A stretch of 64,000 nt of DNA from Octopus vulgaris (taxonomy: Eukaryota), in NCBI GenBank assembly GCA_951406725.2, contig OX597828.1, positions 37,014,001 through 37,078,000 of the forward strand, written 5' to 3'. Positions 1-64,000 of the stretch are shown in pieces; position 1 is the stretch's first letter; each line of letters starts with the position of its first letter. Under the pieces are notes generated by a model, which was given only the letters and a program-made list of their open reading frames with translations, searched no databases and had not been told where the DNA came from. The position numbers and the translations under genes are program-made.

Positions 1-2029
1 AAGCCAAATAGCCAAGCGAAAAAGCAAAGCCAAATAGCCAAGCAAAATTGCCAACCCAAATAGACTAGCCTAATAGCCAAGCCAAATAGCCAAGCCAAAT
101 GGCCAAGCCAAATAGCCAAGCCAAATAGCCAAGCTAAAAAGCGAAGCCAAATAGCTTGGCCTAATAGCCAACCCAAACAGTAAACACAAATAGCCAAGCC
201 AAATAGAGAAGCCAAATAGCAAAGCCAAATAGCAAACCAAAATAGCCAACCCAAATAGCAAATTCAAATAGCCAAGCCAAAAAGAACAGCCAAATAGCCT
301 AGCCAAAAAGCCAACCCAAATAGCAAAGAAAAATAGCCAACGCAAATAGCCAAGACAAATAGCCAAGCAAAATAGCCAACACAAATAGCCTAGCCAAATA
401 GCTAAGCGAAAGCTATAACCCAAATAGAAAACGCAAAAAGCCAAGCCAAATATTAAATTCAAATAGCCAAGCCAAATAGCCAAGCCAAATAGCTAAGCAA
501 AGTAGCCAAGCCAAATAGCTAACCTAAATAGCCTAGCCAAACAGCCAAGCCAAATAGCCAAGCCAAATAGCCAAGCCAAATAGCCAACCCAAACAGCCTA
601 GCCAAATAGCCAAGCCAAATAGCCGAGCCAAAAAGCCAAGCGAAATAGACAAGCCAAATAACCAACCCAAATAGCCTGGACTAATTGCCAAGCCAAATAG
701 CCAACCCAAACAGCAAACACAAATAGCCAACCCAACAAGACAAGTCAAATAGCCAAGCCAAATATCAAACCCAAATAGCCAACCCAAATAGCCTAGCCAA
801 ATAGCTAAGCCAAATATCCAACCCAAATAGAAAACCCAAATAGCCAACCGAAATAGCGATCCCAAACAGATAATCCAAATAGCCTAGCCAAATAGCCAAC
901 CCAAATAGCCTAGCCAAATAGCCAAGCCAAATAGCCGAGCCAAATAGCCAAGCTATATAGCCAAGCCAAGTAGCCAACCCAAATAGCCTGGCCTAATATC
1001 CATGCCAAATAGCCAACCGAAACAGCGAACACAAATAGCCAACCGAACAAGACAAGCCAAATAGCCAAGCAAAATAGCAAACTCAAATAGCCAACCCAAA
1101 TACCAAATTCGAATAGCCAAGCCAAAAAGCCAAGCCAAAAAGCCAAGCCAAATAGCCAAGCAAAAATCGCCAACCCAAAAAGCCAACACAAATAGCCTAG
1201 CCAAATAGCCAAGCCAAATTGCTAAGCCAAATAGCCAAGCCAAATAGCCAAGCCAAATAGCTAAGCCAAATAGCCAGGTCAAAAAGCAAAGCCAAATAGC
1301 CAAGCAAAATAGCCAACCCAAATAACCAACCCAAATAGCCTAGCCTAATAGCCAAGCCAAATAGCCAAGCCAAAGAGCCAAGCCAAAAAGCCAAGCGAAA
1401 AAGCCATGCCAAATAGCGAGGCCTAAAATCAAACCCAAATAGCCAACCCAAACAGTAAACACAAATAGCCAACCGAAATAGAGAAGCCAAAGAGCAAAGC
1501 TAAATAGCAAACCAAAATAGCCAACACAAATAGCAAATTCAAATAGCCAAGCCAAAGAGCCAAGCTAAAAAGAAAAGCCAAATAGCCTAGCCAAAAAGCC
1601 AAATAGCAAAGAAAAATAGCCAACACAAATAGCCAAGCCAAATAGCCAAGCCAAATAGCCAACCCAAATAGACTAAGCGAAATAGCTAAGCGAAATATAT
1701 AACCCAAAAAGCAAACCAAAAAAGCCAAGCCAAATATTAAGTTCAAATAGCCAAGCCAAATAGCCAAGCCTGATAGCCAAGCCAAGTAGTCATGCCAAAT
1801 AGCCAAACAAAATAGCCAACCCAAATATCCTAGCCAAATAGACAAGCCAAATAACCAAGCCAAATAGCCAAGCCAAATAGCCAACCCAAATAGCCTAGCC
1901 AAATAGCTAAGCCAAATATGCAACCAAAATAGCAAACCCAAATAGCCAACCCAAATAGCGATCCCAAACAGATAACCCAAATAGCCAAGACAAATCGAAA
2001 AGCCAAATCGCGGACCCAAATACCCAAGC

Positions 2030-2309
2030 AATTTGAGTTGGATATTTGGCTTGGCTATTTCGGTTGGCTATTTGGTTTTGCTATTTGGTTTGGCTACTTG
2101 ATTTGGCTATTTTGGTTGGCTTTTGTGTTTGCTATTTGTCTTCGCGAACCCGAATAGCGAACCCAAATGGCCAAACCAAATAGCCAAGCAATTGGAGTTG
2201 ACTTTTTGTCTTGGCTATATCGGTTGGCTATTTGGGTTTGCTATTTGGTATGGCTACATGGCTAGGCTATTTGCGCTGGATTTTTGGGTTTGCTATTTGG
2301 CTTCGCGAA
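2030..2309 (-). repeat. Double inverted cassette inside the satellite (two ~115-bp reverse-orientation blocks separated by ~45 bp of forward monomers)
   Basis: Switch to the T-rich strand at caagcAATTtgagtt (~2030) and back at TTCGCGAA (2141-2148); the pattern repeats from ~2190 to 2302-2309. Homologous cassettes at ~5228-5346, 7708-7827, 9938-10063, 19098-19378, 22219-22441, 24065-24347, 27376-27632 and 41697-41813. Confidence 0.9.
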
Positions 2310-5300
2310 GGTAAATTGCGAACAAAAATAGCCAACACAAATTGCCAGCCCAAATAGTCAAAACAAATAGTCAAAACAAGTCAAATAGCCAAAACAAAAA
2401 GCCTAACCAAATAGCCAAGCCAAATATCCAACCCAAATGGAAACCCAAAATGCCAAGCCAAATAGCAAATTCAAATAGCCAAGCCAAATAGCCAAGCCAA
2501 GTAGCCAAGCCAAATAGTCAACCCAAATAGCCAACCCAAATAGCCTAGCCAAATAGCCAAGCTAAATAGCCAAGCCAAATAGCCAATCCAAGTAGCCAAC
2601 CCAAATAGCCACGACAAATAGTCAAGCCAAATAGCCGAGCCAAATGGGCAAGCCAAATAGCCAAGCCAAATAGCCAACCCAAATAGCCTGGCTTTAAAGC
2701 CAAGCCAAATGGACAACCTAAACAGCAAACACAAATAGCCAACCCAAAAAGAAAAGCGAAATAGCCAAGCCAAATAGCAAAGCCAAATAGCCAACCCAAA
2801 AACCAAATTCAAATAGCCAAGCCAAATAGCCAAACCAAAAAGCAAAGACAAATAGCCAAGCAAAAAAGCTAACCCAAATAGCAAACCCAAATAGCCTAGT
2901 CTAATAGCCAAGCCAAATAGCCAAGCCAAATAGCCAAGCCAAATAGCCAAGCCAAATAGCCACGCCAAAAAGCCAAGCCAAAAAGCCAAGCCAAATAGCC
3001 TGGCCTAATAGCGAACACAAATAGCCAACCCAAACAGTAAACAGAAATAGCAAACCCAAATAGAGAAGCCAAATAGCAAAGCCAATTAGCAAACCAAAAT
3101 AGTCAACCCAAATAGCAAATTCAAATAGCTAAGCCAAATAGCCATGCCAAAAAGAAAAGCCAAATAGCCTAGCCAAAAAGCCAACCCAAACGGGAAAGGA
3201 AAATAGCAAACACAAAGAGCCAAGCAAAGTAGCAAAGCCAAATAGCCAAACCAAATAGCCTAGCCAAATAGCTAAGCCAAATATATAACCCAAATAGCAA
3301 ACCCAAAAAGCCAAGCCAAATATTAAATTCAAATAGCTAAGCCAAAGAGCCAAGCCAAATAGCTAAGCCAAGTAGCCAAGCCAAAAAGCCAAGCCAAATA
3401 GCCAACCCAAATAGCCAACCCAAAAAGCCTAGCCAAATAGCCAAGCCAAATTGCCATGCGACATAGCCAAGCCAAATAGCCTACCCAAATAGCTTACCAA
3501 AATAGCTAAGCCAAATATCCAACACAAATAGCAAACCCAAATAGCCAACCCAAATAGCCAATAGCCAACCCAACCAGCAAACACAATTAGCCAACCAAAC
3601 AAGACAAGCCAAATAGCCTAGCCAAATAGCAAACCCAAATAGCCAACCCAAATACCGAATTCAAATAGCCAAGCCACAAAGCTAAGCCAAAAAGCCAAGA
3701 CAAATAGCCAAGTAAAATAGCCAACCCAAATAGCCAACCCAAATAGACTAGCCAAATAGCCAACCCAAATAGACTAGCCTAATAGCCAAGCCAAATAGCC
3801 AAGCCAAATGGCCAAGCCAAGTGGCCAAGCCAAATAGCCAAGACACATAGCCAAGCTAAAAAGCGAAGCCAAATAGCTTGGCCTAATAGCCAACCCAAAC
3901 AGTAAACACAAATAGCCAACCCAAATAGAGAAACCAAATAGCCAACCCAAACAACAAACACAAATAGCCAAGCAAAATAGCCAAGCCAAATAGGCAAGCC
4001 AAATAGCCAAGCCAAATAGCCAACCCAAATAGCCTGGCCTAAAAGCAAAGCCAAATAGCCAACCCAAACAGCAAACACAAATAGCCTACCCAACAAGACA
4101 AGCCAAAAAGCCAAGCACAAAAGCAAACCCAAATAGCCAACCCAAATACTAAATTCGAATAGCGAAGCCAAATAGCCAAGCCAAAAACCCAAGCCAAATA
4201 GCCAAGCAAAATAGCCAACCCAAATAGCCAACCCAAATAGCCTAGCCAAATAGCCAAGCCAAATTGCCAAGCCAAATAGCCAAGCCAAATAGCCAAGCCA
4301 AAAAGCAAAGCCAAATAGCCAAGCAAAATAGCCAACCCAAATAGACTAGCCTAATAGCCAAGCCAAATAGCCAAGCCAAATGGCCAAGCCAAATAGCCAA
4401 GCCACATAGCCAAGCAAAAAAGCGAAGCCAAATAGCTTGGCCTAATAGCCAACCCAAACAGTAAACACAAATAGCCAACCCAAATAGAGAAGCCAAATAG
4501 CAAAGCCAAATAGCAAACCAAATAGCCAACCCAAATAGCAAATTCAAATAGCCAAGCCAAAAAGAACAGCCAAATAGCCTAGCCAAAAAGCCAACCCAAA
4601 TAGCAAAGAAAAAATAGCCAACGCAAATAGCCAAGACAAATAGCCAAGCCAAAAATAGCCAACACAAATAGCCTAGCCAAATAGCTAAGCGAAAGCTATA
4701 ACCCAAATAGCCAACCCAAATAGCCAAGCCAAATATTAAATTCAAATAGCCAAGCCAAATAGCCAAGCCAAATAGCCAACCCAAATAGCCAAGCCAAATA
4801 GCTAACCTAAATAGCCTAGCCAAACAGCCAAGCCAAATAGCCAAACCAAATAGCCAAGCCAACCCAAACAGCCTAGCCAAATAGCCAAGCCAAATAGCCG
4901 AGCCAAAAAGCCAAGCGAAATAGACAAGCCAAATAACCAACCCAAATAGCCTGGACTAATTGCCAAGCCAAATAGCCAACCCAAACAGCAAACACAAATA
5001 GCCAACCCAACAAGACAAGTCAAATAGCCAAGCCAAATATCAAACCCAAATAGCCAACCCAAATAGCCTAGCCAAATAGCTAAGCCAAATATCCAACCCA
5101 AATAGAAAACCCAAATAGCCAACCGAAATAGCGATCCCAAACAGATAATCCAAATAGCCAAGACAAATAGCTAAGCGAAATAGCGGACCCAAATAGCGAA
5201 CCCAAATAGCCAAACCAAATACCCAAGCAATTTGAGTTGGCTTTTTGGCTCGGCTATTTCGGTTTATTTGGGTTTGCTATTTGGTTTAGCTACTTGGCTA

Positions 5301-8300
5301 GGGTATTTGGGTTTCACTTTTTGGGTTTGCTATTTGGTTTCGTGAACAAAATTGCGAACAAAAATAGTCAACACAAATAGCCATCCCAAATAGCCAAGCC
5401 AAAAAGCCAAGCCAAAAAGCCAAGGCAAATAGCCTGGCCTAATAACGAACACAAATAGCCAACCCAAACAGTAAACACAAATAGCAAACCCAAATAGAGA
5501 AGCCAAATAGCAAAGCCAATTAGCAAACCAAAATAGTCAACCCAAATAGCAAATTCAAATAGCCGAGCCAAATAGCCAAGCCAAATAGAAAAGCCAAATA
5601 GCCTAGCCAAAAAGCCAACCCAAACGGCAATGGAAAATAGCAAACACAAAGAGCCAAGCCAAATAGCCAAGCCAAAGAGCCAAACAAAATAGCCCAGCCA
5701 AATAGCTCAGCCAAATATATACCCCAAATAGCAAACCCAAAAAGCCAAGCCAAATATTAAATTCAAATAGCTAAGCCAAATAGCGAACCCAAATAGCTAA
5801 GCCAAGTAGCCAAACCAAATAGCCAACCCAAATAGCTAACCCAAATAGCCAACCCAAATAGCCTAGCCAAATAGCCAAGCCAAATTGCCAAGCCAAATAG
5901 ACAAGCCAAATAGCCTACCCAAATAGCTTACAAAAATAGCTAAGCCAAATATCCAACACAAATAGCAAACCTAAATAGCCAACCCAAATAGCCAACCCAA
6001 CCAGCAAACACAAATAGCCAACCAAACAAGACAAGCCAAATAGCCAAGCCAAATAGCAAACCCAAATACCGAATTCAAATAGCCAAGCCAAAAAGCCAAG
6101 TCAAATAGCCAAGCAAAATAGCCAACCCAAATAGACTAGCCAAATAGCCAAGCCAAATTGCCAAGCCAAAAAGCCAAGCCAAATAGCCAAGCCAAATAGC
6201 CAAGAAAAATAGCCAAGCGAAAAAGCAAAGCCAAATAGCAAAGCAAAATTGCCAACCCAAATAGACTAGCCTTATAGCCAAGCGAAATAGTCAAGCCAAA
6301 TGGCCAAGCCAAAGAGCCAAGCCAAAGAGCCAAGCTAAAAAGCGAAGCCAAATAGCTTGGCCTAATAGCCAACCCAAACAGTAAACACAAATAGCCAACC
6401 CAAATAGAGAAACCAAATAGCCAACCCAAACAACAAACACAAATAGCCAAGCCAAATAGCCAAGCCAAATAGCCAAGCCAAATAGCCAACCCAAATAGCC
6501 AACCCAAATAGCCTGGCCAAATAGCCAAGCCAAATAGCCAACACAAACAGCAAACACAAATAGCCTACCCAACAAGACAAGCCAAAAAGCCAAGCACAAA
6601 AGCAAACCCAAATAGCCAACCCAAATACTAAATTCGAATAGCGAAGCCAAATAGCCAAGCCAAAAACCTAAGCCAAATAGCCAAGCAAAATAGCCAACCC
6701 AAATAGCTAACCCAAATAGCCTAGCCAAATAGCCAAGCCAAATTGCCAAGCAAATTAGCCAAGCCAAATAGCCAAGCCAAATAGCCAAGCGAAAAATCAA
6801 AGCCAAATAGCCAAGCAAAATTGCCAACCCAAATAGACTAGCCTAATAGCCAAGCCAAATAGCCAAGCCAAATAGCCAAGCCAAATAGCCAACCGAAATA
6901 GCCGAGCCAAAAAGCTAAATAGCGAAGCCAAATAGCTTGGCCTAATAGCCAACCCAAACAGTAAACACAAATAGCCAACCCAAATAGAGAAGCAAAATAG
7001 CAAAGCCAAATAGCAAACCAAAATAGCCAACCCAAATAGCAAATTCAAATAGCCAGCCAAAAAGAATAGCCAAATAGCCTAGCCAAAAAGCCAACCCAAA
7101 TAGCAAAGAAAAATAGCCAACGCAAATAGCCAAGACAAATAGCCAAGCAAAATAGCCAACCCAAATAGCCTAGCCAAATAGCTAAGCGAAAGCTATAACC
7201 CAAATAGCAAACGCGAAAAGCCAAGCCAAATATTAAATTCAAATAGCCAAGCCAAATATCCAAGCCGAATAGCTAAGCAAAGTAGCCAAGCCAAATAGCT
7301 AACCTAAATAGCCTAGCCAAACAGCTAAGCCAAATAGCCAAGCCAAATAGCCAACCCAAACAGCCTAGCCAAATAGCCAAGCCAAATAGCCGAGCCAAAA
7401 AGCCTAGCCAAATAGCCAAGCCAAATAGCCGAGCCAAAAAGCCAAGCGAAATAGACAAGCCAAATAACCAACCCAAATAGCCTGGACTAATTGCCAAGCC
7501 AAATAGCCAACCCAAACAGCAAACAGAAATAGCCAACCCATCAAGACAAGTCAAATAGCCAAGCCAAATATCAAACCCAAATAGAAAACCCAAATAGCCA
7601 ACCGAAATAGCGATCCCAAACAGATAATCCAAATAGCCAAGACAAATAGCTAAGCGAAATAGCGGACCCAAATAGTGAACCCAAATAGCGAAACCAAATA
7701 CCCAAGCAATTTGAGTTGGCTTTTTGGCTCGGCTATTTCGGTTGGCTATTTGGGTTTGCTATTTGGTTTAGCTACTTGGCTAGGGTATTTGGGTTGGCTT
7801 TTTGGGTTTGCTATTTGGTTTCGCGAACAAAATTGCGAACAAAAATAGTCAACACAAATAGCCATCCCAAATAGCCAAGCCAAAAAGCCAAGCCAAAAAG
7901 CCAAGGCAAATAGCCTGGCCTAATAACGAACACAAATAGCCAACCCAAACAGTAAACACAAATAGCAAACCCAAATAGAGAAGCCAAATAGCAAAGCCAA
8001 TTAGCAAACCAAAATAGTCAACCCAAATAGCAAATTCAAATAGCCAAGCCAAATAGCCATGCCAAAAAGAAAAGCCAAATAGCCTAGCCAAAAAGCCAAC
8101 CCAAACGGCAATGGAAAATAGCAAACACAAAGAGCCAAGCCAAATAGCCAAGCCAAAGAGCCAAACCAAATAGCCCAGCCAAATAGCTAAGCCAAATATA
8201 TAACCCAAATAGCAAACCCAAAAAGCCAAGCCAAATAGCCAAATAGCCAACCCAACCAGCAAACACAAATAGCCAACCAAACAAGACAAGCCAAATAGCC

Positions 8301-11300
8301 AAGCCAAATAGCAAACCCAAATAGCCAACCCAAATACCGAATTCAAATAGCCAAGCCAAAAAGCCAAGACAAATAGCCAAGCAAAATAGCCAACCAAAAT
8401 AGCCTAGCCAAATAGCCAAGCCAAATTGCCAAGCCAAATAGCCAAGCCAAATAGCCAAGCCAAATAGCCAAGCGAAAAAGCAAAGCCAAATAGCAAAGCA
8501 AAATTGCCAACCCAAATAGACTAGCCTTATAGCCAAGCGAAATAGCCAAGCCAAATGGCCAAGCCAAAGAGCCAAGCCAAAGAGCCAAGCTAAAAAGCGA
8601 AGCCAAATAGCTTGGCCTAATAGCCAACCCAAACAGTAAACACAAATAGCCAACCCAAATAGAGAAACCAAATATAGCCAAACCCAAACACAAATAGCCA
8701 ACACAAATAGCCAAGCCAAATAGCCAAGCCAAATAGCCAAGCCAAATAGCCAACCCAAATAGCCTGGCCTAAAAGCCAAGCCAAATAGCCAACACAAACA
8801 GCAAACACAAATAGCCTACCCAACAAGACAAGCCAAAAAGCCAAGCACAAAAGCAAACGCAAATAGCCAACCCAAATACTAAATTCGAATAGCGAAGCCA
8901 AATAGCCAAGCCAAAAACCCAAGCCAAATAGCCAAGCAAAATAGCCAACCCAAATAGCCAACCCAAATAGCCAAGCCAAAAAGCCAAGCCAAATTGCCAA
9001 GCCAAATAGCCAAGCCAAATAGCCAAGCCAAATAGACAAGCAAAAAAGCAAAGCCAAATAGCCAAGCAAAATTGCCAACCCAAATAGACTAGCCTAATAG
9101 CCAAGCCAAATAGCCAAGCCAAATGGCCAAGCCAAATAGCCAAACCACATAGCCAAGCTAAAAAGCGAAGCCAAATAGCTTGGCCTAATAGCCAACCCAA
9201 ACAGTAAACACAAATAGCCAACCCAAATAGAGAAGCCAAATAGCAAAGCCAAATAGCAAACCAAAATAGCCAACCCAAATAGCAAATTCAAATAGCCAAG
9301 CCAAAAATAACAGCCAAATAGCCTAGCCAAAAAGCCAACCCAAATAGCAAAGAAAAATAGCCAACGCAAATAGCCAAGCCAAATAGCCAAGCAAAATAGC
9401 CAACCCAAATAGCCTAGCCAAATAGCTAAGCGAAAGCTATAACCCAAATAGCAAACCCAAAAAGCCAAGCCAAATATTAAATTCAAATAGCCAAGCCAAA
9501 TAGCCAAGCCAAATAGCTAAGCAAAGTAGCCAAGCCAAATAGCTAACCTAAATAGCCTAGCCAAACAGCCAAGCCAAATAGCCAAGCCAAATAGCCAAGC
9601 CAAATAGCCAACCCAAACAGCCTAGCCAAATAGCCAAGCCAAATAGCCGAGCCAAAAAACCAAGCGAAATAGAAAAGCCAAATAACCAACCCAAATAGCC
9701 TGGCCTAATTGCCAAGACAAATAGCCAACCCAAACAGCAAACACAAATAGCCAACCCAACAAGACAAGCCAAATAGCCAAGCCAAATAGCTAAGCCAAAT
9801 ATCCAACCAAAATAGAAAACCCAAACAGCCAACCGAAATAGCTATCCCAAACAGATAAACCAAATAGCCAAGAGAAATAGCTAAGCGAAATAGCGGACCC
9901 AAATAGCGAACCCAAATAGCCAAACCAAATACCCAAGCAATTTGAGTTGGCTTTTGGCTCATTATTTCGGTTGGCTATTTGCATTATTTGGTTTGCTATT
10001 TGGTTTAGCTACTTGGCTAGGCATTTTGGTTGGCTTTTTGGGTTTGCTATTTGGTTTCCCGAACAAAATTGCGAACAAAAATAGCCAACACAAATAGCCA
10101 GCCCAAATAGCCAAGTCAGATAGCCAAACCAAAAAGCCTAGCAAAATACCTAAGCCAAATATCCAACCCAAATAGCAAACCCAAAATGCCAAGCCAAATA
10201 GCAAATTCAAATAGCCAAGCCAAATAGCCAAGCCAGATAGCGAAGCCAAGTAATCAAGCCAAATAGTCAACACAAATAGGCAACCCAAGTAGCCTAGCCA
10301 AATAGCCAAGCTAAATAGTCAAGCCAAAAAGCAAAGCCAAATAGCCAAGAAAAATAGCCAACCCATATAGCCTAGCCTAATAGCCAAGTAAAATAGCCAA
10401 GCCAAAAAGCCAAGCCAAAATGCCAAGCCAAATAGACTGGCCTACTAGTGAACCCAAATAGCCAACCCAAACAGTAAACACAAATAGCCAACCCAAATAG
10501 AGAAGCCAAATAGCAAAGCCATATAGCAAACCAAAATAGCCAAACCAAATAGCAAATTCAAATAGCCAAGCCAAAAAGAAAAACCAAATAGCCTAGCCAA
10601 AAAGCAAACCCAAATAGCAAAGCAAAATAGCCAACACAAATAGCCAAGCCAAATAGCCAACCCAAATAGCCAAGCCAAATAGCCTAGCCAAATAGCTAAG
10701 CCAAATATATAACCCAAATAGCAAACCCAAAAAGCCAAGCCAAATATTAAATTCATATAGGCAAGCCAAATAGCCAAGCCAAATAGGTAAGCCAAGTAGC
10801 CAAGCCAAATAGCCAACCCAAATAGCCAACCCAAATAAACTAGCCAAATAGCCAAGGCAAATAGCCAAGCCAAATAGCCAACCCAAAGAGCCTAGCCAAA
10901 TAGCGAAGCCAAATAGGTAAGCCATGTAGCCAAGCCAAATAGCCAACCCAAATAGACTAGCCAAATAGCCAAGCCAAATAGCCGAGCCAAATAGCGAAGC
11001 CAAATGGCTAACCCAAATAGCCAACCCAAATAGCCTGGGCTAATAGCCAAGCCAAATAGCCAACCCAAACAGCAAACACAAATAGCCAACCCAACAAGAC
11101 AAGCCAAATAGCCAAACCAAATAGCAAACCCAAATAGCCAACCCAAGTACCAAATTCGAATAGCCAAGCCAAAGAGCCAAGCCAAAAAGCCAAGCCAAAA
11201 AGCCAAGCCAAAAAGCCAAGCAAAATAGCCAACCCAAATAGCCAACCCAAATTTGCCTAGCCAAATAGCCAGCCAAATTGCCAAGCCAAATAGCCAAGCA

Positions 11301-14300
11301 AAATAGCCAAACCAAATAGCCAAGCCAAAAAGCAAACCAAATAGCCAAGCAAAATAGCCAACCCAAATAGCCAACCCAAAAAGCCTAGCCTAATAGCCAA
11401 GTCAAATAGCCAAGCCAAATAGCCAAGCCAAATAGCCAATCCAAAAAGCCAAGTCAGAAAGCCAAGCCAAATAGAGTGGCCTAATAGCGAACCCAAATAG
11501 CCAACCCAAACAGTAAACACAAATAGCCAACCCAAATAGAGAAGCCAAATAGCAAAGCCAAATAGCAAACCAAAATAGCCAACCCAAATAGCAAATTCAA
11601 ATAGCCAAGCCAAATAGAAAAGCCAAATAGCGTAGCCAAAAAGCAAACCCAAAAAGCAAAGAAAAATAGCCAACACAAATAGCCAGGCCAAATAGCCAAC
11701 CCAAATAGCCAAGCCAAATAGCCTAGCAAAATAGCTAAGCCAAATATATAACCCAAATAGCAAACCCAAAATGCCAAGCCAAATATTAAATTCAAATAGG
11801 CAAGCCAAATAGCCAAGCCAAATAGGTAAGTGAAGTAGCCAAGCCAAATAGCCAACCCAAATAGCAAACCCAAATAAACTAGCCAAATAGCCAAGCCAAA
11901 TAGCCAACCCAAATAGCCAATCCAAATAGCCCAGCCAAAAAGCCAAGCCAAGTAGCCAAGCCAAATAGTCGAGCCAAATATCCAAGCCAAATAGCCAACC
12001 CAAATAGCCAACCCAAATAGCCTGGGCTAATAGCCAAGCCAAAAAGCCAACCCAAACAGCAAACACAAATAGCCAACCCAACAAGACAAGCCAAATAGCC
12101 AAGCCAAATAGCAAACCCAAAAAGCCAACCCAAATTTGCCTAGCCAAATAGCCAGCGAAATTGCCAAGCCAAATAGCCAATCCAAATAGCCAAACCAAAT
12201 AGCCAAGTCAAAAAGCCAAGCCAAATAGACTGGCCTAATAGCGAACCCAAATAGACAATCAAAGAGTAAACACAAATAGTCAACCCAAATAGAGAACCCA
12301 AATAGCAAAGCCAAATAGTAAACCAAAATAGCCAACCCAAATAGCAAAATCAAATAGCCAAGCCAAATAACCAAGCCAAAAAGAAAAGCCAAATAGCCTA
12401 GTCAAAAAGCCAACCGAAAGAGCAAAGAAAAATAGCCAACACAAATAGCCAAGCCAAATAGTCAAGCCAAATAGCCAACCCAAATAGGCTAGCCAAATAG
12501 CTAAGCCAAATATATAACCAAAATAGCAAACCCAAATAGCCAACCCAAATACCAAATTAGAATAGCCAAGCCAAATAACCAAGCCAAATAGCCAAGCCAA
12601 ATTGCCAATCAAAATTTTGAAGCCAAATAGCCAAGCCAAAAAGCAAAGCCAAATAGCCAAGCAAAAAAGCCAACCCAATTAGCCTACCCAAATAGCCTAG
12701 CCTAATAGCCAAGCCAAAAAGGCAAGCCAAATAGCCAAGCCAAAAAGAAAAGCCAAATAGCCTAGCCAAAAAGCCAACCCAAATAGCAAAGAAAAATTAG
12801 CCAACACAAATAGCCAAGCCAAATAGCCAATCGAAATAGCCAACCCAAATAGCCTAGCCAAATAGCTAAGCCAAATATATTCAAATAGCCAAGCCAAACA
12901 GCCAAGCCAAATAGCTAAGCCAAGAAGCGAAGCCAAATAGCTACCCAAATAGCCAACACAAATAGCCAGCCCAAATAGCCAAGTCAAATAGCCAAACCAA
13001 AAAGCCTAGCCAAATAGCTAAGCCAAATATCCAACCCAAATAGCAAACCCAAAATGCCAAGCCAAATAGCAAATTCAAAGAGCCAATCCAAATAGCCTAG
13101 CCAAATAGCCAAGCCAAATAGCCGAGCCAAAGAGCCTTGTCAAATAGCAAAGCCAAATAGCCAACCCAAACAGCAACCACAAATAGCCAACCCAACAAGA
13201 CAAGCCAAATAGCCAAGCCAAATAGCAAACCCAAATAGCCAACCCAAATACCAAATTCGAATAGCCAAGCCAAATAGCCAAGCCAAAAAGCCAAGCCAAA
13301 TAGCCAGCCCAAATAGCCTAGCCAAATAGCCAAGCTAAATAGCCAAGACAAAAAGTAAAGCCAAATAGCCAAGAAAAATAGCCAACCCAAATAGCCTAGC
13401 CTAATAGCCAAGCCAAATAGAGAAGCCAAATAGCCAAGCCAAATAGCCAAACCAAACAGCCAAGCCAAAAAGCCAAGCCAAAAAGCCACGCCAAATAGAC
13501 TGGCCTAATAGCGAACCCAAATAGCCAACCCAAACAGTAAACACAAATAGCCAACCCGAATAGAGAAGCCAAATAGCAAAGCCAAATAGCAAACCAAAAT
13601 AGCCATCCCAAATACCAAATTCAAAAGCCAAGCCAAAGAGAAAAGCCAAATAGCCTAGCCAAAAAGCAAACCCAAATAGCAAAGAAAAATTGCCAACCCA
13701 AATAGCCAAGCCAAATAGCCAACCCAAATAGCCAAGCCAAAAAGCCTAGCCAAATAGCTAAGCCAAATATATAACCCAAATAGCAAACCCAAAAAGCAAA
13801 GCCAAATATTAAATTCAAATAGACAAGCCAAATAAACAAGCCGAATAGGTAAGCCAAGTAGCCAAGCCAAATAGCCAACCCAAATAGCCAACCCAAATAA
13901 ACTAGCCAAATAGCCAAGCCAAATAGCCAACCCAAATAGCCTAGCCAAAAAGCCTAGCCAAATAGCAGAGCGAAATAGCCAAGCCAAATAGCCAAACCAA
14001 ATACCCAACCCAAATAGCCTGGGCTAATAGCCAAGCCAAATAGCCAACCCAAACAGCAAACACAAATAGCCAACCCAACAAGACAAGCCAAATAGCGAAG
14101 CCAAATAGAAAACCCAAATAGCCAACCCAAATACAAATTCGAATAGCCAAGCCAAATAGCCAAGCCAAATTGCAAAGCCAAATAGCCAAGCCAAATACTC
14201 ATGACAAATAGCCAAGCCAAATAGCCAAGCCAAAAAGCAAAGCCAAATAGCCAAGCAAAAAAGCCAACCCAAATAGCCAACCCAAAAAGCCTAGCCTAAT

Positions 14301-15695
14301 AGCCAAGTCAAATAGCCAAGCCAAATAGCCGAGCAAAATAGCCAAGCCAAAAAGCCAAGTCAAAAAGCCAATCCAAATAGACTGGCTTATAGCGAACCCA
14401 AATAGACCTTATAGCGAACCCAAACAGTAAACACAAATAGCCAACCCAAATAGACAAGCCAAATATCAAAGCCAAATAGTAAACCAAAATAGCCAACCCA
14501 AATAGCAAATTCAAATAGCCAAGACAAATAGCCAAGCCAAAAAGAAAAGCCAAATAGCCAAGACAAAATCCAACCCAAAAAGCAAAGAAAAATATCCAAC
14601 ACAAATAGCCAAGCCAAACAGCCAAGCCAAATAGCCAAGCCAAATAGCCAACCCAAATAGCCTAGCCAAATAGCTAAGCCAAACATATAACCCAAGTAGC
14701 AAACCCAAAAAGGCAAGCCAAATATTAAATTAAATAGCCAAGCCAAATAGCCAAGCCAAATAGCCAAGCCAAATAGCCAAGCCAAATAGCCAACACAAAT
14801 AGCCAACCCAAATAGCCAACCCAAATAGCCAACCCAAATAGCCAAGCCAAATAGCCAAGCCAAATAGCCAAGCCAAATAGCCAAGCCAAATAGCCAACCC
14901 AAATAGCGAACCCAAATAGACAACCCAAACTGTAAACACAAATAGAGAAGCCAAATAGCAAATAGCAAAGCCAAATAGCAAACCAAAATAGCCAACCAAA
15001 TAGCAAATTCAAATAGCCAAGCCCAAATAGCCAAGCCAAAAAGAAAAGCCAAATAGCCTAGCTAAATAACCAACCCAAAAAGCAAAGAAAAATAGCCAAC
15101 ACAAATAGCCAAGCCAAATCGCAAAGCCAAATAGCCAACCCAAATAGCCTAGCCAAATAGCTAAGCCAAATAAATTCAAATAGCCAAGACAAATAACCAA
15201 GCCAAATAGCTAAGCCAAGTAGCCAAGCCAAAGAGCCAACACAAATAGCCAACCCAAATAGCCTAGCCAAATAGCCAAGTCAAATAGCCAACCCAAATAG
15301 CCAACCCAAATAGCCAACCCAAATAGCCTAGCCAAATAGCCAAGCCAAATAGCCGATCCAAATAGCCATCCCAAATAGCCAACCAAAATAGCCTGGGTTA
15401 ATAGCCATGCCAAATAGCCAACCCAAATAGCCAAGCCAAATAGCCAAGCCAAATAGCAAACCCAAATAGCCAACCAAAATAGCCAACCCAAATAGCCAAG
15501 CCAAAAACCAAGCTAAATAGCGAAGCAAAATAGCCAACCCAAATAGCTTACCCAGATAGCCTAGCCAAATAGCCAAGACAAATAGCCTAGCCAAATAACC
15601 AATCCAAATAGCCGAGCCAAATAGCCAAGTGAAAAAGCCAAGCCAAATAGACTGGCCTAATAGCGAACCCAAATAGCCAACGCAAACAAATAGTA

Positions 15696-18600
15696 ACACA
15701 AATAGCCAACCCAAATAGAGAAGCCAAATAGCAAAGCCAAAATAGCTAAGCCAAAAGAAAAGCCAAATAGCCTAGCCAAAATATTAAACCAAAATAGTAA
15801 ACCAAAATAGTAAAACAAAATAGTAAACCAAAATAACCAACCCAAATAGCAAATTCAAATAGCCAAGCCAAATAGCCAGGCCAAAAAAGAAAAGCCAAAT
15901 AACCTAGCCAAAAAGCCAACACAAATAGCAAAGAAAAATAGCCAACACAAATAGCCAAGCCAAATAGCCAAGCCAAATAGCCAAGCCAAATAGCCAACCC
16001 AAATAGCCTAGCCAAATAGCCAAGCCAAATAGCCAACCCAAATAGCAAACCCAAATAGCCAAGCCAAATATTAAAGCCAAATAGCCAAGCCAAATAGCCA
16101 AGCCAAATAGCCAAGCCAAATAGCCAAGCCAAATAGCTAACCCAAATAGCCAACCCAAATAGCCTAGCCAAATAGCCAAGCCAAATAGCCAGCCAAATAG
16201 CCAACCCAAATAGCCAACCCAAATAGCCTGCCAAATAGCCAAACCAAATAGCCAACCCAAACAGCCAAATACAAATAGCCAACCCAAATAGAAAAGCCAA
16301 GCCAAGCCAAATAGCAAACCCAAATACCAAATTCAAATAGCCAAGCCAAATAGCCAAGCCAAAAAGCCAAGCCAAAAGCCAAGCCAAATAGCCAAGCAAA
16401 ATAGCCAAACTAAATAGCCTACCCAAATAGCCTAGCCAAATAGCCCAGCCAAATTGCCAAGCCAAATTGCCAAGCCAAATAGCCAAGCAAAATAGCCAAC
16501 CCAAATAGCCAACCCAAATAGCCTAGCCTAATAGCCAAGCCAAATAGCCAAGCCAAATAGCCAAGCCAAATAGCCAAGCCAAATAGCAAAGCCAAAACGC
16601 GAAGACAAATAGCCTGGCCTAATAGCGAACCCAAATAGCCAACCCAAACAGAAAACACAAATAGCCAACCCAAATAGAGAAGCCAAATAGCAAAGCCAAA
16701 TAGCAAACAAAAAATAGCCAACCCAAATACCAAATTCAAATAGCCAAGCCAAAAAGCCAACCCAAATAGCAAAGAAAAATACCCAAAACAAATAGCCAAG
16801 CAAAATAGCCAAGCCAAATAGCCAACGCAAATAGCCTAGCCAAATAGCTAAGCGAAATATATAACCCAAATAGCAAGCCCAAAAAGACAAGCCAAATATT
16901 AAATTCAAATAGCCAAGCCAAATAGCCAAGCCAGATAGCTAAGGCAAGTAGCCAAGCCAAATAGCCAACCCAAATAGCCAACCCAATTAGCCCAGCAAAA
17001 TAGCGAAGCCAAATAACTGCGCCAAATAGCCATGCAAAATAGCCAAGCATAATAGCCAACCCAAATAGCCTGGCCTAAATGCCAAGCCAAATAGCCAACC
17101 CAAACAGCAAACACAAATAGCCAACCCAACAAGACAAGCCAAATAGCCAAGCCAAATAGCAAACCTAAATAGCTAACCCAAATAGCCCTAGCCAAATAGC
17201 TAAGCCAAATATCCAACTAAAATGGCAAACCCAAATAGCCAACCCAAATAGCGATCCCAAACAGATAACCCAAATAGCCAAGACAAATAGCCAAGCCCAA
17301 ATAGCCTAGCCAAATAGCCAACCCAAAAGCCAAGCCAAATAGCCAACTCAAATAGCTAACCCAAATAGCCAACCCAAATAACCTACCCAAATAGCCTAGC
17401 CAAATAGCTAAGCAAATAGCCAACCCAAATAGCCAACCCAAATAGCCAAGCCAAATAGCCAACCCAAATAGCCAACCCAAATAGCCAACCCAAATAGCCA
17501 ACCCAAATAGCCAGCCCAAATAGCCAAACCAAAAAGCCTAGCCAAATATTTAAGCCAAATATCCAACCCAAATAGCAAACCCAAATAGCCAACCCAAATA
17601 GAAAACCCAAATAGCCAAGCCAAGTAGCCAAGCCAAATAGCAAAGCCAAGTAGCCAAGCCAAATAGTCAACCCAAATAGCCAACCCAAATAGCGTAGCCA
17701 AATAGCCAAGCGAAATAGCCAAGCCAAATAGCAAACCCAAATAGCCTAGACTAATAGACAAGCAAAATAGGCAAGCAAAATGGCCAAGCCAAATAGCCAA
17801 GCCAAGCCAAAAAGCCAAGCCAAAAAGCCAAGCCAAATAGCTAAACCAAATAGCCAAATAGCGAACCCAAACAGTAAACACAAATAGCCAACCCAAATAG
17901 TGAAGCCAAATAGCAAAGCCAAATAGCAAACCAATATAGCCAACCCAAATAGCAAATTCAAATAGCGAAGCCAAATATCCAAGCCAAAATGAAAAGCCAA
18001 ATAGCCTAGCCAAAAAGCCAACACAAATAGCAAAAACAAATAGCCAAGCCAAATAGCCAACCCAAATAGCCTAGCCAAATAGCTAAGCCAAATATATAGC
18101 CCAAATAGCAAACCCAAATAGCCAAGCCAAATATTAAAATCAAATAGCCAAGCCAAATAGCTAAGCCAAATAGCCAAGCCAAATAGCCAACCCAAATAGC
18201 CAACCCAAATAGCCTAGCCAAATAGCCAAGCCAAATAGCCAAGCCAAATAGCCAAGCCAAATAGCCAACCCAAATAGCCTGGGCTAATAGCCAAGCCAAA
18301 TAGCCAACCAAAACAGCAAACACAAATAGCCAACACTACAAGACAAGCCAAATAGCCAAGCCAAATAGCAAACCCAAATAGCCAACCCAAATACCAAATT
18401 CGAATAGCCAAGCCAAATAGCCAAGCCAAAAAGCCAAGCCAAATAGCCAAGCAAAATAGCCAACCCAAATAGCCTAGCAAAATAGCCAAGCCAAAAGCAA
18501 AAGCCAAATAGCCAAGCAAAATAGCCAACCCAAATAGCCAGCCCAAATAGCCAAGTCAAGTAGCCAAACCAAAAAGCCTAGCCAAATAGCAAACCAAATA

Positions 18601-21600
18601 TCCAACGCAAATAGCAAACACAAATAGCCAACCCAAATAGCTAAGCCAAATAGCCAAGCGAAATAGCCAAGCCAAATAGCCAAGCCAAATAGCCAAGCAA
18701 AATAGTCAACTCAAAAGCCAACCCAAATAGCCTAGCCAAATAGCCAAGCCAAATAGCCAAGCCAAATAGCCCACCCAAATAACATAGACAAATAGTCAAG
18801 CCAAATAGCCGAGCCAAAAAGGCAAGCCAAATAGCCAAGCCAAATAGCCCACCCAAATAACCTAGACAAATAGTCAAGCCAAATAGCCGAGCCAAAAAGG
18901 CAAGCCAAATAGCCAAGCCAAATAGCCAACCCAAATAGCTGGCCTAATTGCCAAGCCAAATAGCCAACCCAAACAGCAAACACAAATGGCCAACCCATAT
19001 AGCGATCCCAAACAGATAACCCAAATAGCCGAGACAAATAGCTAAGCCAAATAGCGGACCCAAATAGCAAACCCAAATAGTCAACCCAAATACCCATGCA
19101 ATTTTAGTAGGATATTTGCCTTGGCTATTTCGGTTGGGTATTTGGGTTTGCTATTTGGTTTGGCTACTGATTTGGTTGGGGTTGGCTTTTTGTGTTTGAT
19201 ATTTCTTCGCGAACCCAAATAGCGAACCCAAATAGCCAAACCCAAAACCCAAGCAATTTGAGTTGGCTTTTTGGCTTGGCAATATTTCGGTTGGCTTATT
19301 TGGGTTTGCTATTTGGTTTGGCTATTTACATTTAGGCTATTTGGGTTGGCTTTTCGGGGTTGCTATTTGACTTCGAAGCTAAATAGCGAACCCAAATAGC
19401 CAACACAAATAGCCAACCCAAATAGCCAAGTCAAATAGCCAAACGAAATAGCCTAGCCAAATAGCTAAGTCAAATAGCAAATTCAAATAGCCAAGCCAAA
19501 TTGCCAAGCCAAAAAGCCAAGCCAAATAGCCAACAAAATATCCAACCCAAATAGCCAACCCAAATTGCCTAGCCAAATAGCCAAACCAAATAGCCAAGCC
19601 AAATAGCCAAGCAAAAAAGCAAACTAAATAGCCAAGCAAAATAGCCTGGCCTAATAGCCAACCCAAATAGCCAACCCAAACAGCAAACACAAATAGGCAA
19701 CCCAAATAGACAAGCCAAATAGCCAAGCCAAAAAGCAAACCCAAATAGCCAACCCAAATAGCAAACACAAATAGCCAAGCCAAATAAACAACCTAAAAAG
19801 AAAAGCCAAATAGCCTAGCCAAAAAGCCAACCCAAATAGCAAAGAAAAATAGCCAACACAAATAGCCAAGCCAAAAGCCAAGCCAAATAGCCAACCCAAA
19901 TAGCCTAGCCTAGCTAAGGCAAATTTCCAACCCAAATAGCAAACCCAAATAGCCAAGCCAAGTAGCCAAGCCAAATAGCCAACCCGAATAGCCAAACAAA
20001 ATAGCCAAGCCAAATAGCCAACCCAGATAGCCAAGCCAAAAAGACGAGCCAAAAAATCCAAGCCAAATAGCCAACCCAAATAGCCAACCCAAGTAGCCAA
20101 GCCAAATAGCAACCCAAATAGCCAACCCAAGTAGCCAAGCCAAATAGCCAAGCCAAATAGCCAAGAAAAAATAGCCAACCCAAATAGCAAATTTAAATAG
20201 CCAAGCAAAATAGACAAGCCAAAAAGAAAAAACCAAATAGCGTAGCCAAAATAGCGTAGCCAACCCAAATAGCAAAGAAAAATAGCCAACACAATTAGCC
20301 AAGCCAAATAGCCAAGCCAAATAGCCAACCAATATAGCCTAGCCAAATTGCCAAGCCAAATATCCAACCAAAATAGCAAACCCAAATAGCCAACCCAAAT
20401 AGCAAATTCAAATAGCCAAGCCAAATAGCCTTGCCAAAAAGCCAACCCAAATAGCCTTGCCAAATAGCCAAGCCAAATAGCCGAGACAAATAGCCAAGCC
20501 AAATAGCCAAGCCAAATAGCCAACCCAGATAGCCTGGTCTAATAGCCAAGCCAAATAGCCAACCTAAACAGCGAACACAAATAGCCAACCCAAATAGAGA
20601 AGCCAAATAGCAAAGCCAAAATAGCTAAGCCAAAAAGAAAAGCCAAATAGCCTAGCCAAAATATTAAACCAAAATAGTAAACCAAAATAGTAAAACAAAA
20701 TAGTAAACCAAAATAACCAACCCAAATAGCAAATTCAAATAGCCAAGCCAAATAGCCAGGCCAAAAAGAAAAGCCAAATAACCTAGCCAAAAAGCCAACA
20801 CAAATAGCAAAGAAAAATAGCCAACACAAATAGCCAAATAGCCAAGCCAAATAGCCAAGCCAAATAGCCAACCCAAATAGCCTAGCCAAATAGCTAAGCC
20901 AAATATATAACCCAAATAGCAATCCCAAAAAGCCAAGCCAAATATTAAATTCAAATAGCCAAGCCAAATAGCCAAGCCAAATAGCTAAGCCAAGTAGCCA
21001 AGCCAAATAGCCAATCAAAATAGCCTAGCCAAATAGCCTAGCCAAATAGCCAAGCCAAATAGCCGAGCCAAATCGCCAACCCAAATAGCCAACCCAAATA
21101 GCCAAGCAAATAGCCAAATAGCCAACCCAAACAGCAAATACAAATAGCCAACCCAACAAGAAAAGCCAAGCTAAGCCAAATAGCAAACCCAAATACCAAA
21201 TTCAAATAGCCAAGCCAAATAGCCAAGCCAAAAAGCCAAGCCAAAAAGCCAAGCCAAATAGCCAAGCAAAATAGCCAAACTAAATAGCCTACCCAAATAG
21301 CCTAGCCAAATAGCCCAGCCAAATTGCCAAGCCAAATTGCCAAGCCAAATAGCCATGCAAAATAGCCAACCCAGATAGGCAACCCAAATAGCCTAGCCTA
21401 ATAGCCAAGCCAAATAGCCAAGCCAAATAGCCAGGCCAAATAGCCAAGCCAAATAGCAAAGCCAAAACGCGAAGACAAATAGCCTGGCCTAATAGCGAAC
21501 CCAAATAGCCAACCCAAACAGAAAACACAAATAGCCAACCCAAATAGAGAAGCCAAATAGCAAAGCCAAATAGCAAACAAAAATAGCCAACCGAAATACC

Positions 21601-24600
21601 AAATTCAAATAGCCAAGCCAAAAAGCCAACCCAAATAGCAAAGAAAAATACCCAAAACAAATAGCCAAGCAAAATAGCCAAGCCAAATAGCCAACGCAAA
21701 TAGCCTAGCCAAATAGCTAAGCGAAATATATAACCCAAATAGCAAGCCCAAAAAGACAAGCCAAATATTAAATTCAAATAGCCAAGCCAAATAGCCAAGC
21801 CAGATAGCTAAGGCAAGTAGCCAAGCCAAATAGCCAACCCAAATAGCCAACCCAATTAGCCCAGCAAAATAGCGAAGCCAAATAACTGCGCCAAATAGCC
21901 ATGCAAAATAGCCAAGCATAATAGCCAACCCAAATAGCCTGGCCTAAATGCCAAGCCAAATAGCCAACCCAAACAGCAAACACAAATAGCCAACCCAACA
22001 AGACAAGCCAAATAGCCAAGCCAAATAGCAAACCTAAATAGCTAACCCAAATAGCCCTAGCCAAATAGCTAAGCCAAATATCCAACTAAAATGGCAAACC
22101 CAAATAGCCAACCCAAATAGCGATCCCAAACAGATAACCCAAATAGCCAAGACAAATAGCTAAGCCAAATAGCGGACCCAAATAGAAAACCCAAATAGCC
22201 AACCCAAATACCCAAGCTATTTGATTTGGATATTTGGCTTGACTATTTCTCTTGGCTATTTGGTTTTTGTATTTTTTATGGCTACTTGATTTGGCTATTT
22301 GGGTTGGCTTTTTGTGTTTGCTATTTGTCTTCACGAACCCAAATAGCTATTTCGGTTGGATATTTGGGTTTGCTATTTGGTTCGCCTACTTGCCTAGGCT
22401 ATTTGGGTTGGCTTTTTGGGTTTGCTATTTGGCTTCGCGAAGCTAAATTGCGAACAAAAATAGCCAACACAAATAGCCAGCCCAAATAGCCAAACCAAAA
22501 AGCCTAGCCAAATATTTAAGCCAAATATCCAACCCAAATAGCAAACCCAAAATGCCAAGCCAAATAGAAAATTCAAATAGCCAAGCCAAGTAGCCAAGCC
22601 AAATAGCAAAGCCAAGTAGCCAAGCCAAATAGTCAACCCAAATAGCCAACCCAAATAGCGTAGCCAAATAGCCAAGCGAAATAGCCAAGCCAAATAGCAA
22701 ACCCAAATAGCCTAGACTAATAGACAAGCAAAATAGGCAAGCAAAATGGCCAAGCCAAATAGCCAAGCCAAGCCAAAAAGCCAAGCCAAAAAGCCAAGCC
22801 AAATAGCTAAACCAAATAGCCAAATAGCGAACCCAAACAGTAAACACAAATAGCCAACCCAAATAGTGAAGCCAAATAGCAAAGCCAAATAGCAAACCAA
22901 TATAGCCAACCCAAATAGCAAATTCAAATAGCGAAGCCAAATATCCAAGCCAAAATGAAAAGCCAAATAGCCTAGCCAAAAAGCCAACACAAATAGCAAA
23001 AACAAATAGCCAAGCCAAATAGCCAACCGAAATAGCCTAGCCAAATAGCTAAGCCAAATATATAGCCCAAATAGCAAACCTAAAAGCCAAGCCAAATATT
23101 AAAATCAAATAGCCAAGCCAAATAGCTAAGCCAAGTAGCCAAGCCAAACAGCCAACCCAAATAGCCAACCCAAATAGCCTAGACAAATAGCCAAGCCAAA
23201 TAGCCAAGCAAAATAGCCAAGCAAAATAGCCAACCCAAATAGCCTGGGCTAATAGCCAAGCCAAAAAGCCAACCAAAACAGCAAACACAAATAGCCAACA
23301 CTACAAGACAAGCCAAATAGCCAAGCCAAATAGCAAACCCAAATAGCCAACCCAAATACCAAATTCGAATAGCCAAGCCAAATAGCCAAACCAAAAAGCC
23401 AAGCCAAATAGCCAAGCAAAATAGCCAACCCAAATAGCCTAGCAAAATAGCCAAGCCAAAAAGCAAAAGCCAAATAGCCAAGCAAAATAGCCAACCCAAA
23501 TAGCCAGCCCAAATAGCCAAGTCAAGTAGCCAAACCAAAAAGCCTAGCCAAATAGCAAACCAAATATCCAACGCAAATAGCAAACCCAAAATGCCAAGCC
23601 AAATAGCAAATTCAAATAGCCAAGCGAAATAGCCAAGCGAAATAGCCAAGCCAAGTAGCCAAGCAAAATAGTCAACTCAAAAAGCCAACCCAAATAGCCT
23701 AGCCAAATAGCCAAGCCAAATAGCCAAGCCAAATAGCCCACCCAAATAACATAGACAAATAGTCAAGCCAAATAGCCGAGCCAAAAAGGCAAGCCAAATA
23801 GCCAAGCCAAATAGCCCACCCAAATAACCTAGACAAATAGTCAAGCCAAATAGCCGAGCCAAAAAGGCAAGCCAAATAGCCAAGCCAAATAGCCAACCCA
23901 AATAGCTGGCCTAATTGCCAAGCCAAATAGCCAACCCAAACAGCAAACACAAATGGCCAACCCATATAGCGATCCCAAACAGATAACCCAAATAGCCGAG
24001 ACAAATAGCTAAGCCAAATAGCGGACCCAAATAGCAAACCCAAATAGTCAACCCAAATACCCATGCAATTTTAGTAGGATATTTGCCTTGGCTATTTCGG
24101 TTGGCTATTTGGGTTTGCTATTTGGTTTGGCTACTGGATTTGGCTATTGGGGTTGGCTTTTTGTGTTTGATATTTCTCTTCGCGAACCCAAATAGCGAAC
24201 CCAAATAGCCAAACAAAATACCCAAGCAATTTGAGTTGGCTTTTTGGCTCGGCTATTTCGGTTGGCTATTTGGGTTTGCTATTTGGTTTAGCTACTTGGC
24301 TAGGCTATTTGGGTTGGCTTTTCGGGGTTGCTATTTGACTTCGCGAAGCTAAATAGCGAACCCAAATAGCCAACACAAATAGCCCGCCCAAATAGCCAAG
24401 TCAAATAGCCAAACGAAATAGCCTAGCCAAATAGCTAAGTCAAATAGCAAATTCAAATAGCCAAGCCAAATTGCCAAGCCAAAAAGCCAAGCCAAATAGC
24501 CAAGCAAAATATCCAACCCAAATAGCCAACCCAAATTGCCTAGCTAAATAGCCAAACCAAATAGCCAAGCCAAATAGCCAAGCAAAAAAGCAAACTAAAT

Positions 24601-25560
24601 AGCCAAGCAAAATAGCCTGGCCTAATAGCCAACCCAAATAGCCAACCCAAACAGCAAACACAAATAGGCAACCCAAATAGACAAGCCAAATAGCCAAGCC
24701 AAAAAGCAAACCCAAATAGCCAACCCAAATAGCAAACACAAATAGCCAAGCCAAATAAACAACCTAAAAAGAAAAGCCAAATAGCCTAGCCAAAAAGCCA
24801 ACCCAAATAGCAAAGAAAAATAGCCAACACAAATAGCCAAGCCAAAAGCCAAGCCAAATAGCCAACCCAAATAGCCTAGCCTAGCTAAGGCAAATTTCCA
24901 ACCCAAATAGCAAACTCCAAATAGCCAAGCCAAGTAGCCAAGCCAAATAGCCAACCTGAATAGCCAAACAAAATAGCCAAGCCAAATAGCCAACCCAGAT
25001 AGCCAAGCCAAAAAGACGAGCCAAAAAATCCAAGCCAAATAGCCAACCGAAATAGCCAAGCCAAGTAGCCAAGCCAAATAGTCAACCCAAATAGCCAACA
25101 CAAATAGCGTAGCCAAATAGCCAAGCCAAATAGCCAAGCAAAAATAGCCGACCCAAATAGCAAATTTAAATAGCCAAGCAAAATAGACAAGCCAAAAAGA
25201 AAAACCAAATAGCGTAGCCAAAATAGCGTAGCCAACCCAAATAGCAAAGAAAAATAGCCAACACAATTAGCCAAGCCAAATAGCCAAGCCAAATAGCCAA
25301 CCAATATAGCCTAGCCAAATTGCTAAGCCAAATATCCAACCAAAATAGCAAACCCAAATAGCCAACCCAAATAGCAAATTCAAATAGCCAAGCCAAATAG
25401 CCTTGCCAAAAAGCCAACCCAAATAGCCTTGCCAAATAGCCAAGCCAAATAGCCGAGACAAATAGCCAAGCCAAATAGCCAAGCCAAATAGCCAACCCAG
25501 ATAGCCTGGTCTAATAGCCAAGCCAAATAGCCAACCCAAACAGCGAACACAAATAGCCAA
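15696..25560 (+). repeat. ~4.9-kb tandem duplication within the satellite (copy A ~15696-20575, copy B ~20576-25560)
   Basis: Identical translated ORFs at 16736-17059 vs 21605-21928 (offset 4869) and 18732-19097 vs 23699-24064 (offset 4967). Shared rare motifs aatattaaaccaaaatagtaaacc (15780/20660) and cccagatagcctggtctaatag (20524/25496). Confidence 0.9.
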
Positions 25561-28122
25561 CCCAACAAGACAAACAAAATAGCAAAGCCAAATAGCAAAC
25601 CGAAATAGCCAACCCAAATACCAAATTCAAATAGCCAAACCAAAAAGCCAAGCCATAAAGCCAACCCAAATAGCCTTGCCAAATACCCAAGCCAAATAGC
25701 CAAGCCGAATTGCCAAGCCAAATAGCCTAGCGAAATAACTAAGCGAAATATCCAACACAAATAGCAAACCCAAATAGCGAAGCCAAATAGCCAAGCCAAA
25801 TAGTCAGCCCAAAAAGCCAACCCAAACAGCAAACACAAATAGCCAACCCAAATAGACAAGCCAAATAGCCAAGCCTAAAAGCAAACCCAAATAGCCAACC
25901 CAAATAGCAAACACAAATAGCCAAGCCATATAAACAACCCAAATAGACAAGCCAAATAGCCAAGCCAAAAAGCAAACCCAAATAGCCAACTCAAACATGC
26001 TATCCAACCTGCTAAGCCAAATATCCAACCCAAATTGTAAACCCAAATAGCCAACCATAATAGCAAACCCATATAGCCAACCCAAATAGCGATCCCAAAC
26101 AGATAACCCAAATAGCCAAGCCAAATAGCCAATCCAAATAGCCAACCCAAAGAGGCAAACAAAATAGCCAACCCAAATAGCAAACCCAAATAGCCTAGCC
26201 AAATAGATTTTTGGGTTTGCTATTTTGCTTGGCTATTTGTCTAGGCTATTTGGGTCATCTGTTTGGGATCGCTATTTGGGTTGGCTATTTGGCTTTGCTA
26301 TTGTGGTTGGCTATTTGTGTTGGCTATTTCGGTTTGCTATTTGGGTCCGCTATTTGGCTTAGCTATTTGTCTAGGCTATTTGGGTTATCTGTTTGGGATC
26401 GCTATTTGGGTTGGCTATTTGGGTTTGCTATTTTGGTTGGAAATTTGGCTTAGCTATTTAGCTAGGCTATTTGGGTTGGCTATTTGGGTTTGCTTTTTGG
26501 CTTGGTTATTCGGCTTGTCTATTTGGGTTGGCTATTTGTGTTTGATGTTTGGGTTGGGTATTTGTGTTCGCTATTAGGCCAGGCTATTTGGATTGGCTAT
26601 TTGGCTTGGCTATTTGGCTTGGCTATTTGGCTTGGCTATTTGGCTTGGCTATTTAGCTTGGCTATTTGGCTTGGCTATTAGGCTAGGCTATTTGGGTTGG
26701 CTATTTGTGTTTGCTTTTTGGATTGGCTATTTGGCTTGTCTATTTGGGTTGGCTATATGTGTTTGCTATTTTGGTTGGCTATTTGGTTTGGCTATTTGGG
26801 GTTGCTATTTTGCTTCGCTATTTGGCTTGGCTATTTGGCTTTTTGGGTTCGCTATTTGGGTTCGCGACGCCAAATAGCACACCCAAAATGCCAACCCAAA
26901 TAGCCAAGGCAAGTAGCCAAACCAAATAGCAAACCCAAATAGACAAGCCAAATAGCCAAGCCAAAAATCAAACCCAAATAGAAAAGCCAAATAGCCAAGC
27001 CAAAAAGCAAACCCAAATAGCCAACCTATATAGCGTAGCCTAATAGCCAAGCCAAATAGCAAAGCCAAATATCCAAGCCAAAAAGCCAAGCCAAATAGCC
27101 TGGCCTAATAGCGAACACAAAGAGCCAACCCAAACATCAAACACAAATAGCCAACCCAAATAGACTAGCCCAATAGCCAAGCCAAAAAGCAAACCCAAAT
27201 AGCCAACCCAAATAGCCTAGCCAAATAGCTAAGGCAAATATCCAACCAAAATAGCAAACCCAAAAAGCCAACCTAAATAGCGATCCCAAACAGATAACCC
27301 AAATAGCCTAGACAAATAGCTAAGCCAAATAGCGGACCCAAATAGCAAACCCAAATAGTCAACCCAAATACCCAAGCAATTTGAGTTGGATATTTGGCTT
27401 GGCCATTTCGGTTGGCTATTTGGGTTTGCTATTTGGTTTGGCTACTTGATTTGGCTATTTGGGTTGGCATTTTATGTTTGCTATTTGTCTTCGCGAACCC
27501 AAATAGCCAAACCAAATACCCAAGCAATTTGAGTTGGCTTTATGGCTCGGCTATTTCGGTTGGCTATTTGGGTTTGCTATTTGGTTTAGCTACTTGGCTA
27601 GGGTATTTGGGTTTGCTATTTGGTTTCCCGAACAAAATTGCGAACAAAAATAGCCAACACAAATAGCCAGCCCAAATAGCCAAGTCAAATAGCCAAACCA
27701 AATAGCCTAGCCAAATAGCTTAGTGAAATAGCAAATTCAAATAGCCAACCAAATAGCGACGCCAAAAAGCAAAGCTAAATAGCCAAGCCAAATAGCCTGG
27801 CCTAATAGCCAACCCCAATAACCAGCCCAAATAGCCAGGACAAAGATCCAAACCAAATAGCCTAGCCAAATAGCTATGTCAAATAGCAAATTCAAATAGC
27901 CAAGCCAAATAGCCAAGCAAAAAAGCAAACTAAATAGCCAAGCAAAATAGCCTGGACGATTAGCCAACCCAAATAGCCAACCCAAACCGCAAACACAAAT
28001 AGGCAACCCAGATAGACAAGCCAAATAGCCAAGCCAAAAAGCAAACCCAAATAGCCAACCGAAATAGCAAACACAAATAGCCAAGCCAAATAAACAACCA
28101 AAAAAGAAAAGCCAAATAGCCT

Positions 28123-31100
28123 AGGCTATTTGGGTTGGCTATTTGGGTTGGCTATTTGAATTTGCTATTTGGTTTGGCTTTTTGGGTTTGCTATTTGGGT
28201 TGGATATTTGGCTTAGCTTTTGGCTAGGCTATTTGGCTTGGATATTTGTGTTGGCTAATTTTCTTTGCTATTTGGGTTGGCTTTTTGGCTAGGCTTTTTG
28301 GCTTTTCTTTTTGGCTTGGCTATTTGAATTTGCTATTTGGGTTGGCTATTTTGGTTTGCTATTTGGCTTTGCTATTTAGCTTGTCTATTTCGGTTGGCTA
28401 TTTGTGTTTGCTTTTTGGTTTGGCTATTTTGTTTGGCTATTAGGTCAGGCTATTTTGCTTGGCTATTTAGCTTGGCTATTTAGCTTGGCTTTTTTGATTG
28501 GCTATTTGGCTAGGCTTTTTGGGTTGGCTATTTTGCTTGGCTATTTGGCTTGGCTTTTTGGCTTGGCTATTTGCATTTGCTATTTGGGCTGGCTATTTGC
28601 ATTGGCTACTGATGTTCGCTATTTAGCTTCGCGAAGCCAAATAGCACACCCAAAAAGCCAAACAAAATAGCCAAATCAATTAGCCAAACCAAATAGCAAA
28701 CCCAAATAGCCAAACGACATAACCAAGCCAAATATCCAACTCAAATTGCTTGGGTATTTGGGTTGGCTATTTGGGTTTGCTATTAGGATACGCTATTTGG
28801 CTTAGCAATTTGTCTAGGCTATTTGTGTTATCTGTTTGGGATCGCTATTTGGGTTGGCTATTTGGGTTGGCTATTTGGGTTTGCTTTTTGGCTTGGCTAT
28901 TTAGGTTCGCTATTAGGCCAGGCTATTTGGCTTGGCTATTTTGCTAGGCTATTTGGGTTGGCTATTTTGCTAGGCTTTTTGGGTTGGCTATTTGGCTTGG
29001 CTCTTATGCTTGGCTATTTGGCTTGGCTATTTGAATTTGTTATTTGGGTAGGCTATTTGGATTTGCTATTTGGCTTGGCTATTTTGCTTGTCTTGTTGGG
29101 TTGGCTATTTGTGTTTGCTGTTTAGTTTGGCTATTTTGCTTGGCTATTAGGGCAGGCTATTTGGGTTGGCTATTTGTGTTGGCTATTTGGCTTGGCTATT
29201 TGGCTCGGCTATTTGGCTTGGCTATTTGGCTAGGCTATTTGGGTTTGCTATTTGGGTTGGCTATTTGTGTTGCCTATTTGGGTTGGCTATTTGGCTTGGC
29301 TATTTGGTTAGGCTATTTGGGTTGGCTATTTGTGTTGGCTATTTGTCTTGGCTACTTGGCTTGGCTATTTGGCTTGGCTATTTGGCTTTGCTATTTGGCT
29401 TGGCAATTTGGCTTGTCTATTTGGCTAGGCTATTTGGGTTGGCTATTTGGGATGGCTATTTTGCTTGGCTATTTGGCTTGGCTTTTTGGCTTGGCTATTT
29501 GGCTTGGCATTTTGAATTCGGTATTTGAGTTGGCTATTTGGGTTTGCTATTCGGGTCTGCTATTTGGCTTGTCTTGTTGGGTTGGCTCTTTGTGTTTGCT
29601 GTTTGGGTTTGCTATTTGGCTTGGCTATTAGGCCAGGCTATTTGGATTGGCTATTTGGCTTGGCTATTTGGCTTGGCAATTTTGCTTGTCTATTTGGTTA
29701 CGCTATTTGGGTTGGTTATTTTGGTTGGCTATTTGTCTTTGCTTTTTCGCTTGGCTATTTGGCTTGGCTATTCGAATTTGGTATTTGGGTTGGCTATTTG
29801 GGTTTGCTATTTGGGTTGGCTATTTGGCTTGGCTATTACGCCAGGCTATTTGGGTTGGCTATTTGGCTTGGCTATTTATGTTGGCCATTTTCCTTTTCCT
29901 ATTTGGATTGGCTTTTTGGCTAGGCTATTTGGCTTTTCTTTTTTGGTTGTTTATTTGGCTTGGGTATTTGTGTTTGCTATTTGGGTTGGCTATTTGGTTT
30001 TGCTATTTGGCTTGGCTATTTGGCTTGTCTTTTTAGGTTGCCTATTTGTCTTTGCTTTTTGGGCTGGCTATTTGGGTTGGCTATTTGGCCAGGCTATTTT
30101 CCTTGGCTATTTAGATTGGCTTTTTGGCTTGGCTATTTCTCTTGGCTATTTGGGTTGGTTATTTGGCTAGGATTTTTGGGTTGCCTATTTGGGTTGGCTA
30201 TTTTCCATCGCTATTTGGATTGGCTTTTTGGCTTGGCTATTTGGCTTGGTTATTTGAGTTTGCTATTTGATTTGGCTATTTGGGCTGGCAATTTGTGTTG
30301 GCTATTTTTGTTCGCAATTTACCTTCGCGAAGCCAAATAGCAAACCCAAAAAGCCAACTCAAATAGCCTAGCCAAGTAGCCAAACAAAATATCAAACCCA
30401 AATAGCCAACCGAAATAGCCAAGCCAAAAAGCCAACTCAAATTGCTTTGTTATTTGGTTTGGCTATTTGGGTTCGCGGAGACAAATAGCAAACACAAAAA
30501 TCCAACCCAAATAGCCAAATCAAGTAGCCAAACCAAATAGCAAAACAAAATAGGCAACCGAAATACCAAAGCCCAATATCCACCTCAAATTGCTTGGGTA
30601 TTTGTGTTGGCTATTTGGGTTTGCTATTTGGGTCCGCTATTTGCCTTAGCTATTTGTCTTGGCTATTTGGGTTATTTGTTTGGCTTAGCTATTTGGCTTG
30701 GCTATTTGGGTTGCCTGTTTGTGTTTGCTTTTTGGCTTGGTTTTTGGCTTGTCTGTTTGGGTTGGCTATTTGTGTTTGCTGTTTGGGTAGGTTATTTGGG
30801 TTCGCTATTAGGCCAGGCTATTTGGCTTGGCCATTTGGCTTGGCTATTTGGCTTGGCTATTTCGCTTGGCTATTAGGCTAGGCTATTTGGGTTGGCTATT
30901 TGGGTTTGCTTTTTGGCTTGGCTATTTGGCTTGTCTATTTGGGTTGGCTATTTGTGTTTGCTGTTTGGGTTGGCTATTTGGGTTGGCTATTAGGCCAGGC
31001 TATTTGGCTTGGATATTTGGCTTGTCTATTTGGCTAGGCTATTTGGGTTGGCTATTTGGGTTGGCTATTTTGCGTGGCTACTTGGTTTGGCTATTTGGCT

Positions 31101-34100
31101 TGGCTTTTTGGGTTCGCTATTTGGGTTCGCGAAGCCAAATAGCAAACCCAAAAATCCAACCCAAATAGCCAAGCCAAGAAGCCAAACCAAATACCAAACC
31201 CAAATAGCCTACCGAAATAGCCAAGCCAAATAGCCAACTCATATTGCTTGGGTATTTGGGTTGGCTATTTGGGTTTGCTATTTTGGTCCGCTATTTGGCT
31301 TAGCTATTTGGCTAGGCTATTTGACTTATCTGTTTGGGATCGCTTTTTGGGTTGGCTATTTGGCTTTGCTATTGTGGTTGGCTATTTGGGTTGGCTATTT
31401 GGGTTTTCTATTTGTGTTGGATATTTGGCTTAGCTATTTTGCTAGGCTTTTTGGGTTGGCTATTTGGGTTTGCTTTTGGCTTGGCTATTTGGCATGTCTA
31501 TTTGGTTTGGCTATTTGAGTTCGCTATTAGGCTTGGCTATTTGGGTTGGCTATTTGGGTTGGCTATTTGGCTTGGCTATTTGGCTAGGCTATTTGGGTTG
31601 GCTATTTGGTTTGGCAATTTGGCTTTGCTACTTGGCTTAGCTATTTGGCTCGGCTATTTGGAGTGGCTATTTCAATTTAATATTTGGCTTCGCTTATTGT
31701 GTTTGCTATTTGGGTTATATATTTGGCTTAGCTATTTGGCTAGGCTATTTGGGTTGGCTATTTCTCTTTGCTATTTGGGTTCGCTTTTTGGCTAGGCTAT
31801 TTGTCTTTTCTTTTTGGCTTGGCTATTTGAATTTGCTATTTGTGTTGGTTATTTTGGTTTGCTATTTGGCTTTGCTATTTGGCTTCTCTATTTGGGTTGG
31901 CTATTAGGCCAGGCTATTTGGCTTGGCTTTTTGGCTTGGCTATTTGGCTTGGCTATTTGGCCTGGCTATTTGGCTTGGCTATTAGGCTAGGCTATTTGGG
32001 TTGGCTATTTTCTTGGCTATTTGGCTTTGCTTTTTTCGCTTGGCTATTAGGCTTTGCCATTTGGCTTGGCTATTTGGCTTGGCAATTTGGCTTGGCTATT
32101 TGGCTAGGCTATTTGGGTTGGCTTTTTGGGTTGGCTATTTTGCTTGGCTATTTGGCTTGGCTTTTTGGTTTGGCTATTTGGCTTTGCTTTTCGAATTTGG
32201 TATTTGGGCTGGCTATTTGGGTTTGCTATTTGGTTTAGCTATTTGGCTTGTCTTGGTGGGTTGGCTATTTGTGTTTGCTGTTTTGGTTGGCTTTTTCGCT
32301 TGGCTATTAGCCCAGGCTATTTGGGTTGGCTATTTGGCTTGGCTATTTGGCTTCGCTCTTTGGCTTGGCTATTTAGCTAGGCCATTTTGGTTGGCTATTT
32401 GGCTTGGCTTTTTGGCTTGGCTATTTGACTTGGCTATTCGAATTTGGTATTTGGGTTGGCTATTTGGGTTTGCTATTTGGCTTGGCTATTTGGCTGGTCT
32501 TGTTGGGTTGGCTATTTGTGTTTGCTTTTTCGGTTGGCTATTTGGCTTGGCTATTTGGCTCGGCTATTTGGGTTGGCTATTTGGCTAGGCTATTTGGGTT
32601 GTTTATTTGGGTTGGCTATTTGGATTGGCTATTTCGCTTGCCTATTTGGCTAGGCTATTTGGGTTGGCTATTAGGGTTGGCTATTTGGCTTGGCTACTTG
32701 GCTTAGCTATTTGGCTTGCCTTTTTGAAATTAATATTTGGCTTGGCTTTTTGGGTTTGCTATTTGGGTTATATATTTGGCTTAGCTATTTGGCTAGGCTA
32801 TTTGGGTTGGCTATTTGGCTTGGCTATTTGGCTTGGCTATTTGTGTTGGCTATTTTTCTTTGCTATTTGGGTTGGCTATTTGGCTTTTCTTTGGCTTGGC
32901 TATTTGGCTTGGCTATTTGAATTTGCTATTTGGGTTGGTTATTTTGGTTTACTATTTTGTTTTACTATTTTGGTTTAATATTTTGGCTAGGCTATTTGGC
33001 CTTTCTTTTTGGCTTGGCTATTTGGCTTTGCTATTTGGCTTCTCTATTTGGGTTTGCTATTTGTGTTTACTGTTTGCGTTGGCTATTTGGGTTCGCTATT
33101 AGGCCAGTCTATTTGGCTATTTGGCTTGGCTTTTTGACTTGGCTAATTGGGTTGGCTATTTGGCTTGGCTATTTGGCTTGTCTTGTTGGGTTGGCTATTT
33201 GTGTTTGCTGTTTCGGTTGGCTTTATGGCTTGGCTATTAGCCCAGGCTAATTTGCTTGGCTATTTGGCTCGGCTATTTGGCTTGGCAATTTGGCTAGGCT
33301 ATTTGGCTTGGCTGTTTGGCTAGGCTATCTGGGTTAGCTATTTGTATTGGCTATTTTGCTTCGCTATTTGGCTTGGCTTTTTGGCTTGGCTATTTGGCTT
33401 GGCTAATCGAATTTGGTATTTGGGCTCGCTATTTGGGTTTGCTATTTGGCTTGGCTTTTTGGCTTGTCTTGTTGGGTTGGCTATTTGGCTAGGCTATTCG
33501 GGTTGGCTATTTGGCTTGGCTTTTTGGCTTGGCTTTTTGGCTTGTCTTGTTGGGTTGGCTATTTGGCTAGGCTATTCGGATTGGCTATTTGGCTTGGCTA
33601 TTTGGCTTGGCTATTTGGCTAGTCTATTTGCGTTGGTTACTTGGGTTGGTTATGTTGCTTGGCTACTTGGCTTAGCTATTTGGCTTAACTATTTTGCTTG
33701 GCTATTTGAATTTAATATTTGGCTTGGCTATTTGGGTTATATATTTGGCTTAGCTATTTGGCTAGGCTATTTGGGTTGGCTATTTGGCTTGGCTATTTGG
33801 CTTGGCTATTTGTGTTGGCTATTTTTCTTTGCTATTTGGGTTGGCTTTTTGGCTAGGCTATTTGGCTTTTCTTTTTGGTTTGGCTATTTGGCTTGGCTAT
33901 TTGAATTTGCTATTTGGGTTGGCTATTTTGGTTTGCTATTTGGCTTTGCTATTTGGCTTCTCTATTTGGGTTGGCTATTTGTCTTTACTGTTTGGACTGG
34001 CTATTTGGGTTCGCTATTAGGCCAGTCTATTTGGCTTGGCTTTTTGGCTTGGCTATTTGGCTTGGCTATTTGGCTTGGCTATTTTGCTTGGCTATTTGGC

Positions 34101-35099
34101 TTGTCTTGTTGGGTTGGCTATTTGTGTTTGCTGTTTTGGTTGGCTATTTGGCTTGGCTAATCGCCCAGGCTATTTGGGTTGGCTATTCGAATTTGGTATC
34201 TGGGTTGGCTATTTGTGTTTGCTATTTGGCTTGTCTTGTCTTGTTGGGTTGGCTATTTGTGTTTGCTGTTTGGGTTGACTACTTGTCTTGGCTATTAGCC
34301 CAGGCTATTTGGGTTGGCTATTTGGCTTGGCTATTTGGGTTTGCTATTTGGCTTGGCTATTTGGCTAGGCTATTTGGGTTGCTTATTTGGGTTGGCTATT
34401 TGGCTTGGCTATTTGGCTAGTCTATTTGGGTTGGCTTTTTGGCTTGGCTATTTGGCTTCGCTACTTGGGTTAGCTATTATGCTTGGCTATTTGAATTTAA
34501 TATTTGGCTTGGCTTTTTGGGTTTGCTATTTGGGTTATATATTTGGCTTAGCTATTTGGCTTGGCTATTTGTGTTGGCTATTTTTCTTTGCTATTTGGGT
34601 TGGCTTTTTGACTAGGCTATTTGGCTTTTCTTTTTGGCTTGGATATTTGAATTTGCTATTTCGGTTGGCTATTTTGGTTTAATATTTGGCTTTGCTATTT
34701 GGCTTCTCTATTTGGGTTGGCTATTTGTGTTTACTGTTTGGGTTGTCTATTTGGGTTCGCTATTAGGCCAGTCTATTTGGCTTGGCTTTTTGACTTGGCT
34801 ATTTGGCTTGGCTATTTGGCTTGGCTATTTGACTTTGCTATTAGGCTAGGCTATTTGGGTTGGCTACTTGGGTTGGCTATTTTGCTTGGCTATTTGGCTT
34901 TGCTTTTTGGCTTGGCTATTTGGGTTGGGTATTTGGCTTGGCTTCTCGGGTTGGCTATTTGGCTTGGCTATTTGAATTTGCTATTTGGCTTGGATTTTTG
35001 TGTTTGCTATTTGGGTTGGATATTTGGCGTAGCCATTTGGCTAGGCTTTTTGGCTTGGCTATTTGGCAAGGCTATTTGTTTTGGCTATTTTTCTTTGCT
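28123..35099 (-). repeat. Large (~7 kb) reverse-orientation domain of the satellite containing mirror-image cassettes
   Basis: T/G-rich strand starting at the perfect palindrome ccaaatagcct|aggctatttgg (28112-28133). Forward-reading cassettes run from TTCGCGAA to aactcaaattgctt-type hinges at ~28628-28750, 30324-30593 and 31126-31248. Contains reverse complements of landmarks from 15780/20660 (at 32945-32985) and 28085-28105 (at ~29940). Confidence 0.92.
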
Positions 35100-38000
35100 G
35101 GCCTAATAGCGAACCCAAATAGCCAAGCCAAAAAGCAAGCCCAAATAGCCAACCTAAATAGCCAACTCAAATAGCGATCCCAAACAGATAACCCAAATAG
35201 CCTAGACAAATAGCTAAGCCAAATATCGTATCCAAATAGCAAACCCAAATAGCCAACCCAAATACCTAAGCAATTTGAGTTGGATATTTGGCTTGGTTAT
35301 TTCGGTTGGCTATTTTGCTTGGCTATTTGGTTAGGCTATTTGGGTTGGCTATTTGGCTTGGCTATTTGTCTTGGCTACTTGGGTTGGCTTTTTGGCTTGG
35401 CTATTTGATTTTGCTATTTGGCTTGGATTTTTGGGTTTGCTATTTGGGTTGAATATTTGTCGTAGGTATTTGGCTCGGCTATTTGGCTTGGCTATTTGGC
35501 TAGGCTATTTCTTTTGGCTATTTTTCTTTGCTATTTGGCCTTTCTTTTTGGCTTGGCAATTTTGCTTGGCTATTTGAATTTGGTATTTGGGTTGGCTATT
35601 TGGGTTTGCTATTTTGGTTGGATATTTGGCGTAACTATTTGGCTAGGCTATTTGGGTTGGCTATTTGGGTTTGCTTTTTGGCTTGGCTATGTGGCTTGTC
35701 TATTTGGGTTGGTTATTTGTGTTTGCTGTTTGGGTTGGCTATTTGGGTTCGCTATTAGGCCACGCTATTTGGCTTGGCTTTTTGTCTTGGCCATTTGGCT
35801 TTGCTATTTGGCTTGGCTATTTGGCTTGGCTATTTGGCTTGGCTATTTGGCTTGGCTATTAGGCTAGGCTATTTGGGTTGGCTATTTGGGTTGGCTATTT
35901 TGCTTGGCTATTTGGCTTGGCTTTTTGGCTTGGTTATTTGGCTTGACTATTTGAATTTGGTATTTGGGTTGGCTATTTGGGTTTGTTTTTTGGCTTGGCT
36001 ATTTTGCTTGTTTTTTGAGTTGGCTATTTGTGTTTGCTGTTTGGGTTGGCTATTTGACTTTGCTATTATGCTAGGCTATTTGTGTTGGCTATTTGGCTTG
36101 GCTATTTGGGTCGCCTATTTGGCTTGACTATTTGGCTAGTCTATTAGGGTTGGCTGTTTGGCTTAGCTATTTGGCTAGGATATTAGGCTTGGCTATTTGG
36201 CTATACTTTTTGGCTTGGCCATTTGTGTTGGCTATTTGGCTTGGCTATTTGAATTTGCTATTTGGCTTGGCTTATTGGGTTTGCTATTTGGGTTGGATAT
36301 TTGGCTTGGCAATTTTGTTGGCTATTAGGGTTGGTTTTTTGAGTTGGTTGGCTATTTGTGTTGGCTTTTTGGCTAGGCTTTTTGGCTTGCCGTTTTGGGT
36401 TGTCGCTATTTGGCTTGGCTATTTGGCTTCGCCATTTGTGTTGGCTATTTGTGTTTGCTCTTTGGGTTGGCTATTTGGATTGCTATTTTGGATGGCTTTT
36501 TCAGTTTGCTATTTGAGTGGGCTATTTGGCTTGGCTATTTCGGTTGGCTATTTGGGTTTTGCTCTTTGGGTTGGCTATTTGGATTGCTATTTTGGATGGC
36601 TTTTTCAGTTTGCTATTTGAGTGGGCTATTTGGCTTGGCTATTTCGGTTGGCTATTTGGGTTTTGATATTTGGTTTGGCTATTTGGATTGTCTATTTGGG
36701 TTGGCTTATTGGGTTTGCTTTTTCGCTTCGCGATCCCCAATAGCGAACCCAAATAGCCTACAAAAAAAGCAAACATAAATAGCCAAGCCAAATAGCAAAG
36801 CCAAATAGCCAACCAAAATAGCCAATCAAATAGCCAAGCCAAATAGCCTAGCCAAATAGCCAAGTCAGATAGCAAACACAAATAGCCACAAACACCCATG
36901 TGAAATAGCCAACTCAAATAACGAACCCAAATAGCGAACCTAAAAATTCTAGCAAAATAGCGAAGCTAAATAGCCAACCCAAATAGCAAATATAAATAGC
37001 CAAACCAAAAAGCCAAGCCAAATAGCCAGGCCACGGAGCCAAGCCAAATAGCCAACCCAAATAGCCTGGCCAAATAGTCAAGCCAAATAGCCAAGCCAAA
37101 CAGCAAACACAAATAGCGAACCCTTGGCTTTTTGGCTTGTCTATTTGGCTTGGCTATTAGGCTAGGCTATTTGGATTGGCCATTTTGCTTGGCCATTTGG
37201 CTTGGCTTTTTGGCTTGTCTATTTGGCTTGGCTATTAGGCTAGGCTATTTGGATTGGCCATTTTGCTTGGCCATTTGGCTTGGCTTTTTGGCTTGGCTAT
37301 TTGAATTTGGGTTGGCTATTTATGTTTGCTGTGTGTGTTGGCTATTTTACTTGACTATTAGGCCAGGCTATTTGTGTTGGCTATATGGCTTGGTTATATG
37401 GCTTGTCTACTTGGCTCGGCTATTTGGCTTGACTATTTGGCAAGGCTATTTGGGTTGGCTATTTGGGTTGGCTATTTGGCTTGTATATTTGTCTTGGCTA
37501 TTTGGCTAGACTTTTTGGGTTGGCTATTTGGGTTGGCTATTTGGCTTGGCTACTTGGATTGGCTACCTGGCTTGGCTATTTGAATTTGCTATTTGGCTTG
37601 GCTTATTGGGTTTGCTATTTGGGTTGGATGTTTGGCTTGGCATTTTTGTTGGCTATTAGGGTTGGTTATTTTTGTTTGCTATTTTTCTTGGCTATTTGGG
37701 TTGGCTTTTTGGCTGGCTTTTTGGCTTGCCATTTTGGGTTGTTTAGTTGCCTTGGCTATTTGTGTTTGTTATTTGTGTTGGCTATTTGGGTTCGCTATTT
37801 GGCTTGGCTATTTGGCTTCGCCATTTGTGTTGGCTATTTGTGTTTGCTCTTTGGGTTGGCTATTTGGATTCGTTATTTGGCTAGGCTATTTTGGATGGCT
37901 TTTTCAGTTTGCTATTTGAGTGGGCTATTTGGCTTGCCTATTTCGGTTGACTATTTGGGTTTGCTATTTGGTTTGGCTATTTGGATTGTCTATTTGGGTT

Positions 38001-41000
38001 GGCTTATTGGGTTTGCTTTTTCGCTTCGCGATACCTAATAGCGAACCCAAATAGCCAAAAAAAAGCAAACATAAATAGCCAAGCCAAATAGCAAAGCCAA
38101 ATAGCCAACCAAAATAGCCAATCAAATAGCCAAGCCAAATAGCCTAGCCAAATATCTAAGTCAGATACTAAACACAAATAGCCACAAACACCCATGTGAA
38201 ATAGCCAACTCAAATAACGAACCCAAATAGCGAACCTAAAAAGCCTAGCACAATAGCGAAGCTAAATAGCCAACCCAAATAGCAAATATGAATAGCCAAC
38301 CCAAATAGCCAAATAGCCAAATAGCCAGGCCAAGGAGCCAAGCCAAATAGCCAACCCAAATAGCCTGGCCAAATAGCCAAGCCAAATAGCCAAACCAAAT
38401 AGCCAACACAAATAGCGAACCCAAATAGACAAGCCAAATAGCCAACCCAAATAGCAAATTCAAATAGCCAAGCCAAATAGCCTAGTCAAAAAGCCAAGCC
38501 AAATAGCCAAAGATAACAGCCAACCCAAATAGCCAAGCCAAATAGCCAAGCCAAATAGCCATGCCAAATAGCCTGGCCTAATAGCCAACCCAAATAGCCA
38601 ACCCAAACAGCAAACACAAATAGCTAACCCAAATTGCAAACCCAAATAGCTATTTGGCTAGGATATTTGGGTTTGCTATTTGGGTAGGCTATTTAGGTTG
38701 GCTATTTGGGTTGGCTACTTGGGTTTGCTTTTTGGCGTGGCTCTTTGGCTTGTCTATATGGGTTGGCTATTTCTGTTTGCTGTTTGGGTTGGCTATTAGG
38801 CCAGGCTATTTGGCTTGGCTATTTGGGTTGGCAATTTGGGTTAGCTATTTTGCTTGGCTATTTGGCTTGGCTATTTGAATTTACTATTTGGGTTGGCTAT
38901 TTGGGTTTCCAATTCGGCTTCGCTATTTGGCTTGTCTATTTGGGTTGGCTATTTGTGTTTGCTGTTTGGCTTGGTTATTTGGCCAGGCTATTTAGGTTGG
39001 CTATTTGGCTTGCCTCTTTGGCTTGGCTATATGGCTTGGTTATTTGGGTTGGGTATTTATGTTTGCTATTTGGGTTGGCTATTTGGCTTCGCTATTTGGC
39101 TAGGCTTTTTGGGTTCGCTATTTGGGTTCGTTATTGGAGTTTGCTATTTCACATGGGTATTTGGGTTTGCTATCTGACTTAGATATCTGGCTAGGCTGTT
39201 TGGCTTGGCTATTTGATTGGCTATTTTGGTTGGCTATTTGGCATTGCTATTTGGCTTGGCTATTTGTGTTTGCTTTTTTTGTTGGCTATTTGGGTTCGCA
39301 ATTTAGGCTCGCGAAGGGAAATAGCAAACCCAAAAAGCCAACCCAAATAGACAAACCAAGTAGCCAAACCAAATAGCAAACCCAAAATAGCCAACCGAAA
39401 TAGCCAAGCCAAGTAGCCAACTCAAATAGCCAACTGAAAAAGCCATCCAAAATAGCCTAGCCAAATAGCGAAGCCAAATAGCCAACCCAAAGAGCAAACA
39501 CAAATAGCCAACACAAATGGCCAAGCCAAATAGCCGAGCCAAATAACGAACCCAAATAGGCAACACAAATAGCAAACACAAATAGCCAAGCCAAATAGAC
39601 AACCCAACACGACAAGCCAAAAAGCCTAGCCAAAAAGCCAAAAAAAAAATAGCCAAGAAAAATAGCCAACACAAATAACCAACCCTAAGAGCAAACAGAA
39701 TTGTCAAGCCAAATATCCAACCCAAATAGCAAACCCAAAAAGCCAAGCCAAATAGCAAATTCGAATAGCCAAGCCAAATAGCCAAGCCAAATAGCCAAGC
39801 CAAGTAGCCAAGCCAAATAGCCAAGCCAAATAGCCAACCCAAAAAGCTTAGCAAAATAGCCAAGCCAAATATCCAAGCCAAATAGCCAAGCCAAATAGCC
39901 AACCCAAATAGCCTAGCCAAATAGTCAAGCCAAATAGCCGAGCCAAATAGGCAAGCCAAATAGCCAAGCCAAATAGCCAACAAAAATAGCCTGGCCTAAT
40001 AGCCAAGCCAAATAGGAAACACACATAGCCAACCCAAAAAGACAAGCCAAATAGCCAAGCCAAATCGCAAACCCAAATAACCAACCCAAATACCAAATTC
40101 AAATAGCCAAGCCAAATAGCCAAGCCAAAAAGCCAACCCAAATAGCCTAGCCTAATAGCCAAGCCAAATAGCCAAGCCAAATAGCCAAGCCAAATGGCCA
40201 AGCCAAATAGCCAAGCCAAATAGCCAAGCCAAATAGCGTGGCCTAATAGCGAACCAAAATAGCCAACCCAAACAGCAAACACACATAGCCAACCCAAAAA
40301 GACAAGCCAAATAGCCAAGCCAAATCGCAAACCCAAATAGCCAACCCAAATAGCCTAGCCAAATAGCTAAGCCAAATATCCAACCCAAATAGCCAACCCA
40401 AACAGCCAAGCCAAATAGCAAATTCAAATAGCCAAGCCAAATAGCCAAGCCAAATAGCCAACCCAAGTACCCAGGCCAAATAGCCAACCAAAATAGCCAA
40501 CCCAATAGCCTAACCAAATAGCCAAGCCAAATAACCAACCCAAATAGCCAACCCAAATAGTCAACCCAAAAAGCCTAGCCAAATATCAAAGCCAAATAGC
40601 CGAGCCAAATAGCCAAGCCGAATAGATAAAGCCAAATAGCCAACCCAAATAGCCTGGCCTAATAGCCAAGCCAAATAGCCTACCCAACAAGACAAGCCAA
40701 ATAGCCAAGCCAAATAGCAAACCCAAATAGCCAACCCAAATCCAAAATTCAAATAGTAGGCCAACAAAAAAAGCAAACACAAATAGCCAAGCCAAATAGC
40801 AATGCCAAATAGCCAACCAAAATAGCCAATCAAATAGCCAAGCCAAACAGCCTAGCCAGATATCTAAGTCAGATAGCAAACCCAAATACCCGTGTGAAAT
40901 AGCCAACTCCAATAACGAACCCAAATAGCCAACCCAAATAGCCAAGCCAAATAGCCAACCCAAATAGCCAAGCAAAATAGCAAACATAAATACCCAACCC

Positions 41001-41927
41001 AAATAACCAAGCCATATAGCCAAGCAAAAGAGGCAAGCCAAATAGCCAACCTAAATAGCCTGGCCAAATAGCCAAGCCAAACAGCAAACACAAATAGCCA
41101 ACCCAAATAGACAAGCCAAATAGCGAAGCCGAATTGGAAACCCAAATAGCCAACCCAAATAGTAAATTCAAATAGCCAAGCCAAATAGCCAAGCAAAATA
41201 GCTAACCCAAATTGCCAACCCAAATAGCCAAGCCAAATAGCCTGGCCTAATAGCCAACCCAAACAGCAAACAGAAATAGCCAACCCATATAGACAAGCCA
41301 AATAGCCACGCCAAAAAGCAAACCCAAGTAGCCAACCCAAATAGCCAGCCCAAATAGCCATTTGGCTTGGCTTTTTGGCTTGGGTATTTTAATTTTCGTA
41401 TTTTGGTTGGCTATTTGTGTTTGCTGGTTGGGTTGGCTATTTGACTTGGCTATTAGGCCAGGCTATTTGTGTTGGCTATTTGTGTTGCCAACTAGCTAAG
41501 CCAAATACCCAACCGAAATTGTAAATCCAAATAGCCATCCATAATAGCCAACCATAATAGCAAACCCAAATAGCCAACCCAAATAGCGATCCCAAACAGA
41601 TAACCCAAATAACCTAGACAAATAGCTAAGCCAAATAGCGGACCCAAATAGCAAACCCAAATAGCCAACCCAAATAGCCAACCTAAATACCCAAGCAATT
41701 TGAGTTCGCTATTTGGCTTGGCTATTTAGGTTGGCTATTTAGGTTTGCTATTTGGTTTGGCTACTTGGCTTGGCTTTGGGTTGGCTTTTTGGGTCTGCTA
41801 TTTGGCTTCGCGAACCCAAAAAGCCAAGCCAAATAGCCAAGCAAAATAGCCATGCCAAATAGCCAACTTATATAGCCAACCTAACTAGCCTACCCAAATA
41901 GCAAACCCAAATATCCTAGCCAAATAG

Positions 41928-44900
41928 CTATTTGGGTTTGCTATTTGGGTTGGCTATTTTGCTTGGCTATTTGAATTTGCTATTTGACTTAGCTATTTGG
42001 GTAGGCTATTTGGCTAGGCTCATTGGGTTCGCTATTTGGGTTCGGTATTTGAGTTGGCTATTTCGCTTGTGTATTTGGGTTGGCTATGTCACTTTTCTAT
42101 TTTGCTAGGCTATTTGGCTTGGCTATTTGACTTGGCTATTTGGGTTGGCTATTTGGCTTTGCTATTTGGCTTGGCTATTTGTGTTTGCTATTTGTGTTGG
42201 CTATTTGGGTTCGCTATTTGGCTTGGCGATTTGGCTTGTCCATTTTTGTTTGCTATTTGCGTTTGCACTTTGGGTTGGCTATTTGGCTTCGCTATTTGGC
42301 TAGGCTTTTTTGGTTGGCTTTTTCGGTTGGATATTTGAGTTGGATATTTGGCTTTTCTATTTCGGTTGGCTACTTGGGTTTGCTATTTGGTTTGGCTACT
42401 TGGCTTGGCTATTTGAGTTGGCTTTTTGGGTTTGCTATTTGGCTTGTCTATTTGTCTTGCGTCTTTGGGTTGTCTATTTGGTTTGGCTATTTGGGTTGCC
42501 TATTTGGGTTGGCTATTTTGGTTTGCTATTTGGCTTGGCAATTTGGCTTGGCTATTTGGCTTGGCTATTTGAGTTGGCTATTTGGCTTGGCTATTTGGGT
42601 TGGCTATTTGAGTTGGCTATTTGGCTTGGCCTTTTGGGTTGGCTATTTGTGTTTGCTATTTGTGTTCGCTATTTGGGTTCGCTATTTGGCTTAGCTATTT
42701 GTGTTATCTATTTGGGATGGCTATTTTGGTTGGCTATTTGAGTTGGCTTTTTGGCTTGGCTATTTGGGTTGGCTATTTGGGTTTGCTATTTGGGTTGGCT
42801 ATTTGGCTTAGCTATTTGGCTCGTCTATTTGGGTTGGCTATTTGTGTTGGCTCTTTGGGTTGGCTATTTGGGTTGGCTATTTGGCTCGGTTATTTGGCTT
42901 GGTTATTTGGCTTGGCTATTTGAATTGGCTATTTGGATTGGCTTTTTGGGTTGGGTTTTTGGCTTGGCTTTTTGAGTTAGCTATTTAGCTTGGCTATTTG
43001 CGTTGGATATTTGGGTTTGCTATTTGGGTTGGCTATTTTGCTAGGCTATTTGCCTTGGCTATTTGGGTTGGCTCTTTTTTACTTTTTTTGGGTTGGCTAT
43101 TTGGCTTGGATTTATGGCTTTGCTATTGGGCTTGGCTATTTGAATTTGGGATTTGGGTTGGCTATTTGGGTTGGCTATTTGGCTTTATCTATTCGGCTTG
43201 GCTATTTGGCTCGGCTATTTGCTTGGATATTTGGCTAGGCTATTTGGGTTGACTATTTGGGTTGGCTATTTGGCTTGGTTATTTGGCTTGGCTATTTGGT
43301 TAGGCTATTGGGTTGGCTATTTTCCTTGGCTATTTGGCTTGGCTACTTGGGTTGGCTATTTGGCTTGGCTATTTGAATTTGCTATTTGGCTTGGCTGTTT
43401 GGGTTTGCTATTTGGGTTGGGTACTTGGCTTAGCTTTTTGGCTAGGCTATTTGGGTTGGCTATTTGGCTTGGCTATTTGTGTAGGCTATTTTTCTTTGCT
43501 ATTTGGGTTGGCTTTTTGGCTAGGCTAATCGGCTTTTCGTTTTGGCTTGGCTATTTGAATTTGCTATTTGGGTTGACTATTTGGGTTTGCTATTTTAGTT
43601 GGATATTTGGCTTAGCTATTTGGGTTGGCTATTTGGGTTGGCTATTTGGGTTTGCTTTTTGGCTTGGCTATTTGGGTTGGCTCTTTGGGTTGGCTATTTG
43701 GGTTGGCTATTTGGGTTGGCTATTTGGCTTGGCTATTTGAATTGGCTATTTGGCTTGGCTTTTTGGGTTGGCTTTTTGGCTTGGCTTTTTGAGTTAGCTA
43801 TTTGGCTCGGCTATTTGCGTTGGATATTTGGGATTGCTATTTGGGTGGGCTATTTGGTTTGGCTTTTTGTCTAGGCTATTTGGGTTGACTATTTTGTGTT
43901 GGCTATTTGTGTTGGCTATTTGGCTTGGCAATTTTGTTTGGCTTTTAGGGTTTGCTATTTGTGTTAGCTATTTTTCTTGGCTATTTGTGTTGGCTTTTTG
44001 GTTAGGCTATTTGGCTTGCTTATTTGGGTTGTCTTTTTGGCTTGGGTATTTGGGTTGGCTATTTTGGTTGTGTACTTGGCTTAGCTTTTTGGCTAGGCTA
44101 TTTGGGTTGGCTATTTGGCTTGGCTATTTGGCTTGGCTATTTGTGTAGGCTATTTTACTTTGCTATTTGGGTTGGCTTTTTGGCTAGCCTAATCGGCTTT
44201 TCGTTTTGGCTTGGCTATTTGAATTTGCTATTTGGGTTGACTATTTGGGTTTGCTATTTTAGTTGGATATTTGGCTTAGCTATTTGGGTTGGCTATTTGG
44301 GTTTGCTTTTTGGCTTGGCTATTTGGGTTGGCTCTTTGGGTTGGCTATTTGGGTTGGCTATTTGGCTTGGCTATTTGAATTGGCTATTTGGCTTGGCTTT
44401 TTGGGTTGGCTTTTTGTCTTGGCTTTTTGAGTTAGCTATTTAGCTTGGCTATTTGCGTTGGATATTTGGGATTGCTATTTGGGTGGGCTATTTGGTTTGG
44501 CTTTTTGTCTAGGCTATTTGGGTTGACTATTTTGTGTTTGCTATCTGTGTTGGCTATTTGGCTTGGCAATTTTGTTTGGTTTTTAGGGTTTGCTATTTGT
44601 GTTAGCTATTTTTCTTGGCTTTTTGGCTAGGCTATTTGGCTTGCTTATTTGGGTTGTCTTTTTGGCTTGGGTATTTGGGTTGGCTATTTTGGTTGGCGAT
44701 TTGGGTTGGCTATCTAGCTTGGCTATTTGGCTTGGCTATTTGTCTTGGCTTTTTTGGTTTGCTATTTGCGTTGGCTTTTTTACTTAGCTATTTGGCTAGG
44801 CTATTTGGCTTTTCTATTTGGCTTGTCTATTTGGCTTTGCTATTTGGCTTGGCTATTTGGCTAGGCTCTTTGGGTTCGCCATTTGGGTTCGTTTTTTGAG

Positions 44901-45047
44901 TTGGCTATTTCGCATGGGTATTTGGGTTGACTATTTGACTTAGCTATTTGGCTAAGCTATTTGGCTTGGCTATATGACTTGGCTATTTGGGTTGGCTATT
45001 TGGGTTGGCTATGTGGCTTGGCTATTTGGCTTGGTTATTTGGCTAGG
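41928..45047 (-). repeat. Second large (~3.1 kb) reverse-orientation satellite domain with an internal ~650-bp tandem duplication (~43410-44040 / ~44070-44690)
   Basis: Starts at palindrome ccaaatag|ctatttgg (41920-41935). Duplicated landmarks ctaatcggcttttcgttttggc (~43525/~44189) and gggattgctatttgggtgggc (~43830/~44468). Confidence 0.88.
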
Positions 45048-46539
45048 CCAATTTGCCTACTCAAATAGCCAACCCAAATAAACTGGCCAAATACCGAAGC
45101 GAAATAGCAACCCAAACAGCCAACCCAAATAGCCAAGAAAAATAGCCAACACAAATAGCCAAACCTAATAGCCAACAAAATTGCCAAGCCAAATAGCCAT
45201 CTCAAATAGCCAAGCCAATTAGCTTACTCAAATAGCCAACCCAAATAGCCAACCCAAATAAACTGGCCAAATACCCAAGCGAAATAGTAACCCAAATAGC
45301 CAACCCAAATAGCCAAGAAAAATAGCCAACACTAATAGCCAACCCTAATAGCCAACAAAATTGCCAAGCCAAATAGCCAACCCAAATAGCGAAACGAAAT
45401 AGTCAACCCAAATGGCCTAGACAAATAGGCAAGCCAAATAGCCAACCCAAATAGTAAACCGAAATTGCCAACGTAAATAGCCAAGCTAAATAGCTAACTC
45501 AAATAGCCAACCCAAATAGCCAACCAAAATAGCAAATCCAAGTAACCAACTCAAATAGCCATCCCAAATAGCCAACCCAAATAGCAAACCCAAATAGCCA
45601 AAGCAAATAGCCAAGCTAAATACCTAACTCAAGTTGCCAACACAAATAGCCAAACCAAATAGCCAAGCCAAATAGCCAAGCCAAATAGCCAACTCAAATA
45701 GCCAACCCAAATAGCTAACCCAAATAGCCGAGCCAAATAGCCAAGCCAATAAGCAAAGCCAAATAGCCAAACCAAATATCAACCTAAATAGCCTAGCCAA
45801 ATAGCCAACCCAAATAACAAACCGAAATAGCCTAGCCAAATAGCCAAGCCAAATAGCCAACCCAAATAGCAAACCCAAATAGCAAACCGAAATAGCAAAC
45901 GCAAATAGCCAAGCCAAATAGAAACCCAAAAATAGAGCCAAATAGCCTAGCCAAAAAGCCAACCCAAATAGCCAAGAATAATAGCCAACACAAATAGCCA
46001 ACCCTAATAGCCATACAAATACGTACATTAAAACAAATGATAAGAAACACTGCTTAACAAAGTAACTAAATAATTCATTATGAATGAAGGCCCAACGCGC
46101 TTGTTACTTGGGAACCAATTAAATCACACTTGATTATAGAATAAGTAAATATATATATAGTTTAAATATATATATATGTACGGAGTTATCAACTACAAAC
46201 GTTGAGTAGTTCTTGCAGAAAAATTACAACGGGAATAATGCTACCTATTGCAAAACCACACCTGTTGCAGATAAATTAACAGAGATCATTCTTAGGTCTT
46301 AACCCAACAGAGTCAAACATTGACATCTATCAACAGGTGGAAGTGAACCCTAATTATTGAATGGAAGTGATATTGTACACCGTATCGAATGATAACTGCC
46401 GAACAGAAGTGGCATTACGCATAATAGTGAATGACAAAACCCCCAGTAATGAATATATATATATATATAATTCAATAATAAATCTCTGAACGAGGTGTAA
46501 ACAGTAGCTGCACGACAATGTGAAATATATTTGTCACTT

Positions 46540-46760
46540 AAATGTGGCTAACCACTAAATGTGGATGCTACTGTAGCTTGTAGCCCCAGGAGAACATCTT
46601 CTCCAGCTGGCTATTGACACACTTTCTGTGCCCTATCGGTATTTGCAAAGGGAAGCCATCCTTCCCATCGTCGACCTGACGTGATACGCATGGACCCGGG
46701 TTTCTGAGTATTTACCCGTCATCAGCGCACGACAATCACGATGCGATGGGGTCCCAATGC
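46540..46760 (-). mobile_element. Short structured interspersed repeat carrying the hammerhead (probable non-autonomous Penelope-derived or retrozyme-like element); boundaries approximate
   Basis: GC-richer island in AT-rich DNA with several hairpins: TAGCC-cca-GGAGAA-catc-TTCTCC-agct-GGCTA (46581-46613) and GGGAAG-ccatc-CTTCCC (46650-46666), plus the hammerhead. Repeat status is inferred. Confidence 0.45.
46680..46740 (-). ncRNA. Type I hammerhead ribozyme motif (Penelope/retrozyme-type, palindromic stem III)
   Basis: Minus strand reads CGUGAU-UGU-CGUGCG-CUGAUGA-C-GGGU-AAAU-ACUC-A-GAAA-CCCGGG-UC^CAUGCG-U-AUCACG. It has an intact CUGAUGA/GAAA/GUC core, a stem II hairpin, a palindromic ACCCGGGU stem III and a stem I with an internal loop (CGUGAU/AUCACG). 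It is further enclosed by CCCATCG (46664-46670)/CGATGGG (46744-46750). Confidence 0.8.
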
Positions 46761-46844
46761 AAATACATATATCCTTTTTCCAGTGACGAACAGAGATTTA
46801 TTATTGCTTGCTTACACTTTTTCGAGATCAATGACTGTTTTACC

Positions 46845-46937
46845 CACCCCGAAAGTGATGAAAGTTAAAGTCTATTTCAGCTTTATTTGAACTCAGAACG
46901 TCAGGCGTGCTAACGATTGTGCCAGCACGTCACCTTT
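46845..46937 (-). mobile_element. Degenerate, internally deleted tRNA-derived SINE (same family as 58486-58706)
   Basis: ccccgaaagtgatgaaag...tttgaactcagaacg...gcgtgctaacgattgtgccagc is the reverse complement of the head and Nin-like domain of the copy at 58486. Confidence 0.7.
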
Positions 46938-46959
46938 GTTTATTAACATTAGGAATATG

Positions 46960-47034
46960 ACCTACCTACCTACCTAAATACACTACCTACCTACCTACCT
47001 ACCTACCTACCTACCTACCTACCTACCTACATAC

Positions 47035-47087
<53 letters not shown>
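46960..47087. repeat. Compound microsatellite (TACC)n followed by (TATC)n
   Basis: Directly visible. Confidence 0.95.
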
Positions 47088-47184
47088 GACTAATAATATA
47101 TACAAATAAGATATGCATTGTTTCATTTTCCTGTTGTCGTGTACCAGGCCGGACGTGGGGGAAAACAATGATGCGAACGCTGAA

Positions 47185-47340
47185 AACTTGGTATTTTTGC
47201 AACGAAGTCACATGTGATACTTGTTCTACAGCGAGTCATACAGAGATCCCCTTCCCAATTTCGGTACCATAAATTCCATGAACCAATGATTGGTCTGTTA
47301 TGTAACCCGTAACCAACAACGCTATTGTTTACGGAATGCG
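47185..47340 (-). pseudogene. Possible decayed fragment of a papain-family (C1A, cathepsin-like) protease C-terminus
   Basis: Minus-strand translation HSVNNSVVGYGLHNRP..(HWF in shifted frame)..WNLWYRNWEGD.CMTRCR..TCDFVAKIPSF loosely resembles H-A-V-x-x-VGYG...YW-x-x-KNSWG-x-x-WG...CG-I-A-x-x-PSYP. Frameshifts are needed to align. Confidence 0.3.
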
Positions 47341-47555
47341 GAATAAAATAGTTAAATAAACAAAATAAATAAAATAACATAAAAAATATATATTATTTTC
47401 TTCTTTTCGCCAAGCTCGCCTTTTTAAAACTGATTTCAACATTTTTATATTCTATATTTTACCTTTTACATCAGATACTGTCTGATATTTTATGCGGTTT
47501 TCTTTCAATTAATATACCTTTTGGGAATTTTTTTCTTTTGGTTATGACTGATTCT

Positions 47556-49190
<1,635 letters not shown>

Positions 49191-49647
49191 CTTACTGTTA
49201 TTCTATCTCTCTCCTTCTCTGTTTCCCCCCTTATACTCACAGAGAAATCTTTCCACTAATTATCCTTATGAATTGAAACTGAAGCCAAGATTTACATTTG
49301 TTGACATTTATTCTAACAAGGGGAAAAGGAAATGAAGAAAGAAAAAGAAAACGAGAACAAAAAGAAGAGTAGAAAAAAAGCAATAAAAAAAAAAGAAAAA
49401 AAGCCTCCCCCAAAATCTCAACAAAAATGAAAAACAAAACAAATAAAATAAACAAGCTAACAATCAGAAAAGAAAACAAATATAATTCTACGAAACTTCC
49501 GTGTTTAATAAAAAGATTTTCTTTATTAAAGGAAAAAAAAACCTAATAAACCTAAACAAATACAATCTTGGCAATGATCCATCTGGAAAAGTTCGGAGAG
49601 AGCTAGATTTCTTTAATTGGATACATAGGCATCATAAATCTATAATT

Positions 49648-49664
49648 TACACACACGCACACAC

Positions 49665-49722
<58 letters not shown>

Positions 49723-50010
49723 TCACACACACACAGTCGCACACATCACACGCACATAATGCGTACATACATGTGTCTTTATATAAATACATGTATATAT
49801 ATATATACATATACATACATGGCATGCGTATATGCATACATATATGCAGACGTGTATATCCATATTTATGTGTTTAAGTGTTTGTACGTGGGTTCATTTG
49901 TGAGTGTATATATATATATACGTGATGTGTACCTATATACATATGTGTGTGTATGTGTATGCATGAGTGTGTATATGTGTGTGGGTGGGTGTGGGTATGT
50001 TTGTATGTGC
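49648..50010. repeat. (CA)n and degenerate (TA/TG)n microsatellite block
   Basis: Directly visible. Confidence 0.9.
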
Positions 50011-51672
50011 ATACAAATTATCCTTTCAGAATAAAGAAATATAAAATATTACCCGCATGGAAAACTCAAAGTGCTTATAAACTGGAAATTCCACCCACCC
50101 GCATTCTTTAACGAAGAACTTTATCAGCAACACAAGCTGAAGAGTATCTAGAATATCATGTGACGAAACAGTATTCGGTGAAGCAGCACTCTACTTTAAT
50201 AATCCCGCAAAACGAGTGGGCTCAAAGAAAAATCCATGCCCATACGACCAAGGCATAAATCGTAGAGCATCTGTAACGATATCATCTGCTTCAACATATA
50301 TATTAGCTCAAAAATCGCAAAAAGCACTTACAAACCGACCATAGATATTACAAGATTTTTCAGCTGAAAAAGTTTGCTACAGTTGTGCCCGAAACCGAAA
50401 TGTACGTCGTTCAAACTATAAATAATCTCTTACATTGCCTAGCTACGAAAGTATATTACAGCAGAGGAAATATATCACAGCTTACACACGGAAAAATTGC
50501 AGCAGAGAAACAATCGAAGCGTTCAAGTATGATATAGAAATGATGCACTCTCAGTTTTGCAGTATTTGCAGGATGACAGAAACGTCGCTATAGAAATTCA
50601 TGTGGGACAATAATATAACTTTAATATGTACTGAATGATAATAGATAACGATGCCCATGAATAAATATCGAAACATGCTTCCTCTACTTGGTCACAGAAA
50701 TACGATTGTTCAAGAGAAGAAATATGATGATGTCGCATTGCGGATATCATAATAAATGCACTAAAAGACTTATTGTAACTGCAAACAGAAGTTATACAAC
50801 AACGAGATAACGGCGGAAATAGTTATGATGTTTTGATAAAGATAACACCAACGAATCAAAGCAAAGCAATCAAAATGTAATCTGCAGAAAAGGATGATAT
50901 AAATACATCACTTATGATAGGCAACACCGATTCACCGAGTTTTATTAAACCATCTTTAGTGACATCAGTTATAATAAAAAAAATACAATTTATAAAGTAA
51001 ATGAAAATTCTATCAAAGAAACGGATATGATGACGTAATCCACAAACAACGCAATGAATCAGCCAATGAAAATCGATAACAAGTATACAACTTAAGCAAA
51101 ACTGGATACAATGATGTAATTGATAGGGAAATACAGAACAACTAATGAATCGTGATAAATTAATATAGAGCATATTAAAACAGAATACACGCCTTGACTA
51201 CAAATAATCTAAAATATATTACTTTCACAACGCTCTTGTTGATTGCGAATACTTGAAACACGAAGTAACACTCACGTGTTGTTTATTACTTTATTCCAAT
51301 CATCCACTAAAACAGGTGAATTACTTACAAATGAAGCTTTTAATTTGTGAAAATGAATTTGTTTATGTAAGTTTCTTAGGCGTTCATAGGGCAGAAACAA
51401 GATGAAGATCGTAAAATTTGTCATTTACATCAATTTGTCATCTAAATCAATTTGTCATCTAAATTAATTGTTGATTTAGCGATTTGCTAATGTGTATACA
51501 TAAAATTAATATAAACAGCAGTTTGCAATCTTTCACCGAAAAGGAGATTTATGATTGTCACTAAATGTGACTAGGGTGTCAAATTTAATGACAATTATAA
51601 ATCTCAGTTTTGGTGAGAAATTTGCAAACTGCATTTTATATTAAGTGTATAGGTGTGTGTAAATATAAATGC

Positions 51673-51709
<37 letters not shown>

Positions 51710-51739
51710 GGGGGGGTATTTATACATACACACACACAT

Positions 51740-51770
<31 letters not shown>

Positions 51771-51836
51771 GATATGTATATATATATATATATGCATATA
51801 TACACGTATATATATATACGTATATATATATATATA

Positions 51837-53014
51837 CTAGCAGTATCGCCCGGCGTTGCTCGGGTTGTAAGGGAAATAACTATATAAGCATTTTTAGAGA
51901 GTTATAGCCAAAAAATAGCCAAAAAATGCATTAAAAATTGAAAAAAAATTAAGGTAAATTTTTTTTTTAAATCGTTGACACATCGTAGATATTTTTAGAG
52001 AGTTACTTCCCTTATATAAAAGCGAAAAAAATGCATTCAAATGGAAAAATATGATGGTAAATTTTTTTTAAATCGTAGACTCATCGTAGACGCGCACTAA
52101 TACCCAGAAGGGCTCGATATGAATCACGACTATAAGATACCCGCTTTTGGTTAAACTGCACGGCAAAATGTGGGAGTAGTTACGAATCTAAATCGAAGGG
52201 GACAGACACACAACTTCACTCTTATATAAAGATGCTTATTTTTTTTCAGTCATAGAGTTAGATTTATGAAGGTCTTCAGTAGAAAATCCTTCGAATTCTG
52301 ACTCGCTGCTTGATATAATGAAATTCGTATCCATTTTTTGTCAGAATTACAAATTTTGAAAACACAATAGGAACAAATTTCGGAAAAAAATCTCCCATAA
52401 TTCACGGAATTAAAATTACACTTCGATTTTTGTACAAAACTGTATTTGAAGTGTTTACGAAGTATAATACGTGTTTTCACGAATGTACTAAAGAGATTTA
52501 CTCTGATATTCTCATTTAAATATGAATAGGTAAATTCGGGCGGTTTGGTAACGAAAGGGTTTATATAAGTGTCGTCTGTTTATACATAAACACTGTTTCA
52601 TACTTTCAGTTTAGTCTTGCTCAAATCACTCTGTCGCTAATTTACTCTCTTCCAAGAACATTTTCACTCACTGTTATCTGATAGCTTCCCATACATTTTA
52701 CTCATGTATCTATCAGCGTGATAGACAGAAACAAATATTACATTTACTTTCATTTTATTCGTCGCACACTGTGTGTGTGCGTTTGCGTGTGGTGTAAACC
52801 AGACTAAGAAAAGCATTTGACACACACACCAGAATGTGAGTTTTCTGTAAATTTTGCTTAATTGGAGTTGAAATTTTAAAAACTGGACCTGGCATGACGC
52901 GATGCATTGTACTCTCAAAAATGCTAGGTAAATTGTAATTGAAGAAATCCTATATTGTAGATTTGTATAACTCCCAAAGGGAGGCAGATAAAATCTGCCT
53001 TTTATAATAAGAGA
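51837..53014 (-). mobile_element. Non-autonomous Helitron (composite, two candidate 5' ends) inserted in a (TA)n tract
   Basis: Minus-strand 3' end: hairpin CCCGAGCAACGCCGGG (51864-51849), 8 nt, then CTAG (51840-51837) followed by T. 5' ends: A|TCTCTTATTATAAAAGGCAGAT (53014) and an internal A|TCTTTATATAAGAGTGAAGTTGTGTGTCTGTC (52232). No TSD, A|T target. Confidence 0.8.
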
Positions 53015-53180
53015 TATATACGTATATATATATATATATACGTATATATATATATATATACGTATATATATATATACGTATATATATATATACGTATATA
53101 TATATATATATATACGTATATATATATATACGTATATATATACGTATATATATATATATATATACGTATATATATATACG

Positions 53181-53212
<32 letters not shown>

Positions 53213-53511
53213 CGTATATATATATATATATATATACGTATATATATACGTATATATATATACGTATATATATATATATATATATACGTATATATATACG
53301 TATATATATATACGTATATATATATATATATATATACGTATATATATGTATATATATACGTATATATATATATATATACGTATATATATATACGTATATA
53401 TATATACGTATATATATATATATACGTATATATATATACGTATATATATACGTATATATATATATATATATATACGTATATATATACGTATATATACGTA
53501 TATATATATAC

Positions 53512-53585
<74 letters not shown>
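53015..53585. repeat. Long (TA)n microsatellite periodically interrupted by CG (TATATACG units), followed by (TG)n
   Basis: Directly visible. Confidence 0.97.
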
Positions 53586-53586
<1 letters not shown>

Positions 53587-53865
53587 GAATGTTTGAAGTT
53601 GGTATACAGATACTGTATATCGAGGAAAAAGGAGGCAGTCAGAATTTTGGATGGTTATTTATTATATAATTCTTTATTATCAGCGATTCCGTTCGTCTAA
53701 ACGAACTCTTCAAGATGAGAATTAAAGTCAGAATGATAAAAACGAGAAAAACAGAGCGTTTCCTTGTTATTTTATTTAGTTTTTTGCCTGTTCTTTTATG
53801 GATGCTTTTTGTTTTGTTTAGAAGAGTAAACTTTATCCAAAATTCTGGATGCCTCTTTTTTCCTC

Positions 53866-53868
<3 letters not shown>

Positions 53869-53926
<58 letters not shown>
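53869..53926. repeat. (TA)n microsatellite
   Basis: Directly visible. Confidence 0.95.
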
Positions 53927-53928
<2 letters not shown>

Positions 53929-54187
53929 GTTTCATCATATCAAAGGGAAATGGAATTTAATTAAAATTAAAATATTCAATCAAAATTTACATTTCCAGTG
54001 GTCTAACGTGCAAAAAAATTAGTCAAGAAGACTATATATTAGTCATACGATATAGTGCATATTTATACACGTGAAATTCAACACATTAGAAAAAACAGCT
54101 AGGTTCTGTAAACCTAGCTGTTCTTTCTAGTGTGTTGAATTTCACGCTAAGTGGATTCCTTATGTATATATATATAGATGTATATAT

Positions 54188-54442
54188 TGTTTGTTCCTTC
54201 TCGAGCCACGCCTGGCTCATAAGGACCATTTTCCCGATTTCCTTGGCGTATAGGTTCCCCATCTGGACGGGACGCCGATCAGTCACAGGTGAGCTGCAAG
54301 ATGCAGGAGGAAAGAGTGGGAGAAAGTTGTGGCGAAAGAGTCAGCAGAAGTTTGCCATTACCTTCTGCCAGAGCCGCGTGGAGCTTAGGTGTTTCGCTAA
54401 TAAACACACACATTGCTGCTCTAACCACTAGGCCATGTGCCT

Positions 54443-54444
<2 letters not shown>
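54188..54444 (-). mobile_element. tRNA-derived SINE with an internal deletion (A box retained, B box not seen)
   Basis: Minus strand starts GGAGGCACATGGCCTAGTGGTTAGAGCAGC (tRNA 5' arm with A box TGGCCTAGTGG). The body includes cctgtgactgatcggcgtcccgtccag and ends in an AAACAA-type tail; flanked by microsatellites. Confidence 0.7.
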
Positions 54445-54484
<40 letters not shown>

Positions 54485-54718
54485 GTATATATATATATAT
54501 GTGTGTGTACATACGTAAATAATACATACATGTACATAGAAGTGTAACTAGATAATAAAATAAACAGCTTAATATTGTGGTACAACAGAAGCATTAAATA
54601 CAGATATGTGTATAAATAGGGGTTAAGTTGTTCTCATATATGTATATGTATGTGTGTATGTATGTATGTATGTATGTATGTATGTATGCATGTATGTATA
54701 TATATATATATATACATA

Positions 54719-55065
54719 TAACTGTGGAACATGCCCCAACCTACTGGAAGGCTCGGAATTCCTATTTAATCAAGGAGAAAGTTTTACAATTAAAATCAAC
54801 TTCACTTTTGCTTCGGAGAATCTAATTTGTCATAACTTGTTCATGTTGTGGACCTAACTATATACGACAGACAAGTATGGCGCTGAGACGGAGAACAACA
54901 CTATATAAAGAACAGGCCCATTTCCCACAGTACAGACAGATTCCTTTGTGCGAACACATATAGGGATGAGCACAGTTCCCCCATCTATCAGTGCAAACAA
55001 ATAATTTCTGTACAAGAACGTATAAAGAAAATTTATTTATCGAAAAATACTGAACATACCTAAAT
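54719..55065 (+). mobile_element. Penelope-like retroelement fragment: decayed GIY-YIG endonuclease domain
   Basis: Translation with one frameshift near 54828: NCGTCPNLLEGSEFLFNQGESFTIKINFTFASENLI/VITCSCCGPNYIRQTSMALRRRTTLYKEQ...YRQIPLCEHI*, then ...ERIKKILFIEKY*TYLN. This matches the CxxC...NxIYxIxCxxCxxxYIGQT...LxxR...H...LN pattern of Penelope endonucleases. Confidence 0.8.
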
Positions 55066-55342
55066 ATGAACGCATAACCAACTTTGGTATCAGTGTATAT
55101 TTTAATTCATGTTCACCTACACATCCCTCTAAATATTACTTTAGCTTTTGAGCTTTTTTATATTTATTTACCCCTCCCTAAAAAATGTGCTATTACCTCC
55201 CCTGTCCCAAATAATAACGATCACTAATTACCTCCCCTTAAATTTTTTACTTGTTGATTCATTCATTTACAAACACCCATACACAATATGGACTAACATG
55301 GACTAACATTTTCTTAAGAAAATACGAAATTACAATAATTGC

Positions 55343-55380
55343 AATGTCATGATTAGCGAAAGCGAAACCTTTCGAACATT
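55343..55380 (+). ncRNA. Decayed minimal hammerhead motif (sense to the Penelope ORF)
   Basis: AAUGU-C-AUGAUUA-GC-GAAA-GC-GAAA-CCUU-UC-GA-ACAUU. Stem I AAUGU/ACAUU, stem II GC-GAAA-GC, GAAA and UC are retained. The core differs from CUGAUGA at 2 positions and stem III is no longer palindromic. Confidence 0.45.
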
Positions 55381-55392
55381 TATAAATAGAAG

Positions 55393-55440
55393 GTCTTATA
55401 GCTGTTTCCAGGATATTTATTATATCCTTTCATCGGAGAC
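55393..55440 (-). ncRNA. Minimal type I hammerhead motif, U4C core variant (antisense to the Penelope ORF)
   Basis: Minus strand GUCU-CCGAUGA-A-AGGAUAU-AAUAA-AUAUCCU-G-GAAA-CAGCUA-UA^AGAC: 4-bp stem I, perfect 7-bp stem II, near-palindromic stem III (CAGCUG expected). Confidence 0.7.
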
Positions 55441-55699
55441 AGTGTGAGAAAATGGTTAAGTAATAGTTAATTTAGATAAGATACGAAATAGAGAGTGAAG
55501 TGGCGGAATGAAAATAGATGTGAGATATGCAGGGATATTGCATTTCTAGATCCATTATTTAGGCAGAATGGTATACATATACGATTCCAACACCTTATGA
55601 GTAAAATCCAATAGTATTTAAAATTGGTCATTCCAAGTATAAAGTTTGTACACAGTGCTAATGAATCAAGGGTTTTATTTGAAGGGACCTAAAAGTACG

Positions 55700-55814
55700 T
55701 ACATACATACATACATACATACATACATACATACATACATACATACATACATACATACATACATACACACATACATACATACATACATACATACATACAT
55801 ACATACATACATAC
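55700..55814. repeat. (TACA)n microsatellite
   Basis: Directly visible. Confidence 0.97.
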
Positions 55815-57247
55815 CCGAAAAAGTTTATAGCATTGTCACATGTAATGGTTTAACTTCACTGAAGCCATTATATTAAAGAAACGGTTGATATCAAAAGGCG
55901 GTTAAAAATTTTATTGATATTTTAATGTCTGACTATGTTTATTCAGAACAGATTATACGAAATGATAATATTTGTTTCTAGTTTGATATCTTTTTCAATA
56001 GTCAATTTAAAGTAAACATCTTGTATCGCTTAGTCAGAGGTGGGAGAGCAGTACATTTGATCTTTTTCGAGATGAAATTAGAGATTCGGTTCGAATCCTA
56101 GCAATATACATCTACTTAAGACGCACAACGCCAGATAATGATTTCAGATACCCAATAATTTGAACGATCTTTCCAAACGGTTTCCTCACTGTTTTCGCCT
56201 GTTCGATTTCACTCCAATGGATGTGATCGATCCAAAGCTATCTTAGTCCCGTACACAACAACGATGGACGCTATTACAACACCAGCCTAAGAACACTACT
56301 GCTATTTCACTTCATACAAATATCAAAATAGCAGCAACTCGATCATCAATAATCTCATTAGTTTCCTGAGTATTGGGACACGCATCACCTGAGATAAGTG
56401 TATGTGAACAGAAGTTGTGTTCAGATTGACTTCATTTTGACTATTGTTACTGTTTCATCACCAGGGCCTAGGAGTGCAGAGCGAAATGTGGACAATGGAG
56501 GGAATGTTACATGTCCTAACTGTTACGACAAATCTTACGATAGGTCTCTGACATCCCTTACGATAAATCTCTGACACACGTGTAGGTATTTATTAGGGTT
56601 TTTAATCATACGAATGTACCGCATATCGGAACTAATGTCTCTAGGGATTCATTGCATTTAGTCATTCAACTAACCACTTATATACCATAGATCTGTCTGT
56701 TCAATCATGCTGAACTGCAACTACAAAATAACAAAACAGCAGCAGCAGCAACAACAAAAAATACAACAACAACAACAACAATTATACTGTCGAAAGTTTA
56801 GAAACAGCATAAAAAATAGGCTGCGGGTTGACTAGGTCCTTTATTTTACCAGCGTACAAATAGTTGTAAGCTAACTTGAATCAAGTGAACAATTCACCCA
56901 GGTAAGGTTGGGGATCTTTTAAACCGATTTAATCACGTGATTGTGGGGTTATATTTGTACTTCAACAAGCATTAAAGAAACATCAATCTCTGCACTACAT
57001 CTGAACTCGGGATGGAGAAGAACGTAAATAAAATTACTACAGGTTCTTTTTTTGGGTGCTGTCCCGGTTTTGTCGTTTACAATCCGATTCACCGTACTCG
57101 TGTGTGTGTGTGGTTGAAAAATCAGGTAATATGCTCCCTTCTTAAATTAAGCAGATGAACTTGGAGATACTCCGGATGGTTGGACATAGAAATGATTAAC
57201 AGAATTTCAAGGTGTTTGTTCGACCCAAAATATATTTTGATATAGAT

Positions 57248-57322
57248 ATGTGTGCGTGCGTGTGTGTGAGCGTATGTATGTGTGAGTATGTGTGTGTGTG
57301 TGTGTGTGTGCCTTTATATATG

Positions 57323-57411
<89 letters not shown>

Positions 57412-57455
57412 GGAGGGACAGAGAAAAAGAGAGAGAGAGAGAAAAAAAGAGAGAT
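57248..57455. repeat. Compound (TG)n/(TA)n/(GA)n microsatellite
   Basis: Directly visible. Confidence 0.93.
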
Positions 57456-57463
57456 GTATGCAT

Positions 57464-57630
57464 GCGTGGGTGTGTGGTAAGTAGCTTGCTTACCAATCAC
57501 ATGATCCTGGGTTCAGTCCCACTACATAGCATCTTGGACAAGTGTCTTCTACTATAGCCTCGGGTGGGCCCAAGCCTTGTGAGTGGATTTGGTAGGCGGA
57601 AACTGAAACAAGCTCGTCATATATATATAG

Positions 57631-57663
<33 letters not shown>

Positions 57664-57898
57664 TGTATGTATGTATGTATGTATATGCTTGTGTGTCTTG
57701 TGTGTTCCCCCATCATCGTTTGACAACCGATGTTGGTGTGTTTACGTCCCCGTAACTTAGCGGTTCGGCAAAAAAAGGACCGATAGAATAAGTACTAGGG
57801 TTACAAAGAATAAGTCCTGGGGTCGATTTGTTCGATTAAAAGGTGGTGCTACAGCATGGCCGCAGTCAAATGACTGAAACAAGTGTAAGAGTTAAAGA

Positions 57899-57900
<2 letters not shown>
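57464..57900 (+). mobile_element. Near full-length tRNA-derived CORE-type SINE (octopus OR-like) with an internal (TA)/(TATG)n microsatellite
   Basis: tRNA-like head gcgtgggtgtgtggtaagtagcttgc...gggttcagtccc (B box), CORE-like ttggacaagtgtcttctactatagcctcggg, and 3' tail ...gcggttcggcaaaa...gtcaaatgactgaaacaagt. A second copy of the tail lies at 63434-63563 (-). Confidence 0.85.
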
Positions 57901-57943
<43 letters not shown>

Positions 57944-58215
57944 TGTGAGTGCATGTATAATTGCTTATAAACGGGATCGTATATGCGTATGTATATACAT
58001 ATGTGTATCTCAGTAAGGGTGTATGTGAGTATTTATGAACTTATAATTGCCAAGTACTCACTTAGGTACATATGTACTTGCTTGCACTTGTATATACATA
58101 TCCGTCCATTCATATATATATATACTTACATAAAGATAGACAGATAGACAGACAAGAAAATGTATGTACCATCATAGAGGTCGGCTACCATGCTGATGTG
58201 AATATCACTTCGAAA

Positions 58216-58218
<3 letters not shown>

Positions 58219-58284
<66 letters not shown>

Positions 58285-58290
58285 AGATAG
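58219..58290. repeat. (GA)n microsatellite
   Basis: Directly visible. Confidence 0.97.
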
Positions 58291-58485
58291 GAGGAGAAAG
58301 ACAAAGAGAGAGAAGAGAGGTGGGGATAAATAAACTTTTAGCTTCTATACTCAGACTGTAAATTGACAATAATAATTAGCGCACGTAGTTTTTCATTATA
58401 AATGCCTACCTGACAATCTAGAGAAGCTAGGGAAGAGGTGGGGGAACGATTTCACGTTGGAAGGCCGTATTAACTTATTTGTAAG

Positions 58486-58706
58486 AAAAGCGGTGAGCTG
58501 GCAGAATCGTTAGCACGCTGGACGAAACGCTTAGCGGTATTTCACCCGTCATTACGTTCTGAGTTCAAATTCCGCCGAGGTCGACTTTGCCTTTCATCCT
58601 TTCGGGGTCGATAAATTAAGTTCTAGTTACGCACTGGGATCGATGTAATCGGCTGATCCTCTCCCTCAAAATTTCAGGCCTTGTGCCTATAGTAGAAAGG
58701 ATTGAT
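58486..58706 (+). mobile_element. Full-length tRNA-derived SINE with a Nin-like central domain and an 11-bp target-site duplication
   Basis: A box region gagctggcagaatcgttagc, B box gagttcaaattcc, central gcctttcatcctttcggggtcgataaattaag. TSD TTATTTGTAAG at 58475-58485 and 58707-58717. Related copies at 46845 and 63026. Confidence 0.9.
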
Positions 58707-60134
58707 TTATTTGTAAGCTAATATGGCCGCATTCAAGGAACTCCAATTAGGTATTCTTCAAAACCTACATTATTTTTTAAAAATCTAACTACTATGTACT
58801 AATTAACTTAAAATAAATGAAAAAAATATTGTTAATTCTAAATTTTACCAACCTTTTAACGACTTTGAGTACTTTTTATAGGAAAGCATTGGAATGTTTG
58901 TTTGCAACATGAAGGTCTGCAGTTTCAGTTGATCCTCCTTATGGGTGTCCGTCTTTGGTGACTTTAAGGGCGTCTTGATTTTGGTTAGGTAGTAAAATGC
59001 AGATTCACAGCAATAAGTGGTTGAAAAGCAGCAAAACAATTTTCGTGCCGAAGGCATGAGCTTTCTGTTGCATGAATCAGATCTTTGTCAGTATCAGATA
59101 AGGATTTTAAAATGTCATCTTCTGAGAGTTCAATCAATTCCATCTGTAATTTTGTAGGAGCCTTGGAGACATCAACTAAGAAAGTTTGAAATGCAAATCT
59201 GAGCGTGATGTCACGATTCTCAAACTCAGTGAATCTTTCATTGTATTCTCCCATAAAAATGTCTACAACAGCTACGCATTCATCAAACGATTTGTATGAA
59301 TTTTCTTGTTGATCAATCACCTTTGCTAACCTGAGAAAATGTATACACGAAATTTAATTACCTGTTTTCGCAAAGGTAAAATTTTGCTAAAACCTCTCCC
59401 TGCGACAGCCAACATATTTTAGAATGATACGGCAAATTCACACTGAATACTTCATCGCCTGACTTTAGCATGTTACGAAACTGGCGATGCCATGTTGCAT
59501 TTGAACGAATATAGTTAACAATACATATCGTGCCACTTCAAATAGTAGATTTAACAGAGATTTTACTGATGTAAGATACACTGAAAAGAAATGAGAGCAT
59601 CTGATTCTAATAATACTTTTTTATCCACGCAATAAGCCCTTCACGTTTTCCTGTCATGGACGATACACCGTCTGTACATACGCTCACTAAATTAATCAAA
59701 TTCAGTCCAACTTCACGACATTTATCTTAGACGTTTCGGAGTGTATCTATTCTTCGTGTTCTGCACGTAAGAGGGCCCAAAGCCAAGATCTCTTTTCGGA
59801 GCAAATAAAATCTTCTCTTATGGCTCGTATGAAATACAAAACCTGCGCTGAGTCAGTAGCATCAGTTAATTCAGCCAATGCGATTAAATGAATTGTGTTG
59901 TTCTGCTAATTCATGCTGCCGATCAGTTATGGTTTTCCTTGAAAGAGGCAGTTGCTTTTTACTTTGAAACTTATCGGAGTCTAAGCATCGACAAAAATTA
60001 TTTTACGATTCCCACATCGCTGAATGGCTATCCTTTTCTGCAGCTTTCCTTTTCATAAGTTGCTTCAGTGGCATTATTTCCAGGTCTTACTACTACTTGA
60101 AATAATTGTCTTTGTGTTCTTTTTTCATGTTTTA

Positions 60135-61401
60135 TTAGGTTGTCAAGAAAGTTCTTGCGGTTTTTAACCTTTAAATTAAGATGCACATATCTCGGCTCAA
60201 ACAAAACTTTATTAATCGAAATAAACACCATCAGAATCAACACACTTTTGCCAACGCGAAACAAGTTTATTTATGCCATTCTGGTGGCGATGAAGTCGTT
60301 GAAGGCGTTTTTGCCATTGTCTTGGTTTTTGAAGCATTTCTCACGCAGGAAGTTGTCGAGATGCTTGAAAAAGTGGTAGTCGGTAGGTGAGAGGTCTGGT
60401 GAGTATGGCGGATGAGGCAGAGTTTCATAGCCCACTTCGTTCAACATCTGCAGGGCCAGTTGTGCGACGTGCGGCCGAGCGTTGTCGTGGAGAAGAATTG
60501 GTCCTTTTCTATTGACCAATACTGGCTGTTGTTGTTGGAGTTTCTTATGCATTTCATCCATTTGCTGACAATATTTCTCCGTCGTAATCGTTCCGCCTGG
60601 ATCCAAAAAGCTGTGATAGATGAGACCGGCCGTAGACCACCAAAGAGTAACCATGACCTTCTTTTAGTGCAACTTTGGCTTAGGGAAGTGCTGTGGAGCT
60701 TCGTCGGCGTCCAGTCACTGAGCTAAGTGTCACCGGTTGTCGGAAAGAATTCACTTTTCATTGCAAGTCACAATCCGGCCGAAAAACGGGTCTTGTTGCG
60801 TAAAAGAAGGGAAGACTACACTTCAAAACGATGTTTTTTTTTTTGGTTGTCGTTCAATTCGTGCGGCACCCATTTTTCAAGTATTTTTGTTTTTCCCATC
60901 TCTTTCAAGTGGTTGGAAATTGTCGTATACGTTTCGTCTAATTCAGAAGCAAGCTCTCGAACAGTTGTGCGTGGATTGGCTTCGACTAAGGCTCTTAGTT
61001 GATCGTTGTCAACATCCGATAGCCGACCACTACGCTTATTATCTTCAAGACTCTCGTCACCGCTATGAAATTTATTGAACCACCATTGTGCTGTACGTTC
61101 ATTAGTGGTTCCTGATCCAAACGCATCGTTGATATCATGAGGTGTTTCAGCAGCTTTTCGGCCTAGCTTGAACTGGAATAAGAAAATTTTGAGAATTTTG
61201 TTTTTTGTCCATGTTGTATTCAACGTCCCGGAAAAAATGAACTAATCATTCAAAAAAGAAAAAGGATAACACGGTTAGATAGAGCGAAAAACGGGCTTTC
61301 AAATTATATATAGAGTTAAAGTAATTTAATGAAAATTAATTTGAAAATACATCATTTAAAACCAAAATTAATAATCCGCAAGAACTTCCTTGACAACCTA
61401 A
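60135..61401 (-). mobile_element. Full-length (1267 bp) mariner transposon, cecropia/Hsmar1-like, inserted at a TA in the hAT ORF
   Basis: 26-bp TIRs: TTAGGTTGTCAAGAAAGTTCTTGCGG (60135-60160) and its reverse complement with 1 mismatch (61376-61401). TA at 60133-60134; right TA mutated to TG. Confidence 0.95.
60212..61212 (-). pseudogene. Mariner DD34D transposase pseudogene
   Basis: MDKKQ/..IFLFQFKLGRKAAET...WWFNKF..GDESLED..RSGR...KWVPHEL; IVTCNEK* (first catalytic D mutated to N); LLHDNARPH; HPPYSPDLSPTDYHFF; GINKLVSRWQKCVDSDGVYFD*. Several frameshifts and in-frame stops (60660-60760). Confidence 0.93.
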
Positions 61402-62182
61402 TGATTTCTGTAAAGCAACCTTTTGCACCTGTCCTTTTAATTTGAAATATTTGTGGTCCTAATGAGTGGCATAATACTGATGAGCATTGAATTTCTTCTA
61501 TGTTGATATCGCAGTATAACAAAGCAAGCAAATCATCTTATCTTTAGCAGATGAAAAATAACATTGCAGTTCCCAGTCCCCATTAAAACTTCTGTTATCT
61601 CCCTTCAGCATTCTCTAGGTCTTCTTTGACATGATGGACTGTTAAGCAAACAAAATGAAAAAAAAAAGTATTAAATAAAACAAACACCAGGATACGGTGA
61701 GGCTGTGTAACTATTCTCAAGTCCCTTCAAATGGAAAGCCACGTGTAACGTTGTCACAAGTTGATAATCATTGGCGTAATGGATCGCCACAGTTTCGATA
61801 ACCAGACTCGGACGGTAGTAGCGCTAGTCAGGAAGGGAAGTTAATGTACATTCTAGAGTCACATTAGAACTAAATCACGAGTGTAGCTCTCTACCACCCT
61901 GCACGTGACTGGGTCCCTCGATGAAGTGGTGTATAGCCAGCACTGGTGCTCATTTCATGAATGATGGCAGAAACTTTTCGAGTAATAGAGAGTAGAACTT
62001 TCATGGCGCTAGTGAGGATGCGATAGTTTGTGGTTGCCATGCTTCAGCCACGCAGTAAGCGTGGTAAACGAGGGAGCAGTTGTGATGCTCTGGTTCCTCG
62101 ATGGTGGTGGCATGGTTGAAATCATAGGATGGTTGAAGTCTTCATTGATTACCAATGGACGATCATGACAACATTAAGCATA

Positions 62183-62525
62183 TTCGTTCGTTCGTTCGTT
62201 CGTTCGTTCGTTCGTTCCTTCCTTCCTTCCTTTATTCTTTCTTTCTTTTAATCTTTCTGTCTTTCTTTCATTTAAAAAAAAATATTAGGTCAACGTGAAA
62301 TTTGAGAGTGAATTATCACATGCATGCATGTATGTATGTATGTATGTATGTATGTATGTATGTACGTGTGTGCGCGTGTGTGTATGTGTGTATGTATGCA
62401 TGGGCGAAGGTGTTGGACGCTGGAGATTTGGCACGGCTGATTGGAGATTAAACCCGTTTTAACGAAGTACCTTCAGGCACTTGTGAAAAACATACATACT
62501 CTTACACACGTGCACGCATAACGTT

Positions 62526-62567
<42 letters not shown>

Positions 62568-62630
62568 CATATACATACATACACACACACACACACCACA
62601 CACACACACACACATATATATACATATATA
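62183..62630. repeat. Microsatellite cluster: (TTCG)n/(TTCC)n, (TATG)n, (TA)n, (CA)n
   Basis: Directly visible. Confidence 0.88.
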
Positions 62631-63025
62631 TAGGAAATAGAAGTTATAATGCAAGTTGTATCCTCCTGAGGCACATCTGCATGTTCACATCAATCCAATG
62701 TGTGTATGTTGGTGATTTATTTTAATTGTGATATATATGGCGATTGAATGTTTTGGTGAATCCAATTTTCAATGTAATTGCGTATCAAAACAGAAAACTG
62801 AAAAAAAAAAAAAAAATTGATATATTTTTAATTCCATGTTACACGTGTCTTATTACAAGATAGGAATTAGAATGGTATACATGTTGAAGAAATATGTATA
62901 GATTCTCCTATTTCATAGATTCTTCGGGCAAAGATTATAAAAATAATACGAATTTACGCTTGGATGCTGCTGCTATTAAGCATTAATCAGGAGTATTTAA
63001 GTGAGAGAAGATGGAAGATATTAAT

Positions 63026-63240
63026 GGCTTCAAAGTTTAGCACACGGCCAGCAATTTCGGGGAAGGCGGTAAAACGACTTTATCGACCGCAGTGCTTAGC
63101 TGGTTCTTATTTTATCGACCCCGAAACGATGAAAGGCACAATCGGCCTCGGCAGATTTTGAACTCAAAACGTAGAGACGGACGAAATGCCGTTAAGCATT
63201 TTATACGGCGTGCTACAGATTATTTCCGCTCGCCAACTTA
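63026..63240 (-). mobile_element. tRNA-derived SINE, diverged copy of the 58486-58706 family
   Basis: ttttatcgaccccgaaacgatgaaaggca...tttgaactcaaaacg...gacgaaatgccgttaagc...ggcgtgcta is the reverse complement of the 58486 copy. Confidence 0.85.
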
Positions 63241-63301
63241 AATTGGAAGATAATATTATTAAGAGAGAGAGTGAGGGATAGAGAAAACACACACACGTGA
63301 A

Positions 63302-63430
63302 TGTATGTATATTTGTATGTATGTATGTATGTATGTATGTATGTATGTACGTACGAATGTATGTATGCATGTATGTATGTATGTATGTATGTATGTATGT
63401 ATGTACGAATGTATGTATGCATGTATGTAT
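63302..63430. repeat. (TATG)n microsatellite
   Basis: Directly visible. Confidence 0.95.
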
Positions 63431-63433
63431 TTA

Positions 63434-63563
63434 TCTTTTACTTGTTTCAGTCATGTGACTGTGGCCATGCTGGAGCACCGCCTTTTAGTCGAGCAAATCG
63501 ACCCCAGGACTTATTCTTTGTAAGCCTAGTACTTATTCTATCGGTCCCTTTTGCCGAACCGCT
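63434..63563 (-). mobile_element. 5'-truncated SINE (3' tail of the 57464-57900 family)
   Basis: cttgtttcagtcatgtgactgtggccatgctggagcaccgcc...tagtacttattctatcggtcccttttgccgaaccgct is the reverse complement of ~57759-57885. Confidence 0.88.
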
Positions 63564-63827
63564 GAGATGCATGTTTGAATCTGAGAGGGGGAACGTTGAA
63601 AAAAATCATAATTAACAGACCCCGATGTATACTCTTTTCCCCGAAAGCCAGGAGCGTTTTAGTGCCCTCTCGCATATGAAGGAGTTCCACTTAATTTCCT
63701 TCTCAACCAAAGTCGTTCACAAGACATGATTGACAAAAGACACTTGCCCACGGTAGCGCGCGTTGGAAGTGCATCGACACAGCGTGTTTGCAAAGCGAAG
63801 TTCATAATCACAAAAAACCCATTACCC

Positions 63828-63831
63828 AGTG

Positions 63832-63882
<51 letters not shown>

Positions 63883-64000
63883 TTGGTGGTGGTGATGGTG
63901 GTGGTGGTACTAGTAATGTTAGTAGTCTCTGCATTGACTGCACAAGTAGTATTGGTGGTGCTATTCCTAATAGTAGTACTACCAGCTGTAGTAGTTGTGA
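63828..64000. repeat. (TAG)n/(TGG)n trinucleotide microsatellite, degenerating to the window end
   Basis: Directly visible; gives the poly-L/poly-P ORF at 63659-63943. Confidence 0.9.

Follow-up and report, generated by a model that had tools for sequence, protein, structure and literature searches.

The question raised by this locus is how a strand-asymmetric short repeat came to reverse its orientation dozens of times without other sequence at the points of reversal. In the window (the whole stretch of 64,000 nucleotides of Octopus vulgaris contig OX597828.1 that was analyzed), TRF placed a 13-bp satellite with the consensus monomer CCAAATAGCCAAG/C at positions 1 to 46013. The left edge of the array lies 13,075 bp outside the window (C15:37000926), giving a full length of 59,088 bp in the assembly, and no N gaps occur in it. 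Orientation was called with a two-strand, 13-phase HMM, which returned 60 direct switches for the whole array of the assembly, 50 of them within the window. No foreign DNA separates the arms at the 50 window switches, bearing out the repeated flips described in an earlier sequence-only reading of the locus. The HMM assigned 30,986 bp of the window array to the plus strand and 15,027 bp to the minus strand, and junction polarity across the whole array was even (30 plus-to-minus, 30 minus-to-plus). Blocks reached 3 to 4 kb, with one inverted region of 7 kb, and 18 inverted window segments were modules of ~113 bp. The array flanks are microsatellite-rich; ORFs in the right flank, judged by eye, were repeat-derived frames plus a few resembling transposase fragments, none of them tied to the array. 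Six of 20 listed runs (two studies) hold 14 to 45% of the words sampled from positions 26000 to 31500, which is uninformative on hinges.

Most of the switches proved to be repeats of one another. Families were built by clustering junction flanks plus alignment, with some of the collapsing done by eye (automatically, 66 junctions fell into 13 to 19 clusters), yielding ten hinge families in the window and 14 in the whole array. Two hinges, H1 (gcAATTtgag) and H2 (the TTCGCGAA type), border one segment of ~113 bp. Across the whole array H1 made up 19 of the 30 plus-to-minus junctions and H2 26 of the 30 minus-to-plus junctions (together 45 of 60); in the window they accounted for 40 of the 50 switches (18 H1, 22 H2). 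These 40 are diverged copies of two old hinges, multiplied by kilobase-scale duplications, as anticipated by the caveat in the sequence-only reading that many hinges copy a few ancestral events. The window array contains about ten different joints at which the strand switches, and the majority of the 50 are later copies of two.

The ~113-bp module exists in three states: hinge-free and in line, with H2 only and followed by a segment Y, and with both H2 and H1. Identity among 17 module copies was 78 to 99% (median, 88%), and the window holds 18 two-hinge copies. HMM calls, clustering and alignment identified a tandem pair of inverted modules separated by 48 bp, with H1 and H2 at the ends of each (2032..2304, minus strand), and further copies at 5231, 7710, 9941, 19097, 19253, 22216, 22347 (shortened), 24064, 24230, 27380, 27528 and 41699; four copies spanning 28631..31241 on the plus strand (28631, 30327, 30479 and 31129) lie within the wholly inverted 7-kb block. 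A hinge-free copy at 42335..42447 (approximate, minus strand) runs in line and then into Y in register, and may represent the ancestral state. One-hinge copies, consisting of H2, the module and Y without H1, occur at 39306..39500 (plus strand) and at 36734, 38032 and -5933 (left of the window); H2-only copies and the in-line copy were 87% alike across 338 columns. We considered whether H1 and H2 were the two ends of one reciprocal inversion, a reading that is disfavored because Y, not the H2 flank, follows the module in the hinge-free and one-hinge copies. In the simplest order, H2 would have arisen first and H1 later. Chimeric arms were found at 26863, 35273 and 38649. The arm at 26862..27379 (plus strand, hinge 26863) carries H2 and the module's first ~80 bp followed by other array sequence, and may be a recombination product; the arm at 35230..35330 (minus strand, hinge 35273, by alignment) carries H1 and only the module's last ~45 to 55 bp.

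Outside the multi-copy families, the window of the assembly contains six single-copy hinges plus hinge e, a 12-bp palindrome at 22341..22352. Read against two paralogs (2080-2310 and 24120-24350), hinge e corresponds to the loss of 57 bp spanning H1, from one GC dinucleotide to another; deletion would be the direction of change because H1 has 19 copies, and hinge d is probably a deletion across H1 too. Hinge g (28112..28133) is a 22-bp palindrome with a 4-bp CTAG overlap, and its arms are diverged paralogs (83% aligned identity), not mirror twins. Hinge f (41920..41935, with a copy at 38642-38657) has a GC core; its copies share a patch of ~75 bp between unrelated flanks, and 26207 carries a probable diverged copy. 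Hinges h (35095..35106) and i (37118..37128, without a palindrome) are asymmetric and single copy, as are hinges j and k, which enclose a 127-bp inverted block (41361..41487, minus strand); hinge l (45043..45053) is asymmetric with a GC overlap. Duplications containing module copies were 96.5 to 98.5% identical, among them a direct duplication carrying a module pair (17504-20564 and 22470-25536, plus strand, 98.5%), and a recent inverted duplication (38699-39286 and 40760-41347, 98%) has its arms 1.5 kb apart. Five pairs were compared as reciprocal inversion ends (g-h, j-k, f-l, a-b and H1-H2); no reciprocal pair is claimed, because phase pairing was ambiguous and the restored joints were present in no paralog.

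Most switch points had been described as short palindromes built from monomer variants, and every exact motif was found where the sequence-only reading had located it: TTCGCGAA at 12 window sites (2141, 2302, 7820, 19206, 22434, 24179, 24340, 27490, 28628, 30324, 31126 and 41807), the 22-bp palindrome at 28112, and ccaaatagctatttgg at 38642 and 41920. TCGCGA occurs at 16 window sites, none of them more than 7 bp from a called switch. That most switches are palindromic holds only if the most frequent hinge, with its 4-bp AATT, is counted, because the named motifs give perfect palindromes of ≥8 bp at only 16 of the 50 switches. The hinge at 41350, listed as a similar palindrome, has just a 2-bp one, and TGGCCT, listed as a hinge feature, is no mark of hinges but an ordinary variant of in-line sequence, with 40 + 23 window copies. 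In the sequences examined, TTCGCGAA was absent away from hinges, which suggests that joining at GC produced it and that it did not serve as a template seed.

A genome search with a 20-mer placed all 1916 matches in eight arrays of 3 to 59 kb each on seven contigs, a family total of 215,217 bp in the 2.8-Gb assembly, in which arrays may be collapsed. Direct switches also occur in arrays C1a (6, in two families) and C11 (20, in about five families), at hinges that differ from those of the C15 array in the window. None occur in C1b, C5, C8, C10 and C2 (111,042 of the 215,217 bp), and orientation in C2 changes only across other DNA. C1b was tried as a source of the pre-inversion allele for C1a and rejected, the arrays having just 1 to 14% of 39-mers in common. 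Proposed seed words were not uniformly richer in the C15 array than in flip-free arrays: TAGCTA occurred at 2.7 per kb versus 3.2 to 5.9 and CTAG at 5.2 versus 5.0 to 7.6, while GGCC (2.1 versus 0.3 to 1.0), AATT (4.3 versus 1.7 to 3.4) and GCGAA (3.1 versus 1.0 to 1.9) were denser, GCGAA being lowest in the flip-rich C11.

Collapsed families were compared with 10,000 joins made at random from real array sequence and analyzed identically. The test set comprised 19 families (14 from C15, 2 from C1a and 3 from C11), omitting two junctions of a 12-bp micro-inversion in C11. Microhomology of ≥2 bp was found in 8 of 19 families against 1.96 expected (P = 0.0003; overlaps of 2 to 4 bp), and of ≥1 bp in 15 of 19 against 6.9; these values come from a small set of partly hand-collapsed families and estimate microhomology from the monomer profile rather than from known ancestral bases, which are available only for hinge e and one arm of hinge g. 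The excess persisted when the two families derived by deletion were dropped (7 of 17, P = 0.001) and when only the window families were counted (5 of 10, P = 0.0015). Phase-symmetric hinges were also in excess (7 of 19 versus 2.5 expected, P = 0.006), and so were palindromes of ≥8 bp (6 of 19 versus 1.6, P = 0.003), the enrichment at collapsed junctions that the sequence-only reading had proposed as a test. With microhomology length fixed, however, the expectation rose to 5.9 for symmetric hinges (P = 0.34) and to 3.9 for palindromes of ≥8 bp (P = 0.14); palindromes of ≥6 bp were above expectation but not significantly so (8 versus 5.3, P = 0.10), and all symmetric and palindrome counts conditioned in this way gave P = 0.10 to 0.56. 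The consensus monomer and its own reverse complement have no 3-mer in common and share only AT, TA and GC, so joins at microhomology tend to look palindromic; the outcome was symmetric in 53% of random joins with a 2-bp overlap. The hinge palindromes are thus likely a by-product of ordinary short-overlap joining and not the mark of a special self-inverting machinery.

If instead the inversions began as fold-back (ODIRA/FoSTeS-type) inverted duplications primed at palindromic monomer variants, the mirror arms must since have been lost to mutation or deletion. The 7 of 19 phase-symmetric families agree with such an origin, as does the exact ending of hinge g (28123) at a native CTAG variant present in a paralog. 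Palindromic variants as the cause are otherwise not supported, because the excess disappears at fixed microhomology and TAGCTA and CTAG are equally frequent in flip-free arrays. Mirror arms were sought with ungapped, gapped and variant-weighted comparisons against a between-array null, and only 2 of 86 junctions, 26863 and 26207, exceeded the null maximum. At 26863, the stronger, a gap of 499 bp separates the homologous arms and module sequence lies next to the hinge; at 26207 the match spans only 64 bp. The C1a hinge 16977663 is marginal, with 93% similarity between its arms along 41 bp exactly at the center (score of 8.9 versus a null 99th percentile of 8.8), and beyond these three there was essentially no hinge-centered inverted duplication among the 86 junctions. 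The arms of hinge g are closer to a distant paralog (92 to 93%) than to one another. Yeast ODIRA junctions, as described in the available portions of PMC10766183, resemble the octopus hinges in their very short overlaps (inverted repeats of 2 to 14 bp) and secondary deletions, but have mirror-duplicated arms that lie about 100 bp or less from the junction; such arms were not found at the octopus hinges. With arms that are not mirror copies, the fold-back origin that the sequence-only reading had put forward is not supported, and we regard it as improbable. Fold-back chimeric reads could also have produced hinges as an artefact of library or assembly. Tandem arrays are difficult to assemble, and the six single-copy window hinges and hinge e lie outside the multi-copy families. 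Nevertheless, the array lacks N gaps, hinge copies have diverged together with their flanks, and none of the hinges is flanked by identical mirror arms (the best pairs reached 92% across 39 bp and 90% across 91 bp); because module copies are 78 to 99% identical within duplications of 96.5 to 98.5% identity and identical mirror arms are lacking, an artefact is very unlikely. Still harder to credit is a site-preferring recombinase that would use a palindromic core to invert the array. GC serves as the core in 5 of the 19 families, but symmetric hinges have four different cores (GC, TA, AT and CTAG), 12 of 19 families are asymmetric, re-inversion is accompanied by indels, and the strict H2 pattern is limited to the C15 array (7 matches genome-wide, all on C15). 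With no common core at independent junctions, the site-preferring activity suggested earlier is largely refuted. What survives of the self-inverting satellite reading is its caveat and its proposed test, whereas fold-back, palindromic seeds as the cause and a recombinase are not supported.

The neutral joining account by itself leaves one feature unexplained, namely that the families are concentrated in three arrays. All 21 hinge families fall in three of the eight arrays and none in the other 111 kb, exceeding a uniform rate (P = 0.0004 by families; P = 0.04 by a rough event count); zero hinges in the flip-free 111 kb has P = 0.0015 even with nine events. Hairpins or cruciforms at existing hinges might provoke nearby breaks and template switches, so that an array once flipped would go on flipping; this feedback would add to the microhomology account, and we regard it as a tentative possibility. 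It accords with the clustering, with the folding of 80-nt hinge windows at -9 to -28 kcal/mol (mean of -1.2 and minimum of -6.8 in 300 head-to-tail windows), with the position of H1 113 bp from H2, and with hinge e, and probably d, being a deletion across H1. On the other hand, ordinary inversions also yield paired hinges, folding energy does not equate to extrusion in vivo, and C1a has remained at one hinge pair in three copies without further families. The hinge-rich array is, moreover, slightly more diverged (pair identity of 0.771 versus 0.784 to 0.792 in the three arrays compared), so that age may account for the clustering. Taken further, the first inversion could turn a hairpin-free array into a hairpin-rich one in which hinges breed hinges, separating arrays that never flipped from those in which flipping ran away; we offer this self-scrambling as speculation that is rather doubtful at present.

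We consider it probable that rare strand switches at microhomology, followed by amplification, recombination and hinge deletion, built the switches of the array. Initially, a broken end or stalled nascent strand would join the opposite strand at an overlap of 1 to 4 bp, by template switching or microhomology end joining, a pathway suggested by the statistical excess of overlaps; the arms would often be united at the same phase, giving a palindrome. On the module plus Y, H2 would have arisen first, as the observed states allow, and H1 would later have cut in at the far module end to leave the inverted module of ~113 bp. Kilobase-scale duplications, which are seen in the array, then multiplied the module with its hinges, and recombination between in-register monomers may have transferred old hinges to new arms, consistent with the chimeric arms. 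Deletions across a hinge at GC overlaps, as in the single case of hinge e, would finally have produced new, more symmetric hinges. No function for the hinges is needed. Overlaps of 1 to 4 bp, small indels at joints and reuse of inverted copies are familiar from MMBIR, FoSTeS, TMEJ and ectopic inverted-repeat recombination, and mechanistically the octopus array adds nothing new to them; what is specific to it is that, owing to strand asymmetry, the usable overlaps are restricted to self-complementary dinucleotides.

No description of this 13-bp satellite was found in the literature (a search with a 12-letter motif returned unrelated papers only), and the passages of PMC7004042 on "orientation" contain no analysis of switches. 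The closest likeness is to the macro-dyad symmetries in satellite arrays of Tribolium freemani (TfSat01 and TfSat03) and T. madens (TmSat1 and TmSat2), as presented in the available portions of PMC12581902 and PMC13081366, the latter stating that such symmetries are documented only in Tribolium. In both systems orientation reverses without extraneous DNA at the inversion point, and a few recurring inversion types, spread by amplification, dominate (here 45 of 60 switches in two). By these same portions, however, Tribolium inversion types are conserved at 95 to 99.9% and occur on 3 to 7 chromosomes, whereas octopus hinge copies are 78 to 99% identical and each type is restricted to one array; and the Tribolium satellites are abundant, megabase-sized on all chromosomes and putatively (peri)centromeric, whereas the octopus family totals 215 kb in eight arrays, possibly collapsed in the assembly. 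Tribolium has multi-kilobase inverted subarrays, mostly two per array; the octopus array also has blocks of up to 3 to 4 kb and an inverted region of 7 kb, but its commonest unit is a 113-bp micro-inversion. The octopus array thus resembles these satellites but is not a member of the group, because no hinge type occurs on more than one chromosome and its family is small. "Microhomolog" and "template switch" are absent from the main text of both papers, whose supplementary alignments might show microhomology, and in the portions available recurring inversion sites are read as possibly functional.

As far as those portions go, the octopus array indicates that a few chance joins plus amplification can mimic the picture read as functional in Tribolium, and it preserves the intermediates in hinge-free, one-hinge, two-hinge and deleted states. 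It also carries a general caution: because any microhomology join in a strand-asymmetric short repeat tends to look palindromic, palindromic hinges in such repeats do not count as evidence for fold-back. Should the concentration of hinges in three of the eight arrays prove causal, this satellite family would permit a direct test of hinge-driven instability, and if self-scrambling were true, its eight sister arrays would form a natural experiment on the origin of satellite dyad symmetries outside Tribolium.

The 13-bp monomer of the window array (1-46013) looks as if composed of two subunits, of 8 bp and 5 bp. The register slips by either length (5 or 8 bp) in places, as seen in 18-bp units at 17783 and 22749 and in an 8-bp run at 38301. 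To the right of the array lie a second, AT-rich array of 540 bp (53014-53551), whose 12-14-bp unit is self-complementary, and open frames on the minus strand (60271-61241) that resemble fragments of a mariner-type transposase.

Among the sister arrays on other contigs of the assembly, that of C11 (C11:20837953-20848991) contains three copies of a higher-order unit of ∼2.37 kb, each with six direct changes of monomer orientation (switches), including the inversion of a single monomer (12-14 bp) that was also found in mirror orientation. The C2 array (C2:215458498-215497235), ∼105 kb from the contig end, is interleaved with a second repeat, and its orientation flips only across that other DNA; it shares one flank repeat with the C8 array. 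Right of the flip-free C5 array are repeats (C5:51772765-51774300), presumably tRNA-like.

Two arrays lie on contig C1 (C1:16975000-17011000 and C1:107707000-107730000), with six switches in one and none in the other. Each is enclosed by a 22-bp repeat, itself flanked at both loci by the same dispersed element, which we assume to be Helitron-like and whose terminus consists of a short hairpin plus CTAG. The array-start junction and ∼1 kb of flank are common to both arrays (83-95%), which suggests that a single element carried both.
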